In this document: positions 1-64,000 of the stretch, piece after piece
How positions within the stretch are numbered: the stretch's first letter is position 1
Layout: each line of letters begins with the position of its first letter
Assembly (NCBI GenBank): GCA_964540895.1
Contig: CAZIOP010000001.1
Location: 187,596 to 251,595 of the forward strand
Source of the DNA: an uncultured Gammaproteobacteria bacterium
GTDB lineage: Bacteria; Patescibacteriota; Patescibacteriia; Patescibacteriales; Patescibacteriaceae
Direction: 5' to 3'
Length of the DNA stretch: 64,000 bases
Notes under the pieces: generated by a model
Told to the model about the DNA's origin: nothing
Databases searched by the model: none
Seen by the model: the letters and a program-made list of their open reading frames with translations, nothing else
Translations under genes and position numbers: made by a program

Positions 1-82
1 TACCTGCTTGCGAAAAATGATCTCGCAAGGCGTCGTCGTTGGAACCGTAAGAGATTCCGCCGACATATAGTTTCTTTGCCAT
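1..82 (-). CDS. RNA-binding protein (RRM/RNP-1 type), N-terminal fragment; gene runs off the left edge
   Basis: Minus-strand ATG at 82. Translation MAKKLYVGGISYGSNDDALRDHFSQAG resembles the beta-1/RNP-2 start of small bacterial RRM proteins. Confidence 0.6.
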   Translation of the reverse strand, partial: MAKKLYVGGISYGSNDDALRDHFSQAG

Positions 83-245
83 ACTAACTGTCTCTTAAAG
101 AATAAATTGTAAGTCGACTTGTCCTGCCTGTGGCAGGCCTGTTCATACTTCGTTTTAAGAGACCTATCGAGGCTCGCAAACTTTCGTAAGAAACACTTAC
201 AAGTAATTCCAGAATAGCGGAAGTTTAATAGAAAGTCAATCACCC

Positions 246-851
246 TTATTTTGCAGAAAAATTCTTTTCTACCGTCTCCCAATTGATTATATTCCAGAAG
301 GCATTAACGTAATCAGCTCGCTTATTTTGATATTGTAAGTAATAGGCATGTTCCCAAACATCAAGTCCAAGTATTGGTTTTAATCCTTTCATTACGGGGT
401 TATCTTGTAGGGGAGTAGCTTCAATAATTAGTTTGCCAGTATTATCTTGACTTAACCAGGTCCAACCACTGCCAAATTGATTAGTGGCTGTTTGGGTAAA
501 TTGTTCTTTGAATGTTTCAAAACTACCAAAATCATGATTAATAGCTTGTAAGAAATCACCTGTTGGTTCTATACCATTATTTATTTTTAATAAATTCCAA
601 AACATCGAATGGTTAAGGTGCCCGCCACCATGATTACGGACTGCTGTACGGATATCTTCTGGTACCTTTGTTAGGTCAGCCAGTAATATCTCTAAGGGTT
701 GTTCAAAGAGTTCAGGGTGTTTTTCTAATGCCGCATTTAACTTATCAACATAGGTTTGATGATGTTTGTCATGATGAATCTCCATTGTTTTGGCATCAAT
801 GAATGGTTCAAGAGCGTCAAAGCTATATGATAGGGCAGGGAGAATATGCAT
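246..851 (-). CDS. sodA: Fe/Mn-family superoxide dismutase
   Basis: 201-aa ORF with HHDKHH, GGGHLNHS and DVWEHAYY signatures of Fe/Mn SOD. Metal specificity cannot be judged by eye. Confidence 0.95.
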   Translation of the reverse strand: MHILPALSYSFDALEPFIDAKTMEIHHDKHHQTYVDKLNAALEKHPELFEQPLEILLADLTKVPEDIRTAVRNHGGGHLNHSMFWNLLKINNGIEPTGDFLQAINHDFGSFETFKEQFTQTATNQFGSGWTWLSQDNTGKLIIEATPLQDNPVMKGLKPILGLDVWEHAYYLQYQNKRADYVNAFWNIINWETVEKNFSAK

Positions 852-881
852 ATATAGGCAAGTATACCATAGAAACTTTAT

Positions 882-909
882 TTGACTAGCTTTAGTGCTA
901 TGGTATGCT
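882..909 (+). promoter_or_regulatory. sigma70-like promoter TTGACT-16-TATGCT; the ATG of mnmA lies 6 nt downstream (leaderless-like)
   Basis: TTGACT at 882-887 and TATGCT at 904-909, then tcggat, then ATG at 916. Confidence 0.4.
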
Positions 910-915
910 TCGGAT

Positions 916-1989
916 ATGAAATTAGCTAAAAAAATCAGAGTAGTAGTTGGTTTGTCAGGCGGCGTTGATTCATCAGTCGCTGCTGCTTTGCTACTTAAAA
1001 AAGGCTATGAAGTGATTGGAGTTTTTATGAAAAATTGGAGTGAAGATGTCGGTGACTTCTGTTGTAGCTGGTCTGAAGATCTGGAAGATGCCAGACGAGT
1101 AGCTCAAACACTTGGAATTCGTTTTTATGTGTGGAACTTTGAGAAAGAATATAAAAAACAGGTTATTAGCTATTTCTTTAACGAATACCGAGCAGGAAGA
1201 ACTCCTAACCCTGATGTTATGTGTAATCGGGAGATTAAATTTAAATTATTTTTAGAAAAAGCATTACGCTTCGGAGCTGATTTTGTGGCTACTGGTCATT
1301 ATGCCAGGGTAAAAAAAGTTGGTGATAGTTTCAGATTATTAAAAGGAAAAGACAGTAATAAAGATCAAACGTATTTTTTATATACCTTAACTCAAAAAGA
1401 ATTACGTCATGCCCTGTTTCCCATCGGTGAATATAAGAAACCAGATGTTCGTATTTTAGCCAAGAAGTTTAATCTCCCAACTTTTGCCAAAAAAGATTCG
1501 CAAGGTATTTGTTTTATTGGTGAAGTTGATATTAAGGAATTACTACAACAACAAATTAAACCAAAAGCAGGACAGATTGTTGATACAGTTGGTAATATCT
1601 TAGGTAAACATGATGGCTTCCCATTCTACACGTTAGGGCAGAGAGGTGGTCTTGATGTGGGTGGTAAGGGACCTTATTATGTTGTGGCTAAAAACAAAAA
1701 AAAGAATCAGATTATTGTAAGTGATAACCCCAATGATCCGTTGTTATGGCGAAAAGAGTGTTTGATTACTGAGCTTAGTTGGACAAGAAGATTAGAAGTT
1801 CCTGAAAAATTAGAAGTAACTATCCGCTACCGTCATGCTACTGAAACTGCTAGTATTAGAGTTATAGCAAAGAATAAAGCTAGACTTATGTTTACTAATC
1901 CTCAACGAGCTATTACACCCGGCCAAGCAGCAGTTTTTTATATCAAAGATGAATTGATTGGCGGGGGAGTAATTGATGAAGTTATATGA
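916..1989 (+). CDS. mnmA: tRNA-specific 2-thiouridylase MnmA
   Basis: SGGVDSS PP-loop, CNREIKF and DSQGICFIG motifs. ATG at 916 preferred over the GTG at 895 reported in the ORF track. Confidence 0.93.
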   Translation: MKLAKKIRVVVGLSGGVDSSVAAALLLKKGYEVIGVFMKNWSEDVGDFCCSWSEDLEDARRVAQTLGIRFYVWNFEKEYKKQVISYFFNEYRAGRTPNPDVMCNREIKFKLFLEKALRFGADFVATGHYARVKKVGDSFRLLKGKDSNKDQTYFLYTLTQKELRHALFPIGEYKKPDVRILAKKFNLPTFAKKDSQGICFIGEVDIKELLQQQIKPKAGQIVDTVGNILGKHDGFPFYTLGQRGGLDVGGKGPYYVVAKNKKKNQIIVSDNPNDPLLWRKECLITELSWTRRLEVPEKLEVTIRYRHATETASIRVIAKNKARLMFTNPQRAITPGQAAVFYIKDELIGGGVIDEVI

Positions 1990-2531
1990 GACAAGAAATT
2001 GAAGTTAAGGTTAGAGTAGCTGATTTAGCTACTATTGCTTCTAAACTAGAGGCAAGTGGTTGTGTTTTGTCTGATCGTGCTTTACAAGAAGATGAAATTT
2101 TTGCGAATTTTACTCCGTTTGATGTTTTTGCAACTGGTAATACTATATTACGTATTAGAAAAAGTAATAATAAAATGCTGTTTACCGTAAAGAAAAGCCA
2201 AACTACTGATTTAGACTGCTTAGAAAGAGAGGTTGAGATAGAAAATGCCGAGGAAATGAAAGAAGCAATTTTGTTAATGGGATATTATGAAGCAGTTCGG
2301 GTAAAGAAGTATCGTCAAAAAACTCGTTATATGGATTATGAAATTTGTCTAGATGAAGTTGATAATCTTGGTTCATTTGTAGAAATTGAAAAAATTACCG
2401 AGAATGAAACTGCTGAAAAAGTTTTCAGTGAGTTATTAGAAATACTTAGGAGTTTCGGAATAAAAGAAGAAGATCGGGTGATACATGGCTATGATACATT
2501 GCTGTATAGAAAGCAAAAAGAGAAGAAATGA
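1986..2531 (+). CDS. CYTH-domain protein (class IV adenylate cyclase / triphosphatase family)
   Basis: N-terminal EIEVKVRV (ExExK) motif and about 180 aa length. ATGA overlap with the mnmA stop. Confidence 0.75.
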   Translation: MRQEIEVKVRVADLATIASKLEASGCVLSDRALQEDEIFANFTPFDVFATGNTILRIRKSNNKMLFTVKKSQTTDLDCLEREVEIENAEEMKEAILLMGYYEAVRVKKYRQKTRYMDYEICLDEVDNLGSFVEIEKITENETAEKVFSELLEILRSFGIKEEDRVIHGYDTLLYRKQKEKK

Positions 2532-2540
2532 TATTACATA

Positions 2541-2569
2541 AAAATCTCCAGCTTATACTGGAGATTTTT
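2541..2569 (+). terminator. intrinsic terminator after the CYTH gene
   Basis: aaaatctccag-cttata-ctggagatttt hairpin followed by a T-run. Confidence 0.75.
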
Positions 2570-2583
2570 ATGTTTATAAGTTA

Positions 2584-2736
2584 TTACTGTAGCACTTTTT
2601 CACCACGAATAACGCGAATCAAAACAACAATAATAGCAATGACTAGTAAGACATGAATAAATCCGCCAATCGTGAATTTAGTGATTAGTCCTAATAACCA
2701 GAGAATAACTAAAACAATAGCGATTGTGTAAAGCAT
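2584..2736 (-). CDS. small membrane protein (lmo0937-like family), 50 aa; absent from the ORF track
   Basis: Hand translation: MLYTIAIVLVILWLLGLITKFTIGGFIHVLLVIAIIVVLIRVIRGEKVLQ*. Two hydrophobic helices with the typical GGxIH core. Confidence 0.55.
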   Translation of the reverse strand: MLYTIAIVLVILWLLGLITKFTIGGFIHVLLVIAIIVVLIRVIRGEKVLQ

Positions 2737-2816
2737 ACGCGTATAGATTAGTGAATTAAGACGGGATTCTTAATCTAATATACGTCTGTATGACTATATA
2801 GTTACGCTTCTAATGA

Positions 2817-3206
2817 TTACATTAAAGTTTTCCTGATTATATTAGCCATTTCAGCTAATTCTTCTGGTGTAGCATCAACAGCTTGGTTTGGCTCTAATTC
2901 TTGTCCTGAGTTAATAGGTACAAGATGAATATGCACATGGTCAATGGCAAAGCCTTCAATGAGAAAACCAATTCGTTTGGCTTGTGTAGCTTGTTTTAGT
3001 TTGATAGCAATTTTTCTGGCAACCCGCATTAGTTCAATGTAATCTTCGTCTTCCATATCTAAGACATCACCAACTACTTTTTTGGGTACTACTAGTAGAT
3101 GCCCTGGTTTAATTGGTTTAATATCTAGAAACGCAATGTGTGTATCATTTTCAAAAACTATTTCAGCTGGAATTTCTCTAGCAATAATTTTTTCAAAAAG
3201 AGTCAT
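2817..3206 (-). CDS. HIT-family (histidine triad) nucleotide hydrolase
   Basis: HVHIHLVP histidine-triad motif; 129 aa. Confidence 0.9.
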   Translation of the reverse strand: MTLFEKIIAREIPAEIVFENDTHIAFLDIKPIKPGHLLVVPKKVVGDVLDMEDEDYIELMRVARKIAIKLKQATQAKRIGFLIEGFAIDHVHIHLVPINSGQELEPNQAVDATPEELAEMANIIRKTLM

Positions 3207-3207
3207 A

Positions 3208-4164
3208 TTATGTGTAGGTTAATAAAAATTTTTTAACAGTTGTTTCTACTTCTTCAATATTTTCTGTTTGCATTAAATCCATACGTAATTCTTTGGCACC
3301 ATCAAAGCCATTCGCATAGGCTTTGTAATGTTTTCGCATTATATGAAATGATTTGATGTTGCCCAGTAGTTCATTGAATAGTCGAGTATGTTCAAGCATA
3401 ACATCTAGTTTTTCTGGAACGGGAATATCTTCAACATGTTTATTGGGGTTAAATAACCATGGATTACCAAAGATTGCTCGACCAAGCATGATACCGCCAC
3501 AACCCGTCATTTCAGCTTTGGCACGAGCATCGTTTAAATCAATTACATCGCCATTACCAACAATGACCGTAGTTGTTCCTTTAGCAATATTAACTGCTTC
3601 GGCAACTGTGTTCCAGTTAGCTGGCACTTTGGACATTTCTTTACGAGTTCGAGCGTGAATGGTTATCATTGCTGGTTTTTCAGCTAAGAGTTCAGGCAAC
3701 CAAGTTGACAGAATATTCTTAGTATCACCAATTCTTGTTTTAACAGAAAGTGGAATTTTTGGTGCTCCGGCTTTGGCAGCTTTCATTAATTCACGGGCAA
3801 GAGATGGATTTTTAATTAAACAAGCACCAGCACCTTGTTTCATAACATTTTTGTCAGGACAACCCATATTAATATCAATGCCATCAAAACCCAACTCTTG
3901 AATTAATTGAGCTGCACCAAACATTTTTTCTGGATCAGCGGTAAAGAGTTGAGCAATCAGGGGTCGTTCACTTTCTGAATATAATAAATCAGGTAGTAAT
4001 CGATCTCGACCCACTGACATAAGACCATCAGCTGAAACAAATTCGGTGTACATGATATCTGGTTTGCCATATTTGGCAATCAGACGTCTGAACGCAGCGT
4101 CAGTAACGTTAGCTAAGGGTGCCATGACAAAGAATGGTTGTTTAAGATGATGAATGAAACACAT
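3208..4164 (-). CDS. dus: tRNA-dihydrouridine synthase
   Basis: APLANVTD, DINMGCP and HARTR motifs of the Dus TIM-barrel family. The true start may be the internal MAPL. Confidence 0.9.
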   Translation of the reverse strand: MCFIHHLKQPFFVMAPLANVTDAAFRRLIAKYGKPDIMYTEFVSADGLMSVGRDRLLPDLLYSESERPLIAQLFTADPEKMFGAAQLIQELGFDGIDINMGCPDKNVMKQGAGACLIKNPSLARELMKAAKAGAPKIPLSVKTRIGDTKNILSTWLPELLAEKPAMITIHARTRKEMSKVPANWNTVAEAVNIAKGTTTVIVGNGDVIDLNDARAKAEMTGCGGIMLGRAIFGNPWLFNPNKHVEDIPVPEKLDVMLEHTRLFNELLGNIKSFHIMRKHYKAYANGFDGAKELRMDLMQTENIEEVETTVKKFLLTYT

Positions 4165-4173
4165 GAAAGTTTT

Positions 4174-4740
4174 TTAAGTAAAGAGTGTTTTAGCACCGGT
4201 AATAAGAAGCCAAATGCCAATAGTGTTTAATACAAATGACAGAATAATAAAATGCCATTTTTTTATTTTGTACGCTGACAGCAAAGGAACACCAAGTTCA
4301 TCAGGTAGAGGAGAAGCAATAATCAAAGCGCCAATTACTGGTGTTAGCCAGAGAAAGTATTTGCTATGCAGTATATGACTGACTGGTGAATTGTTGAAAC
4401 GTTCTATTAATGGATCTAGTTCGGTGAAGACATGACCCTTGAAGAGGCTATAGATAATAAAATCTCCAATGACTGAACCAAGGCCAGCTAGGATTGCTAA
4501 CTCAACTAAGTTAAGTCGATCGGATAGATCATAAAGTACCAAGAGAGCAGGAGCAGCAGTGAAGGTCATGACTGAAAAGATTCCGGCTATGACTGCTCCA
4601 ATATAGCCCCATTCTCCAAGGCTGAGGAGAGCCAATTTAACTGTGTAATTTTGTGACAGGATAAAAAAGATCACCAAACTTAGCCCAAGTAAGGTCAGGT
4701 TTTTATAACGCCAATGAAAATGCTTTTTTTCAAACCACAT
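4174..4740 (-). CDS. polytopic membrane protein (DedA/VTT-like, tentative)
   Basis: 188-aa ORF with 4-5 hydrophobic segments. No catalytic motif recognised. Confidence 0.55.
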   Translation of the reverse strand: MWFEKKHFHWRYKNLTLLGLSLVIFFILSQNYTVKLALLSLGEWGYIGAVIAGIFSVMTFTAAPALLVLYDLSDRLNLVELAILAGLGSVIGDFIIYSLFKGHVFTELDPLIERFNNSPVSHILHSKYFLWLTPVIGALIIASPLPDELGVPLLSAYKIKKWHFIILSFVLNTIGIWLLITGAKTLFT

Positions 4741-4832
4741 ATGATAAGTATAGGTTTGAATGCTAAATTTTACAATTTTTACTAAAAAAATGACTAATAT
4801 TAGTTATTATAAAAGGATGAGATTAAATATAC

Positions 4833-4861
4833 TTGACAAAATATTGATAGTATGATATAGT
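4833..4861 (+). promoter_or_regulatory. promoter TTGACA-N14-TGA-TATAGT with no CDS downstream
   Basis: TTGACA at 4833-4838, 17-nt spacer ending in TGA, TATAGT at 4856-4861. Confidence 0.5.
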
Positions 4862-4867
4862 AGTAGA

Positions 4868-4993
4868 TTAAATTGCTCATTTAATTTAACAGAAACCAAC
4901 CTCGAGTATCCCTTCGAGACAACCCATCAACTAACCGCAGCTCGACATTTCTTTGAGAAGCTTCACATTACATATAATATGAGGCTTTTTTCT
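4868..4993 (+). ncRNA. candidate ~125-nt small RNA (promoter to terminator, no credible ORF)
   Basis: Hairpins attaaat-tgctc-atttaat and ctcga-gtatccct-tcgag, then a terminator aagcttca...tgaggctt plus T-run at 4958-4993. Confidence 0.3.
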
Positions 4994-5009
4994 TTGTCAG
5001 AATGAATTT

Positions 5010-5038
5010 TTGACTTTATTTGTAGAGAGTAGTAAAGT
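5010..5038 (+). promoter_or_regulatory. weaker promoter TTGACT-17-TAAAGT
   Basis: TTGACT at 5010-5015 and TAAAGT at 5033-5038. Confidence 0.35.
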
Positions 5039-5044
5039 GTTGTT

Positions 5045-5318
5045 CAAGAAGAAAAGTATAAGTTCTTTAGATATCTAATAATAGAAGCAAATGCTATGAC
5101 GACGTCTTTTTCTCAGCTAGTTCAGCTTAAAAGATCTGAAGCGGTTTAAACCACTAGCTTTGGTACCTTGCTTTTTAGAGCAACTACTTTTTTGATTGAA
5201 TAGAAAAATATTGGGTACAAACCGATAGTAGTAGTAACTTTGTTTCTATTTCCCGGGGAAATCCATATTATTTCATATATACATATGAATAGGATATGAA
5301 ATCGAACCGGGTTTTTTA
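5045..5318 (+). ncRNA. candidate ~270-nt structured RNA or attenuating leader upstream of dsbB
   Basis: Nested stems: agctagt(5114)...actagct(5158), the ggtttaaacc palindrome, atttcatat...atatgaaat. Ends in cccgg(5252)...ccggg(5311) plus T6, 37 nt before the dsbB ATG. Confidence 0.25.
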
Positions 5319-5354
5319 TTTGCCCAAAAAGGCTAGATACTATAAAATTTAGAT

Positions 5355-5765
5355 ATGAAAAGATATATCCAAGACTACGCTTTGCCGGTATGTTTAGTAA
5401 TTGCTATAGCTGGTTTATTAGGTAGTTTATACTTTAGCGAAGTTTTGCATTTTATTCCTTGTGTTCTTTGTTGGTATCAACGTATTTTGTTGTATCCGTT
5501 AGTGCCGTTATTTGCTATTGGTTTAGTTACCAGAGATCGTAATGTTTGGAAATATGGATTACTTTCAGTTATCATTAGTGCCGGAGTGGGCATCTATCAG
5601 TTGCTGCTTGTGTATGGAGTTATTAAAACATCGTCCTGTTTAGTGGGAATTTCATGTGCGGCTATTCAATGGTCGTTACTTGGTTTTATCACCATTCCGT
5701 TATTAGCTTTTCTAGAAGCCATTGTTATTTTAATATTATTATTACTGTATCGTAAATACGTATAA
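5355..5765 (+). CDS. dsbB: disulfide bond formation protein B (DsbB/BdbC family)
   Basis: Four TM segments, CVLCWYQR CxxC in the first loop, second Cys pair (SSCLVGISCAA). Confidence 0.85.
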   Translation: MKRYIQDYALPVCLVIAIAGLLGSLYFSEVLHFIPCVLCWYQRILLYPLVPLFAIGLVTRDRNVWKYGLLSVIISAGVGIYQLLLVYGVIKTSSCLVGISCAAIQWSLLGFITIPLLAFLEAIVILILLLLYRKYV

Positions 5766-5769
5766 CTCT

Positions 5770-6411
5770 ATGCCTAAAGAATATAAAATATTATTAGGAA
5801 TTGGTTTAGGAGCTATTATATTAGGACTTCTATTATTTAAATTTGCCGGTGCTCCTAAGCAATCAGCGCCAATTACTGATCGAGTTGGTGTTTATACTAA
5901 AGGTTCGGAAACGGCCGCCGTAACTTTAACTGAATTTGCTGATTTTCAATGCCCAGCTTGTCGTTCAGCTAATGATTTACCAGGTCAGATTTTGTCTAAT
6001 TATCCTAATGATGTAAGATTTGTCTTTCGTCACTTTCCTCTAACTAGCCATCCGTTTGCTAATGTTTCCGCCCTGGCAGCTGAAGCAGCAGGTGCTCAAG
6101 GAAAGTTTTGGGAAATGCATGATATGTTATATGACAAACAAGATGAGTGGGGTAATTTAGGTGCGCCTGTTTCTCGTGACAGAGTTATTGAATATTTTAA
6201 AAGTTATGCCGGGCAATTAGGAATAAATGTTGAAACATTTGCTAAGGCTATTGATACTAATGCTTTTATCACTGCTATTAACGAAGATATTTCAGCCGGT
6301 ACTGCTTCTGGGGTTAATGCCACCCCGACGTTTTTTGTAAATAATACTAAGATTAATGAACCTAGTTTTGCTGAGATTAAGAAGGAGATTGATAGGGTGT
6401 TAGGTAGATAA
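5770..6411 (+). CDS. DsbA-family thiol:disulfide oxidoreductase, membrane-anchored
   Basis: N-terminal TM, FADFQCPACR thioredoxin-fold CPxC, GVNATPTFFVN cis-Pro loop. Sits 4 nt after dsbB. Confidence 0.85.
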   Translation: MPKEYKILLGIGLGAIILGLLLFKFAGAPKQSAPITDRVGVYTKGSETAAVTLTEFADFQCPACRSANDLPGQILSNYPNDVRFVFRHFPLTSHPFANVSALAAEAAGAQGKFWEMHDMLYDKQDEWGNLGAPVSRDRVIEYFKSYAGQLGINVETFAKAIDTNAFITAINEDISAGTASGVNATPTFFVNNTKINEPSFAEIKKEIDRVLGR

Positions 6412-6427
6412 TTGTTATAAATAAAAC

Positions 6428-6453
6428 GACCCGTCATTATGGCGGGTCTTTTT
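6428..6453. terminator. bidirectional intrinsic terminator between convergent genes
   Basis: gacccg-tcattatgg-cgggtc, flanked by an A-run and a T-run. Confidence 0.6.
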
Positions 6454-6471
6454 AGTTTTTGATTATTTTAT

Positions 6472-7002
6472 TTAGGTGAGTTTTATCAGATCTTTTATTT
6501 CGACAACTTTGATATTACTCTGTTGCCAGGTGAATATTTCTCTTATTCTTTTTCTGAATAGGTATTCGATGTTGATTTTCTTTAAATCATCCAGAGTTAT
6601 CAACTCTTTTGTTAATTTTTGATCTGTGGGTGTGTTTGTATAAAGATATTTTAATTTACCCTTAACTATAAAACATTTATAGTTAGGGTTTGATCGTCCT
6701 CTGTATGCACCAACAGACTTAGGATAGAATATGCCCTTTCCATTAACGTGATGGGCAAAAATAATATCGTTATTTTGGGTAATAACAATACCAATTTTTG
6801 TCTCACATTGTGAATTGAAAGCAATTGTTTCGGCTTCTTTTAGAAAATTGTTAATTCTTCCACCTTCCCCATTTATTAAATGAGGAGTTTTGAAATAACC
6901 TTCAAGTTTTTTTTGTGGGTAAGGATAAACAGAGGTTGAATTATTGGCTCCTTCTCTATTTCCGTTTGTTTCTGTTTCAAAGTTTTTTTGACTCTGATTC
7001 AT
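6472..7002 (-). CDS. orphan hypothetical protein (176 aa) with a strong SD
   Basis: GAAGGAGGcgaaATG upstream on the minus strand. No family recognised. Confidence 0.6.
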   Translation of the reverse strand: MNQSQKNFETETNGNREGANNSTSVYPYPQKKLEGYFKTPHLINGEGGRINNFLKEAETIAFNSQCETKIGIVITQNNDIIFAHHVNGKGIFYPKSVGAYRGRSNPNYKCFIVKGKLKYLYTNTPTDQKLTKELITLDDLKKINIEYLFRKRIREIFTWQQSNIKVVEIKDLIKLT

Positions 7003-7063
7003 TTCGCCTCCTTCTTTTTTTAAAGTTTATTCAAAGATAGCAAATAATTCCTTAAAAATCAAG

Positions 7064-7573
7064 TTAGGAGGGAGCTGTTGTTTGGGTTGTTCGTTTCTTA
7101 CGGAAAAACCAAATACTATAACCAACAATAATAGCAATCCAATTAGGGAAAAAGATCCAAGGGTGACCCCAGGAAATGCCATCAAATTTGTAACTAAACA
7201 ATGGCCAGAGAAACGGTGTGGCAAAGAAAGCGGCGGAATGAGTAAAAATATCAAGTACTATATGGAAAGGCCAGGCCAATAACGGCATGAAAGGGCGTTT
7301 ACGTATTAGCCAGACAATACTAAATACTACTGCAAAAACAATGAGACTGTGGGTAATATTATAGAGTACATGAACATAGGTCGGGATATCAGCGTTAGTA
7401 GGTGCTTCTGACCAACTTACTTGTGTACCAATATTCAGCATATTAGCTATCATTAACAAACCAAATGACAACACATCAGGCAATACGCCAAACAGAAAAG
7501 ATAGCCAGTAGTATTTTTTACTGGTGCGACCAAAGGCTAGTCCGCCCCAGAGTCCATGAGAAACAACATCCAT
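7064..7573 (-). CDS. membrane-bound metal-dependent hydrolase (YdjM/DUF457-like)
   Basis: Starts MDVVSHGLWGG, with later HSL and DIFTHS His motifs. ATG at 7573 chosen so it does not overlap gpmA; the track start at 7663 is an extension. Confidence 0.6.
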   Translation of the reverse strand: MDVVSHGLWGGLAFGRTSKKYYWLSFLFGVLPDVLSFGLLMIANMLNIGTQVSWSEAPTNADIPTYVHVLYNITHSLIVFAVVFSIVWLIRKRPFMPLLAWPFHIVLDIFTHSAAFFATPFLWPLFSYKFDGISWGHPWIFFPNWIAIIVGYSIWFFRKKRTTQTTAPS

Positions 7574-7595
7574 TATTTTATGATATGATAGGAAG

Positions 7596-8285
7596 ATGAA
7601 ACAAGCAAATTTAGTATTACTTCGACACGGTGAGAGTATCTGGAACAAAAAAGGAATCTTCACTGGTTGGGTTGATATTGGTTTATCAAAGAAAGGAGAA
7701 ACAGAAGCTCGTCAGGCTGGACGATTGTTAAAACGTCGTGGCTATATATTTGATTGTGCCTATACTTCAGTTTTGAAACGAGCTATCAGAACCTTAGATT
7801 TAGTCTTGAAAGAAGCTCATATCTCTAAACTTCCAACAACTAAGACCTGGCGGTTAAACGAACGTCATTACGGAGCTTTGCAGGGTCAATCTAAAGCAGC
7901 CATTGAAAAAGAATTTGGTGTTAAACAATTTTTAGCTTGGCGAAGAGGGTATACTACAAGACCACCGTTACTGACTAAACCAATGAAGGGACAGTGTAGT
8001 CCTAAGGCTTGTGGGTTAACGTTGGACGAGTTTCCTCACGCTGAGTCATTACAAGATACCTATAAACGGGTAATTCCAGTCTGGAAAAAAGATATTCTAC
8101 CTGCTTTGAAAAAAGGAAACAATGTAATCATTTCAGCCCATGGTAATAGTTTACGAGCTTTAGTTAAGTATATAGATGGGATCAGTGATCAACAGATTAC
8201 TCGATTAGAGATTCCTACAGGTAAACCACTGTGCTATCAAATTTCTTCTAGAGGTGTTGTTCAGAAAAAATGGTATTTGAAATAA
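7596..8285 (+). CDS. gpmA: 2,3-bisphosphoglycerate-dependent phosphoglycerate mutase
   Basis: LVLLRHGESIWN catalytic-His motif, RLNERHYG, SAHGNSLRAL. TATGAT lies 6 nt before the ATG. Confidence 0.93.
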   Translation: MKQANLVLLRHGESIWNKKGIFTGWVDIGLSKKGETEARQAGRLLKRRGYIFDCAYTSVLKRAIRTLDLVLKEAHISKLPTTKTWRLNERHYGALQGQSKAAIEKEFGVKQFLAWRRGYTTRPPLLTKPMKGQCSPKACGLTLDEFPHAESLQDTYKRVIPVWKKDILPALKKGNNVIISAHGNSLRALVKYIDGISDQQITRLEIPTGKPLCYQISSRGVVQKKWYLK

Positions 8286-8376
8286 GGTGAGAAATGTTTG
8301 AAATTATTAACTAATTACTTAGTTAATAAAATCACGTATACTCTTTCCGCCAGTTGAAGTGGCCTTATCGTAAGAC

Positions 8377-8405
8377 TTGACAGAGTTCGTATTTTAAGAG
8401 ATAAT
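8377..8405 (+). promoter_or_regulatory. promoter TTGACA-17-GATAAT for rpmB
   Basis: TTGACA at 8377-8382 and GATAAT at 8400-8405. Confidence 0.55.
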
Positions 8406-8438
8406 GAGCCTATTGTTTAAATTTATAGAAAAGTATCT

Positions 8439-8675
8439 ATGTCCACACAATGCCAATTAACTGGAAAGAAAGCAACCAGCGGATTTAATAAAAGTCACTC
8501 TAATCGCCGAACTAAGCGTAAGTTTCGACCTAATTTGCAAGAGAAAAAAGTAGTTAACCCTAAAACTGGACGAACTATTAAATTAACTCTAAGCACTACT
8601 GCGTTAAAGACTTTAAAGAAATGGGATAAAGCTGGTAAAGTCTATGATCTAGCTGCTATTACTTCTAAGCGCTAA
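8439..8675 (+). CDS. rpmB: 50S ribosomal protein L28
   Basis: [34 protein letters not shown] is a typical L28 N-terminus. Confidence 0.93.
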
Positions 8676-8697
8676 CTTCCATACATTCTCTAACTAT

Positions 8698-8722
8698 AAA
8701 AGACACCAATTTGGTGTCTTTT
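8698..8722. terminator. bidirectional terminator between rpmB and the HTH gene
   Basis: aaaagacacc-aattt-ggtgtctttt. Confidence 0.7.
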
Positions 8723-8984
8723 AGTTTTTCCACTTATCCACATACTGACCTAGGCCAAAGTTAGTAAATTTATTTCTAAGCTTAGTATTTTTCAGTAACC
8801 AGATTATTAAGGTCATTAGATTAATTAGATATCGGTTACGAACAATCTTATAGGTAAGCATACCAGAACCAAGTCCACGGCGAATAGTTTTAGTTTGGAC
8901 TCCGCCAATTTTAGCAGCCTCTGAAACAGATAACCAAATTGGGCTGGTAACTTCACTCGGAGGTAGCTGATCAATGGTTTTCAT
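8721..8984 (-). CDS. helix-turn-helix DNA-binding protein (excisionase/MerR-like HTH_17 type)
   Basis: LSVSEAAKIGGVQTKTIRRGLGSGML helix-turn-helix segment; 87 aa. Confidence 0.65.
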   Translation of the reverse strand: MKTIDQLPPSEVTSPIWLSVSEAAKIGGVQTKTIRRGLGSGMLTYKIVRNRYLINLMTLIIWLLKNTKLRNKFTNFGLGQYVDKWKN

Positions 8985-8998
8985 AAAACCGATATTTA

Positions 8999-9138
8999 AG
9001 TCTACATTAAAGTAGACTAAAGTAAGAAAATATAAATAAACAAAGATGATTATAAGTCTACAAATTTGTAGACTTATATTGGTCTATATAGCTTGAAATA
9101 GAATTGAAAGAGTACTTAAGTCTAGATAGTATTAGACT
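8999..9138. promoter_or_regulatory. three operator-like inverted repeats AGTCTAC-N6-GTAGACT
   Basis: 8999-9018 (perfect half-sites); 9055-9074 (core of a perfect 26-bp palindrome at 9052-9077); 9119-9138 (AGTCTAg-N6-tTAGACT). The first lies 15 bp upstream of the HTH start codon. Confidence 0.6.
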
Positions 9139-9322
9139 TTTTGTTTATTTTTGCAAATATTTTTTAAAAAGGCAAGTAATTTTAGCTATTACTGTCTAAT
9201 AAGTATTCTAGATAAAAAGATTGGTGTTTATAAAATATATATAATATAAAAGTGTCCATACATAAACATGTTAGGTCTTGGAGTGAGATATATTGTTGAG
9301 TCCTTAAAATAAAGCTTATTCC

Positions 9323-9351
9323 TTGCCAGTTTCTTCAAGTTGTGGTATATT
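9323..9351 (+). promoter_or_regulatory. promoter TTGCCA-17-TATATT for the sigma-factor operon
   Basis: TTGCCA at 9323-9328 and TGgTATATT ending at 9351. Confidence 0.5.
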
Positions 9352-9435
9352 TTGAGGAATAATAGGCTTTATTGTAAGATAGGTTTATATTCTAAAAGGG
9401 TTTCTGTAACACTTTTATTTTTTTTACGTAATCTA

Positions 9436-10035
9436 ATGGCAAGTCCAAAAAAGCCGTCTTTTTTCGGAGGAGAGCAAGCGCTCTTTCTCAGGCTCAAAAA
9501 ACATAAGGATAAGCAGGCTTTTATTGAGGCCTACGATCTATATATCGAGCAAATTTATCGCTTTATATATTTTAAGGTCGGAGATCAAAATGAAGCTGAG
9601 GATATTGCTTCAATGGTGTTCCTTAAATGCTGGAACTATGTCTATGAAGGCAACCTAGGTGATTATCAGACCTTAAAATCCTTATTATATAAGATAGCTC
9701 GTAATACCATTATTGATCACTACCGTAAGCATCAGCATCAACAGAATATTCCACTGGAAGATATTGCTCAGACCACAGCTGCGATTGATACTGAACCAAG
9801 TCCTGAAGAGCAAGCTGCTACTGCCTTTGACTTTCAGAAAGTCATGGAAGAAAAATTACCTCAGCTTAAAGAAGAGTATCGAGAAGTGGTAATTCTGCGA
9901 TTTGTGAACGAACTTTCAATTGCTGAAATTTCTTTGATACTTGGCAAGACCAACGGCAATATTCGAGTCATGATTCACCGGGCCTTAGAATCTCTGCAAC
10001 AGCTAGTTAAAGATGAAGAAGAAGAGACCACATAA
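9436..10035 (+). CDS. ECF-type sigma-70 family RNA polymerase sigma factor
   Basis: Region 2 (IYRFIYFKVGDQNEAEDIASMVFLKCW) and region 4 (LSIAEISLILGKTNGNIRVMIHRAL). ATG at 9436 preferred over the TTG at 9340. Confidence 0.85.
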   Translation: MASPKKPSFFGGEQALFLRLKKHKDKQAFIEAYDLYIEQIYRFIYFKVGDQNEAEDIASMVFLKCWNYVYEGNLGDYQTLKSLLYKIARNTIIDHYRKHQHQQNIPLEDIAQTTAAIDTEPSPEEQAATAFDFQKVMEEKLPQLKEEYREVVILRFVNELSIAEISLILGKTNGNIRVMIHRALESLQQLVKDEEEETT

Positions 10036-10066
10036 TTACAATCATTTTTATTAACCACGTTATTAT

Positions 10067-10819
10067 ATGAATGAGAAAAATTTAGTTCATCATCTTTCTC
10101 AACTAAAAAGCGTTAGTCCGCGACCTGACTGGGTTTCACAGAACCGAGAGGTTTTGTCATATCAAATTTTTAATGGTCAAGAATCGCCAGCTATTAGTCT
10201 AAGCTTTATTAGTCGAGTTAATATCATAACTCATCGTTTGTTACAGCCTACGCCAATTGCTGCCATGATTGTTTTATTCTTTATGATTAGTGGAGTAGTT
10301 AGCATTAATGCTTCAAGGAACACTACACCTAACAATGCATTGTATATTGCCAAGATTATTGCTGAGAAAGCCGCTGTCGCTACTACCTTTGATGAAAAGG
10401 GTAAGGCTCAGTTAAGTGTTGAGCATGCCAAGAATCGAGCAACTGAGTTAAAAATTATGAGTCAGAATTCACAAGACAATGATCCTCGAGTTCAAGAATT
10501 ATCAGATAACTTTAAGAAAGAAATCGCTGCTGTTCGAGATCATTTAACCAAATTGGATGAAGAGGCTGCTAAACAAGCCACGATTGATGCTCAAGCTTCC
10601 TCTAACCCTAAGTTGAATTTAACAACTAAACCAAAAACCACCGATACTAAAGAGACAACTGATGATGAAAAGGTGTTTAGTGCTGATTCTGGAAAAGATG
10701 AAAAGGGGATTCAGGTTTCTATGCCAGCAAGTATTGCCTTAGAAGAAGCAGAAAAGTTGTTTAATGAGAAAAAATATAATGAAGCACTGGATAAATTAGG
10801 GGAGATAGAGATTAAGTAA
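10067..10819 (+). CDS. single-pass membrane protein downstream of the sigma factor (anti-sigma-like, DUF5667-like, tentative)
   Basis: Position after the ECF sigma gene, one TM (PIAAMIVLFFMISGVV), helical Lys/Glu-rich ectodomain. Confidence 0.5.
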   Translation: MNEKNLVHHLSQLKSVSPRPDWVSQNREVLSYQIFNGQESPAISLSFISRVNIITHRLLQPTPIAAMIVLFFMISGVVSINASRNTTPNNALYIAKIIAEKAAVATTFDEKGKAQLSVEHAKNRATELKIMSQNSQDNDPRVQELSDNFKKEIAAVRDHLTKLDEEAAKQATIDAQASSNPKLNLTTKPKTTDTKETTDDEKVFSADSGKDEKGIQVSMPASIALEEAEKLFNEKKYNEALDKLGEIEIK

Positions 10820-10827
10820 TTGATTAC

Positions 10828-11586
10828 ATGTCTTTTGTTGAACGCTTAGTGGTTGATTCAGAAGTACAGGGAACAATTTTGTATGATGAGCATATTGTCC
10901 GTTATGAACTAGCCAAACAAGTAGTTTCCGGAAGAACAGTATTAGATATTGCTAGTGGATCAGGTTACGGAGCCCATATTCTTTTACAAGCAGGAGCAAA
11001 AAAAGTTATTGGTATTGATGTTGATACCACGGCTGTTTCGGAAGCTACTAAAAATTATGGTAGCGAGCAGCTGGAATTTAAAGTAGGTAAGGCTGAGAAG
11101 TTAGATTTAGAAGATAGTAGCATTGATGTTATTACTTCCTTTGAAACAATTGAGCATATACAGGATTATCAACAATATTTAAAAGAATTGGCACGGGTTC
11201 TAACGGGTGAAGGTGTTGCATTTATTTCTACTCCCAATCGCAACGTCTTTGGCCAGAAGAATCCGTACCATATCAAGGAATTTACTAAAGAAGAATTTTT
11301 GACCGCGCTGGAAGCATACTTCCCGCACGTTGTGTTACGTGAACAGAAAAATGGGTTAAGTAGTGTTATTACAGGTACAGATATAGGATCTCTTTTAATT
11401 AATGATAATAATAGTGAACCTCTTTACTTTCTCGCTATCTGTTCTAAATCTGAAATTTCTCAGTCATTTGCTAGTGTTGCCAGTATTAATGTCAAAGCTT
11501 TAGAGCGTTGGGAAAATAACCTTGGTTGGAGATTAGTAAATACAGTATATCGAGGTTTGCAAAAGATTGGGTTATTTAAATCATAG
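10828..11586 (+). CDS. class I SAM-dependent methyltransferase
   Basis: Motif I VLDIASGSGYG, then the acidic IGIDVD; Methyltransf_11-like layout. Confidence 0.85.
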   Translation: MSFVERLVVDSEVQGTILYDEHIVRYELAKQVVSGRTVLDIASGSGYGAHILLQAGAKKVIGIDVDTTAVSEATKNYGSEQLEFKVGKAEKLDLEDSSIDVITSFETIEHIQDYQQYLKELARVLTGEGVAFISTPNRNVFGQKNPYHIKEFTKEEFLTALEAYFPHVVLREQKNGLSSVITGTDIGSLLINDNNSEPLYFLAICSKSEISQSFASVASINVKALERWENNLGWRLVNTVYRGLQKIGLFKS

Positions 11587-12066
11587 AAACATTACTATAT
11601 ATATAGAAGTGTATTACAACGTAGTACATTGCTATATCTATAGTACAGACTCTTTTTCGAAGAGTTTAGCTATAGAGAAAGACTTGCCTAGTGAATAACT
11701 AGGGGAGCAGTACGGCCCGAAAGGTCGAAATTCGTTTCCGAACGAATTGCTGTGCTCGATTGAATTACTAATTGGTAATACAATCGATTAACAAACCTTA
11801 TATGTTTTGGAAAAGCTTTCACCTAAGCTTTGTACAAAGTAGCGGTGAATAAATCCTTTATTGGATTTAGAATACATCAATTTTGCTTTTCTCCGCGTCA
11901 ATGAGGATAGAAGTTTCTTCTATTATTATTTGATTGTGGATCAGTGAATATCCCCATGTTTGCTCTCCAAGCTTCGGTAGAACTTATGTTCTCATTGATG
12001 CGGGGAAGCGGGATTCCGATTGATGTGCACGGTTTTCTCAGAACTGTTAAAAGGATTAAATTACGT
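11587..12066 (+). promoter_or_regulatory. long (~480 nt) hairpin-rich region upstream of the giant surface-protein gene (probable 5' UTR)
   Basis: Perfect hairpin aattcgtt-tccg-aacgaatt nested in gagcag...ctgtgctc, plus cgattg...caatcg and aaatcc-tttatt-ggattt. No credible ORF. Confidence 0.35.
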
Positions 12067-15000
12067 ATGAATAATACCTTACGAAAGATTTCTATTTTCG
12101 CTTTGGTAGTAATGACAGTTGTAAGTGTTAGTGGTCTTTCCGTTTCTAACGTGAAAGCTGCTGCCCTAGACGGTGACTTGATCAAAGTTGCTAATAATTC
12201 AACTGTTTATTACTACAACAATACTAAGCGCTATGTTTTTCCTAACGAAAAAACATTCAAGACTTGGTACCGTGATTTCAGTGGTGTTAAAGTTATTTCC
12301 CAATCTGAATTGGAAAGCTACCCATTGGGTGGCAACGTAACTTACCGCCCTGGTACTCGTTTAGTTAAGATTCAATCAGCTCAAGGTGTGTACGCTGTTG
12401 GTTATGGCCGAACCCTTCACTCAATTGTGAGCGAAGCTAACGCTATTAGCCTTTGGGGTGCTAACTGGAATAAGATGATTGATGACGTCCCAGATGCTTT
12501 CTTTACCAACTATGTTACAGGTTCTCCTTTGACTGCTGGTATGTATAGCGAAGGACAGTTAGTTAAGATGTCTACTAGTGCTGATATTTACTACTACGAT
12601 GGTGTTAACTACCGTAAGTTTGCAAGCGAATCTGCCTTTAACAGCAATCGCTTCAGCTTTGCTCACGTAGCAACTGCTCCATCAAGTTGGACTTCATTCA
12701 CTCCAGTTGGTTCTCCAATTTCAGGTGTTGAAGCTAACTTAGTAAATACTGCCGGTTCTGCCTCAAGTTCTGCTTCAACTGGTACTGGTTTAACTGTTGC
12801 TATGTCAGCAGCTACCCCAGCTTCAGCAAGCGTTCCTTTGGGAGCTACTGGTGTTAAGTATACTGATTTTAATGTTACTGCTTCTAACGACGGTGATATT
12901 ATTCTTCAGTCAGTAACCATTAACCGTTCTGGTGTTGGTACTGCTGCTGATTTCTCAAATGTTTATTTGTATGACGGAACAACTCGTTTGACTACTGGTC
13001 GATCGATTAATTCTAGTACTAACAAAGCAACATTTAACAACCTAAACCTAACAATTGCTCGTGGTACTACTAAGACTTTGAGCATTGTAGCTGACATGTC
13101 AGCTTCAGGTACTGGTTCAGGTTCAAGTTCACTTGGTGTATTATCAGCTGCTGATGTAGTAGCTGGTGGTGCTACAGTTACAGGGTCTTTCCCAGTAGCT
13201 GGAAACATGATGGGAATGGTTAACGTTACTGCTGGTACCGTTACTATTACTAAGAACGGCACAATGAGTGACGTAAAAGCTGGCTCATTAGCAGCTAAGA
13301 TTGCTTCATTCCAATTGTCTGCTGGTTCTGGTGAAGATATGAAAGTTAACGGCATTACTTTGTATAACACAGGTAATATCGGATCTGATAAATTGACTAA
13401 TTTTGTTCTAAAGCAAGCTGGTGTTACCCTTGGTACTGCTACTGCTATGAGTTCAAATAGCCAAATCATGATCAACTTCACAACTCCTTTCTTGTTAGAA
13501 AAGGGTGCTTCACGTAACTTTGATTTGTACGCTGACGTAGCTGCTTCAGCTCGTGCTAACGATACAATCAAACTATATCTAGATAACAGTGCTGACTTAC
13601 GAACTACCGGCCAAACTTATGGCTTTGGTGCTTCTGTAACACGTACTGCCTATGACGGTGAAGGTGGAAACCAAGGTGCCTTTGAAGGTGCTTGGGTTGA
13701 CATCGAAGCTGGTCAGGTAACTATTTCTTTCATTGGTCCTTCTGTTCAAGACATCGCTGTTCAACAGCAAGATGTTGAGTTGTTCCGCTTTACGATTACT
13801 GCTCAAAGCAATATCGAAATCCGTAACACTCGTTTGAACATGACTGCTGGTGGAACTGTTACTGATGACAGTGGTTTGTGGGACAACGACACAACTGATA
13901 CTGCTAACTACCGTGATATTAAATTCACTGACGTTACTTCAAATCAGTTAGTGGCTGGTCCTAAGGACGTTACAGCTTCAGGTTCTGATACAACTCAGGA
14001 CTTAGTTTACACAGATACTTGGAATGTTAACGCTGGTCAGACTCGAACTATTAAGGTTACTTCTGACTTAGCAACCTTCACTCCAGCTTCTGATGAAACT
14101 ATCAAAGCTACTTTGAATGCATTTACTGCATCTACTGATATCAAGAATCTTGATACTAATCAGTTCTTAGCTACGGCTGATATTGTTCCATCAACTGCGG
14201 TTGCTGGTAACACTCACCGAGTTAAGTCAGGTGCTTTGACATTGGCTTTGGCTGGTGCTCCATCAGCTCAAACTTATATTCATGGATCCACTGGTGTTCA
14301 GATGGTTGGTGTTAACATGACCGCTGGAACTGGTAAGGATGTTAAGGTTACAGAAGTTATGCTCACCGCTACTGGTGCTGATGACTGTGCAACTGAAACA
14401 GATTGTATCTTGAATGTTAAGCTTTGGGATGGCGCTACTCAGGTTGGTCAGACAGAATCTTTGTCTACCACAACTGTAACCTTCGATAACTTGAATGTTA
14501 CAATTCCAAAGGGTACAACTAAGACTTTGATTGCAACTGTTGATTTGAACACAATTACCTTCACAGCTGGTGCTGATACATTAGAGCTCGGCGTTGCTGC
14601 AGCTACAGATGTTGACGCTCAAGATGTAGATGGTAACTCAATCACTCCAACAGGAACAATTGACGGTCCTGACCACACAATTTCTGCTGCTGGTTCTTTG
14701 ACTGTAGCTCTTGGTGCAGATAACGCTCTAACTGAAAGCCGAATTTTGTTAGCTGGTAAGACTGACGAGACTATTGCTCGTTATAACTTTACAGCTGCTA
14801 ATGAAAGCTTGAAGTTGACTCGTGTTACTATTGAATTACCTGCCAGCACTGATGACGAAGTTACCAGTGTTAGCTTGTGGGATGGTGCTACTAAGGTTAC
14901 TGGCGACGTTGCTGTAACTAGTGCAGGTACACCATATGCTAAGTTCAATAGCTTCACACATGACTTTGTTATTCCAAAGGATTCTAGCAAAGTACTAACA

Positions 15001-15897
15001 GTAAAGGTTAATACCAATACTATTGGTCAAGGTGCTGACTCTGGAGCAACTGTTACAGCTACATTAGCAACAGATACTACAGCTGATGATCAGTTTGAAG
15101 CTCGTGGTGTTTCAAGTAATACTGTTCTTGACGATGATGATATGACTCAGACATCTGCAAGAGCTATGGTATTACGAAAGACAACTATGGCTATCACTGA
15201 ATCTGCTATTGCTTCTTCAGTTATCTCTAACGGTAACCCACAAGAACTATACAAATTCACTGTAAGTGCTGATGCTTCTGGTGATATTGCATTGAAGCAA
15301 TTGATCCTAAATGCAGTTATTACCGATAACGTAGGTACTGACAACACATTGGTAGCTGGTACATTCCAGATTTACCGTGATTCAACCAACCTTACTAGCA
15401 ACGTTGATATTCACAACTTAGCTGGTGCAACGATTGAATCAACTAACACCTTAGCTGAAGGTACAAGCCAAGTTATTATTACTTGGGCAAGTGAAGAAGT
15501 TGTCGCTGCTGGAACTACAAATACATATTCTATTCGAGGTACCTTGAGTGGATATGCTACTCCAGCTGATGATGATACCTTCCGTATGTTCTTGAATACT
15601 GACGCAACTGCGCAGACATCTACTCATGTCTACTTAGTAGATCTTGATACGACTGCTGCTCAGTCAACTGCTTCATTAGGTCTTCAAGACGCTTCAGCCG
15701 TAACTGGTACTGAAGGTGCTACACCTACATTGGCTTCGAACATGAATGTTATTTGGTCTGATAATTCCGATGTTCCACATGACTACGACCTCGTAGACAG
15801 TTCCTTAGCTGGTACTGACTCGACTTCTGGTGATGACTGGATCAACGCTTACCTGATCAAGAACTTCCCATTCTCGGGACCAACCTTGAATAACTAA
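12067..15897 (+). CDS. giant secreted surface / S-layer-like protein (1276 aa) with N-terminal wall-binding-like repeats and many Ig-like repeats
   Basis: Signal peptide MNNTLRKISIFALVVMTVVSVSGLSVSNVKAAA. Three ~55-aa repeats (LIKVANNSTVYYY.., LVKIQSAQGVYAV.., LVKMSTSADIYYY..). Recurring F(D/N)NLN(L/V)TI(A/P)(R/K)GTTKTL modules. Thr/Ser/Ala/Gly-rich. Confidence 0.8.
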   Translation: MNNTLRKISIFALVVMTVVSVSGLSVSNVKAAALDGDLIKVANNSTVYYYNNTKRYVFPNEKTFKTWYRDFSGVKVISQSELESYPLGGNVTYRPGTRLVKIQSAQGVYAVGYGRTLHSIVSEANAISLWGANWNKMIDDVPDAFFTNYVTGSPLTAGMYSEGQLVKMSTSADIYYYDGVNYRKFASESAFNSNRFSFAHVATAPSSWTSFTPVGSPISGVEANLVNTAGSASSSASTGTGLTVAMSAATPASASVPLGATGVKYTDFNVTASNDGDIILQSVTINRSGVGTAADFSNVYLYDGTTRLTTGRSINSSTNKATFNNLNLTIARGTTKTLSIVADMSASGTGSGSSSLGVLSAADVVAGGATVTGSFPVAGNMMGMVNVTAGTVTITKNGTMSDVKAGSLAAKIASFQLSAGSGEDMKVNGITLYNTGNIGSDKLTNFVLKQAGVTLGTATAMSSNSQIMINFTTPFLLEKGASRNFDLYADVAASARANDTIKLYLDNSADLRTTGQTYGFGASVTRTAYDGEGGNQGAFEGAWVDIEAGQVTISFIGPSVQDIAVQQQDVELFRFTITAQSNIEIRNTRLNMTAGGTVTDDSGLWDNDTTDTANYRDIKFTDVTSNQLVAGPKDVTASGSDTTQDLVYTDTWNVNAGQTRTIKVTSDLATFTPASDETIKATLNAFTASTDIKNLDTNQFLATADIVPSTAVAGNTHRVKSGALTLALAGAPSAQTYIHGSTGVQMVGVNMTAGTGKDVKVTEVMLTATGADDCATETDCILNVKLWDGATQVGQTESLSTTTVTFDNLNVTIPKGTTKTLIATVDLNTITFTAGADTLELGVAAATDVDAQDVDGNSITPTGTIDGPDHTISAAGSLTVALGADNALTESRILLAGKTDETIARYNFTAANESLKLTRVTIELPASTDDEVTSVSLWDGATKVTGDVAVTSAGTPYAKFNSFTHDFVIPKDSSKVLTVKVNTNTIGQGADSGATVTATLATDTTADDQFEARGVSSNTVLDDDDMTQTSARAMVLRKTTMAITESAIASSVISNGNPQELYKFTVSADASGDIALKQLILNAVITDNVGTDNTLVAGTFQIYRDSTNLTSNVDIHNLAGATIESTNTLAEGTSQVIITWASEEVVAAGTTNTYSIRGTLSGYATPADDDTFRMFLNTDATAQTSTHVYLVDLDTTAAQSTASLGLQDASAVTGTEGATPTLASNMNVIWSDNSDVPHDYDLVDSSLAGTDSTSGDDWINAYLIKNFPFSGPTLNN

Positions 15898-15947
15898 TAC
15901 TTATTCAGGATCTCCTCACTTCTTTTATTAGAAGTTAGGGAAACTCT

Positions 15948-15982
15948 CAACCCTCTCCTAACGGAGGGGGTTGTTTGTTTTT
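15948..15982 (+). terminator. intrinsic terminator after the surface-protein gene
   Basis: caaccctctcc-taac-ggagggggttg followed by a T-rich run. Confidence 0.7.
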
Positions 15983-16078
15983 ATCTGATATTAAATATTT
16001 TTTAAAAAAGATTTGTCACTGTATTTTCTTTCTGCTACATTAGGAATATCCCTTCGTATATTTTAAAGAAAAGGGACT

Positions 16079-16393
16079 ATGAAAGAAGATATCACTCCTA
16101 TGGAATTGTCAGAATTGGTAAGTAGTATGAGCACTCAGTATGAGGAAAGATTCAATAGAATTGAAGCTAGTTTAGTTAGAATAGAGGGTAAATTCGATTC
16201 TATTGATGAAAATTTTGTTAAAGTATTTCAACAACTTAACTATCTTGATACTCGAGTTGAAAGAATAGAAAAGAATATGGTTTATAAATCTCAGATTAAG
16301 AGTTTAGTAGCTATGTTAGAAAGGGAAGAAACAATATCAAATTTTGATGCTGCCCATGTTTTATATGATCCGCCTGAACGTTCTGTTATATAG
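16079..16393 (+). CDS. hypothetical coiled-coil protein (104 aa)
   Basis: Heptad-like RIEASLVRIEGKFDSIDENF and RVERIEKNM. No family recognised. Confidence 0.5.
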   Translation: MKEDITPMELSELVSSMSTQYEERFNRIEASLVRIEGKFDSIDENFVKVFQQLNYLDTRVERIEKNMVYKSQIKSLVAMLEREETISNFDAAHVLYDPPERSVI

Positions 16394-16421
16394 TTATTAA
16401 CTAATTAATATTATATTCAAT

Positions 16422-16607
16422 ATGACAACCTCCACTTTTAGTTACTATTCAGCTGAGTCAGTTAGGTTTAGGAATCAGTTGAATGCCGCTGCTTTAAAAA
16501 TTGATGCTAAAAGAGATCTTGATGAAGCACGGTTAGATTTGCTTGAAGAACGATTAGGCGCGTTAGAAGAATATGTTGCTGAATGTGTTTTTAAAAAAGC
16601 AAAGTAA
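16422..16607 (+). CDS. hypothetical small helical protein (61 aa)
   Basis: ORF only; TATTAT lies 7 nt before the ATG. Confidence 0.4.
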   Translation: MTTSTFSYYSAESVRFRNQLNAAALKIDAKRDLDEARLDLLEERLGALEEYVAECVFKKAK

Positions 16608-16657
16608 TTTTCTCTTTTCTTGTTTAATATGTTTGTGGTATAATAATATGTAGTATT

Positions 16658-17587
16658 ATGCGTTGTCCGAATTGTCAGAAAACGATTTTAGATAATATAA
16701 AGAAATGTCCGTATTGCGGACATGATGTTACCCAAAAACTCAACGTTACCGATATGTTTGAAAATCCGGTAAATCCAATGGGCACTATGCCAACCGCTGG
16801 TGCTATTCCACCGGCTGAACATCATGAAGCCGTGCGGACAGAGGTTAAAAAACGCCACTGGCAGCGTTGGTTTTTTTATTTTCTTTTCATCCTTATTTTT
16901 CTAGGAGTAGTTGGTTTGATGGTCAAAATGTCGAGTGATAATGATAAATTGATTTTAGCCATGAATCAGACTACTAAAGATTTAGCTTCACGTGATGAGG
17001 AATTAGCTAAGAAAAATGAAGCAATTAAACAAGCAGATCAGGCTAGACAGCAAGCTCAAGATGAATTAAATCAAAAAGCTGAACAGTACAAGAAAGATGT
17101 TGAAGCTCAATCGGGAGCTGTTAAGGATCTTGAACAATGTAAATTGGAGTTAACTTCTTCTGACGCTAATATCTATAATTTGATTTTAACCCTCGGTACT
17201 GGGATTGCTAAAAAAGACTTAGAGAAGATCGTGGTAGCTGACGCTAATATTAGTACGGGTGTGGATACTGATCAGGATGGACTCTCGGATGAGCTTGAAA
17301 TGGCAATAGGGACTGATAAAGATAAAACTGATACTGATGGCGATACTTTTGGTGATCGTGATGAACTTCTTAGAAATTTTGACCCACTAGCAGCTGGACG
17401 CTCCATGCCAATTGATCAAGGATTTGCCGACAAGCAAAAGGGTAGACTGGTCATTGCGGTAGAAGGCAACAAGGAAGCTTGGTATATTAATCCAGGTGAC
17501 GGCAAACGTTATTTCTTGGGTAACCCTGGTAATGCTTACAAGGCTATGCGTAGTGTAGAGTTCTGGACCAAGAATTACGCTAAGTAA
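16658..17587 (+). CDS. zinc-ribbon membrane protein with coiled coil, TSP3-like Asp repeats and a C-terminal wall-binding-like module
   Basis: CPNCQ..CPYCGH zinc ribbon, TM (WFFYFLFILIFLGVVGLMV), DTDQDGLSDELE..DTDGDTFGDRDE calcium-binding-type repeats, C-terminal AWYINPGDGKRYFLGNP. Confidence 0.75.
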   Translation: MRCPNCQKTILDNIKKCPYCGHDVTQKLNVTDMFENPVNPMGTMPTAGAIPPAEHHEAVRTEVKKRHWQRWFFYFLFILIFLGVVGLMVKMSSDNDKLILAMNQTTKDLASRDEELAKKNEAIKQADQARQQAQDELNQKAEQYKKDVEAQSGAVKDLEQCKLELTSSDANIYNLILTLGTGIAKKDLEKIVVADANISTGVDTDQDGLSDELEMAIGTDKDKTDTDGDTFGDRDELLRNFDPLAAGRSMPIDQGFADKQKGRLVIAVEGNKEAWYINPGDGKRYFLGNPGNAYKAMRSVEFWTKNYAK

Positions 17588-17616
17588 TAGATTAAGTTAA
17601 TTTCAGATATAAATTA

Positions 17617-17641
17617 AAACAACCTGTACGGGTTGTTTTTT
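17617..17641 (+). terminator. intrinsic terminator
   Basis: acaacc-tgtacg-ggttgt followed by T5. Confidence 0.65.
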
Positions 17642-17719
17642 AGTTGTTAACATTATTTTTTTCTTTACTTTTTCTTGAACTCTACTTTGTTAATGTTACT
17701 TTGTAAGATATTTTATGGA

Positions 17720-17807
17720 TTATGATCGGACTGTCCGAGGTAACTTGGAATAGGTGTCAGGAGGCATGGGCTCTTTCTGAACATTCTCGGACCGTCCGTT
17801 TATGATC
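17720..17807. repeat. 72-bp inverted-repeat element (13-nt arms, 12/13 paired) flanked by the direct repeat TTATGATC
   Basis: Left arm cggactgtccgag at 17727-17739, right arm ctcggaccgtccg at 17786-17798. TTATGATC at 17720-17727 and 17800-17807. Confidence 0.35.
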
Positions 17808-17954
17808 TATTTTTAATTAAAAGTAAACTTTTTATATAGTCTTTGTCATAGCTAATAATTAGCTAATATTAGATTAAATATAATGATATGAGGACATATT
17901 TTCTAGAGAAACAAAGGAATTATAGAAGTATGGATATTAAACCCCTTGTATTTA

Positions 17955-17983
17955 TTGTGGTTTTTGTTCAGATAGTGTATAAT
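17955..17983 (+). promoter_or_regulatory. promoter TTGTGG-17-TATAAT (TGTATAAT) for hup
   Basis: TTGTGG at 17955-17960 and TATAAT at 17978-17983, preceded by TG. Confidence 0.5.
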
Positions 17984-18032
17984 ACCCAATAGATAAAGGC
18001 TTTTTGCCTCTTAATAATTAACTTAGTCTCAT

Positions 18033-18305
18033 ATGACAAAGTCTCAGCTCATGGAAGTTCTGTCTTCCAAGTCAGGAATGGCGAAGAAGGATGTCGTCAA
18101 TTTTATGACCGTGTTAGCCGATTTGGCTTACGTGGAAGTAAAAAAGAATGGTGAATTTGTATTACCAGGTTTTGGTAAGTTAGTAAAAATGCGTCGTGCT
18201 GCTCGTCAGGGACGTAACCCAGCCACGGGTGCAACTATCCAGATCCCAGCTAAGACTGTAGTAAAATTCCGTCTTTCTAAAGCTGCTAAGGATGCAGTTC
18301 TCTAG
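18033..18305 (+). CDS. hup: HU-family nucleoid DNA-binding protein
   Basis: MTKSQL.., GFGKLVKMRRAARQGRNPATGATIQIPAKTVVKFR is the HU arm sequence. Confidence 0.93.
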   Translation: MTKSQLMEVLSSKSGMAKKDVVNFMTVLADLAYVEVKKNGEFVLPGFGKLVKMRRAARQGRNPATGATIQIPAKTVVKFRLSKAAKDAVL

Positions 18306-18325
18306 GAGAATTTAAGTTTTTCAAG

Positions 18326-18359
18326 AAATCGCTTTGGTTATATACCCGGGCGATTTTTT
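18326..18359 (+). terminator. intrinsic terminator after hup
   Basis: aaatcgc...gcgattttttg. Confidence 0.5.
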
Positions 18360-18385
18360 GTTTTCTAACTAAAAATAGATACCCC

Positions 18386-18414
18386 TTGCCAAAATCATTA
18401 AAATAAGCTATAAT
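18386..18414 (+). promoter_or_regulatory. promoter TTGCCA-17-TATAAT
   Basis: TTGCCA at 18386-18391 and TATAAT at 18409-18414. Confidence 0.6.
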
Positions 18415-18444
18415 CTAAGATACTCAGCTTAAAAAACCTAGTTT

Positions 18445-18705
18445 ATGATCGATCCCCAAGCACTAGATCAGCTGATAACTCAGCTAATTCACAGAAAAGG
18501 TCTGGAAATTGCCGATGAAAATCGGGCTTCTTTTACCGAAGAAGTAGTTGATAAAATCAACGATAGTATTCTTCGGAATATTCCGGATGAGAAATTACCG
18601 GAATTTGAAATGGTTCTTGAAGAAGGCGATGAAGAAAAAGTTAAAAGCTTTATTCGTCAGCAGATTCCAAATCTCGAATACGTTGTAACACAAGCCTTGT
18701 CCTAA
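18445..18705 (+). CDS. hypothetical acidic protein (86 aa)
   Basis: ORF downstream of a good promoter. No family recognised. Confidence 0.5.
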   Translation: MIDPQALDQLITQLIHRKGLEIADENRASFTEEVVDKINDSILRNIPDEKLPEFEMVLEEGDEEKVKSFIRQQIPNLEYVVTQALS

Positions 18706-18723
18706 TTTTTTTTATTTCTCCGT

Positions 18724-18876
18724 ATGTCTAATAGCATTGAGAATTTTGGAATTGAAAACAATTCTGAACAAAATCGAGATCGTATAAAAAAGAAATTTCG
18801 TAATGAAATTGCTGTTATTTCTTTGGGTGCTCTTAAAGAGGAAAACGACTCAATATTATCAGAGGATAATAAATAA
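18724..18876 (+). CDS. possible small ORF (50 aa), absent from the ORF track
   Basis: Hand translation MSNSIENFGIENNSEQNRDRIKKKFRNEIAVISLGALKEENDSILSEDNK*, directly followed by a terminator. Confidence 0.3.
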   Translation: MSNSIENFGIENNSEQNRDRIKKKFRNEIAVISLGALKEENDSILSEDNK

Positions 18877-18888
18877 TTTATTTTTAAG

Positions 18889-18915
18889 AAATCCGGTGTT
18901 TTTCCGGATTTTTTG
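18889..18915 (+). terminator. intrinsic terminator
   Basis: aatccgg-tgttttt-ccggatt followed by T-run. Confidence 0.6.
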
Positions 18916-18979
18916 TTTTTTCCACCTTGTTTTCACTACTTTTTTCGTGTACACTATAAACACTAAATTATACATATAT

Positions 18980-19936
18980 ATGTCTGAATTAGCTATTGTT
19001 ATAGAAAATCTAACTAAATCGTTTAAGAAAGTTGAGGTTCTAAAAGGTATTAACTTAACTGTTGAAAAAGGTACGGTGTTAGGATTATTAGGACCTAATG
19101 GTGCTGGTAAAACTACTACTGTGCGTATTTTAAGCACACTTCTAAAACCAGACGGAGGAAAAGTTTTGGTTAACGGCTTTGATGTTAATACGGAGGACGA
19201 TGAAGTTCGTCACAGTATTGGTCTAACTGGACAGTATGCGGCGGTTGATGAATATCTATCAGGTCGTGATAATTTGATTATGATGGGTCGCTTATATCAT
19301 TTGCACAAAGATAAAGCTAAAGAACGAGCTGAACTATTGTTAGAGAAATTTGACTTAGTTGAAGCAGCTGATCGTTTAGCCAAAACATATTCAGGTGGTA
19401 TGCGTCGTCGGTTAGACTTAGCTTTGAGTCTAGTAGCTACACCGCCAATTATTTTCTTAGATGAACCAACTACTGGCTTAGATCCACGAAGTCGACTAGC
19501 AGTTTGGGATATTATTCGCCAATTAAAGAAATCAGGTGCTACTATTTTGTTAACCACTCAGTATTTAGAAGAAGCTGATAAATTAGCTGATCGTATTGCT
19601 CTAATTGATCATGGTGTAGTTATTGCTGAAGGTACGCCTGATGAATTAAAAGAGAAAATTGGCAAAGATCGTTTAGATGTAACAATTACTAATAATCAAG
19701 ATTTTGAAAAAGCCTTGCATATTATTACAGATGAAGTTGTTCAATCAGAGGCTGATGAAGGATTAATTAGTATTGCCACTAATGGTACAGTGGCTCACGT
19801 TAAGCGGATTCTAGATCAATTTGAAGTTGCTAATATTCAAATTGAGAGTTTGAATTTACATAAACCAACACTGGATGATGTATTTCTTCATTTAACTGAT
19901 AAAGATCCTCAGACTGAAGAATCTAGCAATAAATAA
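18980..19936 (+). CDS. ABC transporter ATP-binding protein (DrrA/ABC-2 exporter type)
   Basis: Walker A GPNGAGKTT, signature YSGGMRRRL, Walker B IIFLDEPTTGLD. ATG at 18980 (MSELAIV); the track start at 18803 is an extension. Confidence 0.9.
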   Translation: MSELAIVIENLTKSFKKVEVLKGINLTVEKGTVLGLLGPNGAGKTTTVRILSTLLKPDGGKVLVNGFDVNTEDDEVRHSIGLTGQYAAVDEYLSGRDNLIMMGRLYHLHKDKAKERAELLLEKFDLVEAADRLAKTYSGGMRRRLDLALSLVATPPIIFLDEPTTGLDPRSRLAVWDIIRQLKKSGATILLTTQYLEEADKLADRIALIDHGVVIAEGTPDELKEKIGKDRLDVTITNNQDFEKALHIITDEVVQSEADEGLISIATNGTVAHVKRILDQFEVANIQIESLNLHKPTLDDVFLHLTDKDPQTEESSNK

Positions 19937-19944
19937 ATACTATT

Positions 19945-20763
19945 ATGTCTACCGAACTATTTACTGTTGAATCAGTTAAACCAGAGGAACATTCCAAACT
20001 ATATTGGATGTTTAACGATTCATTCATCTTAATCAAACGAAGTTTGACCCATATTGTTAAAAATATGGATCAATTATTAGGTGTGGCGTTTCAGCCAATC
20101 ATGTTCATGTTGTTATTTAGGTATGTTTTTGGAGGGGCTATTAATACAGGTGATACTAGTTACGTTAATTTCTTGGTGGCTGGTATTTTAGTGCAAACTG
20201 CAGCCTTTGGTGCCCTAACTACGGCTGTTGGTATCGCCACAGATTTGCAACGGGGGATTGTCGATCGTATTAAGTCATTACCAATTTTTAGTTCAGCTTT
20301 GTTAGTGGGACATGTCACGGCTGATTTAGCTCGAAATGTTATTTCTTCAGTGGTTATGATTTTAGTTGGACTTTTAGTTGGTTTTCATCCCACTGCCGGC
20401 TTTGGTGATTGGTTAATTATCACTGCTATTGTTTTATTATTTACCTTTGCCTTATCATGGTTGTCAGCCATTATGGGCCTCCTAGCTAAATCAGTGGAAG
20501 CTGTTCAATGGTTAGGGTTTGTATTTATCTTTCCAATAACCTTTGCCAGTGCTGCCTTTGCTCCAACAGCTTCGATGCCAAAAGGATTACGATTATTTGC
20601 TGAGAATCAACCAGTGAGTCATGTTATTGAAGCCATACGGGCTTTGATGAATGGCTTGCCAGTGGGTAATCATGTTTGGATTTCAGTAGTATGGTGTCTG
20701 GGACTTATTATTGTCTCAATTCCCATTGCTACAGTTCTGTTTAGACGTCATACTAGTAAATAA
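19945..20763 (+). CDS. ABC-2 type transporter permease
   Basis: Six hydrophobic segments, adjacent to the ATPase; typical ABC-2 size and layout. Confidence 0.85.
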   Translation: MSTELFTVESVKPEEHSKLYWMFNDSFILIKRSLTHIVKNMDQLLGVAFQPIMFMLLFRYVFGGAINTGDTSYVNFLVAGILVQTAAFGALTTAVGIATDLQRGIVDRIKSLPIFSSALLVGHVTADLARNVISSVVMILVGLLVGFHPTAGFGDWLIITAIVLLFTFALSWLSAIMGLLAKSVEAVQWLGFVFIFPITFASAAFAPTASMPKGLRLFAENQPVSHVIEAIRALMNGLPVGNHVWISVVWCLGLIIVSIPIATVLFRRHTSK

Positions 20764-20767
20764 GAGT

Positions 20768-20804
20768 AAAAAAAGAACCCATCATGAAGCTGATGGGTTT
20801 TTTA
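20768..20804. terminator. bidirectional intrinsic terminator
   Basis: A-run, aacccatca-tgaagc-tgatgggtt, T-run. Confidence 0.7.
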
Positions 20805-20816
20805 GTATAAGGTTAT

Positions 20817-21650
20817 TTATGAAAGATCGAGAAAATGCTGTGCATTATGTGATGCAAATTTTTGAGTTAAATGTTTTATTCTCAAGTTATTTTTTCTTTG
20901 GTCTTTCAAAAAATTAGAATAAAGCTTAAATGAATGATCAGTTGATTGATTTTTAATAGTGCCAAAAGCAAACCGGAAATGTGGTGATGTTAATATTTCA
21001 TGAGGATCATTAATTATTTTGTTATTTTTTTCATCTATATTAAAAGAAAGTGGAGAAATAATAGCGAAAACTTTTGATGTTGAATTTGGGATATTCTTTA
21101 CATACTGTAACGCTTTTTTACTAATTAAATCCTCGAGAATAATAGTAAGATCTGGAAATTTTAGTATTATTTCCGGGAGACATTTTTTAATAAAATGTTT
21201 CTCACCTCTTTTTATTTCCTTGATTATTTCAGTGTTTGTATAGACCATTCGTGGTATATACAATGGAATTTTATTTTTCTCTAGAATAGTAAAGAGCGGG
21301 GAAAGGGTTTCTTGACAGAATTCTGTTAAATTTTCTGGGGTTAGAGAGGTTGTAATTAATCGGGTTGCTACAAAAAGTTTCTTTTCATAACCTGTAATAA
21401 TTTCATCGTAATTAGAGTACTGGTTAACATTCATCGTCATAAATACTTTGAAATTTGATTTATGCGGTATAAACGTTGAAATGAATTTTTTCAATCCTCT
21501 AATCCCCTCAAGAGTATTTAGGGGATATATTTCCGAAGTTACAACGGCAACTCCGAATGGTTCATGAAACATGGATGTAAAAAAACTATTACTGTTCATA
21601 CTTAAACACGCGTCTACGTATGAATTAAAAAGTACTTTTTCTGGCTTCAT
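20817..21650 (-). CDS. orphan hypothetical protein (277 aa), visibly more AT-rich than its neighbours
   Basis: Long ORF with no recognisable motif and an A-rich, SD-less upstream region. Confidence 0.55.
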   Translation of the reverse strand: MKPEKVLFNSYVDACLSMNSNSFFTSMFHEPFGVAVVTSEIYPLNTLEGIRGLKKFISTFIPHKSNFKVFMTMNVNQYSNYDEIITGYEKKLFVATRLITTSLTPENLTEFCQETLSPLFTILEKNKIPLYIPRMVYTNTEIIKEIKRGEKHFIKKCLPEIILKFPDLTIILEDLISKKALQYVKNIPNSTSKVFAIISPLSFNIDEKNNKIINDPHEILTSPHFRFAFGTIKNQSTDHSFKLYSNFLKDQRKNNLRIKHLTQKFASHNAQHFLDLS

Positions 21651-21774
21651 TTTTTTTATTTTTTATTTTTAAGGTATTTTGAATATATAGAAAACCTAGT
21701 CTTTTGTCAAAAGTATATCAAAAAAGACCGCTATATGAGGTCTTTTTTGATAAAATGATTTGATTATAAAATTT

Positions 21775-22170
21775 TTATTTCTTCGCATCCTCCCAGACAC
21801 CAATAGTGTTACCTTCGGTATCTTTGATATAGGCATACATCCCAGCGCCAGCAATAGATTTCTTTTCCATCAGAATAGATCCACCCGAGGCTTTGACTTT
21901 TTCCAAAGTAGAATCGATATCATTGACTACCACGGCAATGGTAGGTGAGGTAACAGGAAACTGTTGACCGCGTTGGAACATTCCACCGTTAATAAAGCCA
22001 GGTTCAGCCCATTGGTTCTTTTCATTCATAGGGCCAGTGTGAAGGCCAACATAAGGTTCTCCACCAGGCATTGGCCAATCAGCTGTTTTCCAACCAAAGG
22101 AGGCTTCATAGAACTTCCTGGCACGGCTAACATCATCGGCTGGAATTTCAAAATGTTGTACTTTATCCAT
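21775..22170 (-). CDS. VOC (glyoxalase/bleomycin-resistance/dioxygenase) family protein
   Basis: 131 aa. HFEIPADD...ARKFYE and GGSILM..AYIKDTEGNTIG paired beta-alpha-beta-beta-beta modules. Confidence 0.85.
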   Translation of the reverse strand: MDKVQHFEIPADDVSRARKFYEASFGWKTADWPMPGGEPYVGLHTGPMNEKNQWAEPGFINGGMFQRGQQFPVTSPTIAVVVNDIDSTLEKVKASGGSILMEKKSIAGAGMYAYIKDTEGNTIGVWEDAKK

Positions 22171-22178
22171 ATAGTTAT

Positions 22179-22664
22179 TTAATTAGTAAGATGATTTTTT
22201 AAAAAATCACTAATATCAAGTGGTTTAGAAACCATTGCTATTGTCTGGCCACTATCTCGTGGCCATTCTGTTTTTGGTCTATCAACATACAATTCAACTC
22301 CAATATTGTCAGGGTCTCGTAAATAAAAGGCCAGTGAAACACCATGATCAGAGGCACCCTCTAAGGGATACTGTGTGTCAAGAATTTTTTTCACAATTCG
22401 TGCCAGTTCTTGATGGGTTGGGAACAGAATAGCAACATGATATAGCCCAGCCTGTTTGTTTGAAGCAGGTAGGATATCTGTACCAGCCCAGGTATTTAAT
22501 CCAATATGGTGATGATAGCCACCAGCAGATAAAAAAACGGCGGAATCACCATATGTTGTCACTACATCAAATTCTAGTAGATCTCGGTAGAATTGCAGTG
22601 ATCGTTCAAGGTTGGAAACCGTTAAATGAACATGCCCAATTCTCGTTTCTGGATGAAGACTCAT
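22179..22664 (-). CDS. VOC family protein (glyoxalase / extradiol-dioxygenase-like)
   Basis: IGHVHLTVSNLERSLQFYRDLLEF and HVAILFP..AFYLRDPDNIGVEL motifs. Confidence 0.85.
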   Translation of the reverse strand: MSLHPETRIGHVHLTVSNLERSLQFYRDLLEFDVVTTYGDSAVFLSAGGYHHHIGLNTWAGTDILPASNKQAGLYHVAILFPTHQELARIVKKILDTQYPLEGASDHGVSLAFYLRDPDNIGVELYVDRPKTEWPRDSGQTIAMVSKPLDISDFLKNHLTN

Positions 22665-22721
22665 ATGTCTAGGGTAGCAAAAATGTTAAGCTTGAACAAA
22701 TTTTTGTAAAATAAAACCCTG

Positions 22722-23141
22722 TTATCCAGGGTTTATATTATTAATTTTGTTTCGAATAACAGCGGCCTCCTCATAGTTCTCCTCTTCAAGTGCCTTGTTA
22801 AGCGAGATTTGCAAATTATCTTCTGCTACAGATTTTTTTGAAGGAAGAGGTATTTCAAATGCATATACCTCTTCAATATGACTTAAAAAGGTATCTCTAG
22901 TACCTTCTAGGTCAGGATACCATCCAAAATCATCTTCATTAATATGAACAACATATCCTTCTTTAAGACGTGTAACTTTGAGACAGAATAGCTCAGTTTT
23001 TTTCGTACGTATTGAAAAACTTGTATCAATAAAAAATTTTTTGTTCTTGTCTACCCAGCATGATAAAATTGCTATGTAGGCTGATTGCCCGAACTGAAGT
23101 TCAGATATTTTACTAAGAATTTTTTCTGGGGGGAGCTCCAT
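22722..23141 (-). CDS. orphan protein with a C-terminal UVR-like motif (139 aa), strong SD
   Basis: AAAGGAGGtattATG upstream. C-terminal LNKALEEENYEEAAVIRNKI resembles the UvrB/UvrC (UVR) helical hairpin. Confidence 0.6.
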   Translation of the reverse strand: MELPPEKILSKISELQFGQSAYIAILSCWVDKNKKFFIDTSFSIRTKKTELFCLKVTRLKEGYVVHINEDDFGWYPDLEGTRDTFLSHIEEVYAFEIPLPSKKSVAEDNLQISLNKALEEENYEEAAVIRNKINNINPG

Positions 23142-23213
23142 AATACCTCCTTTAGTTTTTATGAAATGAACGTTAATATCAGTTTAATACAACTAGATTG
23201 ATAGTCAAGAGGA

Positions 23214-23894
23214 TTATTTGAGTAAGGTAGATTTTCTTTTGGCACGAGATAGAATAACCCACAATGACAATGACATAACTAGAATACCAAGGAAGTTAAA
23301 CATTAAGTCATTGGCTGTATCAGTACCGAGTCCTGACCGTTGGGTACCATAGATTAAGTCTTCAGAATATTCTTCAACTTCGTATAAAGCACCAAGAGCT
23401 AAGGCAGAAACAGAGGAAATATAGATAGCAAACCGCAGACGGTCAAGTTTATGCATTAACTTAAATTGGAATTTATCTAACCAAAAGGCAGAGATAATAA
23501 CAAAGATGATAAAACACACTAAACTACTGGAAGTAAAATGTAAGGCTTGATCCCACCAGTCAAAACGAGCATAAAAATGAAAGACATCAGCGATAAAGTC
23601 AAGGAAAATAGCAGTGAAGGTTAAGATCCAAATTGAACTATGTAATGATCTACTATCTTTCTTTTTGAAATATAAATAAGCAATTACTTCTAAGATAATA
23701 AATGTAATAATAGAAGTGCTCAGTAAACCACGCCAGGTAAATTGAGGGGAGTAATCAAGAACTTTTAGAATATTTAAGCATTCAAAGACTAAGAGACCAA
23801 AAATAAATAAGCGAACAAGATTATGCATCCAGGCTTCTGGTAAGATTTGGTTTCTAAGATAAGAGTTAAACGTAGAAGTCTTTCGATTCACCAT
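23214..23894 (-). CDS. polytopic membrane protein, unknown function
   Basis: 226-aa ORF with about 6 hydrophobic segments. Confidence 0.6.
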   Translation of the reverse strand: MVNRKTSTFNSYLRNQILPEAWMHNLVRLFIFGLLVFECLNILKVLDYSPQFTWRGLLSTSIITFIILEVIAYLYFKKKDSRSLHSSIWILTFTAIFLDFIADVFHFYARFDWWDQALHFTSSSLVCFIIFVIISAFWLDKFQFKLMHKLDRLRFAIYISSVSALALGALYEVEEYSEDLIYGTQRSGLGTDTANDLMFNFLGILVMSLSLWVILSRAKRKSTLLK

Positions 23895-23975
23895 ATTACG
23901 CTTAGTATATCATTTTTCACTCATAATACGTAATTAAAGCATTTATCTAGATAAAGACTAGGGAAATAGCCTAAC

Positions 23976-24004
23976 TTGACATTTATAATTATGTCTGGTA
24001 TACT
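23976..24004 (+). promoter_or_regulatory. promoter TTGACA-17-TATACT for cspA, with a long 5' UTR
   Basis: TTGACA at 23976-23981 and TATACT at 23999-24004; about 80-nt UTR. Confidence 0.6.
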
Positions 24005-24089
24005 ATTGTCGTAATGAATATACGAGGTTTGTGACGTAGTCGATCAAAAACATCTATCAACTTACATTTTATTTACTCTATATAAATAC

Positions 24090-24287
24090 ATGCAGGGTAC
24101 AATCAAAAAATTGACTGACAAAGGCTTTGGTTTCATTGCTTCTGAAGGTCAGGAAAAGGACTTATTCTTCCATAGTAACAACTTGGTTGGTGTCCAATTC
24201 AACGACCTACACGAAGGTGACGCTGTCACTTACGAAACAGAGCAATCTGAAAAGGGTCTAAACGCTGTTAACGTACAACGTGCGTAA
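24090..24287 (+). CDS. cspA: cold-shock protein (CspA family)
   Basis: KGFGFI (RNP-1) and LFFHS (RNP-2-like) motifs; 65 aa. Confidence 0.95.
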   Translation: MQGTIKKLTDKGFGFIASEGQEKDLFFHSNNLVGVQFNDLHEGDAVTYETEQSEKGLNAVNVQRA

Positions 24288-24300
24288 TATCGCGTGATAA

Positions 24301-24333
24301 AAAACTCCTCCGGGTAACCGGGGGAGTTTTTTG
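24301..24333 (+). terminator. intrinsic terminator after cspA
   Basis: aaaactcctccgg-gtaa-ccgggggagtttttt. Confidence 0.75.
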
Positions 24334-24334
24334 T

Positions 24335-24363
24335 TTGACGACTATTATGAGGGGAGCTATACT
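24335..24363 (+). promoter_or_regulatory. promoter TTGACG-17-TATACT driving the micro-ORF transcript
   Basis: TTGACG at 24335-24340 and TATACT at 24358-24363. Confidence 0.5.
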
Positions 24364-24436
24364 TTAAGAGGTTCTTTCATATTTTATTGTATATTTTAAT
24401 TAACGGACTAAAATTCTCCCAAAGGAGGTAATTATC

Positions 24437-24454
24437 ATGTTGTTCGGACATTAA
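24437..24454 (+). CDS. micro-ORF 1: MLFGH* (5 codons) behind AAAGGAGG
   Basis: aaaggaggtaattatcATGTTGTTCGGACATTAA. Confidence 0.3.
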   Translation: MLFGH

Positions 24455-24523
24455 TCTGATCTTATTCTGTTTTACATTTTTTTAATTTTTCATAAATCTA
24501 AACTTCAGAAGGAGGTTAGCACA

Positions 24524-24565
24524 ATGATGACATCAAATCGCATTGGCCATCTTTTTGGTCATTAA
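24524..24565 (+). CDS. micro-ORF 2: MMTSNRIGHLFGH* (13 codons) behind GAAGGAGG
   Basis: gaaggaggttagcacaATGATGACATCAAATCGCATTGGCCATCTTTTTGGTCATTAA. Confidence 0.3.
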   Translation: MMTSNRIGHLFGH

Positions 24566-24590
24566 ACAGCCGGTACGCAGAAATTCAGTG

Positions 24591-24628
24591 AAAGCCTATT
24601 TTTATTCTAGGCTTTCTTTTTTTATATC
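24591..24628. terminator. intrinsic terminator closing the micro-ORF unit (bidirectional position)
   Basis: aaagccta-tttttattc-taggcttt followed by T-run. Confidence 0.65.
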
Positions 24629-24635
24629 TAAATTA

Positions 24636-24800
24636 TCAACTAGTTATTTTATACATCACCCAAATCCCAAGTATTCCACCTAGACCACTAATAATGACTG
24701 AAGAGAAAGAGAAGACACTTGCACCCCAGAGGAGGGGGATAAAGCTACCGATAGTTGAGCCAATTAAGAGACCGAGCCAGATGAGAGTTTTTGAATTCAT
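24636..24800 (-). CDS. small two-helix membrane protein (54 aa), absent from the ORF track
   Basis: Hand translation MNSKTLIWLGLLIGSTIGSFIPLLWGASVFSFSSVIISGLGGILGIWVMYKITS*. Confidence 0.5.
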   Translation of the reverse strand: MNSKTLIWLGLLIGSTIGSFIPLLWGASVFSFSSVIISGLGGILGIWVMYKITS

Positions 24801-24853
24801 ATAGTATAATCATACTAGCAACGAGATTATTTTAATAGGTATATATGTTGATA

Positions 24854-24882
24854 TTGACAAGTATATGAATAAATGATAGTAC
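24854..24882 (+). promoter_or_regulatory. promoter TTGACA-N14-TGA-TAGTAC for T9SS-CTD gene 1
   Basis: TTGACA at 24854-24859 and TGATAGTAC ending at 24882. About 135-nt A-rich UTR follows. Confidence 0.45.
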
Positions 24883-25019
24883 TCAAGAATAGAAGGAAAG
24901 GAGATATTTAAAAATTTAATAAATTTAAACACAGAAAGGAATATTTTGTTTTATTTTACATCCCCAAAATAAAATTTAAAATTAAACTGTCTCTAAAAAA
25001 GAGACAAAAGGAGAGTAAA

Positions 25020-26717
25020 ATGTTTAAGAAATTTTTTATCATGGTTTTAGGTTTTTGTTTGTCGGTAATAACTGCTGAGGGTCAGTGGTTAAATGAATTC
25101 TCAGCTATGGGACAAAATAATAATATCCTAACTACCGACGATCCTCAACCAGAGAGGGCACAAACTGACATAACCGTTTTCCCAGAGGGTTTGTATAATT
25201 GGGAAACCGGCTTACTTTGCGATAGTATCTGGGCAATGGGAAAGTTTAGCAAAAATGCAGATAACATAAACCAGTTTCAATGGCTTAGGCCATATCAGAG
25301 AGACTGGATGGATGTGTTAAGCTTTGACAGTTTGGATATACAAACCGGAGTTACACCTGTAGCTTGGGTTCAACTCGAGCTCAGAAGTAGGGAGGTTGAC
25401 TTCAAAGGTATGCCTAGAAGGTTTTATCATCAGGAAGGAATAATAACCACGAAGGGCAAAATTCTTGACGTTAGGGGATTCCCATTCTCGTGGAATGTAG
25501 TGATTGGTGACTACTTTATTGTAGTCCATACCAACAATCATTTACCTATCCAGAGCTCCCACTACGTTTTTTTTCAGAGAGATAGAGTAACGTGGGATTT
25601 TACTGACTCACCTGCGAAAACCTTGGGCGGCAAAGGAGCCGTCAAATTATTGCCAGGAAGCGTTGAAAAATGGGGAATGAGAGCGGGTGACCTGTGTCCA
25701 GCTCAAGGCTTTGGGTTAGGACATGATGGGGTCGTGGATCTAAACGACCAAATGTATATTTTTTATAGATATCATTTTAACTACGGCCACTGGGCCCCTG
25801 ACTTAAACGGTAATGGCAAGATTACACCGGACGACATAAACATGTGCGCCGCAAACTGGTTCGACGAAACATTCGTCCAGTATTGGGGACCGCCTTGGTG
25901 GAAGCAGCCATTGGGCAGTGATGACCCAGTTCCAGTTATAACTGGTTATGGTTATACATTAACAGCGGATAATTTCAGAACAACCCCTGCCCCGGGAGTT
26001 ATGAATTTCCAAATTCACATTCAAGCTGACGTTGATAGTTTGTATGTGGGTGGAATTCAACTAGCACTGAGGGTAAATCCTGATTACTTCGGAGGTATTG
26101 GACACATCTTTGCTGGACTCGAACCAAGTCCGGAACCATTCATTATTGATACAACAAGAATAAATATTAGTAATGATGAGATTAGAATAATAATCTTTCC
26201 AATGGATCCGATGGTCTTATACCGTATAAGTGATTCAGCTCCAAATTTACTTGTAAAAATTCGTCTTTGGACTGATTTGGGAGCGTTCCAAGGAAGCTTA
26301 AATCCATCTTGGAAAAACTCTGGAAACTTCCATACTCAAGTAATAGCGAGAAAGCCAGATGGAGGCATTCCTCCATTTGATGTGACTGACTCAAGTCGTC
26401 ATGTAATTGATTTTCCAACCGGCATAACCGGAGTTCAGGATATAATACCTGTTGATTATTCATTATTACAAAACTTCCCAAATCCCTTTAATCCCTCAAC
26501 CACGATATCATATTCCTTACCAAGGAACAGCAATGTAGAGTTATCGGTGTTTGATATTACAGGAAGACAAGTAATGAATTTAATGAATAACGAAGAAAAA
26601 ATTCCAGGAAATTATTCAATTACATTTGACGGAAGTAATTTATCCAGTGGAACATATTTTTATAAATTGAAAACAGATGAATTTACCGATGTAAAGAAGA
26701 TGGTTCTTATAAAATAA
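25020..26717 (+). CDS. secreted protein with a T9SS type-A C-terminal sorting domain (paralog 1)
   Basis: Signal peptide MFKKFFIMVLGFCLSVITAEG. SD aaaggagag. Last 85 aa (nt 26460-26714): SLLQNFPNPFNPSTTISYSLPRNSNVELSVFDITGRQVMNLMNNEEKIPGNYSITFDGSNLSSGTYFYKLKTDEFTDVKKMVLIK. Confidence 0.85.
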   Translation: MFKKFFIMVLGFCLSVITAEGQWLNEFSAMGQNNNILTTDDPQPERAQTDITVFPEGLYNWETGLLCDSIWAMGKFSKNADNINQFQWLRPYQRDWMDVLSFDSLDIQTGVTPVAWVQLELRSREVDFKGMPRRFYHQEGIITTKGKILDVRGFPFSWNVVIGDYFIVVHTNNHLPIQSSHYVFFQRDRVTWDFTDSPAKTLGGKGAVKLLPGSVEKWGMRAGDLCPAQGFGLGHDGVVDLNDQMYIFYRYHFNYGHWAPDLNGNGKITPDDINMCAANWFDETFVQYWGPPWWKQPLGSDDPVPVITGYGYTLTADNFRTTPAPGVMNFQIHIQADVDSLYVGGIQLALRVNPDYFGGIGHIFAGLEPSPEPFIIDTTRINISNDEIRIIIFPMDPMVLYRISDSAPNLLVKIRLWTDLGAFQGSLNPSWKNSGNFHTQVIARKPDGGIPPFDVTDSSRHVIDFPTGITGVQDIIPVDYSLLQNFPNPFNPSTTISYSLPRNSNVELSVFDITGRQVMNLMNNEEKIPGNYSITFDGSNLSSGTYFYKLKTDEFTDVKKMVLIK

Positions 26718-26740
26718 TTAAGATTGTTTTCATATAATGG

Positions 26741-26786
26741 AACCTCTTACCTGCAGTAATATCGCAGCGTGAGAGGTTTTTTTTAT
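26741..26786 (+). terminator. intrinsic terminator after paralog 1
   Basis: aacctct..ctgc...gcag..agaggtt followed by T8. Confidence 0.55.
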
Positions 26787-26814
26787 TTTAATATTAGCCT
26801 ATATATTAATATTA

Positions 26815-26843
26815 TTGACAAAAAAGGCCATAAGTGATAATAC
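26815..26843 (+). promoter_or_regulatory. promoter TTGACA-N14-TGA-TAATAC for T9SS-CTD gene 2
   Basis: TTGACA at 26815-26820 and TGATAATAC ending at 26843. Alignable with the paralog 1 promoter. Confidence 0.45.
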
Positions 26844-26861
26844 TAGGGCAAAGGAGAAACA

Positions 26862-26963
26862 TTAAAAAACTATCATAAATTTAAACAAAGAAAGGGATAT
26901 ACTATTTTTGAGTAAAGCCCAAAAATTAAAAAATTATCATAAATTTAAAAAGAAAAAAAGGAG
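26862..26963 (+). repeat. tandem direct repeat of an A-rich UTR module (TTAAAAAAyTATCATAAATTTAAA..)
   Basis: ttaaaaaactatcataaatttaaacaaagaaaggg at 26862-26895 and ttaaaaaattatcataaatttaaaaagaaaaaaaggag at 26926-26963, 64 nt apart. Confidence 0.7.
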
Positions 26964-26969
26964 TTCAAA

Positions 26970-28679
26970 ATGTTGAAATTAAAGAAAATCTTTTTGTTAA
27001 CACTACTTTTTTGTTCAATCGGGACAACGTTTGAACAAATCAATAATGAATATACAAAATTTGTGAAACCGGGAATGTTTCTTGGTAAAGCATTTCAAAA
27101 CATAGAGAACGATTCAGTAAGTGATATACCACAAGTTCCATGCTCATTCTTTGATATTCGGATCATGTTCAATTCCGCAATGGAAAAGGGAGAGAAACCA
27201 GAATCTATGAGAACAGACTTATCGAATGTGGTTCCTAACGATCTTCTCGTGCCTGAATTATTCGGGGCTGTTTGGCCACAACAAGAAAAATGGTGGAGCA
27301 TGATGAGATTTGACACGATGTCCATCCAAGTGAATAAAGGAGCGTTTATGAACGCTGGTGGTGTTGATTTTGTACAAGTTGACTTTAGGAAGGGGAGTGC
27401 TTATGCACCAACGGCAAGAATCAAGGTTTGGGGATTTGTTACAAAAACTGGAAAAATTCATGGATTACATGGAGAATTTCCTTTGAAAGTACCATTCGTT
27501 GTAGATGGAGATTGGTACTTCGCAGTTCATAATCCGCGGATTCTATCTGTTATGAGTGCCACTAGGGTTCATCCAACATTACTTGGATTAACTAGTTACG
27601 ATTTTACGACAGGAGCTGATAAATTTTTCAAAGGAGGTGGTGTAGAAATTCATGAAGGTTTCTGGGGTGCCATCGGAGGAGAAGGAAAGAGCCACAAAGG
27701 GTATGGAAATAATGTACTCGATCTTTTTGATTGGCTTGTGTGCCACAATCTCATAGTTAATGGTCCATTACTTAATGTTTATTCTTCGTCTGACGCAGAT
27801 TTTGACGGAGATGTAGATATTGATGATGAACAATTAATATGGAATTCGGCTATTGCTGAATCAACTGTCCCATGGATAGATGAATTCTGGCAAAATACGC
27901 CTAACATTCAATATCATGATTTTGACTTTACGTTACCGACTTATCAGTTAACTGCAGGTAACTTTGTCTCAGTTAGCGATTCAATTTTTAGCTTTGATGT
28001 ACATTTGCTAAGCACTAGTACTGAAACTTTCAACTATGCTGCTGGACAGTATATTCTAGATATTGACAGTAACTTAAATGTTACCAGTATCGAAATGTCT
28101 GACCCGATGATGCAGGAATTGACATCATTCAGGCAGGTTGGTAATCAGATACAGTTGATTATGGTGACACGTCCGGGAGGTACGTACCAAGTGTCGGGAC
28201 AGTCGCCCGGCAGTAAGGTAGCAAGATTCAAAGTAGTATATAGTAACTCAGGACATGATACCCCAACCCCGGTACGTTGGGTGAACATTCCTTCTAATAT
28301 TCCGACGTTGATGTATGCAGATATTGGTGGGCAAGCAATACCAATAACAACTCCGGAAACGCATTTATATGATGGGGGATTGACGAATGTTGGATCTGTA
28401 AATGTGACTTTACCTTTGGGATTTTCTTTATCCCAAAACTTCCCAAATCCATTTAATCCCTCGACGACAATAACATATGCATTACCGGTTAATAGTAATG
28501 TATCGTTATCGGTGTATGATATTAATGGCAGGGAAGTAATGAATTTACTTAATGCACAAAAACCGGCCGGTAATCACTCTATCGTCTTTGACGGTAGTAC
28601 ATTATCAAGCGGCGTTTATTTTTACAAACTTCAAACAAGTAGATATATTGAGACAAAGAAAATGATGTTAATAAAATAA
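26970..28679 (+). CDS. secreted protein with a T9SS type-A C-terminal sorting domain (paralog 2)
   Basis: Signal peptide MLKLKKIFLLTLLFCSIGTTFEQ. SD aaaggag. Last 85 aa (nt 28422-28676): FSLSQNFPNPFNPSTTITYALPVNSNVSLSVYDINGREVMNLLNAQKPAGNHSIVFDGSTLSSGVYFYKLQTSRYIETKKMMLIK. Confidence 0.85.
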   Translation: MLKLKKIFLLTLLFCSIGTTFEQINNEYTKFVKPGMFLGKAFQNIENDSVSDIPQVPCSFFDIRIMFNSAMEKGEKPESMRTDLSNVVPNDLLVPELFGAVWPQQEKWWSMMRFDTMSIQVNKGAFMNAGGVDFVQVDFRKGSAYAPTARIKVWGFVTKTGKIHGLHGEFPLKVPFVVDGDWYFAVHNPRILSVMSATRVHPTLLGLTSYDFTTGADKFFKGGGVEIHEGFWGAIGGEGKSHKGYGNNVLDLFDWLVCHNLIVNGPLLNVYSSSDADFDGDVDIDDEQLIWNSAIAESTVPWIDEFWQNTPNIQYHDFDFTLPTYQLTAGNFVSVSDSIFSFDVHLLSTSTETFNYAAGQYILDIDSNLNVTSIEMSDPMMQELTSFRQVGNQIQLIMVTRPGGTYQVSGQSPGSKVARFKVVYSNSGHDTPTPVRWVNIPSNIPTLMYADIGGQAIPITTPETHLYDGGLTNVGSVNVTLPLGFSLSQNFPNPFNPSTTITYALPVNSNVSLSVYDINGREVMNLLNAQKPAGNHSIVFDGSTLSSGVYFYKLQTSRYIETKKMMLIK

Positions 28680-28881
28680 TCAAAATCAAACTATTTAGAA
28701 TTAAGCTCACAGAGCTTACGTAATTCGTTATTCGTTCTTTCTTTTTTAGCGTAACAGCATTTAATATTTATTTTTTTGCGGCCTAAGTTCAAGGGCTTAG
28801 GATTAAGAAAATTACGTTTAATATATTGTTGCTCTTTTCCTTGAATGGAAGTATATTAAGATTCGAAATTTTAACTAAATA

Positions 28882-28933
28882 GAAGTCTGAGACTTCCCTG
28901 GGAAACGATTTCCCGATACGCACTTTATTGTGC
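28882..28933 (+). ncRNA. three back-to-back perfect short hairpins (candidate structured RNA element)
   Basis: gaagtc-tga-gacttc (28882-28896), gggaaa-cga-tttccc (28900-28914), gcac-tttatt-gtgc (28920-28933). Confidence 0.2.
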
Positions 28934-28962
28934 ATCAAACTTGGTTAAACTAAAATAGTTGA

Positions 28963-28991
28963 TTGACATTTTATTTTATTAAATACATATT
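28963..28991 (+). promoter_or_regulatory. promoter-like TTGACA-17-CATATT
   Basis: TTGACA at 28963-28968 and CATATT at 28986-28991. Confidence 0.35.
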
Positions 28992-28997
28992 GAATCG

Positions 28998-29072
28998 ACA
29001 CAATTAATCATCAACACCAGATGTTTAATTTAGATTCGAAAGCCCTAGCATATACGTATGTTGGGGCTTTTT
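28998..29072 (+). ncRNA. candidate ~75-nt sRNA (promoter to terminator)
   Basis: Ends in agccc...ggggct plus T5 (29041-29072). Only a 54-codon ORF that reads through two terminators. Confidence 0.2.
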
Positions 29073-29100
29073 ATATTATAGTTTTATATATATTCTATAG

Positions 29101-29136
29101 GTTAAATAAAAACCGGTTGATTAATTACAACCGGTT
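29101..29136 (-). terminator. intrinsic terminator for the minus-strand beta-barrel-like gene
   Basis: aaccggtt-N10-aaccggtt (self-complementary arms), followed on the minus strand by ttttatttaac. Confidence 0.55.
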
Positions 29137-29162
29137 TAATGTTAAAAATATACTTTATAGTG

Positions 29163-30041
29163 TCATAGACAACGTCCAAAATTAATTACCTCAAGTTTCA
29201 GGTAAAGATTATTCACTGGTCTAATATTTTTTGAGAAAACAGCTTCTTGCGTATAGCCCAGTTGGATAACTTTTGCGTATTTATTTTCTACTATAAAGAA
29301 AAACCCTATCTGGTTTAGATCTAGTTGATGTTGAGAAGCGTATTTGTAGCCACAATAGATATTTCCGCCTACTCTCCAACTGTTATTTATATTAATGCTA
29401 TGTATTCCTAGTTCAAGCCAGATTTGAAGGTTTTTTCTGTTACTGGGAGAAATTTTTATTTCTGTACTGTTGATTGAAGCCTGTGCAATTGACTCCAAGG
29501 GATATTCATATCGTATACCAAGTAATAACCGGTTAAAGATATTACTATTTCTAATTAACTCTGATGTTGATTCCATGTATACAAGCCAGTCATTTTGTAT
29601 TTGGCTAAATTTAAGATAACCAAATAAGTCTGGCAGAATAAGCTCAGAACTTTGACTAATGTGAATAACACCAAAATTCATTCGTGTGTCAATTAGAAAG
29701 TTACCTGTAGATGCAAGGAGTCCTATTGTTGGTCCACAGCCTGCTACTATACCTTTGTTAGAGTTTCCGATTAGGATTTTATCGTTTATGAATGATCCAG
29801 ATTTTAAAGCAAAGCCTTCTATACCCAAGAAAATTTTCTTTAATTCAGGTTTTTGGTGTATTGATACTAGTGTACTTAAATAATTACCCTGAAAAAATTT
29901 ATTTCCGAAACCGCTAATTGAAATTGTGGTTTCAACTACATTATTTCGAAAATAGAAAGTACTGTCTGGCGCTTGTCCGTTACTCATAGTTGAATGAGAT
30001 AACAATATAGCTACCGCTATTATTTTGATGGCTCTAAACAT
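29163..30041 (-). CDS. secreted beta-barrel-like protein (OMP-like, tentative), strong SD
   Basis: TAAGGAGGaaacaATG. Signal peptide MFRAIKIIAVAILLSHSTMSNGQ. Many alternating-hydrophobic strands (TTISISGFG, IFLGIEGFALK, LLLGIRYEY, LQIWLELGIHSI, VIQLGYTQEAVF). Confidence 0.65.
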   Translation of the reverse strand: MFRAIKIIAVAILLSHSTMSNGQAPDSTFYFRNNVVETTISISGFGNKFFQGNYLSTLVSIHQKPELKKIFLGIEGFALKSGSFINDKILIGNSNKGIVAGCGPTIGLLASTGNFLIDTRMNFGVIHISQSSELILPDLFGYLKFSQIQNDWLVYMESTSELIRNSNIFNRLLLGIRYEYPLESIAQASINSTEIKISPSNRKNLQIWLELGIHSININNSWRVGGNIYCGYKYASQHQLDLNQIGFFFIVENKYAKVIQLGYTQEAVFSKNIRPVNNLYLKLEVINFGRCL

Positions 30042-30146
30042 TGTTTCCTCCTTATGTTTAGTTATGAAATATTGTTAAATATGTTTTTAAAAAGCTAGAT
30101 ACGACTTTAAATTTTGTAGGTAAAACTCTATCCCAAAGATTACCTA

Positions 30147-30192
30147 TTGTCAAATTGATTGTTTTGACAAGCCGTATTTGCAGGAGTAGGAT
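30147..30192 (+). promoter_or_regulatory. promoter TTGACA-17-TAGGAT, overlapped by the inverted repeat TTGTCAAA-N8-TTTGACAA; ATG lies 8 nt after the -10
   Basis: IR arms at 30147-30154 and 30163-30170. TTGACA at 30164-30169, TAGGAT at 30187-30192, ATG at 30201. Confidence 0.45.
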
Positions 30193-30200
30193 TTATATAT

Positions 30201-31688
30201 ATGTGGAAACTTAATTTTGACAACAAAAATAAGCAATATGTGTATCTATTAGCCATAGGTGCATTATTGCTCGGAATACTCTTTGATTACTTATTTTTTG
30301 AGAAATTTTTTGGTATTTCCTTCTTTATTTTTGAGTCAATTCTACTAATATTGACATACTGGTTTAGTGATCGTTCGTATCATATATTTCGACCTGCTTT
30401 ATGGTTATTTGTAATTGCTTTATTTTTTGCAGCTATGGTAGCAGTTCGAGCTAATCCCTTTCTAACGTTTTTAAATGTTGTAGCCAGTATGGGGTTATTA
30501 TTGTTAGCAACACAGGAACTACGTAAAAAACCTATTATTAACTTCCAAATACCTGATTATATTAGAGCTATACTAGTAACACCTTTGTTGATTTTGCGAC
30601 GATCATTACAGGCACTGACTTTTTTAAGTAGATCACCTGAGAAATCTTCATCGGCGGTATTTAAGAGAGTTATTGTTGGAGTGATAATGGCTCTGCCGTT
30701 TCTTATTATTTTTGGTGCACTATTTACTTCAGCAGATTTAGCTTTTAAACAACTCGTTGATTCTATTTTTAGATTCCAGATTCCAGATGAATTTTTCGGG
30801 CATGTGGTGTTAATTGTAGGAGTATTTGTTGTTTGTTTAGGTATATTTGCCTATCTATTTAATGTACCGCCTGAAAAAGAGTTTTTTGAAACTCCAGAAA
30901 ATTCTAAATTAGAGAAAGATACGGTAGATAGAAATATAGAAATCAGAGTGTTTCTGTGGCTAATAGCTGGCCTTTTTGCCGTCTTTCTTATTTTCCAAAT
31001 CGCTTATTTATTTGGGGGAGTTATTAATATTTCACAAAGCACTTTTACCTATGCTGAATATGCCAGAAAAGGATTTTGGGAGTTGTTAACTGTAGCTTTC
31101 TTCACCTTACTTATTCTGTTAATCATGGATAGATATACCAGGTTCAAAGGGCCTCGTGTTGGTTGGTTTACAGTGCCTAGCTTGGTATTGATAGGTGAGA
31201 TCTTTATCATTATTATTTCAGCTTTTAAGCGACTAATGTTGTATCAAGCAGCCTATGGATTAACCACCCTTAGACTATATGTGGCGGGGTTTATTATTTT
31301 CCTTGGTGTTATTTTTATATTATTGGCCGTAAAGCTCTGGCGTGAACAAGAAGATCGTTTCTTTGTTTTTGGTACACTACTTTCTATGATAGCCTTTGTT
31401 GTGGTTTTTAATATATTAAACCCTGATGTCTTTATTGCTCAACAAAATATTAATCATTTTAGCAAAACAGGCAAAATTGATGCTCAGTATCTGGGAAGTA
31501 TGTCAGCTGATGCTGTGCCTATTATTCTCAGTGTCTATGATCGCTTCAATGATGAAGACAAAACTACTATTGATCAGCTTATCGTCACTAAGAAAAAGGA
31601 GATTGAAGAACGACAATCTCAGTGGCAGTCATATAATCTGTCACAACATAGGGCACTTATTGAGATATATAAGAGACCTTCAAATTAG
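30201..31688 (+). CDS. large polytopic membrane protein (DUF4153/DUF4173-like, tentative)
   Basis: 495 aa with about 12 hydrophobic segments and a soluble C-terminal tail. Confidence 0.7.
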   Translation: MWKLNFDNKNKQYVYLLAIGALLLGILFDYLFFEKFFGISFFIFESILLILTYWFSDRSYHIFRPALWLFVIALFFAAMVAVRANPFLTFLNVVASMGLLLLATQELRKKPIINFQIPDYIRAILVTPLLILRRSLQALTFLSRSPEKSSSAVFKRVIVGVIMALPFLIIFGALFTSADLAFKQLVDSIFRFQIPDEFFGHVVLIVGVFVVCLGIFAYLFNVPPEKEFFETPENSKLEKDTVDRNIEIRVFLWLIAGLFAVFLIFQIAYLFGGVINISQSTFTYAEYARKGFWELLTVAFFTLLILLIMDRYTRFKGPRVGWFTVPSLVLIGEIFIIIISAFKRLMLYQAAYGLTTLRLYVAGFIIFLGVIFILLAVKLWREQEDRFFVFGTLLSMIAFVVVFNILNPDVFIAQQNINHFSKTGKIDAQYLGSMSADAVPIILSVYDRFNDEDKTTIDQLIVTKKKEIEERQSQWQSYNLSQHRALIEIYKRPSN

Positions 31689-31698
31689 TAGAATATAT

Positions 31699-31731
31699 AA
31701 AAAGAACTTCATTAATCTGAAGTTCTTTTTT
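31699..31731. terminator. bidirectional intrinsic terminator
   Basis: aaaa-agaacttc-attaatct-gaagttct-ttttt. Confidence 0.75.
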
Positions 31732-31739
31732 AATAATTA

Positions 31740-32096
31740 CTAGGATCGTTTAAATTTATGGATTAGATAATGAATGGTTAAGGCAAGGATAGTCCAGTAG
31801 AAAATAAAGCCTATAAGAAAAAAGGGAGGCGGTGTGTCTGGCTCTTGTCTTAAAAATTCAATAAAAGGCAATAAAGGTCCTATTAAAACAATCTTAATAG
31901 GTAATAGGATTGTTGCTGCGGCATTTTTCCAGGCTATAGGTGAACCTGTGTTAAGGAAAGACTCATTATGCGAAGGAAAGAGTCTGGGACCTGATGACCC
32001 TAACAGCGTGTTAGAGATAAAAAGAAACATAAACCCAGCAATGAGGAAAAAGATAACGAATTTTGTTCTTGAAGTATTCATAGCTTCTAAGAACAA
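31740..32096 (-). CDS. small membrane protein (118 aa), unknown function
   Basis: ORF with 3 hydrophobic segments. Confidence 0.5.
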   Translation of the reverse strand: MFLEAMNTSRTKFVIFFLIAGFMFLFISNTLLGSSGPRLFPSHNESFLNTGSPIAWKNAAATILLPIKIVLIGPLLPFIEFLRQEPDTPPPFFLIGFIFYWTILALTIHYLIHKFKRS

Positions 32097-32212
32097 AATA
32101 GCACTGAATGTGTTATTTTGTAAATATAGTTGCTTTGTGAAGGGGATTAGAACCAGGTGTGTGGAAAGTTAGACTATAATTCAATAAAAATGTTTGTGGT
32201 TAACAGAATATT

Positions 32213-32641
32213 TTATTTGTTTGGGTAGAATTCAATTATCCACTCAATACCATATTTATCTCTAAACATACCAGCATATGATCCCCAAGGGCCCTCACCC
32301 ATTGGGCCTTCTATTTTTCCCCCGACGGAGAGGCCATTAAATAATTTGTCTGCCTCTTCTTTACTTTCCGCGCTTACTGAGATTTTACTTCTGTTTTCGT
32401 TCTCATTTACTCGTCCCATAATTTCTGGCACATCATTGGCTATAAGCATATTGCTCTGTCCAATAGGTAGAGCAATATACATTATTTTATTTGCCTCATT
32501 TTCTGATACAGGAAATTCAGGTCCCGCTAGGTCTTTAAAACGCACGACTTTGGTAAACTCTCCTCCGAATACTGATTTATAAAAAGTAAATGCTTCTTCA
32601 GCATTACCATTGAAGTTAATCCAAGGATTTATTGCTGTCAT
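32213..32641 (-). CDS. VOC-superfamily protein (PhnB/YjdN-like)
   Basis: INPWINFNGNAEEAFTFYKSVFGGEF N-terminus and C-terminal DKYGIEW, typical of this subfamily. Confidence 0.8.
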   Translation of the reverse strand: MTAINPWINFNGNAEEAFTFYKSVFGGEFTKVVRFKDLAGPEFPVSENEANKIMYIALPIGQSNMLIANDVPEIMGRVNENENRSKISVSAESKEEADKLFNGLSVGGKIEGPMGEGPWGSYAGMFRDKYGIEWIIEFYPNK

Positions 32642-32726
32642 ATATTGTCTTATACCTTTAAATTATTATAACTATATTATACATTTTAAATATAAAACCA
32701 CCAACTTACGTTAGTGGTTTTATATT

Positions 32727-32800
32727 TGGCTCGAGGACAGGGATTCGAACCCCGATAGCCAGGACCAAAACCTGGAGTCCTACCATTAGACGATCCTCGA
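32727..32800 (-). tRNA. tRNA-Gln (anticodon UUG), CCA encoded
   Basis: Hand-folded cloverleaf: acceptor TCGAGGA/TCCTCGA, anticodon arm CCAGG-TTTTGGT-CCTGG, T arm CGGGG-TTCGAAT-CCCTG, then G-CCA. Confidence 0.88.
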
Positions 32801-32889
32801 ATATTTCTAAAACAAAGTTATCATATAGACTTTTCGTAGTCTTGTCAAAGTCTGCTATAATAAGAGAATTAAATCATAGAATAATAATT

Positions 32890-33975
32890 ATGAATGTATT
32901 ACGTACGGGCTTGGCTTGGTTAGTGATTGTGGTTGCGACTCTTTCAGTTGGTTTTGGTGTGACACAGAATATAGAACCTGTAGTATCTGCTGATAATCTT
33001 CGTCTTGATGAACAAGAAGCCACTATCAGAGCAATTAAAGGCACGATTCCAGGAGTAGTTAGTATAAACATTTTTGAACCTTCAGATAATCCTGCTGATT
33101 CCAAGAAAATTAAAAAAGGTAGTGGTAGTGGTTTTTTAATTTCATCTGATGGATTAATCATCACTAACAAACATGTGGTGTCAGCTGGCAGTGTAAACAG
33201 TCAGTACAAAGTAACGTTGTATTCTGGCAAACAATATTACGCTCAGTTAATTGGCAAAGACCCTCTTAATGATTTAGCTGTTCTAAAAATTTATGACAAG
33301 AACTTACCATTTTTGGAAATGGGGGATAGTAATAGATTAACCATGGGGATGACAGTTATTGCAATTGGTAATGCCTTGGGGAGGTATGATCATTCAGCCA
33401 CTAAGGGAATTATTTCAGGTCTAGCTCGTAATCTCACAATCGTTGGTGTTAATGAGACTGAAGATTTAAAAAATGTCATTCAAACCGATGCTGAAATCAA
33501 TTTAGGTAATTCAGGTGGTCCGTTAATTAACTTAGAGGGTAAAGTAATCGGAGTAAACGTCGCTAAAGATGGAGGGGGACAGAGTATTGGTTTTTCAATA
33601 CCAATTAATGAAGCTAAGCCAATTATTCAAAGCTCACGTGCTAGTGAACGAGTTATTCGAGCTTATGTTGGCTTACGGTTTACTATGATTACGCCTGATA
33701 TAGCTGAAGAGAAAAAGTTAGTCCGTACTACCGGCGCTTTGATTCTTCCTGGACGTGAAGATGGTGAGGTAGCAATTATTCCAGGCGGTCCGGCTGACAA
33801 AGCAGGATTGCAAGAAGGTGATATTATTTTTGAAGTAGATGGGCGGGCTTTAGATGAACGACTACCATTATCGTCAATTATTAATCAACATACGGCTGGG
33901 AAAAAACTTGGTTTAAAAGTACAACGAGGCAAAGATGTTTTTACAAAAATAATAACACTTGAAGAATATCGTTAA
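32890..33975 (+). CDS. htrA: HtrA/DegP-family serine protease with a PDZ domain
   Basis: N-terminal TM, catalytic ITNKHV (His), DLAVLK (Asp) and GNSGGPL (Ser), C-terminal PDZ (GGPADKAGLQEGDIIFEVDG). ATG at 32890 preferred. Confidence 0.9.
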   Translation: MNVLRTGLAWLVIVVATLSVGFGVTQNIEPVVSADNLRLDEQEATIRAIKGTIPGVVSINIFEPSDNPADSKKIKKGSGSGFLISSDGLIITNKHVVSAGSVNSQYKVTLYSGKQYYAQLIGKDPLNDLAVLKIYDKNLPFLEMGDSNRLTMGMTVIAIGNALGRYDHSATKGIISGLARNLTIVGVNETEDLKNVIQTDAEINLGNSGGPLINLEGKVIGVNVAKDGGGQSIGFSIPINEAKPIIQSSRASERVIRAYVGLRFTMITPDIAEEKKLVRTTGALILPGREDGEVAIIPGGPADKAGLQEGDIIFEVDGRALDERLPLSSIINQHTAGKKLGLKVQRGKDVFTKIITLEEYR

Positions 33976-33976
33976 T

Positions 33977-34948
33977 ATGAAATATACTCCGACAGTCATT
34001 ACCATAGGTGGAGCTACCGAAGATATCTTTTTTACGGTGGATGATTATGTTTTAATGAATAATCCAAAAGATTTATTGCACAAAAAGTTATTAGCTTTTG
34101 AATATGGTGCCAAAATTGGCATACCTGAAATAACCTCAGCATCTGGTGGTGGGGCAGCTAATGCCGCTGTGGCTTTTTCTCGTCTTGGTTTTCGCAGCAC
34201 ATTACTAGCAGCTTTAGGTGATGATATACACAACCGAACTATTGTTCATAATTTGTTAAAGAATCGGGTAAAGACTAGTTTATTAGAAGTAGTACCTCAT
34301 ATTGCTTCAGGTCTTTCATTAATACTAGTTAAACCAGGTAATGATCATGTAGTTTTTACCTATCGTGGTGCCAATGATTATTTGAAGATTACTAGACGAC
34401 ATGAACGAGCTATCCGAAAAGCTGATTGGGTATATCTTACGTCGTTATCAAAAGACTGGAAACTAGTGTTAAAAGCAATTTTTTCAGTGTCTAAACGGTT
34501 AGCCTGGAATCCAGGTCGACAACAAATTGCGGCTGGGCTCAAAACTTTGGCTCCATTCTTGAAACAAACTGAAGTGTTGATTTGTAACAAAGATGAAGCC
34601 CTGGAGTTAGTAAGTTCAGCTACTTCCAAAACTCCTGCCGCTACGCTTAATAATAGTAAATATTTAGTTCGTTCATTACAGAAGTATGTTGCTGGTATGG
34701 TGATTGTGACTGATGGAGAAAAAGGTGCGTTACTATATGATGGAAAAAAGCTCTATCAGCAAAAAGTTGTCAAAGCTAAACATGTAGTTGATACCACTGG
34801 TGTGGGTGATGCCTTCGGCGCTAGCTTCATTGCCGGTATGACACTCTATAATAATGATTATGCCAAAGCCTTAGAATTAGCTGCTAAAAATGCTTCAGCT
34901 GTAGTGTCAAAGATGGGAGCGCAAACTGGTTTGTTAAGTCACCGTTAA
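33977..34948 (+). CDS. PfkB-family carbohydrate kinase (ribokinase-like)
   Basis: GGAANAAVAFSRLG and the C-terminal DTTGVGDAFGASF motif. ATG at 33977 directly follows the htrA stop. Confidence 0.85.
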   Translation: MKYTPTVITIGGATEDIFFTVDDYVLMNNPKDLLHKKLLAFEYGAKIGIPEITSASGGGAANAAVAFSRLGFRSTLLAALGDDIHNRTIVHNLLKNRVKTSLLEVVPHIASGLSLILVKPGNDHVVFTYRGANDYLKITRRHERAIRKADWVYLTSLSKDWKLVLKAIFSVSKRLAWNPGRQQIAAGLKTLAPFLKQTEVLICNKDEALELVSSATSKTPAATLNNSKYLVRSLQKYVAGMVIVTDGEKGALLYDGKKLYQQKVVKAKHVVDTTGVGDAFGASFIAGMTLYNNDYAKALELAAKNASAVVSKMGAQTGLLSHR

Positions 34949-34957
34949 AGATTTTGT

Positions 34958-35818
34958 ATGCCAGAATTACCTGAGGTGGAAACAATTGCCACTGATCTTG
35001 ATCAGGTATTATGTCATCAGGTGATTTCTGATATTACCTTAATTAGCTCAGGGAAAATATTAAAGACCCCTCTATCTCAATTTAAAAAGAAACTTCAAGG
35101 TGTCAGAATCTCTAGAGTTTTTCGTCGAGCTAAAATGTTAGTAATTGAGACCTCGGCTGGCTTGATTGTTATTCATTTAAAAATGACTGGGCAGCTGGTT
35201 TATGTTTCAAAGAAAAAGGTCATTGCGGGTGGTCACCCGATTCAATCTACTGGTCTAAGAGTACCAAATCAGTTTACTCATTTGGTATTTTCTTTTACCA
35301 AAGGCAATATATTATATTTCAACGATGTGAGAAAATTTGGTTGGGTAATATTAGTTACTCCAGAAGAGTTTGCAGATATGTCTCGTTCTGTTGGTTTAGA
35401 GCCACTTGGCACAGATTTTACCTTAGATTTTTTCAAGAATATGCTCAATCGTCGTAGTAAAACGACTATTAAAGCCGTCTTACTTGATCAGAAACATCTA
35501 GCTGGTTTAGGAAATATTTATGTAGATGAAGTATTGTTTCGAAGTGGTGTCCGGCCCAGTCGAATAGTTGGTTCAATAACTAACCAAGAGATAAAAAAAA
35601 TCTGGCAGGCAATTCCTGTTGTGTTGCGTCATTCTATTAAAGAGCGGGGAACAACGTTTAGTAATTTTATTGATACCTCTGGTTTACGAGGCAATTTTAT
35701 GAAGTATTTACGTGTCTATGGCAGAGCTGGTCAACCATGTGTAGTGTGTGGACGACCGCTACGAAAAACGAGAGTAGCAGGACGAGGTACACATTGGTGC
35801 GAAAAATGTCAGAAATGA
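34958..35818 (+). CDS. mutM: formamidopyrimidine-DNA glycosylase
   Basis: MPELPEVE N-terminus, H2TH region, C-terminal zinc finger CVVCGRPL..HWCEKCQ. Confidence 0.93.
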   Translation: MPELPEVETIATDLDQVLCHQVISDITLISSGKILKTPLSQFKKKLQGVRISRVFRRAKMLVIETSAGLIVIHLKMTGQLVYVSKKKVIAGGHPIQSTGLRVPNQFTHLVFSFTKGNILYFNDVRKFGWVILVTPEEFADMSRSVGLEPLGTDFTLDFFKNMLNRRSKTTIKAVLLDQKHLAGLGNIYVDEVLFRSGVRPSRIVGSITNQEIKKIWQAIPVVLRHSIKERGTTFSNFIDTSGLRGNFMKYLRVYGRAGQPCVVCGRPLRKTRVAGRGTHWCEKCQK

Positions 35819-35832
35819 TGTATAATACAGAT

Positions 35833-37044
35833 ATGAAGCAGGTACTCTATCTTGTCGGTATCTTTATTTTCGTCGGACTTTGTAGTCCGCTGTTTGTTGC
35901 TGCTCAAGGTATTAGTACTATTAGTCGTGATGCTATTGGTTTACGAGTTGTACCTAACCCTGAGCATTATTCACCACTTGATTGGTATGACGTAAATATA
36001 AAAATCAAAGGCGCTCCTCAATCAATAATGGTTGATGGGTATCAAGCTGTACGAGATGGTCGAACTGTCTATGTTAACGCTGCTAAAGTAGCCCAAGTAA
36101 ATCGATGTAGTGGTGATCCTAGTGTTACCTGTGCGCCACCTGGTTCTCGTTGTTTATTGGGGACTTGTACACCTTCTCCAATTCCTGAGATTTATACCAA
36201 TATATATATTATTTCCTACAATCAAGACCCAGAACCAGCTACCACGGATATTTTTGGACAGTTATTACAATTTTGGAAGTTTAACAGTGATATAAAAAAT
36301 TGTTCAGATGACTTTGATCAACTCTGCACCACTGATGCCGAGTGTGTATTACTCGGTGGCCATGCTGGAGCTCTATGCCAACAAACAGCCAACTGTAGTC
36401 AGACTACAACTAAAGCCTGTTTACTAGACGGTGATTGTCCGCAAGGGGAATATTGTTTAAATAAAAAATCAACCGTTATTCGTGATGTAAAACGGTTAGC
36501 TGATTTACGATACACTAAAAATCAGTTGGAGAAATATAATACGGCACGAGGTACTTATCCGGTATTAGCTCGCGGTAGTTATTTATCTAATCGTTCAATC
36601 TCTACCTGGCCAAGTTGGCAAGAAACATTCCAACCGGCTCTTGATCAACCACTACCTGCTGACCCAATTAACAAGTTAGGCGATTGTTTTCCAACCAGTA
36701 TCCCAGGCTATGAACCAGCGACTTGTTGGAATGAAGTTGCTAAAGATTATTCAGGTAATGATGATCCATTAACGTTACCTGCTGGTAATAGGAAAAGTTA
36801 CGCTTATTATTATCAGTATAAGGCAGCTGAAAATACTTTTGCTTTTTGTGGTATTACTGAATCAGGCTTTATTAAGGGTCTGGCAGTGGGCTCACCTCTC
36901 TGTCAAGTAAATAACTGCGCCAGTTGCACTGGACGTCAGTGCGGCACTGATGGCTGTGGCCATAGTTGCGGTACCTGCGCCACTGGTACAGTATGTAGTC
37001 GTTTTAAGTGTGTACCTTCAGGTTCAATTATTGATTTAGATTAA
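35833..37044 (+). CDS. secreted cysteine-rich protein, unknown function
   Basis: Signal peptide MKQVLYLVGIFIFVGLCSPLFVAAQG. Clustered Cys motifs including C-terminal CASCTGRQCGTDGCGHSCGTCATGTVCSRFKCVP. TATAAT (35821-35826) lies 6 nt before the ATG. Confidence 0.7.
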   Translation: MKQVLYLVGIFIFVGLCSPLFVAAQGISTISRDAIGLRVVPNPEHYSPLDWYDVNIKIKGAPQSIMVDGYQAVRDGRTVYVNAAKVAQVNRCSGDPSVTCAPPGSRCLLGTCTPSPIPEIYTNIYIISYNQDPEPATTDIFGQLLQFWKFNSDIKNCSDDFDQLCTTDAECVLLGGHAGALCQQTANCSQTTTKACLLDGDCPQGEYCLNKKSTVIRDVKRLADLRYTKNQLEKYNTARGTYPVLARGSYLSNRSISTWPSWQETFQPALDQPLPADPINKLGDCFPTSIPGYEPATCWNEVAKDYSGNDDPLTLPAGNRKSYAYYYQYKAAENTFAFCGITESGFIKGLAVGSPLCQVNNCASCTGRQCGTDGCGHSCGTCATGTVCSRFKCVPSGSIIDLD

Positions 37045-37470
37045 GGAGTAGAAAAATACAGCTACAAGAAAACCAATACAACTTCCGACGATTATTTGAT
37101 TAGGCGTATGCCCAACTTTTTCAATTAATTGTGGATATTTGTCATCAAGATATTCATCTTCATTTAAGTCTTCCACTAATTCATTAATAACTTTGCCTTG
37201 GCGACCAATGTATTGTCGGATGCCAAGAGCATCACGTAAGGCAATAAAAGTCATAAGAATAGACAAGGCAAAGATAGGGGAGTCAAAACCTTGGATAAGA
37301 CCAATAATAGTTGACAAAGAAATAGTAACGGCCGCATGGCTTGAGGGCATACCTGAATACGCCAAGAGATTTTTTAGACTTGGTTTGAGTCGATTTCGAG
37401 GTAAGAAAAACTTGCTAACTTGAGCGATAAACACAGCAACAATAGGCACAATAAGATAGATAAAAGGCAT
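37036..37470 (-). CDS. divergent PAP2-family membrane protein (acid phosphatase / haloperoxidase-related, DUF212-like)
   Basis: YSGMPSSHAAV and ALRDALGIRQ..G motifs; 144 aa; 4 TM segments. Confidence 0.8.
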   Translation of the reverse strand: MPFIYLIVPIVAVFIAQVSKFFLPRNRLKPSLKNLLAYSGMPSSHAAVTISLSTIIGLIQGFDSPIFALSILMTFIALRDALGIRQYIGRQGKVINELVEDLNEDEYLDDKYPQLIEKVGHTPNQIIVGSCIGFLVAVFFYSLI

Positions 37471-37531
37471 AGTAAAATTAATATGTTATACTAGGGATAG
37501 TATAAATCATTACAATAAAGTACGCCAGCCT

Positions 37532-38557
37532 ATGTATAGAAAACCTCTTATTATCACCTTGTTATTACTTGGAACCGCCTTACTTGGTTCAGTTGTTTGG
37601 TATCAGACAGCCTTAGGTTTTAGATCGAAGAATACTGACAATCAGATTTTTACTATTACTTCGGGCCAGAAAACCGCCTCAATTTTATCTGATTTAAAGG
37701 AGAAAAAATTAATTACATCTTCATTAGCGGTCAAGATTTATTTATATCGACATAAAGATTTAAAATTGCAAGCAGGGGAGTATGAATTTAAGCCTAATAC
37801 CTCAAGTCGGCAAATCATTGATAATTTATCAACTGGTAAGTCGTTATCTCAAGAAGTAACAATATTGTTCCGTGAGGGCCTTACTGCTAAAGACATGCAG
37901 GCCGAGTTAACTAAGAATGCTTATCTAACTGATAATAGTTTTTTGGATATTGCTAAAACGCCTATTCGAAATTTACCACCTCGTCTGACACTTTCAAGCT
38001 TTATTAAAGATCTCCCATCTACAGGAACACTAGAAGGTTATCTGTTTCCTGATACATATCGTTTGTTTAAAAATTTCACTGCGGAAGATTTAACCGCAAA
38101 GATGCTTGATAATTTTGAACATAAATTAACTCCAGAACTGCGAACTGCGATCTTAAAAAGTGGACATACCTTACCTGAAATTATCACTATGGCTTCTCTC
38201 TTAGAAAAAGAAGTACGGACTGAAAAAGATATGAAGATTGTATCTGGACTTTTTTGGGATCGGATTGAAGTGGGCCAGGCTTTGCAGTCATGCGCTAGTT
38301 TGGCCTATATCTTGGGGGTTAATAAAGTACAGTATACCTATGAAGACACTCAAATTATTTCGCCATATAATACCTATACCCATAGAGGACTGCCTCCTGG
38401 ACCAATTGGTAATCCAGGTCTACAAGCTATTAACGCTGCCCTCTATCCAACTAAAACTAATTATAACTACTTCCTTAGTCGTCCTGATACCGGCGAAACA
38501 GTATTTAGCCGCACCTTAGATGAGCATAATGAAGCTAAGGCTAAGTATTTGAAGTAA
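37532..38557 (+). CDS. mltG: endolytic murein transglycosylase MltG (YceG-like)
   Basis: N-terminal TM, LEGYLFPDTY, ASLLEKE and YNTYTHRGLPPGPIGNPG motifs. Confidence 0.9.
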   Translation: MYRKPLIITLLLLGTALLGSVVWYQTALGFRSKNTDNQIFTITSGQKTASILSDLKEKKLITSSLAVKIYLYRHKDLKLQAGEYEFKPNTSSRQIIDNLSTGKSLSQEVTILFREGLTAKDMQAELTKNAYLTDNSFLDIAKTPIRNLPPRLTLSSFIKDLPSTGTLEGYLFPDTYRLFKNFTAEDLTAKMLDNFEHKLTPELRTAILKSGHTLPEIITMASLLEKEVRTEKDMKIVSGLFWDRIEVGQALQSCASLAYILGVNKVQYTYEDTQIISPYNTYTHRGLPPGPIGNPGLQAINAALYPTKTNYNYFLSRPDTGETVFSRTLDEHNEAKAKYLK

Positions 38558-38570
38558 ATAAAGGTAATTC

Positions 38571-38599
38571 TTGACAGGTATAAGAAGTAATGATACTCT
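38571..38599 (+). promoter_or_regulatory. promoter TTGACA-N14-TGA-TACTCT for the rplJL operon
   Basis: TTGACA at 38571-38576 and TGATACTCT ending at 38599. Confidence 0.5.
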
Positions 38600-38605
38600 A
38601 GATAT

Positions 38606-38727
38606 GTCCTAGACAGTAGGCAAACACTAAGACCTACCGAGACATGTATCCAAGCGTTTTTGGCTTGGATAGATATCTATCTGGGACTCTCAAAGGTCGC
38701 AGTTTTTTTATTATACTATTTTGCAAT
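38606..38727 (+). promoter_or_regulatory. rplJ 5' leader (L10-leader-like autoregulatory RNA, tentative) with a terminator-like hairpin
   Basis: Hairpin atccaagc-gttttt-g-gcttggat, then ctgggac-tctcaaag-gtcgcag plus T7 just upstream of the rplJ ATG. The position matches known L10 leaders. Confidence 0.45.
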
Positions 38728-39252
38728 ATGCCTAAATCAAAACAGCAAAAACAAGAGATTTCCCGTGACTTATCAACTCGTTTTGGCAAAGCCAAAGCGG
38801 TTGTGTTCACAAGTTTTACTGGTTTAGGTGTGAAAGATAATGAAGCTCTTCGTGTGGCTCTAGGAGCCAAAGAGAGTGAATATTATGCTTCCAAAAAGAC
38901 TTTGTTAAAAAGAGTGTTATCTGAACTTAAGATCGAAGGAGCTGAAAACGCTCAATTTGATGGACAAGTCGCTACTACCTTTGCGTATGGTGATGAAGTC
39001 TCCGCCGCTAAGGTCATTGCTGATTTCAGAAAGAACAACGAAGGCAAAGTAGAATTTTTGGGAGGTATACTTGAACATCGTTATATTGATGCCGCTGCAG
39101 TAACTGCTTTGGCAATCCTGCCCTCGAAGCAAGAATTATATGCAAAAATTCTTGGCTCCATTAACGCTCCGGTCTCCGGCTTTGTTAATGTCTTGGCTGG
39201 CAATATGCGATCGTTAGTTCGAGTACTTTCCGCTGTTCAGGAAACTAAGTAA
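38728..39252 (+). CDS. rplJ: 50S ribosomal protein L10
   Basis: MPKSKQQKQEI.., gene order rplJ-rplL. ATG at 38728; the track start at 38644 lies inside the leader. Confidence 0.92.
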   Translation: MPKSKQQKQEISRDLSTRFGKAKAVVFTSFTGLGVKDNEALRVALGAKESEYYASKKTLLKRVLSELKIEGAENAQFDGQVATTFAYGDEVSAAKVIADFRKNNEGKVEFLGGILEHRYIDAAAVTALAILPSKQELYAKILGSINAPVSGFVNVLAGNMRSLVRVLSAVQETK

Positions 39253-39282
39253 ATTATTTAATAAATTTTTAATTATAAATGT

Positions 39283-39699
39283 ATGTCAGAAGAAGTAAAG
39301 AATGACGACGCAGAAGTCGTTGTCCCAGAAAAATTTCAGACTCTAGTAGCTGGTATTGAAAAAATGTCAGTCCTAGATTTAGCTGAATTAGTAAAGATCT
39401 TAGAAAAGAAATTTGGTGTGTCAGCTTCTGCCCCTGCTATGATGATGGCTGGTCCAGCTGCCGCTGCTGAAGCTGCTCCTGAAAAGGAAAGTTTTGACGT
39501 TGAGTTAACTGAAGCCGGTGGCAACAAGATTGCCGTTATTAAGGCTTTGCGTGAAGTTATGCCAGAACTTGGCTTGAAAGAAGCTAAGGATGTAGCTGAC
39601 GGCGCTCCAAAGGTAGTTAAGGAAGGTGTTAAAAAAGAAGACGCTGAAAAGATGAAAGCTAAATTAGAAGAAGCTGGTGGTAAAGTTACTTTGAAGTAA
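39283..39699 (+). CDS. rplL: 50S ribosomal protein L7/L12
   Basis: Ala-rich hinge ([12 protein letters not shown]) and C-terminal domain [26 protein letters not shown]. Confidence 0.95.
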
Positions 39700-39714
39700 T
39701 TCCTACTCATATAT

Positions 39715-39751
39715 AAAAAGTCCTCCTGGTTTTTGACTAGGAGGACTTTTT
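39715..39751. terminator. bidirectional intrinsic terminator after rplL
   Basis: aaaaagtcctcctgg-tttttgac-taggaggacttttt. Confidence 0.8.
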
Positions 39752-39761
39752 ATATACTACT

Positions 39762-42035
39762 TTATTTAGTTAATGGAATTTCGTATATTTGTTTGTCGTT
39801 TAAGACAAACATTTTTTTGTTGTCTTCGGTAACGGCCAGACTACGTAAATTACCAAAGCTATCTGAGGTATATTGGGTTTTATATTTACCTTCACTGGTA
39901 TAGACAATAATTCGGTTATGTTTTGGTTCTAGAATATACAGGAATTTTTGGTCAGCACTGGATACCACTTGAGTGGGTTCTTCAAGTTTCGGCATAGCTT
40001 CTTCTAAAGGAAGGGTATCTCTAGTGCCTGAGTTTAATCGCAGTAACTGATTATCAGCAATCATAAAGACACGACCATTGATTGTTAAGCTCTTTACGTT
40101 ATTGAGGCTAACATTTTCTTTAAGCCAGTTTTGGCGACCTGAGAAGGTAAAAGTTCGTTTATCCTGATTATAGCGGTAGATGGCTGATTCTGGGCTTGAA
40201 ACAAGGTAGAGGCGAGTATTATAGACAGTTAGGGCTGACATAGTAGTAGGTTTATTTTCAATGGTCATCTGTTTAGCAGATTGGTCACTTGATTGAAAGG
40301 TAAAGAGATTTCTTTGATCCCAGAAATATATGTCAGGTTCATCTGTCATAGCTAGCAGTGATTCCCCGGAAAAGGCGTCATTCACGATAGGAGTGATTGT
40401 TTTGTCAGGGCTAATGCGATAGACAGTTTTACTAGCACCGTTAGCTGAGAAGAGATCAGTTTCCCCAAGGATGAGATTGTCTCCACTAGCTGGCAGCTCA
40501 ACGAATATATTTGGTTTTTCAAGTCTGGTAACAGAAAATAATTTGTCGAGTTGGGTTTGATAGCGTTTTGTTAGTTCGGCTACCGTTGTTTTTGCTTCCT
40601 CTGTTTTTTGGGGGACAGAAGCAATAATATCTTCTAATTCTTTGAGAATTTGTCTGGCTCCTTCAGTATTGTTATATAGCAGGCTTGCTTCAAGTTGATT
40701 TTCCTTTTGTTCAAAAGTTACTTTAGCTTCGGCTACTTTGGCAATTTCAGCTTTTTGTCTAGCCGTAACAGTGGAGTAGATAAGATTGCCAATGAATAAT
40801 AGTAGACAAACAGTAATGAGAGAAAGCAGTATTTTATGTTTTGGTGTTAAACGACGGAAACTATTTAACCAATCACGTAAGGTACTCACAGCTTTGGCGG
40901 CTAGATTTTTTGTGTCACTGACAATACTTTGTCTAGCAGTTGGATCAGTAATAAGGCGATAGATAGTTTTAACACCATCAACAATTAAGAGAGCTAAGAC
41001 TCGAAACACATCAAGGAATTTCTTTCCAACGGCCATTTTTTCTTTTTTCACTTTCAGTCGTCCAGCTGATAAATTAATTTGCTTGGCTTTATCTTGAGCA
41101 AAGGTTTTGAGGGTTGAGGAAGCAGGTTGAAGTTTTGCTAACCATTTCTTTACAGTCATCATTCCTGAGGGACTTAACAATTCCTCAGTTCGTTCTTGGG
41201 TAGTATTGAATTGATCAACAGAAACACGACCACCACCCATAGTGGCCGATGTTTCAGATAGTGGGAGACTAAAAGCAGGATTTTCTGCTAAACGATCTTC
41301 TCCAGAAGTATTTTTGATAATTAAGGCGAAGAAGGGAACAAACGCATTAGTTTGTTCTAATAGATATTTTATTTGCTCCACAGCACTGATAGGAGGCAGG
41401 GTAGTGATGATGTCAGTCAGCTGTTTTTTTGAGAGATATTCAAGTACTGCTTCATTACAAAACAAAAAATATCCGCTTTGAGGAATAGCTCCGTTGATAA
41501 CGTTAGTGAAGAGTTTATTGGGATTAGTTAATTCTTGAGTTGGGTCATCAGTTTTTTCAGAAATATCTAAAAGATTGTAGTCTGCTAACATATCGCCGCT
41601 AGCTGGTTTAGGTCGATACAGTAAAAAGGCTTTATTCTGACCAGACTGAGTAAAGAGTAAGCGGTTTTTATGTAAGACTCCAATGACCATACTAAAGCCA
41701 CCAGGTCTAAAAGCCATTTTTTGAGCTTCCAGAAATTCGGCAATGCCTTTGTTAAGTTTTGTGAGAGCAGCTTCAAAGATGTAGTCAATTTTAAGATTGG
41801 CTATTTTGTCTCGGAGGAAAAATTGCTCATTCTCGTAGTAATGGCGATAAATCTCTTTAACGATAAAATCAGCTAAAGCAAAATCGTCAGCTCGGCTTTG
41901 GTCAATTTCCATTAAAACGAAAAGCCGCCCCACTAAAAGTTCTTCTTCGGCTGACGGCTGGCTGACAAAGGCCTTGCTTAAAAAACTTGATTTTTGTTTA
42001 GGATTTACAGTTAAAGGGGCGACTTTATAGCTCAT
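39762..42035 (-). CDS. large membrane protein: cytoplasmic PP2C-like (degenerate) domain, TM, extracytoplasmic beta-propeller-like domain (tentative)
   Basis: 757 aa. N-terminal block GRLFVLMEID..FSMVIGVLHKNRLLFTQSGQNKAFLLY..GYFLFCNEAVLEYL resembles the PPM phosphatase fold. TM ILLSLITVCLLLFIGNLIYS. Repetitive beta-rich C-terminus. Confidence 0.7.
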   Translation of the reverse strand: MSYKVAPLTVNPKQKSSFLSKAFVSQPSAEEELLVGRLFVLMEIDQSRADDFALADFIVKEIYRHYYENEQFFLRDKIANLKIDYIFEAALTKLNKGIAEFLEAQKMAFRPGGFSMVIGVLHKNRLLFTQSGQNKAFLLYRPKPASGDMLADYNLLDISEKTDDPTQELTNPNKLFTNVINGAIPQSGYFLFCNEAVLEYLSKKQLTDIITTLPPISAVEQIKYLLEQTNAFVPFFALIIKNTSGEDRLAENPAFSLPLSETSATMGGGRVSVDQFNTTQERTEELLSPSGMMTVKKWLAKLQPASSTLKTFAQDKAKQINLSAGRLKVKKEKMAVGKKFLDVFRVLALLIVDGVKTIYRLITDPTARQSIVSDTKNLAAKAVSTLRDWLNSFRRLTPKHKILLSLITVCLLLFIGNLIYSTVTARQKAEIAKVAEAKVTFEQKENQLEASLLYNNTEGARQILKELEDIIASVPQKTEEAKTTVAELTKRYQTQLDKLFSVTRLEKPNIFVELPASGDNLILGETDLFSANGASKTVYRISPDKTITPIVNDAFSGESLLAMTDEPDIYFWDQRNLFTFQSSDQSAKQMTIENKPTTMSALTVYNTRLYLVSSPESAIYRYNQDKRTFTFSGRQNWLKENVSLNNVKSLTINGRVFMIADNQLLRLNSGTRDTLPLEEAMPKLEEPTQVVSSADQKFLYILEPKHNRIIVYTSEGKYKTQYTSDSFGNLRSLAVTEDNKKMFVLNDKQIYEIPLTK

Positions 42036-42132
42036 AAGAAGGGGATTTCATTTGACGTCTATTCCATAATACTATACGATAAAAATCAATAAAAATCAAT
42101 GCTAATCTAAGCAGAGATTTTATACTTCCGTT

Positions 42133-42750
42133 ATGTTAGCAAAACTTTTTGGATCAACTGCTCGCGTAAAAATATTAAAACTATTTTTACTTAACCCTGA
42201 TAGTTCATACTATATCAGGCAGATTTCACGTCACTTAAATCTGCAATTAAGTGCAGTGCGACGAGAATTAGAGAATCTAGAGACGTTAGAACTTCTAGAA
42301 AGCCGTCAGGGAAGTGAAATGGAAGAAGGAATGATGGATGATGAGAAGGGTAACAAGAATGATCGTAAGTATTATCAAGCCAACCGACAATTTGTTTTAT
42401 TTAACGAAATCCGAGAGTTAATCATCAAAGCTCAGATTCTCTGTGAAAAGGATTTCACTGATAAGTTAAAGAAATTAGGCACTATCAAACTACTAATCCT
42501 CTCTGGTTTGTTTATTAATGAGAAACAAGCTCCTGTTGATATGTTGATTGTCGGTAATTTTGACAAGAATAAAGTGGCTAAATTAGTGAAAACATTAGAA
42601 GATGAGCTCGTTAATGAAGTAAATTATGCGGTGTTGAGTGAAGAAGATTTTCATTATCGTCGTCAAGTAACCGATGTCTTCTTGTACAGCGTGCTAGAAG
42701 GTAAGAAAATTGTGGTGATTGATGAAGGGAAGTATTTGAATATTAATTAA
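42133..42750 (+). CDS. winged-helix (ArsR-like) transcriptional regulator with a C-terminal extension
   Basis: ARVKILKLFLLNPDSSYYIRQISRHLNLQLSAVRRELENLE. TATACT lies 6 nt before the ATG. Confidence 0.7.
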   Translation: MLAKLFGSTARVKILKLFLLNPDSSYYIRQISRHLNLQLSAVRRELENLETLELLESRQGSEMEEGMMDDEKGNKNDRKYYQANRQFVLFNEIRELIIKAQILCEKDFTDKLKKLGTIKLLILSGLFINEKQAPVDMLIVGNFDKNKVAKLVKTLEDELVNEVNYAVLSEEDFHYRRQVTDVFLYSVLEGKKIVVIDEGKYLNIN

Positions 42751-42751
42751 T

Positions 42752-43252
42752 ATGGAATTTATTAAAATTATTGGTCCAGATCATTTTTTAGTGAATGCTA
42801 ACCTGTTAGGTTCTAAGGAAGCTTGGCTATGGATAGGTGGCCGAGAAGATGGTCCGAGTGATAATGATGATGAACGAGTGAAACGTGAAAGAGAAGAGGA
42901 AAAGTTGCATCCTCGAGTTGGAGAAGATGGAAAAACCCGACCTTCTGGTATTGAAGTTGTACGAATTAAACGACATGCCGACTATCCAGATTGGTATGAA
43001 ATTGATACTTCAACCTGGTCAGCAGGGAAATATCGGTTTAATATACATGGTGATGCCCATCAAGAAACAGATCACGGAACCGCACTTACCCCTGAAATAC
43101 GCGATAAAGAGTATTCTTGGTTGAATATTGGAAATCCTAAGGATTACCCAGAAGATCAACAGGCCTTTATCTATCAAGAACATAATGGACAGGGTTTTTG
43201 TATTCGAATTGAGATTGGAACTGATAGGTTAATTAAGCCAGCAGGACAATAA
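42752..43252 (+). CDS. hypothetical protein (166 aa), coupled to the regulator gene
   Basis: Starts 1 nt after the upstream stop. No family recognised. Confidence 0.55.
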   Translation: MEFIKIIGPDHFLVNANLLGSKEAWLWIGGREDGPSDNDDERVKREREEEKLHPRVGEDGKTRPSGIEVVRIKRHADYPDWYEIDTSTWSAGKYRFNIHGDAHQETDHGTALTPEIRDKEYSWLNIGNPKDYPEDQQAFIYQEHNGQGFCIRIEIGTDRLIKPAGQ

Positions 43253-43292
43253 TATAAGCTGATTTTTTTGATAAATTTAAGAATTTGATAGT

Positions 43293-43321
43293 AACTCCCA
43301 CAAGGAAAGGGAGTTTTTTTA
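43293..43321 (+). terminator. intrinsic terminator
   Basis: aactccc-acaaggaaa-gggagtt followed by T-run. Confidence 0.7.
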
Positions 43322-43370
43322 TACAAAAAGATGCCTACTATCCAATATAAAGGTATTATCTGTAAAGGAC

Positions 43371-43399
43371 TTGACAAGAATATTTATTAGTGATATAGT
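43371..43399 (+). promoter_or_regulatory. promoter TTGACA-N14-TGA-TATAGT
   Basis: TTGACA at 43371-43376 and TATAGT at 43394-43399. Confidence 0.6.
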
Positions 43400-43435
43400 A
43401 GCGGATTAAGCAATTTTGCTTATGTAATAAATTAT

Positions 43436-45940
43436 ATGAAATATTTTCATTTTTTACGAAAAAAGTCTATAATTAGCAAAATTTTAGCAATATTCTTCGG
43501 CTTCATGGTTATGGTACCAGTAGCTGATCTTCAGGCTGCTTCAGTCAATTTAATTAAAAATCCAAGTTTTGAACAGGGTAGTGTCACGACCTATTGGGAA
43601 ATGTGGAATAATAAGCCAGATACTAGAACATATACGATGTATCGAAGTTATGAAGTACCTTTTGGAAGTGGTTCGTATTCTGCTGCTATTGAAGCAACCG
43701 GCCCAGCTTCTTCAGTTGACCAGGCCGGTATAGTTACTATATCTAACCTTAATCCAATAGCGGTTACCTCAGGAAAATCATATTATTTCTCTCTATATAC
43801 AAAAGCTGCTGAACCAACAACTGTTTCAGTTTATTTACAACGTGCCGATAACTATCAACCGTTGGGCCCAGTTCAACAAATCAATGTAAGCACTAATTGG
43901 GAGAAGAAATTACTTATTTTCCAACCAACTGATACTACCAATGCTTCGTTAGGTATTTCATTTGGAAATTTATCTGATACTAATACATTATATATTGATA
44001 ATCTTGATTTACGAGAGAATAATCTTGTAGTTACTACTAAAGATGTTGTTGGTTTTGTTGGTCAAAACAAAACAGTAGCTATATCTGGTAATAATAGTTT
44101 GACTACCAGTGATATTCAAATGGAGGTGCCATATGTTAACCCTTCTAATAATAATGTTGAGAGAAAAAGATTAACTCCTAATTCCGTTAATAACGGTGTA
44201 GCTACTTTTACTCTCCCAAGTCAAACATTTAGTGGTATTGGAAAAGTATACTTTTTAGACACATTAATTGGAGAACTTAACTATAATGTACTAGCTAAAG
44301 TAACGGAAGTAAGTCCTCAGCCAGTTCGACCTGACGAAGATTTAGTAGTGTATGGTAACGGTTTTAATCCTGATATCACAAAGAATAAAGTGCTAGTAAG
44401 AAGTATCGCAGTAAATGGCGCAGTATCTGACACATTATTACAACCACACATGGTTGATCCGAGCCTTTCTCAGATGGTGGCAAAACTTCCAGTTGGATTA
44501 GCTAATTCTCAACTCAATGTTCGTACCTATTTTACCAACACGGCTGGTGTAGTAGTTGAAAATAAATCAAACTTTATCAACTATTCAATCATGCCTGTAG
44601 TGTATGGCGCCACCTGGAGTGAACGGGGTCATGAAGCGGTTGGTGATAAGTTATCAATTACTGGTAAAGGAATTGTATATCGTCCGGTTGTTAATTTCTA
44701 TAATGAAAATAATGTACTAATCTCCAGTAAGGGTGCTATTGTCAAAAAGATTGTTACTGGTACAGAGAACTATGAAGTTATTGAAGTAGTAACTCCTGTA
44801 ACATTAAATAAAGTAAAAATTACAGTTAAGTCTGGAACACAAGAATCTGATCAAACCGCAGCCTTATCCTATGCTGCTAAGCCAACTATTACCTTTGTAA
44901 AAACAGCTCATAAAAGAAATTTAGGAAATAATTCTGTAGTATCAGCTGCTAAGGTTGGAGAAACAATTCGTTTAACTGGACAAGGTTTTAAAACCAATGT
45001 TCCAGCTGTAGTAGAATTCTGGAGCATTCATGGTGGAGTTTTAACAACTAACGTAGATACGGCTCATATTGATCCTAATGGCACATGGGTTGATGTAGTT
45101 GTTCCAGCTGGTATTCAGAATGGACAAGTTAATGTACAAATTAATGGGCAGAAATCAAATAACGTATCATTTGAGTTAATTCCTACCATTATTTCTAGTC
45201 AGCCAATTGAACCAGTTCCTGGCAGTGAATTAACCATAACAGCTCAAGGAATTAATTTAGATGCGTCTCAATTGACTATTTACTTTAAATTACCTAATAA
45301 TGAGGAAATTAAAGTTCAACCTTCACAATTAACTAAGAGTGGTGATAATGTCTTAATCACTGTTATGGCGCCAGCTGCTATTCCAAACCAAGGATCATCT
45401 TTGAAAGTTCAGTATGGTTACTGGTTAAATGATGAAACATATCGTATTATTGCAACACCGTTTATCGAAAATGCCACCATTAATAATGATACTAAAGTAT
45501 TAACTATTAAAGGACATGGTTTTTCATCGGTAGCTAACACTAATAAGATTACATATAAATACGCAGATGGAACAGTTGTAACTCCAAATGTTAGAATGTT
45601 AGGTGTTTTCTCAACCAGTGAAGGACAGGAAATTCGAGTTGCTATCTTAGATAGTTATTACTATGGCTACTTGTTCGTAACTGTAGATGGTGCTAGAAGT
45701 AATGAAGTTAATGTAGGACCAGCTGTTATTACAAGACTAGAACGACGTGTTCAGTTTGTTCAATCAGAAAATAGAGTAATGGGTGTACTATACATTAGTG
45801 GTAGAAACTTTGGTTTACAAGGTGACGTTAAAGTCGGTAATGTCTGGGCCTCAACCCATTATCGCTCTAATACATTTATTATTGCGGTGGTTGAACGGGG
45901 AGATGTTAACAAGAATCCCGTTATTATTACAAAGAAATAA
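43436..45940 (+). CDS. secreted protein: N-terminal CBM4/9-like carbohydrate-binding module plus multiple IPT/TIG-like Ig domains
   Basis: Signal/anchor ILAIFFGFMVMVPVADLQA. NLIKNPSFEQGS...LYIDNLDL jelly-roll signature. Repeated ..V(S/T)P....G..L(T/V)I.G.GF.. units. Confidence 0.8.
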   Translation: MKYFHFLRKKSIISKILAIFFGFMVMVPVADLQAASVNLIKNPSFEQGSVTTYWEMWNNKPDTRTYTMYRSYEVPFGSGSYSAAIEATGPASSVDQAGIVTISNLNPIAVTSGKSYYFSLYTKAAEPTTVSVYLQRADNYQPLGPVQQINVSTNWEKKLLIFQPTDTTNASLGISFGNLSDTNTLYIDNLDLRENNLVVTTKDVVGFVGQNKTVAISGNNSLTTSDIQMEVPYVNPSNNNVERKRLTPNSVNNGVATFTLPSQTFSGIGKVYFLDTLIGELNYNVLAKVTEVSPQPVRPDEDLVVYGNGFNPDITKNKVLVRSIAVNGAVSDTLLQPHMVDPSLSQMVAKLPVGLANSQLNVRTYFTNTAGVVVENKSNFINYSIMPVVYGATWSERGHEAVGDKLSITGKGIVYRPVVNFYNENNVLISSKGAIVKKIVTGTENYEVIEVVTPVTLNKVKITVKSGTQESDQTAALSYAAKPTITFVKTAHKRNLGNNSVVSAAKVGETIRLTGQGFKTNVPAVVEFWSIHGGVLTTNVDTAHIDPNGTWVDVVVPAGIQNGQVNVQINGQKSNNVSFELIPTIISSQPIEPVPGSELTITAQGINLDASQLTIYFKLPNNEEIKVQPSQLTKSGDNVLITVMAPAAIPNQGSSLKVQYGYWLNDETYRIIATPFIENATINNDTKVLTIKGHGFSSVANTNKITYKYADGTVVTPNVRMLGVFSTSEGQEIRVAILDSYYYGYLFVTVDGARSNEVNVGPAVITRLERRVQFVQSENRVMGVLYISGRNFGLQGDVKVGNVWASTHYRSNTFIIAVVERGDVNKNPVIITKK

Positions 45941-45987
45941 GTTTAGCTTAATATAGTATACAGAGCTACACTGCAATTATTTTATCT

Positions 45988-46875
45988 ATGGAATTTCATG
46001 ATTTTCTAAAATTTTTAGTCAGAAAGCGTAAAACCGTTTACGGTATTATTGCAATCTTTATATTGGTCGGTGTAGTTACTATTGCTGTTCAGCGTTTTAA
46101 GTATAGTGCTAAGTCACAATTACTCGTTGTTCAAGAATATAGCGGTCCAGTTGATGCTTATACAGCCTCAAAGTCCACAGAACACCTTTCAAATGTGTTA
46201 GCTAGTGTTATTAATTCAAATTCTTTTTTTACTAAAGTTGTAACCAATAGTCCAAGTATTGATACTCAATATTTTGGTGCTAATCCTAAAGATCAAATGC
46301 GAGAGTGGAATAAGACAGTGAATGCCAAGAGTATTAATGACACTGGTATTATTGCTATTACTGTGTACCATCCGAATCGTAATGAAGTACAAAAGATTGC
46401 TGGAGCTATTAATTATGTGTTAATGACCCAACACTCTGCCTATGATGGTGCAGGACAGGCTGTTAAGGTTCGTTTAATTGACCAACCAATTAGTTCAACT
46501 ATCCCTGTTAAACCAAATATTCCATTAGTACTTGGAACGATGGTGGCACTTGGTTTTTTGTCTAGTTTGGTTTATATCTATCTTTCTTCTGAAAGTGCCT
46601 CATTACAAATGCTTGAGTACCAAAAAAATAGTCAACCGGCATTTATTGCTCAGACTATGTTTCAGAATCAAGCTATTAACAAACCACATACTGAATCTGC
46701 TCCTACTTATAATCAAGAGGAATATATCCCTCGATCAGTCCCTCATTTTACACCATATGGTCAACATGCCCGTGTCTCATTAGAAGATAATTTTGAACCA
46801 TTATTTGATGAAGCGGCTGTTGCTGACCCCGAAATTATTGTTCGTCAGGGTAATATGCGAAATATTATTGATTAA
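45988..46875 (+). CDS. Wzz-like polysaccharide chain-length determinant protein (tentative)
   Basis: N-terminal TM, soluble loop, C-terminal TM (PLVLGTMVALGFLSSLVYIYL) topology. Located in the glycan locus. Confidence 0.6.
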   Translation: MEFHDFLKFLVRKRKTVYGIIAIFILVGVVTIAVQRFKYSAKSQLLVVQEYSGPVDAYTASKSTEHLSNVLASVINSNSFFTKVVTNSPSIDTQYFGANPKDQMREWNKTVNAKSINDTGIIAITVYHPNRNEVQKIAGAINYVLMTQHSAYDGAGQAVKVRLIDQPISSTIPVKPNIPLVLGTMVALGFLSSLVYIYLSSESASLQMLEYQKNSQPAFIAQTMFQNQAINKPHTESAPTYNQEEYIPRSVPHFTPYGQHARVSLEDNFEPLFDEAAVADPEIIVRQGNMRNIID

Positions 46876-46904
46876 TTTAACTTAGAATCTATCCCAAAGC
46901 TAAC

Positions 46905-46934
46905 TTGACAGACATAGGCGCTTTGGGGTAGGAT
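46905..46934 (+). promoter_or_regulatory. promoter TTGACA-18-TAGGAT, with the -35 inside the hairpin loop cccaaagc...gctttggg
   Basis: TTGACA at 46905-46910 and TAGGAT at 46929-46934. Hairpin arms at 46893-46900 and 46920-46927. Confidence 0.45.
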
Positions 46935-47019
46935 TGTGAGTTAAAGATTCACAGATTTTCTGAAAGAGGATAGTAAATTAAAAATTTTAATAAAATAAAA
47001 AAATAAGGAGAAAACACTA

Positions 47020-48111
47020 TTGAAAACATCAATATTAGTACTTCTGTTGCTTTGTTTCTTTTCAAGTATAGGGTTGGCTCAGTTGACCCCGAAAGAAAAA
47101 AGCAAACCAACTGAAGAGAAAGTCACAGGGGATACTATTCCTAATATAGTCACTAATGTAACACCGGCAGATGTCCTTGTATCAACATCATCTTCAAAAT
47201 TAACACCGAAGACGAAGGAACAGAAAAAGAATTCTGAGAAAACGGCCTCTAATCTTACTAACACTTCAGAAAACACATCTGGAGAATCTGAAAGTAAAAT
47301 TATTTTTCCTCTATCTCAGGTTCAATTATTTGTAGGTTATGTAGCCTATAATGATTATCTGTTAAATGGTAATGGTATATATGGTGAATTTACTGTTCGC
47401 CAGGGACCAAACCTTACTGAAGGTAAATATAAAAATACCTTATGGGGTATGGGTGTAAAAGCCGGTAAGTATCAAACATTCAGTAAACAGTTTGATACTG
47501 ATCTCGAAAAGTTTACAACAACCACTAAAGAAATAGGTGGCTTTATCTCAATGGCACGTGTTACAAAACGGGCTAACTGGAATTCCTTCGTATTAAACCT
47601 TGAAGGAAAACAATCAGTTGATGAAGGCTCACAAGGTCTTTATCGCAGAAAACAAGTTGATATATTAATAGCTGTCAACACCTGGATTGATCTAACTAGA
47701 AAAAATAGTAATTTGTGGTTTTCAAAAACCAATTTCAGTTTGTATTATCAATATCCTCTAAAAACGTCTGTTTCTTCATTTTATGATGGAGAGAGGATTC
47801 AGGATAATACCTGGAATAAAAAGTTGCTGTTTTTGAACTTTGATCAAACGATGCTTCAGTTCAACTTAGCTGAAGTTGCAGAAAAAATGTCTATAAACTT
47901 TGGTTTCAACCTTGGTTACCGACATTTTTCTCAAGGCAAGAAAGATATGTACGCACTCGGCGTTTTTTCCGAAGCATTTTATTGGCTTTGTAAAATTGTT
48001 AGAGCCGGGGTTGAACTAATCATTGACCCAACTGAAAAAACCAGTCGTGGAAAAAATATAATTTTTAAAACCGATTGGGACTTATTTCAGGTGGGTAGAG
48101 CTATATTTTAG
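47020..48111 (+). CDS. secreted OMP-like beta-barrel candidate ending in an aromatic residue (TTG start, strong SD)
   Basis: taaggagaaaacactaTTG. Signal peptide KTSILVLLLLCFFSSIGLAQ. Ser/Thr/Lys-rich linker, then alternating strands (QLFVGYVAY, IYGEFTVRQ, SINFGFNLGYRHF..). C-terminus ..FQVGRAIF. Confidence 0.65.
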   Translation: MKTSILVLLLLCFFSSIGLAQLTPKEKSKPTEEKVTGDTIPNIVTNVTPADVLVSTSSSKLTPKTKEQKKNSEKTASNLTNTSENTSGESESKIIFPLSQVQLFVGYVAYNDYLLNGNGIYGEFTVRQGPNLTEGKYKNTLWGMGVKAGKYQTFSKQFDTDLEKFTTTTKEIGGFISMARVTKRANWNSFVLNLEGKQSVDEGSQGLYRRKQVDILIAVNTWIDLTRKNSNLWFSKTNFSLYYQYPLKTSVSSFYDGERIQDNTWNKKLLFLNFDQTMLQFNLAEVAEKMSINFGFNLGYRHFSQGKKDMYALGVFSEAFYWLCKIVRAGVELIIDPTEKTSRGKNIIFKTDWDLFQVGRAIF

Positions 48112-48180
48112 TGTAAAAACTATTAAACAAGTAATTAATTAACTAATTCAAAAAATAAAAAAAGAAGGAGTAATACAATC

Positions 48181-48861
48181 ATGAGTAAAAACATGAAAAG
48201 AGGTTTAATTGTAACAGTAGTAGCTGGTTTTGTTATTTGCGCAGTTTTATTTTGGGTATTTGTCGGTAAGCAAGCCTTTAACTATGTTTCTGACAAAGTA
48301 AATTCAAAGAAAGTTGCACAGGTCGTTGAAAGTACAGACAAAACAGATCAGAATATTATTCAGCCTCAGACGCAGATACAAACACAAAGCCCGGATCAAC
48401 AAACAACAGGTAATTCAGCCGGACAAACTTCCACTATTTCCTCAACAACAGGAATTGACATTTTTACCCAGGGGAAGGATTTTATTTTCGATAATGGTGA
48501 AGAAGGATATAATTTCAGAATTAAAGAAAATGAGTTATTGCCTCAAATGGTCGGTGATCTTGGAATAACTGTTGACGGAAAGCGTTTCATAAAAACCAGT
48601 ATACTGAACAGATTCAGGCCTGCCGGAAATGCAACTGTTATTAAGTGTCTTGGTAAAGGTATTGTTGACAAAAATAACAAGTGGCCTCGCGTAGATACCA
48701 AAGTTGAAGGCGAATATACTTATTATCAATGTCCTTTAAGCTGGAAAAACGGCTACTGTTTGTTCAATTTTGCCTATTTTACCGATAAGGGGAAATCTAC
48801 AGAGCGTTATATTGCACATGAAATTGCAGAAAAATATCCACATTCGGAAGATATTATGTAA
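48181..48861 (+). CDS. membrane-anchored or secreted hypothetical protein (226 aa), strong SD
   Basis: gaaggagtaatacaatcATG. N-terminal TM GLIVTVVAGFVICAVLFWVFV, then a Gln/Thr-rich linker. Confidence 0.65.
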   Translation: MSKNMKRGLIVTVVAGFVICAVLFWVFVGKQAFNYVSDKVNSKKVAQVVESTDKTDQNIIQPQTQIQTQSPDQQTTGNSAGQTSTISSTTGIDIFTQGKDFIFDNGEEGYNFRIKENELLPQMVGDLGITVDGKRFIKTSILNRFRPAGNATVIKCLGKGIVDKNNKWPRVDTKVEGEYTYYQCPLSWKNGYCLFNFAYFTDKGKSTERYIAHEIAEKYPHSEDIM

Positions 48862-48939
48862 GAAAAGTTAAAGGGAATGTCTAAACAACATTCCCTTCAT
48901 TCTAAACTAAAATTAATTTAAAAAATAAAAAAAATTAAA

Positions 48940-49374
48940 ATGAAAACAATGTTAATAACAATCATTATATTATTTTGTTTGATTGTTAATGTTAAAGCGC
49001 AAACTACAACATCTGTACCATTTTACGGTATCACACCTACCGGAAAGATCTATTTTATCGAAAAAAATGCTGATGCACTGGGATCACCGGGGCAAACAAT
49101 TGAAGTTTCTGGAGATTGGAATGGAAAAAATACCTGGACAGAATGGACTGCAATGGCACTACAGGATTATAACGGAACAGGAGTATATGTTCTCGATATC
49201 GGGAAAAAAATGAAAGGCACAAAAATACTGTGCTTCAGGATTTCTCCTGATTGTTACTTCCCGGCGGCTGCAAAGGAAAAAACCGAATATTTGATTAATG
49301 TTAATGATATGGTGCTAAACAATAAAGGTGATGGATATAATCTGAAGATCGAGGTAGGAAGTTTTGATTTCTAA
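48940..49374 (+). CDS. small secreted beta-sandwich-like protein (CBM20/48-like, very tentative)
   Basis: Signal peptide MKTMLITIIILFCLIVNVKAQ. IEVSGDWNGKNTW..MALQDYNGTGVYVLDIG is reminiscent of E-set / starch-binding modules. Confidence 0.55.
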   Translation: MKTMLITIIILFCLIVNVKAQTTTSVPFYGITPTGKIYFIEKNADALGSPGQTIEVSGDWNGKNTWTEWTAMALQDYNGTGVYVLDIGKKMKGTKILCFRISPDCYFPAAAKEKTEYLINVNDMVLNNKGDGYNLKIEVGSFDF

Positions 49375-49401
49375 GTGATTAATCGATAAATATATTAAGT
49401 G

Positions 49402-49431
49402 GGGCCTGGTAAAAAAACTAGGCCCTTTTTT
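49402..49431 (+). terminator. intrinsic terminator closing the three-gene cassette
   Basis: gggcct-ggtaaaaaaact-aggccc followed by T6. Confidence 0.75.
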
Positions 49432-49432
49432 A

Positions 49433-49461
49433 TTGACTTTTTCCTAATTTTAGGGCATATT
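49433..49461 (+). promoter_or_regulatory. promoter TTGACT-17-CATATT; ATG lies 6 nt downstream (leaderless-like)
   Basis: TTGACT at 49433-49438, CATATT at 49456-49461, ATG at 49468. Confidence 0.45.
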
Positions 49462-49467
49462 ATCAGT

Positions 49468-50868
49468 ATGAGTATCTTTCCTGATCAATCCTTGCGAGGT
49501 CTGTTTATAGGTTTTTTTACAGTTCTGGCACTAGCTTTGTTGGCTATATTTTCCTACAGCACTCATGGAGGAGTTATTACTATTGCCGGTCTTTTATTGT
49601 TAGTAGTATTTTGTTTAAATTTAGAGATTGGTTTATATCTAACGATTTTCGCCTTACCAGTTATCAACTGGAATATTTATCTTAAAGGCTTGATTATTCC
49701 CGGAAGTGATTTATTTGGATTATTATTGTTAACGGCTTTTATTGGCCGTTTTATTTTTTTTAAACTTTTTCCATCTAATCAAATTAAAGAAAAAATTACT
49801 AAGATTCGTTTGCCGTTTATTTTGCCATTTATCTGCTTCTTCGTAGTCGCTGTTATATCGAGTTTATTAAGTAAAGAACCCGGTGACGCTGTTTGGTATA
49901 CAGTTCGATGGATATTATTCTTTTATACAGCTTTTGTAGTGATACCAGTTAATATTATTACTGATGAGAAAATTTTAAAGAGATCATTATGGTCGTTTGT
50001 GTTATCAGCTAGTATCATAGCTTTAATGGGTGCCTACTCACTTTTTCTTCAAGATTGGCAGCATACGTTTGTTAGAGTCCAGCCAGTTCAAATGTTTAAC
50101 ATGTACCCAGTAGGGGAAAATCAGAATTTAATTGCTGAGTTTTTAGTTATTGGGGTATTTTTCGCCATTGCTTTAAAATTCCTGTCACGCGATATAATGA
50201 CCAGAAAATTATTAACATTAACAGCGTTACTTTTAATTTTTATTTCTGTATTAACATTTTCAAGAGCTGCTTGGATTGTTTTGTTTATTCAGATATTATT
50301 ATATATTTGGTATCAAACCAGAATTTCTCGAAAACAGTATATAGTCATTCTATTTATAGGTTTCATTTTACTGGCTCCTCTGGGAGTATACATGTATAGA
50401 ATTCAACATGAGTTTAGGATTGGTATTAGTTCGACCAGGAATCGAGTAGCGTTAACACAAATTGCTTGGGAAAATTTTCTTGAAAAACCAGTATTTGGAC
50501 ATGGAAGTGGGACATTTATTAGTTTGGTTGAAGATAATATTCGTTTCCGAGCTCAGTACGGAGATCCGCTTGATTCACATGGTATTTGGCAGAAAGTTTT
50601 AGCTGAAAATGGAGCCTTGGGAATAATAACTTTTATAGTATTTTTAGGTTCAATGTTTATGATGTTTTGGAAACGCATTGTTCAATTATATAAGAAAGGT
50701 AAGAATAATGTTTTTCTGCCAATTGTGTTAGGGGCGTGTGGTGGATTATTCTTTCAATTTTTTAATACTTCTTACTACAAAGGTAAGGTGTGGTTACCGT
50801 TGGGTATAGCAGTGGCTACCTGGTATATAGTTAATCAAAAACAACATGACGAAATCAAAACGGCTTAG
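49468..50868 (+). CDS. O-antigen ligase family (Wzy_C domain) polytopic membrane protein
   Basis: About 12 TM segments. FSRAAWIVLF and FGHGSGTF motifs typical of Wzy_C/WaaL/PglL-type enzymes. ATG at 49468; the track start at 49399 spans the terminator. Confidence 0.8.
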   Translation: MSIFPDQSLRGLFIGFFTVLALALLAIFSYSTHGGVITIAGLLLLVVFCLNLEIGLYLTIFALPVINWNIYLKGLIIPGSDLFGLLLLTAFIGRFIFFKLFPSNQIKEKITKIRLPFILPFICFFVVAVISSLLSKEPGDAVWYTVRWILFFYTAFVVIPVNIITDEKILKRSLWSFVLSASIIALMGAYSLFLQDWQHTFVRVQPVQMFNMYPVGENQNLIAEFLVIGVFFAIALKFLSRDIMTRKLLTLTALLLIFISVLTFSRAAWIVLFIQILLYIWYQTRISRKQYIVILFIGFILLAPLGVYMYRIQHEFRIGISSTRNRVALTQIAWENFLEKPVFGHGSGTFISLVEDNIRFRAQYGDPLDSHGIWQKVLAENGALGIITFIVFLGSMFMMFWKRIVQLYKKGKNNVFLPIVLGACGGLFFQFFNTSYYKGKVWLPLGIAVATWYIVNQKQHDEIKTA

Positions 50869-50872
50869 GATA

Positions 50873-51958
50873 ATGCATATTATACCAACAATGAAAACCG
50901 GAGGCGCTGAGCGTCTTTTGCTTGATATCATGAAACGAATTGATCAAACAAAGTTTGAACCGTCAGTAGTTATTTTTAAAGAAAAAGGTGAGCTATATGA
51001 ACAATTAATAAAATTACCTTTCCATGTTTTTTTTATCCCTAAAAAATGGAAAATCGATATTGGAAATATATGGAAGCTAAAGAATATTATAAAAAATCAA
51101 CAGCCTGATATTATTCATACCCACCTTGGCGGGGACATGTATGGGCGACTATTGGCACATTGGTTACATATTCCAGTGGTTTCAACTGAACATAATATTA
51201 ATATTGATGAAAGCAAGTTAATAAGAGTCATGAAAACAAAGACTGCTGGCTTTGCAAATCGGATAATAGCTGTTTCAAAAGCAGTTCAAAAGGATATGAT
51301 CAGTCGGTATAGAATAGATCCTCAGAAGACCATTGTTATATATAATGGAATAGATTGTGATGCGTTTCAGAGAACAGAAGATATTGAAAGAAAATCAGAT
51401 TTTTTGGATACAAAGAACATCTTTAGAATAGGTGCGGCCGGACGATTAGTTCAGCAAAAGGGTTTTTCTTTTTTAATCGAAGCTATTAGTTTAATCAAAG
51501 ATCAATATCCTCAGATTGTATGTGAAATTGTAGGCGATGGTTATTTAAGGTCAAACTTAGAAGCTCAGATTAAATCACACCACTTAGAGAAAAATGTTAT
51601 TTTATCCGGTGTCTGTTCTGATATGATTTCGTTTTATAAATCAATTAATCTATTAGTCATGCCGTCTTTATGGGAAGGCTTAGGCATTGTAGTCTTAGAA
51701 GCTGGTGCTTTAGAAATTCCAGTGATTGCCTCATCTGTTGATGGATTAACTGAGATTATTGATGATTCTGTAAATGGCTTGTTGGTTCAGCCAGGAAATG
51801 CCCAAGATATTGCTGACAAGATAATTAATGTAATAACAAACTATCAGACAAGTCTTGATCGCGCTCAACGATTAGCTAAGAAGGTACGAGCGAACTTTTC
51901 TATTACTGACATGGTTAGACATTATGAAAACGTATATGAAGATATTACAAGTAAATAA
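50873..51958 (+). CDS. glycosyltransferase family 4 (GT-B, group 1)
   Basis: GGAERLL N-terminus and EGLGIVVLEAGALEIPVIAS (E-x7-E) motif. ATG at 50873 (an alternative ATG at 50846 overlaps the ligase gene). Confidence 0.88.
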   Translation: MHIIPTMKTGGAERLLLDIMKRIDQTKFEPSVVIFKEKGELYEQLIKLPFHVFFIPKKWKIDIGNIWKLKNIIKNQQPDIIHTHLGGDMYGRLLAHWLHIPVVSTEHNINIDESKLIRVMKTKTAGFANRIIAVSKAVQKDMISRYRIDPQKTIVIYNGIDCDAFQRTEDIERKSDFLDTKNIFRIGAAGRLVQQKGFSFLIEAISLIKDQYPQIVCEIVGDGYLRSNLEAQIKSHHLEKNVILSGVCSDMISFYKSINLLVMPSLWEGLGIVVLEAGALEIPVIASSVDGLTEIIDDSVNGLLVQPGNAQDIADKIINVITNYQTSLDRAQRLAKKVRANFSITDMVRHYENVYEDITSK

Positions 51959-53153
51959 ATTTTATTATCGACGCGGTGGAGCAGAAACCTATGTATTAGA
52001 GATAGAGCAAAAGCTAGCTTCACTTGGTCATGAGGTGGCTATTTTTTCAATGCATCATCCAAAAAATCTTCCAAGTAAATGGAGTAAGTATTTTGTTTCC
52101 CGGGTTAGCTTTAATGAAGGAGGAGTATGGCAGAGACTTGTTGGGGCTGGGCGAATATTGTATAGCTTTGAAGCTAAACGGAAATTTACTAAACTTTTAG
52201 AAGATTTTAAACCAGATATAATTCACCTTCATAATATCTATCATCAAATTTCTCCTTCGATTTTACCTGTAGCTAAGAAGATGGGGATTCCAGTAGTTAT
52301 GCATCTTCATGACTACAAATTAATTTGTCCAAATTATCAGATGTTTGATGGAAAGCAGATTTGTTATAACTGTTTAGCTCCTAATTATTGGCAATGTTTT
52401 ATAAAAAAATGTTTTGGTAATTCATATCTTAAAAGTTTCCTTGTTTCCTTGGAGTCATTTTTTCATCATGTAATATTAAACATCTACGAAAAAAATATCA
52501 ATCTTTATATCGCTCCAAGTAAGTTTATGAAAGATATCTGTGTTAAGTCAGGTGTGAAGGTTAATAAAATTCGAGTCTTATATAATTTTACATTATCTCA
52601 GTCTCAAGCTTCTAATCCTACTAGAGATTATTTTATGTATGTTGGTCGATTGTCAGCAGAGAAAGGAATCTCTATTTTATTAGAAGTCGCTAATCTTAAC
52701 CCTGATATCAGAATAAAGATTGTAGGAACTGGTCCTGAGCAAAAAATTCTTGAGGAAATGATTTCTAGTTATAAGCTAGAGGACAGAGTAGAGTTGTTGG
52801 GTCATAAAGACAAAGCCACAGTAATGGAACTTATGAGGGAAGCCAAAGGAATCATTATTCCCTCAATCTGGTTAGAGAATATGCCTTTTGTTTTATTAGA
52901 AGCCATGTCAATGGGTAAGGTGGTCATCGCTTCAAATATCGGTGGTTTACCCGAGTTGATTACTAATGGGAAAAACGGTTTTACCTTCATCTCTGGTGAT
53001 CCTACTGATCTCTTAGATAAAATAAAAATAGTTGAAACGGCTGATATCTCGACAATAGGAGAGTCAGCTCGAGCCACAGTTTTACCTCTAAATATTACTG
53101 CTCACTGCAGTGAACTTCTGGATATCTATAATTCTTTTGTTCGAGTTAGGTAG
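51936..53153 (+). CDS. glycosyltransferase family 4 (GT-B, group 1)
   Basis: MKILQVNKFYYRRGGAE and ENMPFVLLEAMSMGKVVIAS motifs. Confidence 0.88.
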   Translation: MKILQVNKFYYRRGGAETYVLEIEQKLASLGHEVAIFSMHHPKNLPSKWSKYFVSRVSFNEGGVWQRLVGAGRILYSFEAKRKFTKLLEDFKPDIIHLHNIYHQISPSILPVAKKMGIPVVMHLHDYKLICPNYQMFDGKQICYNCLAPNYWQCFIKKCFGNSYLKSFLVSLESFFHHVILNIYEKNINLYIAPSKFMKDICVKSGVKVNKIRVLYNFTLSQSQASNPTRDYFMYVGRLSAEKGISILLEVANLNPDIRIKIVGTGPEQKILEEMISSYKLEDRVELLGHKDKATVMELMREAKGIIIPSIWLENMPFVLLEAMSMGKVVIASNIGGLPELITNGKNGFTFISGDPTDLLDKIKIVETADISTIGESARATVLPLNITAHCSELLDIYNSFVRVR

Positions 53154-53400
53154 TTTATAAGGCTGAAAAATCAGGTTTTAGAGAGGTAAAAATAACAAAA
53201 AATCCAATAAAATCAAGAAAATAGCTTATTTTAAGTTAAAAGTTACCTATTTATATCCTATTTTTTAGCTAATATTAGTACATTAAAGAGGGGTCTACTG
53301 TTCTTGACTTTTTATTATCTATATGGTAAGGTAATCTATTAATTTCTAAGAGTAATTAGTTCTAGCTGATTACATAAACTATATATAAATAAGCCTTTTT

Positions 53401-54735
53401 ATGAAGAAATCAATCAAAAATATACTACTTGTCGCTTTACCAATTATGTTGGTAGCGGTCAGTATGTTACCGTTTTATAACGTTGAAAGTAAGATTAAGG
53501 GTTACCACTCAGGTGACGCTGTTTCCTATAACGAAAACATTGTTATTGCCACAACAAATAGTGGAGATCTTGAGTTATTTAAAATGAACCCATCAGATCA
53601 GAATTTAGTAAAATTTGTTAATTTCACTTCTTATAATGATCGATTTGGAACACCTCAGGATTTTATGGATGTTATGCTGCAAATTGAAAATGATTCATTA
53701 TTTGTGTATGCAGTTAATGGACGTTCATTATTTAAATATAATATTAGTGATTTAGAACATGCTCAAATCGTTCAGGAGGTTAAAGACGGCGGTTGGGATT
53801 GGTTTGGCGGTCTACAAATGATCGGTGGTCATGTTGCTACTACTGGCTCTCGAGGAGTTAAAATATGGAATAATGACTTACAAGTAATTGATACTTATAA
53901 CATTATCAATCCGGGTGATAAGACATATAATACAACTCCAGCTTTTAGTAATAAATATATTTTTACTCTGTATCAAGGCATGATTAAGATTTTTGATCGA
54001 GATAGTCGTAGTTTTGTTAAAGAAGTTCCAATTGATTTAAAGTGGGGTAGTGATTGGTACAAGCGAGAGTTATATAGTGACCCTGTAGAAAACGCTATGT
54101 ACGTTGTTGATGATGAAGCAGTACGAAAAATTGATTTTAATGGCCAGATTATAGACAGCTTTAAACATACTAGTAACTTAGGCTACGATGTTGTTCCTTC
54201 AACCAATACAGATTACATCTATTTCTCAGATGGTATTGGTGTTGTTAAACTTCGTGCCTCTAATTTAGATGTTGTTGCATACAAGCATACTATTGCTTTG
54301 GGTAACGGTCATGGATGGGCTATGGGAATGAAAGTTGTGAATGATTGCAATGGAGAAAAAATTGTATTATTTAATAATTCAAATATTATTATTCTTAATT
54401 CAAATCTTCAGCCTTTAAAAGCAAAGGGTAAAGTTATTACTGCTATTGCAACTAAGCCTGATACATATCCAGATATTAATGAACCGTTATCATTATCAAT
54501 CGATAAAAATCGCGCCGCTAGTGGATCTCAGGTGTTGTTGTCTGGTAAGGGCTTTGGTGCTAATGAACCGTTAACTATTGAATTTTTGGATGATAGAACA
54601 GAATTAACAGCTGATGGTTTTGGCAGATTCTCACGTATATTAACAGTTCCTTCTTCCTTACATAAATTAACTGATATTAAAGTAAAGGGTGCATTAACTT
54701 CTTTCAAGTATAGCTTAGGTTTTGAGATTGAATAA
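53401..54735 (+). CDS. secreted beta-propeller-like hypothetical protein with a C-terminal Ig-like domain
   Basis: Signal/anchor ILLVALPIMLVAVSML. Repetitive beta-rich body. C-terminal LSIDKNRAASGSQVLLSGKGFGANEPLTIEF (IPT-like). Confidence 0.65.
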   Translation: MKKSIKNILLVALPIMLVAVSMLPFYNVESKIKGYHSGDAVSYNENIVIATTNSGDLELFKMNPSDQNLVKFVNFTSYNDRFGTPQDFMDVMLQIENDSLFVYAVNGRSLFKYNISDLEHAQIVQEVKDGGWDWFGGLQMIGGHVATTGSRGVKIWNNDLQVIDTYNIINPGDKTYNTTPAFSNKYIFTLYQGMIKIFDRDSRSFVKEVPIDLKWGSDWYKRELYSDPVENAMYVVDDEAVRKIDFNGQIIDSFKHTSNLGYDVVPSTNTDYIYFSDGIGVVKLRASNLDVVAYKHTIALGNGHGWAMGMKVVNDCNGEKIVLFNNSNIIILNSNLQPLKAKGKVITAIATKPDTYPDINEPLSLSIDKNRAASGSQVLLSGKGFGANEPLTIEFLDDRTELTADGFGRFSRILTVPSSLHKLTDIKVKGALTSFKYSLGFEIE

Positions 54736-54758
54736 TTATTTATTCATTATTATAAATT

Positions 54759-55922
54759 ATGAAGATTGCTTTTATCGGACAAAAAGGAATTCCTTCAACT
54801 GGAGGTGGAGTTGAAAAACATGTGGAAGAATTAGCTGTGTCATTAGTAGCTAAAGGCCACAGTGTTTTAGCCTATACAAGACCCCATTATACCGATAAAC
54901 AGCTACGAACATATAGAGGTGTATCATTAATAAGTTTACCAAGTATTAGTTTAAAGAACCTTGATGCTATTTCCCATACCTTTTTTGCCATTATTGATTT
55001 AATAAAGCACGATGTTGATATCGTTCACTTCCATGGTATTGGGCCATCTTCATTACTGTGGTTGGCTAGAATTGTTAAACCACGAGCTCGGATTATTGGT
55101 ACATTCCACTGCCAGGATTATTATCACAAGAAATGGAGTTGGTTTGCTCGAACATATTTAAAATTTGGTGAATGGGTATTATGTACTAAGGCTGACACAA
55201 CAATTGCTGTATCCCATTCATTGGCCCATTATGCAGATTTAACTTACGGAAAGTCAGTTACGTATATACCAAATGGAGTTTATCCATCTGATTTCTTGGA
55301 AGCCAAAGAAATAACAAAATGGGGATTACAAAAAGGTAATTATATTTTGGCTGTTTCTCGATTAATTCCTCATAAAGGTTTACATCATTTGATAAAGGCT
55401 TTTAAATCAGTACAGACTGATAAGAGATTAGTAATTGTTGGTGATGGTTCATATACTGATTTATATATTAACGAATTACATAAATTAGCCGCTTCTGATG
55501 ATCGTGTAATCATGACTGGTGCTCAAACTGGAGTTGCTCTACAAGAACTGTTTAGTAATGCCTTCTTGTTTGTTCAACCATCTGAGTCAGAAGGATTATC
55601 AATTGCTTTACTTGAAGCAATGTCTTTTGCTTGCCCAGTCTTAGTTAGTGATATTCCTGAAAATTTAGAGGCAGCAGGTAATGCTGGGTCATCTTTTATC
55701 TGTAATAATGTAGATGATTTATCTAGTAAGTTACAAGAATTAGTTACAAGTGATGAATTAACAGCTATGGGTAGTGCTGGTCAAGAACGTGTTGCTAAAG
55801 AATATAATTGGCTACATATCACTAAAGCAACAGAAAATGTATATGAAGATCAGTTAGCTTCTCAAGTGGAAAAGCAATTAAAGCATGTACAAACACTGAG
55901 CCGTTTTTCAACTTTTGTGTAA
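54759..55922 (+). CDS. glycosyltransferase family 4 (GT-B, group 1)
   Basis: MKIAFIGQKGIPSTGGGVEKHV and SESEGLSIALLEAMSFACPVLVSD motifs. Confidence 0.88.
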   Translation: MKIAFIGQKGIPSTGGGVEKHVEELAVSLVAKGHSVLAYTRPHYTDKQLRTYRGVSLISLPSISLKNLDAISHTFFAIIDLIKHDVDIVHFHGIGPSSLLWLARIVKPRARIIGTFHCQDYYHKKWSWFARTYLKFGEWVLCTKADTTIAVSHSLAHYADLTYGKSVTYIPNGVYPSDFLEAKEITKWGLQKGNYILAVSRLIPHKGLHHLIKAFKSVQTDKRLVIVGDGSYTDLYINELHKLAASDDRVIMTGAQTGVALQELFSNAFLFVQPSESEGLSIALLEAMSFACPVLVSDIPENLEAAGNAGSSFICNNVDDLSSKLQELVTSDELTAMGSAGQERVAKEYNWLHITKATENVYEDQLASQVEKQLKHVQTLSRFSTFV

Positions 55923-56036
55923 GAGTATTTTTTGCTCTCGTTTTATATGAGAGTGAGCTAATGGGCTTACCCAGAAATATTTACATTAAAAAAATTCATA
56001 AATTAAAAACCCCTAAAATAGGGGAAGGAGACAGTA

Positions 56037-57203
56037 ATGATTCAGCAAAAGATATTTTATCTTGTTTTACTTTTTTGCTCTGTTTTAATAATAAACGGAT
56101 GTGAAAACACTTATGACCCTGTTGGTTCAACACCGATAACAAACACTGATCAAGTGCATGCGGTTATTGGATTAAATGATAATCCTTTCGGACCTGACAG
56201 GGTTGATTCGGTATTAACTAACCGATTGACAGTAATATCAAGTCTTTTCTCCACGGGGAATATTGTAAGAAGAGAATGGAGGGTATATCGCTTAAGAACC
56301 GGATTGTTAATTCAAACCGATACGGTTACATTTTTATCACCAACTTTTTTAGCCCAAGATACGTTGGTCTATAAATTAAAAGTTTTTGGAAATAACGGTT
56401 CTGTCGATTCAGCGAAATTAACATTACGCATTTTAAATTCTTTCGGAGTTGGATCTTCTGGAGATATTTCTCTCTATAGCTATGGGAGTGGTGAATATAA
56501 ACTCTTGCTTCCTTATGGAAGAATTGATCTGCAGATCCTCACAAATCCAAAATCAGTTGGTACCCACACCGGATGGAATAATCCAATGCCGTTGACGGAT
56601 TCTGTTGTTGGCAGAGGCTACTTACTTCCACTGACAGTTGCTTCTCAGACGATTGTCGAATTTAACTATTTTGCTGGACAGAATATTTGGAGCATGGCAC
56701 AAGGAAGTCTTTATAAGACTCCTGGATCAGCTAATACATATTCTGTTAAATTCATAAACGGTAGTATATACCCAATTAATGGTGGGCCAGCAGTAATTGT
56801 ACCCGGAAGATTCGGAGATACTGTGGCTAGATATGACGCTACTGTAGATTCATTAATTATTTATCCTAACCATCTTTGGATTCCGATACCAATCGGAACA
56901 CCGTGGATAGAAATGAATCTTTATTCATTTGTGCCAAAACATCAGTCAGTATATGGAAATACCGATTACGGTCGTATAGCGGTACCAATATCATTGGTTC
57001 GTTCTTATCAGAATCAAATAAAATATCGTTTCGGCGGTAATTTGGTAGCAGATATGACTCATTCACCTATATATAACTCAGGTTATCTTGTCTTTCAGTT
57101 TGTGAGTCCGCGACCCATAAACGATCCGTGGCAGGTTGGCGATAAAGTAAAGGTTATAGGACCAAGTGGTCAAATTGAAGAAATCATTATAAAAAGCAGC
57201 TAA
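56037..57203 (+). CDS. predicted lipoprotein (lipobox-like IINGC), unknown function, strong SD
   Basis: gaaggagacagtaATG. MIQQKIFYLVLLFCSVLIINGC signal ending in Cys. No family recognised. Confidence 0.65.
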   Translation: MIQQKIFYLVLLFCSVLIINGCENTYDPVGSTPITNTDQVHAVIGLNDNPFGPDRVDSVLTNRLTVISSLFSTGNIVRREWRVYRLRTGLLIQTDTVTFLSPTFLAQDTLVYKLKVFGNNGSVDSAKLTLRILNSFGVGSSGDISLYSYGSGEYKLLLPYGRIDLQILTNPKSVGTHTGWNNPMPLTDSVVGRGYLLPLTVASQTIVEFNYFAGQNIWSMAQGSLYKTPGSANTYSVKFINGSIYPINGGPAVIVPGRFGDTVARYDATVDSLIIYPNHLWIPIPIGTPWIEMNLYSFVPKHQSVYGNTDYGRIAVPISLVRSYQNQIKYRFGGNLVADMTHSPIYNSGYLVFQFVSPRPINDPWQVGDKVKVIGPSGQIEEIIIKSS

Positions 57204-57208
57204 CTACA

Positions 57209-57254
57209 CCCCCTTATTCGAATAAAAAAATTTGATTAAGGGGGGATTTTTTTT
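57209..57254 (+). terminator. intrinsic terminator after the lipoprotein gene
   Basis: ccccctta-N20-taaggggg followed by T8. Confidence 0.75.
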
Positions 57255-57284
57255 ATTCAGGAAATAGTTTATACTAATTAAACT

Positions 57285-57584
57285 ATGAAACTACTAATCA
57301 ATGAAGAAATAAAGGTTAGAGATAAAAAACAGAATATTTTTTCTTTTATTGAAAAATTTTTGACTTCAAACCATAAATCACTGGGTGAACTTACTTCAAT
57401 TGAGGTCCAAAATACCGGTGAAGGCTTTACTACAACTCGTGTACGGGTAACTATTGCCAATGCCTTAGCCTACGCTCTAGGTATACCAATTAAGCCAACC
57501 ACAGGAAAAACACTAAAGAAACAGGGGATTGAGATGGTAGAACCTCTGTACTCTCAACCGCCTAATATTACTACCAAAAAATAG
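57285..57584 (+). CDS. short TsaB-like protein (99 aa; resembles only the central part of tRNA t6A protein TsaB), tentative
   Basis: NTGEGFTTTRVRVTIANALAYALGIPI parallels the TsaB GPGSFTGLRIGvatAkgLA..l.iP segment, but the ORF is less than half normal TsaB length. Confidence 0.4.
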   Translation: MKLLINEEIKVRDKKQNIFSFIEKFLTSNHKSLGELTSIEVQNTGEGFTTTRVRVTIANALAYALGIPIKPTTGKTLKKQGIEMVEPLYSQPPNITTKK

Positions 57585-57718
57585 CTAATTTTTTTAGATT
57601 TGTAACATTTTTGTTTCTTCCTCGTAAACCGCCTTGTGCATAACTGTCGGTTTTTTTATTTTCTCGTAATTTTTTTGTCTAATCATAAGGTAAATATGGT
57701 TGTTGTGGAGTAAATGGA

Positions 57719-57747
57719 TTGACCTGACCCAAAAAATGGTGTATAAT
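57719..57747 (+). promoter_or_regulatory. dcw promoter TTGACC-17-TATAAT (TGTATAAT)
   Basis: TTGACC at 57719-57724 and TATAAT at 57742-57747. Confidence 0.6.
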
Positions 57748-57758
57748 TACATTGATGA

Positions 57759-57790
57759 GGTGAAAAGTGGGGAATTGTGGATAAGGTGTT
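57759..57790 (+). promoter_or_regulatory. MraZ-box-like direct repeats (GTGG) just downstream of the dcw promoter
   Basis: aGGTGaaaaGTGGggaattGTGGataagGTGtt. GTGG at 57767 and 57777 (10-bp phasing), GTG at 57760 and 57786. Extra GTGGAG at 57705. Confidence 0.45.
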
Positions 57791-57825
57791 ACTAAGTTCT
57801 CCTCAAGGCTCCTCAAAAATCTTTT

Positions 57826-58254
57826 ATGTTCATAGGTGAATATAGCCACACGATTGATGACAAAGGCAGAGTTGCCGTTCCTGCAAAGTTTCGCCAGCTC
57901 TTACGCGGCGGAGCTGTGGTGACTCGGGGTTTAGATAATTGTTTGGTAGTTTACCCAAAGAAAGAATGGGCCAAACTAGCTGAGAAAATCTCAGCATTGC
58001 CATTTAACAAAGCCAATGACCGTAGTCTCGCTAGATTTATTTTAGCTGGAGCTATGGATGTTGACTTTGATGGACAGGGAAGAGTTACATTACCGGAATA
58101 TTTAAGAGATTTTGCCAAGCTAGCAAAGAAAGCAGTGGTTGCCGGAATATATAACCGTTTGGAAATTTGGAATGAAGAGGCTTGGAACAAATTTAAAGCT
58201 GAAACAGAAAAACAGAGTAATCAGATTGCAGAAGCCTTGGGAGAAATAAATTAA
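57826..58254 (+). CDS. mraZ: transcriptional regulator MraZ
   Basis: MFIGEYSHTIDDKGRVAVPAKFR and a second DGQGRVTLP SpoVT/AbrB-like repeat. Confidence 0.95.
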   Translation: MFIGEYSHTIDDKGRVAVPAKFRQLLRGGAVVTRGLDNCLVVYPKKEWAKLAEKISALPFNKANDRSLARFILAGAMDVDFDGQGRVTLPEYLRDFAKLAKKAVVAGIYNRLEIWNEEAWNKFKAETEKQSNQIAEALGEIN

Positions 58255-58259
58255 CAAGA

Positions 58260-59210
58260 ATGTATCAACACACACCAGTACTGCTTACGGAAGTTATGAA
58301 GTTTCTTGATCCAAAGCCGGGAGAACGGATTATTGATGCGACTTTGGGTGGTGGAGGATATAGTTTAGCCATTTCAGAAAAAGTAGGAGATAAAGGTTCA
58401 GTATTAGCTCTTGATCTGGATGAGATGGCCCTTGAACATGCCAAATTAAAAATTGCCGATGGTAACATCGGCAATATAACTTTAAACCATGCAAATTTTA
58501 AAGATATTGCGCGCGTTGCAGAGGCCGAATTTGGCTCGTCACCTAATGTGGCTGGGGTTGTCTTTGATTTGGGGTTATCATCAGGTCAACTCGAAGATCG
58601 ATCTCGCGGATTTTCTTTTCAGGAGGATGTACCGTTAAACATGGCCTTTGGTTCTTTGATTAATTCTCATACAACATTTCATGTAGTAAACAGCACACCA
58701 GTTGATGAACTCGCTCGGATAATTGGTCGCTACGGTGAAGAACGCTTCGCCCGCCCAATTGCCCGCGCGATTGAATCAGTACGCAAGGTTGCTCCAATTA
58801 CTACCACTGGTGAACTAGTAGCTGCCATTCAGAAAGGTGTTCCGCCAGCTAACCGTCATCAGTCTCGTATTCATTTTGCCACCAGGACCTTTCAAGCACT
58901 TCGTATTGCTACCAATGATGAACTAGCAAATTTAGAAACAGCATTGGCATCATTACACGGCATAATGAAACCAGGAGGCAGAATTGTAGTAGTTTCATTT
59001 CATAGTCTTGAGGATCGTATTGTAAAGCAATTTTTTAAAAAAGAAAGTACAAGTTGTGTCTGTCCACCAAATTTCCCAGTTTGTCGGTGTGGTCATACAG
59101 CAACTTTAGAAATTCTAACTAAGAAAGTTATTACAGCTTCGGCTGATGAAATTAAACAAAATCCTAGGTCTCGTAGTGCTAAATTACGAGCTGCCCTAAT
59201 AAAAAAATAA
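58260..59210 (+). CDS. rsmH: 16S rRNA (cytosine1402-N4)-methyltransferase RsmH
   Basis: HTPVLL, DATLGGGGYS, DLGLSSGQL, SFHSLEDRIVK motifs. Confidence 0.95.
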   Translation: MYQHTPVLLTEVMKFLDPKPGERIIDATLGGGGYSLAISEKVGDKGSVLALDLDEMALEHAKLKIADGNIGNITLNHANFKDIARVAEAEFGSSPNVAGVVFDLGLSSGQLEDRSRGFSFQEDVPLNMAFGSLINSHTTFHVVNSTPVDELARIIGRYGEERFARPIARAIESVRKVAPITTTGELVAAIQKGVPPANRHQSRIHFATRTFQALRIATNDELANLETALASLHGIMKPGGRIVVVSFHSLEDRIVKQFFKKESTSCVCPPNFPVCRCGHTATLEILTKKVITASADEIKQNPRSRSAKLRAALIKK

Positions 59211-59216
59211 AAAAAT

Positions 59217-59519
59217 ATGTCTGACTCCGCTTTCTCCATTAACTTGCGTACACTTAATACAGTGTTACTATTTGCCTTAATTGTTGGTGCGGTTACGTAT
59301 TTCTTTACTACTACTAGTCTTTCCACTAAAGGCTTTGCTTTTAAAGAATTAAAAGAGCAGTCCATGAAATTAGCAGACGACAAGCAACAGATGGAGAGTC
59401 AGATTACAGCCCTAGCCTCATATCAGAATTTAGATGCCCGTATTAAAAATCTACCCTTAGTAGCTTCTAAGGATATCGCCTATATTTCGTGGGGCAGCTC
59501 TGTAGTTGCTCGTAAATAA
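59217..59519 (+). CDS. ftsL: FtsL-like cell-division protein (single TM plus coiled coil)
   Basis: Position between rsmH and ftsI. TM VLLFALIVGAVTYFF followed by a helical segment. Confidence 0.6.
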   Translation: MSDSAFSINLRTLNTVLLFALIVGAVTYFFTTTSLSTKGFAFKELKEQSMKLADDKQQMESQITALASYQNLDARIKNLPLVASKDIAYISWGSSVVARK

Positions 59520-59539
59520 CCCCTTATTAAACAGCTTGT

Positions 59540-61639
59540 ATGATGGTCCGGTCCTCGCGACGAAACAGTGCTTCACCTAGTCCGCACCATAATAGCTTTA
59601 ACCGCTCGACCGGCGTCGTAGCGGTTATTTTGTTATTGCTTGGTGGATTAGCCTTAAAACTGTGTTATTTGCAAATTGTTCGCCATGAACATTATGCTGA
59701 GGCAGCTTCAGACCAACACGAGGTTGAGCATAGTTTAAAACCAGCTCGTGGCAAGATATACATTCAAGAAAATTATTGGTCAGGTTCAGAATTATACCCC
59801 CTGGCTATTAACAAAGATTTTATTAGTTTGTTTGCAATTCCAAAAGATATTGAAAACCCAGGTGATACAGCTGAAAAATTATATATCTTCTTCAAAGAAG
59901 AGATAGTTAAAAAAGAAGTTGATTTACGTTTAGAAAAAGAACGAGAGGATCGATTAAAAAATGAATTGGAAACAATCAAAGATTTACCAGTGGAGCAACG
60001 AGCTACTAAAGAGCATGAGTTGCGGGTCTATCATGATATTCTATTGCATGATCCAGTCTTTCTTGATCTTGAAAATGAAAAACGTGAGCAGTTAGTGAAA
60101 GAACAACATGATATTATTGTTAGTAATTTCACGACTGCGTTAAGCAAAGAGAATGATACCTATGAGTCAATTGAGAAAAAATTAGAGCCAGAAAAGTTAG
60201 GTGAGTTCTATTTGTATATGCTTGGTCGAACTGATATTACTGGAAAAGATCTAGAAGTCAAAGATGGAAAAGTATTTCAAAAATCAGACAATTCAATTGT
60301 TGGAGTTAAGGGATTTAGCTATAACATCACAAACTATCGGTATTACCCAGAAAAAAATAGTGGTGCCCATGTCTTAGGTTTTGCTAGTTATGAAGATGAA
60401 GAACAACGTGGTAAGTATGGGTTGGAAGGTTTTTTTGATGAAGATTTATTTGGTGCTTTCGGAAATGTTCGTTCCGAACGAGGAGCTGGAGGTTTAGTAA
60501 TTGTGAATGACCGACAATCAACTAATCAAGTTGATGGCAAAAGTTTAGTTTTAACCATTGATCGTTCTGCTCAATTCACAGCTTGCCAGAAATTAAATGA
60601 AGCCGTAGAAAAGCACGGAGCTGATGGTGGTAGTGTTATTATAGTTGATCCTAAAACCGGAGCAATTCTTGCTATGTGCTCAGCGCCTGACTTTGATCCC
60701 AATGATTATCGGTTAGTAAAAGATATTAGCGTTTACAACAATCCGGTTGTTTTTGACCAATATGAACCAGGCTCAGTCTTTAAAGCCATCACCATGGCAG
60801 CCGCCCTTGATCAAGACAAAATTACACCTCAAACCACATATGTTGATAAAGGCCAGATTATGATTAAAGGTTGGCCTAAGCCAATTAAAAACTCTGACTT
60901 TGAAACAGCTGGAGGTCATGGTGTGACTAACATGGTGTCAGTCTTAGAAAAATCTCTTAACACCGGTGCTATTTTTGCCATGGAGCAAGTTGGTAGTAAA
61001 AAATTTAGTGAATATGTACGAGCTTTTGGCTTTGGAGAGAAAACTGGTATTGAATTAGAAGGGGAGAGTAAAGGTGATATTTCTAGTATCACCGGTGGAT
61101 TAGTCAAAGAAGTGTCAGCTGCGACTGCTTCGTTTGGACAAGGAATTTCTGTTACGCCTCTGCAAATGGTAATGTCATTTGCAGCTATTGCGAATGGTGG
61201 TGAACTGCTTAAACCTTACATTGTAAAAGAAATAATAAATCCTGATGGAGAACGTACCGTCACTACTAAGGCTCCGCCACGTCGTGTAATTTCTGAAAGA
61301 ACCGCATCTCTATTAACTGGCATGTTAGTGAATGTAGTCGAGAATGGACACTCGCAAGGTTTGAAAACACCTGGTTATTATATAGCTGGTAAAACTGGTA
61401 CAGCTCAAGTTGCTTCCTCAGTGACCAAAGGCTACAGTGATGCCTATAATCACACCTTTGTTGGCTATGCACCGGCTGAAAATCCCAGCTTTGTAATTCT
61501 GACTAAGATTAATAACCCGAAAGATGCACGGTATGCAGAATCAACAGCTGTTCCATTAGCTAGAGACATTACTCAATTTTTGCTTAATCAATGGGAAATA
61601 AAAAAAGATCGACCCCTTGAAAATAATCAGAAAAAGTAG
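59540..61639 (+). CDS. ftsI: class B penicillin-binding protein (FtsI/PBP2-type transpeptidase) with an unusually long charged insertion in the N-terminal module
   Basis: TM anchor, PBP dimer domain, transpeptidase motifs EPGSVFK (SxxK), SLN (SxN) and KTGTA. Confidence 0.9.
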   Translation: MMVRSSRRNSASPSPHHNSFNRSTGVVAVILLLLGGLALKLCYLQIVRHEHYAEAASDQHEVEHSLKPARGKIYIQENYWSGSELYPLAINKDFISLFAIPKDIENPGDTAEKLYIFFKEEIVKKEVDLRLEKEREDRLKNELETIKDLPVEQRATKEHELRVYHDILLHDPVFLDLENEKREQLVKEQHDIIVSNFTTALSKENDTYESIEKKLEPEKLGEFYLYMLGRTDITGKDLEVKDGKVFQKSDNSIVGVKGFSYNITNYRYYPEKNSGAHVLGFASYEDEEQRGKYGLEGFFDEDLFGAFGNVRSERGAGGLVIVNDRQSTNQVDGKSLVLTIDRSAQFTACQKLNEAVEKHGADGGSVIIVDPKTGAILAMCSAPDFDPNDYRLVKDISVYNNPVVFDQYEPGSVFKAITMAAALDQDKITPQTTYVDKGQIMIKGWPKPIKNSDFETAGGHGVTNMVSVLEKSLNTGAIFAMEQVGSKKFSEYVRAFGFGEKTGIELEGESKGDISSITGGLVKEVSAATASFGQGISVTPLQMVMSFAAIANGGELLKPYIVKEIINPDGERTVTTKAPPRRVISERTASLLTGMLVNVVENGHSQGLKTPGYYIAGKTGTAQVASSVTKGYSDAYNHTFVGYAPAENPSFVILTKINNPKDARYAESTAVPLARDITQFLLNQWEIKKDRPLENNQKK

Positions 61640-61654
61640 TATAGATAGGTAACT

Positions 61655-62938
61655 ATGATGAAACAGATGTTAAAGAAACAATTAGCTGTAGCTGCTAAAA
61701 AGATTTTAGCCACCTATAAACCTGAGATTATAGGTGTGACTGGTAGTGTAGGCAAAACTACAACTAAAGAAGCCATTGCCACTGTTCTTGGCTCTCGCTT
61801 TAATGTTCGAGCTACCTACAAAAATTATAATAACGAAATTGGTGTTCCTTTAACTGTTATTGGCGCTACTTCCCCTGGTCGCTCACTTAAGGGTTGGTTA
61901 CAAGTATTTACACTAGCAAAAAAAATAAGTGCTGATGCTAAAACAACCTATCCGGAAATGTTAGTGTTGGAAATGGGAATTGATCATCCCGGAGATATGG
62001 ATTATTTAACTTCAATTGCTAAACCACATCGGGCAGTCTTAACACGTTTAGGTTCAGCTCACGCTGAATTTTTTTCTTCAATTTCTGAATTACATGCTGA
62101 AAAATTTAAGTTAGCACAAGCACTACCTGAGGATGGTGTGTTGATTTACAACTATGAAGATCCAGAGATAAGAAAAAAAGTAGCTGACTTTCCATATAAA
62201 AGTATTAGCTATGGCTTTAGTGATGGAGCTGATGTTAAAGCTGAAGCCAGTAGTCTTAACTTCATTACTGACAAAACACGGGTAGGCGTAAGTTTTAAAA
62301 TAGAATACGAGGGTTCAGCCGTACCAGTGTTTGTGCCTGGTTTAGTGAGCCGACCGGGTGTTCTTTCAGCCTTAGCAGCCGCTGCTGTTGCTTACAGCTA
62401 CAATTTCAATTCTATTGAGATATCTGAAGCCTTAGGTAAGTTTAAACCACCAGCAGGACGTATGAATGTGATGAGTGGCTTACGTGAAACATTAATCATT
62501 GATGATACATATAATTCATCACCAGAAGCAGTTAGTGAAAGTTTAGAAACATTATTTGAAATACCAAAAACTGATTATCATGAAAGTTGGATAGTTCTAG
62601 GTGATATGAGAGAATTAGGTGAGCGTAGTAAACAAGCTCACCAAGATATTGGAGCGTTAGTGGCTGACAAAAAATTTGATTATTTAGTGACTGTTGGACC
62701 TGAGGCAGAAGCTATCTTTGAGAGTGCTAAAGCAAATGGAATGAATATAAACAGAGTGTGGCATTTTGTTGAGGTTAAAGAAGCTGCAGAATTTTTAGCA
62801 GAGAAAATTTCTACTCAAGATATTTTGTTAATAAAAGGTTCACAAGCCGTTCGCTTAGAGAAAATAGTTAAACGGTTAATGAGAGAGCCTGAGAGAGCTT
62901 CAGAATTATTAGTACGACAAGGAAGTGAATGGAATTAA
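61655..62938 (+). CDS. murF: UDP-N-acetylmuramoyl-tripeptide--D-alanyl-D-alanine ligase
   Basis: GVTGSVGKTTTKE P-loop, NYNNEIGVPLT, DDTYNSSPEA motifs. Confidence 0.88.
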   Translation: MMKQMLKKQLAVAAKKILATYKPEIIGVTGSVGKTTTKEAIATVLGSRFNVRATYKNYNNEIGVPLTVIGATSPGRSLKGWLQVFTLAKKISADAKTTYPEMLVLEMGIDHPGDMDYLTSIAKPHRAVLTRLGSAHAEFFSSISELHAEKFKLAQALPEDGVLIYNYEDPEIRKKVADFPYKSISYGFSDGADVKAEASSLNFITDKTRVGVSFKIEYEGSAVPVFVPGLVSRPGVLSALAAAAVAYSYNFNSIEISEALGKFKPPAGRMNVMSGLRETLIIDDTYNSSPEAVSESLETLFEIPKTDYHESWIVLGDMRELGERSKQAHQDIGALVADKKFDYLVTVGPEAEAIFESAKANGMNINRVWHFVEVKEAAEFLAEKISTQDILLIKGSQAVRLEKIVKRLMREPERASELLVRQGSEWN

Positions 62939-62959
62939 TATAAATAATAAAAATAATAT

Positions 62960-63202
62960 ATGTGGGAAGAAAAAAATAATTGCCTAGTTCATGAATTTAT
63001 TTTCAAAGATTTTATTGAAGCTTTTGCTTTTATGACCTCTGTTAGTAATGTAGTTAATGAAATGGACCACCATCCAGAATGGTCAAATATTTATAACAAA
63101 GTAAGAATTTCGCTATCAACTCATGAAGCTGGAAATACTATAACTGACAAGGATAGAGAGTTAGCCAAGAAGATTGATAAGATTTTTTTATCTCAAAAAT
63201 AA
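62960..63202 (+). CDS. 4a-hydroxytetrahydrobiopterin dehydratase (PCD/DCoH family)
   Basis: 80 aa. F.F.DF..AF.FM..V...E..DHHPEW.N.YN.V motif. Confidence 0.85.
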   Translation: MWEEKNNCLVHEFIFKDFIEAFAFMTSVSNVVNEMDHHPEWSNIYNKVRISLSTHEAGNTITDKDRELAKKIDKIFLSQK

Positions 63203-63211
63203 CGTTAATTG

Positions 63212-63283
63212 TAGTCCCAAGGGGAATCGAACCCCTATTACCAGGATGAGAACCTGGCGTCCTAACCGTTAGACGATGGGACC
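63212..63283 (-). tRNA. tRNA-Glu (anticodon CUC), no encoded CCA
   Basis: Hand-folded: GGTCCCA acceptor, D arm GTCT-AACGGTTA-GGAC, anticodon arm CCAGG-TTCTCAT-CCTGG, T arm AGGGG-TTCGATT-CCCCT. Confidence 0.88.
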
Positions 63284-63294
63284 AAATATTAATA

Positions 63295-64000
63295 TCATCC
63301 TAACACAAAACCAACAAAATCTTTGTAGCCTCTAATAAATTCAGCACTGGTCATAGGCTTCTTACCTTCTAACTGTAAACGACGAACTAAAAGTGAGTTA
63401 GTCCCACATTGAACAGCTAGGCAACTATTATACAAAAACGTTTTGCCTGGTTTATACGTATTTATCTCAATACTTGTTTGATCTACTTCTAATATTTTTA
63501 ATTGCTTGCCTTTGATCCATGTCCAGGCTGAAGGCCAGGACGTCATGGCACGAGTAAACTGCTCAATGTTCTTGGCTGAATCATGCCAGTCAATGATACC
63601 ATCTTTTTTTTCCATACGACCAACGTAATTGGCTAACGTATTGTCTTGTGGTTGTGGCTGTATGGAGTCACTGAGATAGCCAGCTAGGGCATCAGGTAGA
63701 GTCTTGGCACCTAAGTCAGATAAGACTAATGCAAGTGAATCAGCTGTTTCATTAGGTTTGAGTTTATAGCTAGCTTGCTTGAGAAGTGGACCAGTATCAA
63801 GTGTTTTGTCCATTACCATTATAGTTACACCAGTGGTTTCATCACCATTGATAATGGGAGCTTGTAGAACAGAAGCTCCGCGATATTTTGGTAATAGTGA
63901 GCCATGCACATTTACCGCGCCATACTTTGGTAAAGCAAGAGTTGATTCGGGAATGATTTGGGCGTAAGCAACAACTACTAAAGCGTCAATTTCAAATTCT
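63295..64000 (-). CDS. fmt: methionyl-tRNA formyltransferase, C-terminal ~235 codons; the N-terminus lies beyond the right edge
   Basis: ..VVVAYAQIIPESTLALPKYGAVNVHGSLLPKYRGAS.. (HxSLLPxxRG). The reading frame stays open to position 64000. Confidence 0.9.
   Translation of the reverse strand, partial: EFEIDALVVVAYAQIIPESTLALPKYGAVNVHGSLLPKYRGASVLQAPIINGDETTGVTIMVMDKTLDTGPLLKQASYKLKPNETADSLALVLSDLGAKTLPDALAGYLSDSIQPQPQDNTLANYVGRMEKKDGIIDWHDSAKNIEQFTRAMTSWPSAWTWIKGKQLKILEVDQTSIEINTYKPGKTFLYNSCLAVQCGTNSLLVRRLQLEGKKPMTSAEFIRGYKDFVGFVLG

Follow-up and report, generated by a model that had tools for sequence, protein, structure and literature searches.

In Flavobacteria, bS21-controlled occlusion of the anti-Shine-Dalgarno (anti-SD) sequence has reportedly been described. 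Among Parcubacteria, the presence of bS21 is variable and about half of the 16S rRNA genes are without the CCTCCT motif (PMC9297842), and in E. coli quadruplet pairing of U(−1) with A37 has been shown experimentally (PMC10018350). The window studied here, a stretch of 64,000 nucleotides, comes, to judge from its encoded proteins, from a Patescibacteria (CPR) bacterium that has a small genome and stands close to Ca. Falkowbacteria: Ca. Falkowbacteria and Parcubacteria are the top named matches of its L10 protein, and other window proteins match the Pfam families DUF5667 and DUF5663. About 200 kb of clade DNA was examined, and the window was pooled with six relatives to give 170 genes (150 SD-less and 20 SD-led). 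Start codons were assigned by ORF logic and N-terminal conservation, those of the window being curated by eye and the gene calls of the relatives coming from automatic predictors. Anti-SD duplex energies were computed against ACCUCCUUU.

The duplex energies of the 63 curated long-gene starts of the window fell into two classes. Nine starts lay at or below −8 kcal/mol (−8.2 to −13), a level reached by 1.3% of random 20-mers and by 1.4% of the in-frame ATGs inside genes (binomial p = 1e-7); none lay at −8 to −7 kcal/mol, and 50 were weaker than −5 kcal/mol. Anti-SD complementarity of the SD-less starts was below background (median +0.55 versus −1.5, p = 3e-5). The same metric applied to 65 annotated genes of E. 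coli K-12 gave one peak (median −6.4; 89% at or below −4; 23% at or below −8), in contrast to the bimodal distribution of the window. An earlier sequence-only reading of this DNA had proposed two initiation regimes and SD scoring for bimodality; the presence of two regimes in one genome was confirmed, and they differ in more respects than that reading saw, although its description of the backbone genes as leaderless was overstated. On balance, the clade probably uses two distinct start-site grammars, an SD-less U(−1)-AUG default and a minor SD-led class.

All ten SD motifs listed in that reading were found, with GGAG 5–10 nt from the start codon. On the reverse strand, GAAGGAGG (7007–7014) lies 4 nt before ATG 7002 (dG −12.2 kcal/mol) of ORF 6472–7002, whose 176-aa product has no family match; AAAGGAGG (23146–23153) lies 4 nt before ATG 23141 (−13.0) of ORF 22722–23141 (UVR139, 139 aa), which has a UVR motif only; and TAAGGAGG (30047–30054) stands ahead of ATG 30041 (−11.1) of ORF 29163–30041, encoding 292 aa with a signal peptide. 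On the forward strand, AAAGGAGG (24421–24428) and GAAGGAGG (24508–24515) precede the micro-ORFs 24437–24454 (MLFGH and stop) and 24524–24565 (MMTSNRIGHLFGH and stop), respectively. The site AAAGGAGAG (25007–25015; −9.3), which follows an A-tract and a small hairpin (24989–25005), is found ahead of ATG 25020 of ORF 25020–26717, a 565-aa protein with a signal peptide and a T9SS type-A sorting domain, the L004 orthologue of which has the weaker SD AGGAAGGA (−6.4). AAAGGAG (26957–26963; −8.4) is located ahead of ATG 26970 of a second ORF with a signal peptide and a T9SS sorting domain (26970–28679, 569 aa). Within the Wzz/O-antigen-ligase cluster, TAAGGAG (47004–47010; −8.2) lies 9 nt before TTG 47020 of hyp363 (47020–48111, 363 aa, signal peptide). 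GAAGGAG is present twice, at 48164–48170 (−8.8), 10 nt before ATG 48181 of hyp226 (48181–48861, 226 aa, N-terminal TM anchor), and at 56024–56030 (−9.4), adjoined by a hairpin at 56010–56024 and 6 nt before ATG 56037 of ORF 56037–57203 (388 aa, lipoprotein-like signal). One SD-like site was found beyond these ten, GGGAGG (31824–31829, forward strand; −11.5), 4 nt before GTG 31834 of a putative, doubtful 112-aa ORF, for which Logan contig L001 has a gene call.

The SD-led ORFs had been described as orphans, secreted proteins or micro-ORFs, and rightly so: the only family matches were the two T9SS C-terminal sorting domains and the UVR motif, and an N-terminal signal peptide, lipobox or TM anchor was present in six or seven of the 9 long ORFs. 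SD-led genes usually have A at −1 and carry an A-tract ahead of the SD. For a given gene, the presence or absence of an SD is conserved among orthologues. The SD and TTG/GTG start of hyp363 are kept in six genomes (orthologues in L006, L008, L010, L048 and L049), the SD of hyp226 in three to four (L008 and L010 retain it, and in L049 it is weakened to AAGAGG), and that of a fatty-acid desaturase between L011 and L012. Such conservation suggests that the SD sites are selectively maintained, and the 16S rRNA should therefore still carry CCUCC. Indirect support for a working anti-SD comes from the coding sequences, where GAGG, AGGA, AGGT, GGAGG and GAGGT were among the most depleted words relative to synonymous shuffles, with no such depletion of composition-matched control words. 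Since CCTCCT is missing from about half of the Parcubacteria 16S genes, an intact anti-SD would here be deduced rather than seen.

Conservation of the SD gene by gene is also compatible with a separate expression channel, and the SD-led genes may be viewed as a candidate translational regulon, with output set by free anti-SD in the ribosome pool on the model of the flavobacterial occlusion; surface proteins would then be switched on and off together. The window SD-led genes are mostly secreted or surface proteins, L015 has a pilin-like SD-led protein, the leaders share the same build (A-tract, then SD) and bS21 varies among Parcubacteria, all of which would fit. This reading is nevertheless unlikely, as the SD-led set of the relatives also includes cytoplasmic enzymes (a radical SAM enzyme as well as the desaturase), the enrichment in hydrophobic N-termini was not significant over the window and ten other CPR loci (14/27 versus 76/217, p = 0.095), and several secreted proteins are without SD (htrA, CBM834, hyp435, hyp144 and the 1298-aa LTD protein of L010).

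Acquisition from an SD-using donor had also been proposed. The SD-led genes would then be passive relics of recent transfer, with the donor ribosome-binding site retained and no special role, and Ignavibacteria or other FCB bacteria, the source of T9SS-type sorting domains, are example donors. The composition of the two classes gave a divided answer, synonymous codon fit being lower in SD-led genes (0.079 versus 0.158, p = 0.0017) but GC and GC3 not differing. In their C-terminal domains the T9SS proteins share about 50% identity with proteins of Ignavibacteria and Bacteroidota; however, outside homologues were found only for this 75-aa domain, the 5′ 80% and the leaders being orphan, and a sampled Ignavibacteriales contig had weak GAGG-type sites only. 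The island occupied by both T9SS ORFs, the 292-aa ORF and the micro-ORFs is replaced in L013 by an SPFH gene and a pair of ABC-transporter genes, L013 also lacks UVR139, and the desaturase and radical SAM enzyme of the relatives are accessory enzymes atypical of CPR. Against this, the SDs of hyp363 and hyp226 persist despite diverged flanking bases, orthologues of two SD-led genes retain the SD across relatives with L10 63–89% identical, an SD arises de novo in the L049 orthologue of hyp144, and SD-like words are counter-selected within coding sequences, so that the host ribosome would appear to read them. As a general explanation a passive relic is thus improbable and not supported, most SD genes being nonetheless variable accessory genes.

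The 59 SD-less gene starts of the window (246–63202, irrespective of strand) use ATG only, with T at −1 in an A/U-rich, unstructured context, as exemplified by mutM (34958), rplJ (38728), rplL (39283), rpmB (8439), ftsI (59540) and murF (61655). The earlier claim that the backbone genes are without SD was borne out in every relative compared and at every plausible alternative start, of which as many as six were considered per gene over the initial 70 codons. The nearest approaches were the DUF4153 gene (−6.9, within its own promoter spacer) and rsmH and CYTH, with GGAG 16–17 nt upstream. The T(−1) signature of these starts is a new observation. It was found in 126/150 SD-less and 5/20 SD-led genes (Fisher p = 1.5e-7), and non-ATG starts in 2/150 and 7/20 (p = 3e-6), ATG being used almost exclusively without SD and TTG or GTG accounting for the seven; these pooled p-values are inflated because the loci are orthologous and not independent samples, the window being significant by itself. 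The frequency of T(−1) was 81% in the window and 86% in the relatives, as compared with 27–38% for background T before ATG and 38% at intergenic ATGs. In the orthologues of mutM, rplJ, rplL, hyp757 and HTH205, T(−1) was invariant and the adjacent bases variable. Start regions of both classes were unstructured (MFE −3.4 kcal/mol, as against −6.9 in internal 50-mers; p = 1e-23). Avoidance of TATG inside coding sequences was mild (7%, z = −3.8), which counts against a U(−1) grammar.

The six spacings between a −10-like hexamer and ATG quoted in the sequence-only reading are correct. Such hexamers by themselves were not enriched at 5–10 nt in this AT-rich DNA (15/86 versus 15% background, p = 0.32). 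Bipartite −35/−10 matches (at least 9 of 12 bases) numbered 8 at 5–10 nt versus 1.4 expected (P = 1e-4) and 12 at 20–40 nt versus 4.9 expected (P = 0.005). Bipartite promoters in leaderless geometry were found for about six to eight genes, but many SD-less genes are operon-internal or have apparent leaders of about 20–80 nt. The forward-strand cases include TTGACT-16-TATGCT-6-ATG of mnmA (882–918, ATG 916), a sigma-70-type promoter; TTGACA-17-TAGGAT-8-ATG of the DUF4153 gene (30164–30203, ATG 30201); and TTGACT-17-CATATT-6-ATG of the O-antigen-ligase-like gene (49433–49470, ATG 49468), with TTGACT-17-TATAAT-7-ATG in its L010 orthologue. TATAAT-6-ATG (35821–35835, forward), within the mutM 3′ end region, precedes a 403-aa secreted protein (ATG 35833), and its orthologues in L006, L048 and L049 have TATAAT 6–11 nt before ATG. 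A gap of only 22 nt (7574–7595) separates the divergent starts of gpmA (7596, forward; TATGAT-6-ATG) and a 169-aa membrane ORF (7573, reverse), and leaders there should therefore be very short or absent. TATACT-6-ATG (42121–42135, forward) belongs to the HTH-domain gene (ATG 42133), which in relatives is second in an operon and without the TATACT box.

Extending this geometry to all SD-less genes, with an own promoter abutting each ATG and T(−1)A(+1) reflecting the preference of transcription initiation for a pyrimidine/purine step, would agree with the bipartite enrichment at 5–10 nt, with divergent start codons 22–64 nt apart and with a −10 box conserved 6–11 nt before the hyp435 and DUF212 orthologues. 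It is very unlikely, however, since T(−1) was as frequent in the 46 operon-internal SD-less genes of seven loci, with gaps below 40 nt (87%), as in operon-first genes (83%), and a −10-like box lay at 5–10 nt in just 4 of 43 operon-internal genes, a near-identical set. Moreover, the top promoter matches of SD-less cspA, mraZ, the sigma factor, CBM834, hyp277 and DUF5663 were 30–85 nt upstream, and leaders of about 23–78 nt would follow, provided that those promoters are active; rplJ has a conserved long leader; and the DUF4153 promoter TTGACA-17-TAGGAT is conserved in L013, but 29 nt from ATG instead of 8 nt. An artefact of wrong start codons, AT-rich intergenic DNA or start picking, for which by-eye curation and the ability of automatic predictors to learn upstream composition might speak, is scarcely credible and already largely refuted by the missing SD at alternative starts, by T(−1) at 84% in the 49 window genes that start at the 5′-most start codon of the ORF and are therefore free of start choice, by starts fixed through N-terminal conservation (Fpg MPELPE, L10 MPKSKQQKQ, L12 MSEEVKND), by the low value at intergenic ATGs and by the E. 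coli control, which behaved as expected with the same script.

According to the two-grammar reading, the default would serve about 85–90% of genes, ribosomal, cell-division and housekeeping genes among them, without SD pairing, its start being an AUG in an unstructured A/U-rich stretch with U at −1. It would cover apparently leaderless genes (−10 box 6–10 nt upstream), presumed short-leader genes and operon-internal genes alike. The 30S or 70S ribosome may be placed directly on the open AUG, and a fourth base pair of U(−1) with A37 of the initiator tRNA may stabilise this placement; U(−1) could also exert its effect by another route than pairing with A37. The minor grammar, in about 12% of genes, would consist of an A-tract, AAGGAG(G) and 5–10 nt to the start, read by canonical SD:anti-SD pairing, with A usual at −1 and UUG or GUG tolerated, and would for the most part mark accessory genes, among them those for secreted or surface proteins specific to the lineage. 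The clade would thereby offer a clear natural case of two modes of start-codon finding within one cell. In E. coli T(−1) is present at 14% of starts, and it is far commoner in the SD-less genes described here.

The window, of 64 kb and 35–37% GC, carries about 70 genes and two tRNAs. Annotation of all its ORFs with Pfam bore out the backbone gene set of the sequence-only reading, which comprises sodA, mnmA, dus, dsbB/dsbA, gpmA, rpmB, an ECF-type sigma factor, hup, cspA, an ABC pair, htrA, pfkB, mutM, mltG, rplJ, rplL, Wzz, an O-antigen-ligase-like gene, three GT4 genes, mraZ, rsmH, an ftsL-like gene, ftsI, murF and a pterin dehydratase gene. The Pfam families DUF5667 and DUF5663 also match window proteins. 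The L10 protein had 1,406 homologues, the nearest being metagenomic proteins and the best named ones belonging to Ca. Falkowbacteria and Parcubacteria. One window protein was 100% identical to a protein on a 637,630-bp NCBI contig, and the same gene order was found in three Logan assemblies from independent runs (SRR8893621, -22 and -23), from which it follows that the DNA belongs to a real small Patescibacteria genome and is no chimera. The syntenic relatives used for comparison were the loci L006 and L013 (both from GCA_035438725.1), L007, L008, L010 and L004, together with L048 (673-kb contig) and L049 (347-kb contig); their L10 identity to the window ranged from 63% to 89%, and the clade sample examined came to about 200 kb in all. 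The genes rplJ–rplL were located after mltG, and not after rplK–rplA, in the window (37532–39699) as well as in L006, L008, L010, L048 and L049. Loss of the anti-Shine–Dalgarno sequence in Parcubacteria has been reported to track loss of uL1, which bears on this gene context.

All ten Shine–Dalgarno (SD) motifs read earlier from the sequence were found at their starts, with 5–10 nt between GGAG and the start codon, and an eleventh was located at 31834 (GGGAGG-4-GTG) ahead of a doubtful 112-aa ORF. The eleven sites are purine-rich with a GGAGG core, show duplex energies of −8.2 to −13.0 kcal/mol against ACCUCCUUU, and all keep the 5–10 nt distance, within the range of about 4–10 nt expected of an SD. 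For each of 63 curated window starts, the 20 upstream nucleotides were scored by their ViennaRNA duplex energy with ACCUCCUUU. Nine starts scored −8.2 to −13.0 kcal/mol and four between −7 and −5, the interval from −8 to −7 was empty, and the other 50 were weaker than −5. In three of the four intermediate cases the motif was misplaced, being situated within the promoter spacer of the DUF4153 gene (30201) or 16–17 nt upstream of rsmH and CYTH. Strong SDs (−8 kcal/mol or below) thus precede 14% of the starts versus 1.3% for random 20-mers and 1.4% for in-frame ATGs inside genes (binomial p = 1e-7), and the anti-SD complementarity of the SD-less starts was below background (p = 3e-5). No alternative in-frame start, among up to six per gene within the first 70 codons, supplied an SD to any backbone gene. 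The identical script applied to 65 annotated genes of E. coli K-12 gave a single peak with a median of −6.4 and 89% of the genes at or below −4; this annotated region was taken in place of actinomycete loci found via a DUF4153 search, which, at 72% GC, defeat naive ORF calling and so were unfit as a control. The two initiation regimes claimed for the window are therefore confirmed by the anti-SD energies, which split the 63 starts cleanly and are unimodal in E. coli, and the bimodality is real and no threshold effect.

Seven of the nine long SD-led ORFs received no function from Pfam or NCBIfam. A TTG at 50918 preceded by CCGGAGGCG was rejected as a further SD-led start, since the apparent SD falls within the conserved GT4 'GGAE' motif. 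Two hairpins adjoin SDs, namely GTCTCT-AAAAA-AGAGAC (24989–25005, +) at T9SS565, the secreted-protein ORF starting at 25020, and CCCCT-AAAAT-AGGGG (56010–56024, +) at the lipoprotein-like gene at 56037; these might be standby-site or processing structures.

The SD-less starts carry a signature of their own. T occupied position −1, the base just 5′ of the start codon, in most SD-less genes (window, 81% of 54; relatives, 86% of 91), as compared with 27% before all ATGs, 38% before intergenic ATGs and 37% before in-frame internal ATGs (binomial p = 7e-17 and 7e-32 versus the backgrounds). The corresponding values were 14% in E. coli (65 starts), 31–33% in two Dojkabacteria loci and 2–7% in the actinomycete loci. 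An artefact of start picking was ruled out, because the 49 window genes that start at the 5′-most start codon of any kind in their ORF, where no choice existed, showed 84% T(−1) and used ATG in 49 of 49 cases. An effect of the transcription start was likewise dismissed, T(−1) being found in 83% of operon-first genes and 87% of operon-internal genes (less than 40 nt from the preceding gene). Where the N-terminal sequence settles the position of the start, as in the orthologues of Fpg (MPELPE), L10 (MPKSKQQKQ), L12 (MSEEVKND), the 757-aa protein hyp757 (MSYKVAPLTVNP) and the HTH205 protein (MLAKLFGSTARVKILK), T(−1) was invariant across up to six genomes, with the neighbouring bases varying. The tetramer TATG was mildly depleted in coding sequences (z = −3.8), AATG, CATG and GATG being not.

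When the window and six relatives were pooled (170 genes; 150 SD-less and 20 SD-led), T(−1) was present in 126/150 SD-less versus 5/20 SD-led genes (Fisher p = 1.5e-7), and non-ATG starts in 2/150 versus 7/20 (p = 3e-6). The SD-led genes had A(−1) in 13 of 20 cases and a highly A-rich tract at about −30 to −12. RNA structure around the starts was weak in both classes, with a 50-nt MFE of −3.4 versus −6.9 kcal/mol for internal coding windows. Upstream of the gene for the conserved protein hyp757 (39762–42035), a conserved promoter-like box TATAGTATTATGG was observed (42036–42080, −), which recurs in L006, L008, L010, L048 and L049; in four of the six genomes it is followed by a C/U-rich CCTTCYT directly 5′ of the ATG, resembling the anti-SD and not an SD.

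The SD state is a conserved property of each gene. Apart from a sporadic exception for pfkB in L006, none of the syntenic relatives had an SD at the backbone genes htrA, pfkB, mutM, hyp435 (35833), DUF212, mltG, rplJ, rplL, hyp757, HTH205, Wzz, the GT4s and the O-ligase-like gene, nor L004 at its atp operon. Conversely, hyp363 (47020), a signal-peptide protein gene downstream of Wzz, showed an SD and a non-ATG start in six of six genomes (TTG in five and GTG in one). The SD of its neighbour hyp226 (48181) was present in 3–4 genomes, as AAGGAG in L008 and L010 and as AAGAGG in L049. The gene after that, at 48940, has an A-rich, SD-less upstream region in four genomes and AAAGGAG in L049. Proteins with a type IX secretion (T9SS) domain had an SD or SD-like motif in the window (two genes), L049 (−8.1) and L004 (−6.4). 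When eleven CPR loci were scanned in a start-agnostic way, 5–17% of the genes per locus had a strong SD, as an upper bound; SD-led genes in the CPR loci included a fatty-acid desaturase (SD conserved in both L011 and L012), a radical-SAM enzyme and a pilin-like protein. An 'envelope regulon', sought in the eleven CPR loci through N-terminal hydrophobicity, was not significant (p = 0.095).

The 64-kb window contains no rRNA, a 16S signature was found in none of the 48 fetched loci, and a scan of viral contigs with AAGTCGTAACAAGGTA recovered unrelated bacterial or eukaryotic rRNA fragments only. Initiator tRNA was likewise absent from the window and from 13 clade loci. In Parcubacteria just 48% of 16S genes carry CCTCCT (Tsurumaki et al. 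2022, PMC9297842). The coding sequences of the clade (150 kb) were compared with synonymous shuffles for depletion of SD-like words. GAGG, AGGA and AGGT were within the ten most depleted of 256 tetramers, and among 1,023 pentamers GAGGT ranked 11th and GGAGG 22nd; no depletion was shown by the composition-matched controls GGTGG, GGCGG, AGCAG and GCAGG. This depletion, together with canonical, well-spaced and conserved SD motifs, indirectly favours an intact anti-SD in the 16S rRNA of the clade.

The sequence-only reading had described the backbone as SD-less or leaderless, with −10-like hexamers at leaderless spacing before several of its genes, six of them listed. The six hexamer-to-ATG spacings are as written, and for three of them, at mnmA (916), DUF4153 (30201) and the O-ligase-like gene (49468), a good −35 element was found at 16–17 nt. 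In this AT-rich DNA, −10-like hexamers alone showed no significant positional enrichment, and for this reason a bipartite test, with a match of at least 9 of 12 −35/−10 bases, took over. Bipartite matches were enriched both 5–10 nt from the ATG (8 observed versus 1.4 expected, P = 1e-4) and 20–40 nt from it (12 versus 4.9, P = 0.005). Leaderless geometry, with a −10 box about 6–10 nt 5′ of the start codon and a matching −35, is exemplified by mnmA, DUF4153, the O-ligase-like gene, hyp188, dsbB and sodA. At the O-ligase-like gene of L010, TTGACT-17-TATAAT-7-ATG was found again; TATAAT lies 6–11 nt 5′ of the hyp435 orthologues in four genomes, and CATAnT 8–10 nt 5′ of the DUF212 orthologues. The start codons of gpmA (7596, +) and of a divergent 169-aa membrane ORF (7064–7573, −) are 22 nt apart, so that the promoter of each must sit inside the other gene.

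Against leaderless initiation as a general regime, the strongest promoter matches (at least 10/12) are located 30–85 nt 5′ of the SD-less genes DUF5663, hyp277, CBM834, mraZ, sigma factor and cspA, and many SD-less genes are internal to operons. The TTGACA-17-TAGGAT promoter of DUF4153 is conserved at 8 nt from the ATG in the window and 29 nt in L013, and rplJ has a long, conserved leader. Leaderless geometry is consequently supported for about 6–8 window genes and not for the backbone as a whole, and the SD-less class seems to be a mixture of these leaderless or near-leaderless genes with genes that would have SD-less leaders and operon-internal genes. In the 170 nt 5′ of rplJ (38558–38727, +), a conserved AAGGTCGCAGTTTTTT element was observed, which is also present in L008 and L010. 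This region, which scored below the Rfam gathering threshold, is probably an L10-leader-like autoregulatory RNA.

For the SD-led genes, acquisition from an SD-using donor had been put forward as one of two explanations. Their synonymous codon fit was lower than that of the SD-less genes (p = 0.0017), and most of them are part of a flexible gene pool. T9SS565/569 (25020 and 26970), hyp292 (30041, −) and UVR139 (23141, −) are variably present among the relatives; hyp363 and hyp226 are syntenic in 4–6 of them. UVR139 and the neighbouring glyoxalase gene are absent from L013. A variable island (24636–30041), delimited by a 54-aa membrane gene and DUF4153, holds micro-ORFs, T9SS565/569 and hyp292 in the window, and in its L013 counterpart (3725–9615) their place is taken by a pair of ABC-transporter genes, one SPFH/band-7 gene and a gene of 205 aa that has AAAAGGAGG and TTG. 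T9SS565 had one full-length homologue only, all other matches covering the C-terminal sorting domain alone (about 75 aa, about 50% identity), with the named ones mostly from Ignavibacteria and Bacteroidota. The base composition of the two classes was alike, GC being 0.357 in SD-led versus 0.372 in SD-less genes and GC3 0.293 versus 0.280 (not significant). One Ignavibacteriales contig, sampled as a possible donor type, showed only weak GAGG-type sites and no T(−1) bias, which says little about a donor either way. Since the SDs are kept over long divergence, and can even be gained, a passive donor relic is not the general explanation.

Two tandem micro-ORFs (24437–24454 and 24524–24565, +) are situated between the cspA terminator and a bidirectional terminator and are absent from L013. 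They encode MLFGH and MMTSNRIGHLFGH, each with an AAGGAGG SD and each ending in LFGH and a stop codon. Three of the four LFGH codons differ (TTG TTC GGA CAT versus CTT TTT GGT CAT), which points to conservation at the peptide level. Por_Secre_tail, the C-terminal sorting domain of T9SS type A that typifies Bacteroidota and the other FCB groups, was observed in these CPR at 25020–26717 and 26970–28679 (+), and in L004 (10001–11641) and L049 (10989–12269). Its identity to proteins from Ignavibacteria and Bacteroidota is about 50%; the remainder of each protein is an orphan. The signal peptides of the SD-led proteins end in AQ, GQ, EQ or SQ, resembling the Bacteroidetes 'Q-rule'.

Two sequence grammars are thus shown to exist, to be statistically separate and to be conserved per gene. 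This much of the two-regime interpretation holds, and neither a generally leaderless backbone nor a passive donor relic as the general explanation is supported. Leaderless mRNAs in general strictly need AUG. The SD-less starts are probably recognized directly on open, A/U-rich RNA, and accuracy would come from an obligatory AUG and a fourth base pair, of U(−1) with A37 of the initiator tRNA. Such an interaction has been demonstrated in E. coli by compensatory tRNA mutations (PMC10018350). The SD-led starts would use ordinary SD:anti-SD anchoring, tolerant of UUG, GUG and A(−1). Retention of the SDs could allow surface proteins to be expressed strongly or tuned separately, or could reflect the portability of SD sites on genes moving between genomes. 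As a tentative proposal, to which we give somewhat less than an even chance, the default signal in this Falkowbacteria-related CPR clade would be a four-base 'UAUG', recognized on unstructured mRNA by the anticodon and A37 of the initiator tRNA, and the SD pathway would persist solely as a second route alongside it, used by a conserved minority of genes that are mostly surface or accessory ones. If true, the clade would be a living intermediate toward the complete anti-SD loss reported in other Parcubacteria, and may explain how some of these could afford that loss.

The main interest of the data lies in the U(−1)/AUG-only grammar and in the per-gene conservation of SD and UUG across a clade sample of about 200 kb. 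Gene finders that expect an SD may mis-set CPR starts, and start calls in this part of the tree would gain from a rule of 'ATG after T, no SD' with a small class of SD-led starts beside it. A lineage in which U(−1) is near-obligatory would also be a strong test bed for quadruplet start recognition, the effect of which is small in E. coli. A per-gene SD, often with UUG, on surface proteins suggests control of the surface repertoire of the episymbiont at the level of translation.

Apart from the anti-SD note in PMC9297842, searches of the literature brought up no account of how CPR use SDs, of their leaderless mRNAs or of their start context. The clade resembles the Bacteroidetes/FCB type (GeneMarkS-2 group B; Flavobacterium johnsoniae, Baez et al. 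2019, PMC6847099) in that most genes, operon-first and internal, are SD-less (150/170 in the window and six relatives), in its A/U-rich unstructured initiation regions and in strong SDs on a few genes. The Bacteroidetes signal, however, is A at −3, −6, −12 and −13, whereas in the clade A(−3) is unenriched (39% in the window, 27% in the relatives) and T(−1) is dominant; the promoters are TTGACA-17-TATAAT-like and not of the Bacteroidetes type, and the organism is a CPR bacterium by its L10 homologues and not a member of Bacteroidota/FCB. With GeneMarkS-2 group C (Actinobacteria and Deinococcus-Thermus; PMC6028130) the clade shares a Pribnow box 6–10 nt 5′ of some operon-first ATGs, a second, SD-bearing gene class and AUG-only starts in the leaderless class. 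Internal and leadered genes of group C generally use an SD, whereas those of the clade, including the apparently leadered ones, are SD-less, and SDs are limited to about 12% of the genes, specific accessory or secreted ones.

Haloferax volcanii combines mostly leaderless mRNAs with SD-less 5′ UTRs and a minority of SD motifs, the SDs being reported as dispensable at 5′ UTRs (PMC3986360). The presence of leaderless, SD-less leadered and SD-bearing genes within one genome is common to both, but Haloferax is an archaeon with another promoter and initiation apparatus, and for the clade conservation argues that the SDs function. Besides U(−1):A37 pairing, no other published mechanism predicting a transcription-independent preference for U at −1 was found. 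Earlier work on extended codon–anticodon pairing was reportedly done by Ganoza and by Esposito. In quadruplet U(−1):A37 tRNAfMet pairing (Hollerer and Jeschek 2023, PMC10018350), U just 5′ of the start likewise favours initiation; in E. coli, where 14% of 65 starts have it, this is a small boost, whereas in the clade T(−1) is confined to the SD-less class and there comes close to being obligatory (84%).

The anti-SD-lacking Parcubacteria (Tsurumaki et al. 2022, PMC9297842) are similar in being CPR with reduced ribosomes and little reliance on the SD, and rplJ without preceding rplK–rplA in the clade is a further likeness. The clade differs from them in keeping conserved canonical SDs (about 12% of genes) and avoiding SD-like words in coding sequences, which argues that its anti-SD is still present, and may represent an intermediate state relative to them. 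The pattern is therefore none of the Bacteroidetes type, group C or the anti-SD-less Parcubacteria; features of each recur in it, together with a U(−1) signal of unusual strength.

Follow-up and report, generated by a model that had tools for sequence, protein, structure and literature searches.

Conserved type A T9SS C-terminal domains on two tandem paralogues in a Patescibacteria contig

The window analyzed here (the whole stretch of DNA, 64,000 nucleotides, from a 637,630-bp contig of an ultrasmall Patescibacteria (CPR) bacterium) contains two adjacent genes, A and B, whose products begin with a signal peptide and end in a T9SS type A C-terminal domain (CTD). The features of the locus are as follows.

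24090..24287, +: cold-shock-domain (CSD) gene (PF00313), which anchors the variable locus on its left and is conserved
24910..24974, +: leader element upstream of A (direct repeat D3; copy upstream of B)
25007..25013, +: strong Shine-Dalgarno (SD) site of A, AAAGGAG
25020..26717, +: gene A, 565 aa; signal peptide, ~240-aa module, middle beta-sandwich, type A CTD
25161..25886, +: ~240-aa module of A (residues 48-289; VDWVxxELR...HRNHL-like...YDFT...), without a Pfam name
25938..26429, +: middle beta-sandwich domain of A (residues 307-470; AF2 strands 312-465)
26457..26714, +: T9SS type A CTD of A (residues 480-565; AF2 beta-sandwich 481-563)
26866..26930, +: leader element upstream of B, a copy of that upstream of A
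26970..28679, +: gene B, 569 aa; paralogue of A, sharing its architecture; strong SD AAAGGAG upstream
27156..27881, +: ~240-aa module of B (residues 63-304; module HMM E 9e-46)
28422..28676, +: T9SS type A CTD of B (residues 485-569; TIGR04183 and PF18962)
29038..29071, +: terminator-like hairpin after B (15-bp stem, then a T run)
29110..29137, -: terminator-like hairpin after ORF C
29163..30041, -: ORF C, secreted, convergent with B, strong SD
30201..31688, +: DUF4153 membrane protein (PF13687, E 8e-79), the conserved right-hand neighbour

Both open reading frames are present with the C-terminal sequences quoted in an earlier note on this DNA (565 and 569 aa), and inspection agrees with its assignment of Sec signal peptides to A and B (K-rich n-region, hydrophobic h-region, ..EGQ/..FEQ). 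The two are paralogues over their full length (30% identity, E 3e-41; about 70% in the CTD). Their leader elements (24910-24974 and 26866-26930) are 75% identical, and a -10-like box, TGATAATACT, is common to the upstream regions of A, B, and the orthologue in a related locus, L087. Strong SD sites precede 9/9 family and ORF C genes versus 10/129 neighbours (Fisher p = 2e-9); most backbone genes are SD-less, as had been claimed (SD absent from 47/58 window genes).

The A module (HMM match E 2.5e-63) ends in two D-x-N-x-D-G-x-(I/V)-x-x-x-D dockerin-like loop-helix motifs (AF2 helices 241-249 and 270-278). An AlphaFold model of A (43-sequence alignment; pLDDT 83.7, pTM 0.72) gave only multi-Ig-like Foldseek matches (TM about 0.13), with no catalytic fold among them; modelling thus shows A-type proteins as chains of predicted beta-sandwich domains without an enzyme fold. 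The middle domain is family-specific, with no PDB sequence match, and its candidacy as a cohesin relative was rejected (hhalign probability 1%).

The description of the C termini as near-canonical type A sorting domains was borne out by the TIGR04183 HMM, which both matched far beyond chance: A at 43.1 bits (E 3e-11, residues 486-562) and B at 46.1 bits (E 4e-12, residues 491-566), against a curated cut-off of 23 bits. PF18962 scores were 48.9 (A) and 45.0 (B) bits (cut-off, 27 bits). Within a comparison set selected by resemblance to the query, the closest named CTDs were from Ignavibacteria and Bacteroidota MAGs (55-65% identity), and CPR CTDs were 48-70% identical to each other and as similar to those labelled Ignavibacteria or Bacteroidota (55-66%). 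To our knowledge, the T9SS has been described only in Bacteroidetes-like double-membrane bacteria. A Pfam scan of the 58 window ORFs of at least 100 aa gave no match to T9SS or outer-membrane biogenesis families, in agreement with the earlier reading that no T9SS machinery gene lies in the window.

Mean pairwise identity among eight family members was 31% for the signal peptide, 25.5% for the module, 23.8% for the middle domain, and 51.1% for the CTD; the CTD is the best-conserved part of these proteins (51% versus ~25% for the body), and its terminal KKM-LIK strand is kept in all members. Between B and its positional orthologue in L087, the corresponding values were 91%, 17%, 17%, and 58%; by these alignments, the two ends of the protein (signal peptide and CTD) persist, whereas divergence of the body is close to saturation. 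High CTD conservation could come partly from a tight fold or gene conversion (CTD-coding DNA of A and B is 78% identical).

Beyond the window, the A/B architecture is present in four contexts or more: L087, L100, L004, and the closed type genome of Patescibacterium danicum. A syntenic 6.5-kb contig is among the occurrences in related small genomes. Synteny with L087 covers DUF4153 (82%), a glyoxalase (89%), ORF C (66%), and the B orthologue. On L100 (a 667,803-bp contig), family genes occupy the same CSD...HtrA locus as A/B: a CSD gene 91% identical to that of the window precedes a CTD protein, HtrA (78%), PfkB (56%), and Fpg (65%) are shared, and two CTD proteins lie between. The P. danicum member, QQS60527.1 (CP065010.1, Patescibacterium danicum ABY1), is labelled by NCBI [quoted passage not shown] and its gene has those for IF-2, RbfA, RuvB, and RNase Y around it on a CPR chromosome that is closed and circular. 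It resembles A/B in its module (HMM E 5e-59) and CTD (HMM E 2e-36), as well as in having a strong SD amid SD-less neighbours, but differs outside the CTD (17-32% identity) and in context (between DUF218 and QueA). That genome is circular (938,851 bp); for the organism, an envelope of one membrane with murein was inferred and host association was predicted (PMC11809585). OIO06585.1/PIR95840.1 (138 aa, Falkowbacteria CG1_02_37_21) consists of the CTD and a short N terminus, without an SD, and its gene adjoins IS and recombinase genes. None of QQS60527.1, OIO06585.1, and PIR95840.1 is discussed in the P. danicum genome paper (PMC11809585), nor are these CTD proteins discussed in any paper in the literature searched; since NCBI labels such proteins as T9SS sorting, databases already record the observation, which is absent from that literature. 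L004, P0017, and P0024 are without taxonomic placement, so CPR specificity of the fused module-CTD architecture is provisional.

The Patescibacteria/CPR backbone proposed earlier was supported by ribosomal proteins L10 and L12 and by synteny, which place it as Falkowbacteria/ABY1-like. The window L12 was 94% identical to that of an "uncultured bacterium" bin and, among named MAGs, 76% to Falkowbacteria, 71% to Parcubacteria, and 66% to Patescibacteria; L10 reached 55/54% identity, versus at most 37% against records named outside CPR. Synteny also extends to the CPR-type 757-aa and ArsR-like genes. Logan assemblies SRR8893621/22/23 were 100% identical across both junctions, and each outer junction was crossed a minimum of two times with 100% identity. 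In SRR8893622 the assembly is interrupted between A and B, a gap that the two others bridge. With three independent assemblies in agreement, the junctions are not artefacts. Composition and codon usage of the locus are native (codon-usage z values of -1.4, -1.3, and -1.1, within the backbone range; no GC break). A 1317-aa surface protein earlier called wall-anchored carries no LPXTG-type motif, and that label is not confirmed. The window also holds a polysaccharide cluster (Wzy_C, GT4 genes, and a Wzz-like match too weak to reach the Pfam cut-off).

Module and CTD occur elsewhere as separate genes. A module profile search gave 4602 matches (E<=1e-3); among the 150 listed, the majority matched over the module alone. 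None of the module ORFs in 78 module-containing JGI loci carried a CTD, and PF18962 was found in 36/143 ORFs flanking module genes; the gene next downstream of the module had a CTD in 30/60 cases versus 35/291 elsewhere in the flanks (p = 4e-10). In seven cases, the adjacent gene combined an A-type middle domain with a CTD. Since module and CTD otherwise lie on adjacent, separate genes of CTD-rich metagenome contigs, A and B resemble an old foreign fusion; an FCB-type origin of the pairs is suggested by the CTD-rich context and a few query-similar named Ignavibacteria/Bacteroidota matches. Module-terminated metagenome proteins share the ~240-aa module with A/B (VDWVLVELR...HRNHL..MS...YDFT...dockerin-like loops...S-x-VP), but there it ends large subtilase/beta-helix/FG-GAP/cohesin/dockerin proteins and the CTD is on a neighbouring gene, whereas in A/B the two are fused. 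Type I dockerin (PF00404) is like the motifs at the module end, and one module-family member (P0020) matches Dockerin_1, but A and B have no PF00404 match at E<=0.1 and their middle domain shows no kinship with cohesin.

T9SS type A cargo of Bacteroidota/Ignavibacteriota has the same Sec signal peptide and C-terminal ~80-aa beta-sandwich with a terminal strand as A/B. A and B differ in their Patescibacteria backbone, with no T9SS or outer-membrane gene in the window, and in their non-enzymatic passenger, in which a module is joined to a middle domain; CTD-rich genomes encode these two separately. We think it probable, though well short of certain, that the tandem paralogues A and B belong to a small, rapidly evolving protein family, exported by Sec and located at the cell surface or outside the cell. 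The family would be native to Falkowbacteria/ABY1-type Patescibacteria, derive from a fusion of foreign origin, and carry a CTD that acts after export. An ancient acquisition from bacteria with a T9SS (FCB-type, Ignavibacteria-like) would have supplied the building blocks, and module and middle/CTD genes would then have been fused in the CPR lineage, inherited vertically, and duplicated. Capture of cargo from FCB, suggested earlier, survives as an ancient event but not as a recent or isolated one (native composition, same L100 locus, P. danicum copy). The lineage appears to have one membrane and to be without a T9SS (64-kb window scan; one paper's inference on a relative), so export would be by Sec alone and the CTD would not direct translocation across an outer membrane. 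That the CTD is so strongly conserved suggests a function that depends on its sequence once the protein has been exported, for which surface retention or anchoring, oligomerisation, and binding of a conserved partner are candidates; the variable body may serve adhesion or host/particle contact under diversifying selection. Because the CTD is genuine, has been inherited, and is under strong conservation among relatives, it probably has a job other than T9SS sorting in Patescibacteria.

Other explanations were weighed. An episymbiont might display the CTD to those parts of an FCB host's T9SS that bind such domains (a PorV-type shuttle/attachment complex), and so dock on or select Ignavibacteria or Bacteroidota hosts. 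Such host-directed mimicry seems unlikely: in T9SS bacteria, the CTD is recognized from the periplasmic/translocon side and normally removed, and the comparison in which CPR CTDs appear equally similar to Ignavibacteria/Bacteroidota-labelled ones used a set picked by similarity to the query. It would nonetheless account for a CTD near the canonical FCB consensus and twice as conserved as the remaining protein, and for a hypervariable body, as expected of host-interface proteins; host association is also predicted for P. danicum. Decidedly unlikely, in our judgement, is that a T9SS-independent pathway of the Patescibacteria envelope reads the CTD as a true signal for sorting or anchoring, for example through sortase-like cleavage with wall-polysaccharide attachment. 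Conserved signal peptide and CTD around a variable body (91/17/17/58%) follow sorting-signal logic, the family is retained across genera, and the window has a polysaccharide cluster; sortase/LPXTG surface proteins of monoderm bacteria offer an analogy in logic, with a conserved N-terminal export signal, conserved C-terminal element, and hypervariable body, but by sequence A/B lack the hydrophobic tail and charged end, and their C-terminal element is a folded domain. A candidate processing enzyme was not found, the loci examined each have one to a few CTD proteins whereas a dedicated pathway usually serves many substrates, and ORF C is inconsistently linked to CTD genes (missing from L097 and L100).

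We hold it very doubtful that the CTD is an evolutionary leftover, which arrived on a transferred gene and today does no more than space or stabilize the protein as an Ig-like fold without specific function. Domains often travel with genes, and nothing but successive Ig-like domains emerged from AF2 and Foldseek; a functionless tail, however, would be expected to decay like the body or faster (CTD, 51% versus 24-26%), and the CTD, with its terminal strand in all members, was maintained in several lineages and after duplication. Simple reuse as an Ig-like beta-sandwich, also raised earlier, fits a most-conserved CTD poorly. Finally, mis-assembly or mis-binning of FCB DNA into a CPR contig, or an organism that is itself an FCB diderm, is extremely improbable: CTDs are typical of FCB and one assembly breaks between A and B, but this reading is contradicted by the other assemblies, the absence of a GC or codon break, flanking synteny with CTD genes in L087 and L100, the member in a closed circular CPR genome, and the L10/L12 placement.

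ORF C had been described as having a signal peptide and a barrel-like, OMP-like sequence. The signal peptide stands, but the barrel is not supported: there was no match in Pfam, NCBIfam, PHROG, or PDB, the C terminus (..NFGRCL) is non-aromatic, and alternating hydrophobicity (z = 0.59) was not above shuffles. A single-sequence AlphaFold model had pLDDT 30. The L087 homologue (66%) likewise adjoins the B orthologue and DUF4153, and a homologue in L088 (40%) has no CTD gene within the available L088 sequence; linkage of ORF C to B is thus conserved in one relative only. ORF C is a distant paralogue of 47020-48111 (hhalign 80%).

Two adjacent open reading frames with the C-termini quoted in the earlier note were recovered at 25020-26717 and 26970-28679. 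The locus comprises the following features.

24090..24287, cold-shock-domain (CSD) gene
25020-26717, gene A, 565 aa
26970-28679, gene B, 569 aa
29163-30041 (-), ORF C, convergent with B

[quoted passage not shown] The matches cover nearly the full model (TIGR04183 positions 2-70 of 72, at A residues 486-562 of 565 and B residues 491-566 of 569), stopping 3 residues short of the stop codon in each protein. The Sec signal peptides proposed for the two N-termini (MFKKFFIMVLGFCLSVITAEGQ and MLKLKKIFLLTLLFCSIGTTFEQ) were likewise seen, by inspection. In T9SS cargo, the CTD is cut off by PorU, and the protein is then released or attached to A-LPS. A and B are 30% identical across their whole length (E = 3e-41) and ~70% identical in the CTD. 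Because their upstream leaders have a 65-nt repeat in common and their CTD-coding DNA is 78% identical, the pair is a tandem duplication that took in the regulatory region. Terminator-like hairpins lie 3' of B and 3' of ORF C.

Pfam annotation of 58 window ORFs returned a small-genome housekeeping backbone, including MnmA, Dus, DsbB with a DsbA-like protein, HtrA, PfkB, Fpg, YceG, ribosomal proteins L10 and L7/L12, MraZ, MraW, an FtsI-like PBP, and a Mur ligase. Also present were an ECF sigma factor with a DUF5667 partner, a Wzy_C protein, GT4 glycosyltransferases, and a weak Wzz-like match below the Pfam cut-off. As the earlier note had stated, no T9SS machinery gene (PorK/L/M/N or GldK/L/M/N, SprA/Sov, PorV, PorU, PorP/SprF) was found among these 58 ORFs with Pfam; nor was any outer-membrane gene (BamA, LptD, Lol, LPS). 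A 1317-aa protein (11944-15897, +) has a hydrophobic segment at its N-terminus; it had been called wall anchored, a description that was not confirmed: it lacks an LPXTG-type motif and matches neither Pfam nor NCBIfam. BLASTP ruled out P0020 (1313 aa) as this giant protein of the window.

The ribosomal proteins place the backbone within Patescibacteria (CPR), as had been proposed. In a GTDB-wide alignment scan, the best L7/L12 records were an "uncultured bacterium" bin.83 (94%) and "Candidatus Falkowbacteria" CG1_02_37_21 (76%), followed by a Parcubacteria bin (71%), a Patescibacteria SAG (66%), Uhrbacteria (65%), and further Patescibacteria; no record with a name from outside CPR exceeded 62%. 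For L10, the closest records stood at 75, 55, and 54% (the latter two named CPR) and named non-CPR records at no more than 37%; L10 tells the groups apart better than L12. Gene order agrees, with L10, L12, a 757-aa protein, and an ArsR-like gene in the same succession in the window, in L006, and in the Falkowbacteria contig L009. All window proteins looked up belong to one NCBI contig of 637,630 bp. The CPR-type synteny of L10, L12, and the 757-aa protein also occurs on CAZGUY010000006.1, a contig labeled "uncultured Gammaproteobacteria" that is probably from a mislabeled Patescibacteria bin.

Assembly artefacts at the borders of the locus had been raised as a possible objection. Both outer junctions were reproduced in Logan assemblies of SRR8893621, -22, and -23, which are 100% identical to the window and span the CSD-to-A junction, the A-B gap, and the B-C-DUF4153 junction twice each. 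GC content shows no step at the locus, and codon usage of the three genes lies inside the backbone range (z = -1.4 for A, -1.3 for B, and -1.1 for C). With the junctions spanned at 100% identity, GC content without a step, and native codon usage, mis-assembly and recent transfer are both unlikely; the locus is, in addition, syntenic in relatives, and recent horizontal transfer was discarded. The locus is genuine and native to a Patescibacteria genome.

The backbone had been described as lacking Shine-Dalgarno (SD) sites, and 47 of the 58 window genes indeed have none, whereas A, B, and C are all preceded by a strong AAAGGAG(G) site. Strong sites likewise precede the family genes and ORF C homologues in Patescibacterium danicum and in the loci L087, L004, L088, and L100. 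Across five other SD-less genomes (L004, L087, L088, L097, and L100), they were present on 9/9 CTD family and ORF C genes versus 10/129 neighbors (p = 2e-9). Since the strong SD is conserved across genomes, a fading signature of a donor is an unlikely explanation for it.

Queried with the first 480 aa of A, a word-indexed search returned only A itself and P0002, a 52% homologue; a GTDB genome scan with the N-terminal part gave no match, and a JGI scan with alignment A9 gave no confirmed relative. An exhaustive profile search recovered full-length relatives of the same architecture (P0017, P0018, P0024, P0029, P0032, and P0034) and thousands of further proteins; most of the 150 matches listed share only residues ~40-290. 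On L087, a B orthologue lies in synteny with a glyoxalase (89%), DUF4153 (82%), and ORF C (66%). The 667,803-bp contig L100 carries, in this order, CSD (91%), a CTD protein, P0032, HtrA (78%), PfkB (56%), and Fpg (65%); the CTD genes of L100 and of the window share one chromosomal locus.

P0029 (QQS60527.1) is labeled by NCBI as [quoted passage not shown] and lies between DUF218 and QueA, amid IF-2, RbfA, RuvB, and RNase Y, in CP065010.1 (GCA_016699775.1). This closed 938,851-bp sequence is the type genome of Patescibacterium danicum, itself the nomenclatural type of the phylum Patescibacteriota. P. danicum was inferred to have a single membrane and murein, and the paper describing it names no T9SS machinery (PMC11809585). 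In the sister genome Fred.cMAG.1 (917,454 bp), which shares 97.7% ANI with P. danicum ABY1, the P0029 orthologue is in two fragments (263 and 232 aa), through either pseudogenization or an indel error in the long reads. In Falkowbacteria CG1_02_37_21, whose assembly is also syntenic with the window at L10/L12, a CTD-only protein of 138 aa likewise carries a T9SS annotation. This protein, little more than a type-A CTD, was seen on at least 42 contigs (L092-L096, e.g., MNUT01000003.1), always adjoining an HTH_38 gene; a mobile element may carry it, because IS110, rve, and serine-recombinase genes lie close by. No paper discussing T9SS CTD proteins in Patescibacteria/CPR was found among those searched. 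CTD proteins in Patescibacteria are real, recurrent, and already in public annotation, and the paradox of a T9SS tag is a property of a whole lineage within Patescibacteria, beyond the window alone.

Conservation within the family was measured by region. In A and B, the CTD follows an N-terminal module of ~240 aa and a family-specific beta-sandwich, the middle domain.

Mean pairwise identity over eight family members, by region.
Signal peptide, 31%
Module, 25.5%
Middle domain, 23.8%
CTD, 51.1%

The same pattern holds between B and its positional orthologue on L087: the signal peptide is 91% identical and the CTD 58%, but the module and middle domain only 17%. CPR CTDs are 55-66% identical to CTDs labeled Ignavibacteria or Bacteroidota, as close as among themselves, in a comparison set chosen by similarity to A. 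As a functionless tail should not be the best-conserved part of a fast-evolving protein, this pattern argues for a sequence-specific role that the CTD keeps after Sec export.

An AlphaFold (AF2) model of A was built on a 43-sequence alignment (pLDDT, 83.7; pTM, 0.72).

Features of A in the AF2 model.
N-terminus, signal peptide, helix
Residues 44-220, beta domain
Residues 241-249 and 270-278, two short helices coinciding with two D-x-N-x-D-G dockerin-like motifs
Residues 312-465, second beta-sandwich
Residues 481-563, CTD sandwich of seven strands (block pLDDT, 87-96 from residue 491 and 74 for 481-490)

The CTD of A is thus predicted to be a compact beta-sandwich. Foldseek with the full-length model returned only strings of Ig-like domains (TM, ~0.13), from transglutaminase C-terminal barrels, alpha-2-macroglobulin, pilins, and WxLIP, with no enzyme fold among the matches. 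Profiles built from the N-terminal part of A/B and from the middle domain matched no PDB sequence. The likeness to type I dockerins (PF00404) is at motif level only, as A and B have no HMM match at E ≤ 0.1; neither matches Pfam Cohesin. A cohesin-like middle domain was rejected by hhalign against a cohesin-bearing protein (probability, 1%). We infer that A and B are adhesin-like surface or extracellular proteins.

The module has no Pfam name. It is marked by the motifs VDWVLVELR, HRNHL..MS, and YDFT, then dockerin-like loops and an S-x-VP end; elsewhere, it usually sits last in large, multidomain chains (subtilase, beta-helix, FG-GAP, and cohesin- or dockerin-containing). Its consensus had no match by tblastn against plasmids and isolate phages or in PHROGs scans. 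Neighborhoods were counted in 78 JGI metagenome loci with the module (L105-L182). None of 105 module ORFs contained a CTD, and PF18962 matched 36 of 143 flanking ORFs. A CTD was carried by the gene directly downstream of the module gene in 30/60 cases versus 35/291 (12%) elsewhere in the flanks (p = 4e-10), and by the gene directly upstream in 14/42. The A-type middle domain was matched by seven downstream genes. Stop-codon recoding was dismissed as the source of this split between module and CTD genes, as module genes end in TAA, TGA, and TAG. The adjacency hints that, in T9SS bacteria, the two products are physical partners, through tethering or co-secretion.

The JGI contigs with the module range in GC content from 0.29 to 0.60, are rich in CTDs, and also contain AnmK and SLBB genes, typical of bacteria with two membranes; these were the only envelope markers seen on them. 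Being CTD-rich and equipped with AnmK and SLBB, these contigs look like those of T9SS-bearing diderms. P0021 (1,083 aa), the best module-only match, has the module at its C-terminus and lies in a phage-like stretch that includes Baseplate_J and Gp80 genes (contig L102; JGI 3300033149 Ga0366834_1002860). The module is also encoded on two IMG/VR contigs (L103 and L104). Such contexts would fit a role in receptor binding or adhesion.

Reviews restrict the T9SS, along with its CTD tag, to the FCB superphylum or to Bacteroidota (PMC11205867, PMC10202324). In the present family, by contrast, a canonical CTD has been stably inherited and duplicated and is better conserved than the remaining protein, in a lineage that probably has one membrane and no T9SS and that takes in the type genome of the phylum Patescibacteriota. 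Because module and CTD sit on adjacent separate genes in CTD-rich contigs, A and B look like the fusion of an "X-module" gene with a "middle-CTD" gene, both typical of T9SS-bearing diderm-like organisms. An ABY1-type lineage would have taken up this fusion long ago, after which it would have been inherited, duplicated, and diversified. On balance, we favor, with some confidence, A and B as an anciently acquired, fused, Sec-exported surface family in which the CTD is kept for a T9SS-independent, sequence-specific function. If so, annotation as "T9SS cargo" from the domain alone would be unsafe outside FCB.

A more specific proposal, which we regard as rather improbable, is that in ABY1/Falkowbacteria-type Patescibacteria the canonical CTD works outside any type IX system in one of two ways: as an address tag for a hitherto undescribed anchoring route in the single-membrane envelope, or as a ligand for T9SS surface components of FCB hosts (secretion-signal mimicry by an episymbiont). 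Use of the CTD against or with T9SS-bearing hosts would offer a testable molecular handle on CPR-host specificity, a long-standing gap. Were the CTD to function outside the T9SS, the fused module-middle-CTD protein would serve as a "Rosetta stone" for FCB bacteria, in which CTD-less, module-terminated proteins would be physically partnered with the CTD protein encoded alongside. The adjacency of module and CTD in CTD-rich genomes, together with their fusion here, leads to a hypothesis on how CTD-less proteins could be tethered or co-secreted.

In the window, strong SD sites precede 6472-7002 (-), 22722-23141 (-), 25020, 26970, 29163-30041 (-), 47020, 48181, and 56037; the carriers of canonical AAGGAG(G) sites are a small gene set, mostly secreted proteins without assigned function. 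Three small elements lie between the CSD gene and A.

24437-24454 (+), mini-ORF, MLFGH*
24524-24565 (+), mini-ORF, MMTSNRIGHLFGH*
24636-24800 (-), just upstream of A, 54-aa Gly-rich two-helix membrane mini-protein (MNSKTLIWLGLLIGSTIGSF...), too short for the ORF list and read by hand

Each mini-ORF is preceded by GGAGG and ends in ..FGH; the two might be leader peptides or chance.

ORF C had been taken for an outer-membrane-protein-like barrel, a view that the sequence does not sustain. It had no Pfam or NCBIfam match at E ≤ 0.1, no PHROG match at E ≤ 0.01, and no PDB sequence match at E ≤ 10. It ends in ..NFGRCL and its homologues in ..GRGL and ..GFSKL, with no C-terminal aromatic residue, and its dyad-hydrophobic windows are at chance level (0.058 versus 0.043 ± 0.025 in shuffles; z = 0.59). 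AF2 from the single sequence gave no usable model (pLDDT, 29.9). The ORF C family has three members; in L087 the gene accompanies the B orthologue, whereas no link to a CTD gene was seen in L088, L097, or L100. Distantly paralogous to ORF C (hhalign, 80%; E = 1.5e-5) is 47020-48111, one of a second small Pfam-less group within a polysaccharide (Wzz-like/Wzy_C/GT4) cluster.

47020-48111 (+), signal peptide, strong SD
48181-48861 (+), strong SD
48940-49374 (+), signal peptide

In the 47020-48111 protein, the signal peptide is followed by an S/T/K-rich linker and a beta-rich C-domain ending in ..GRAIF.
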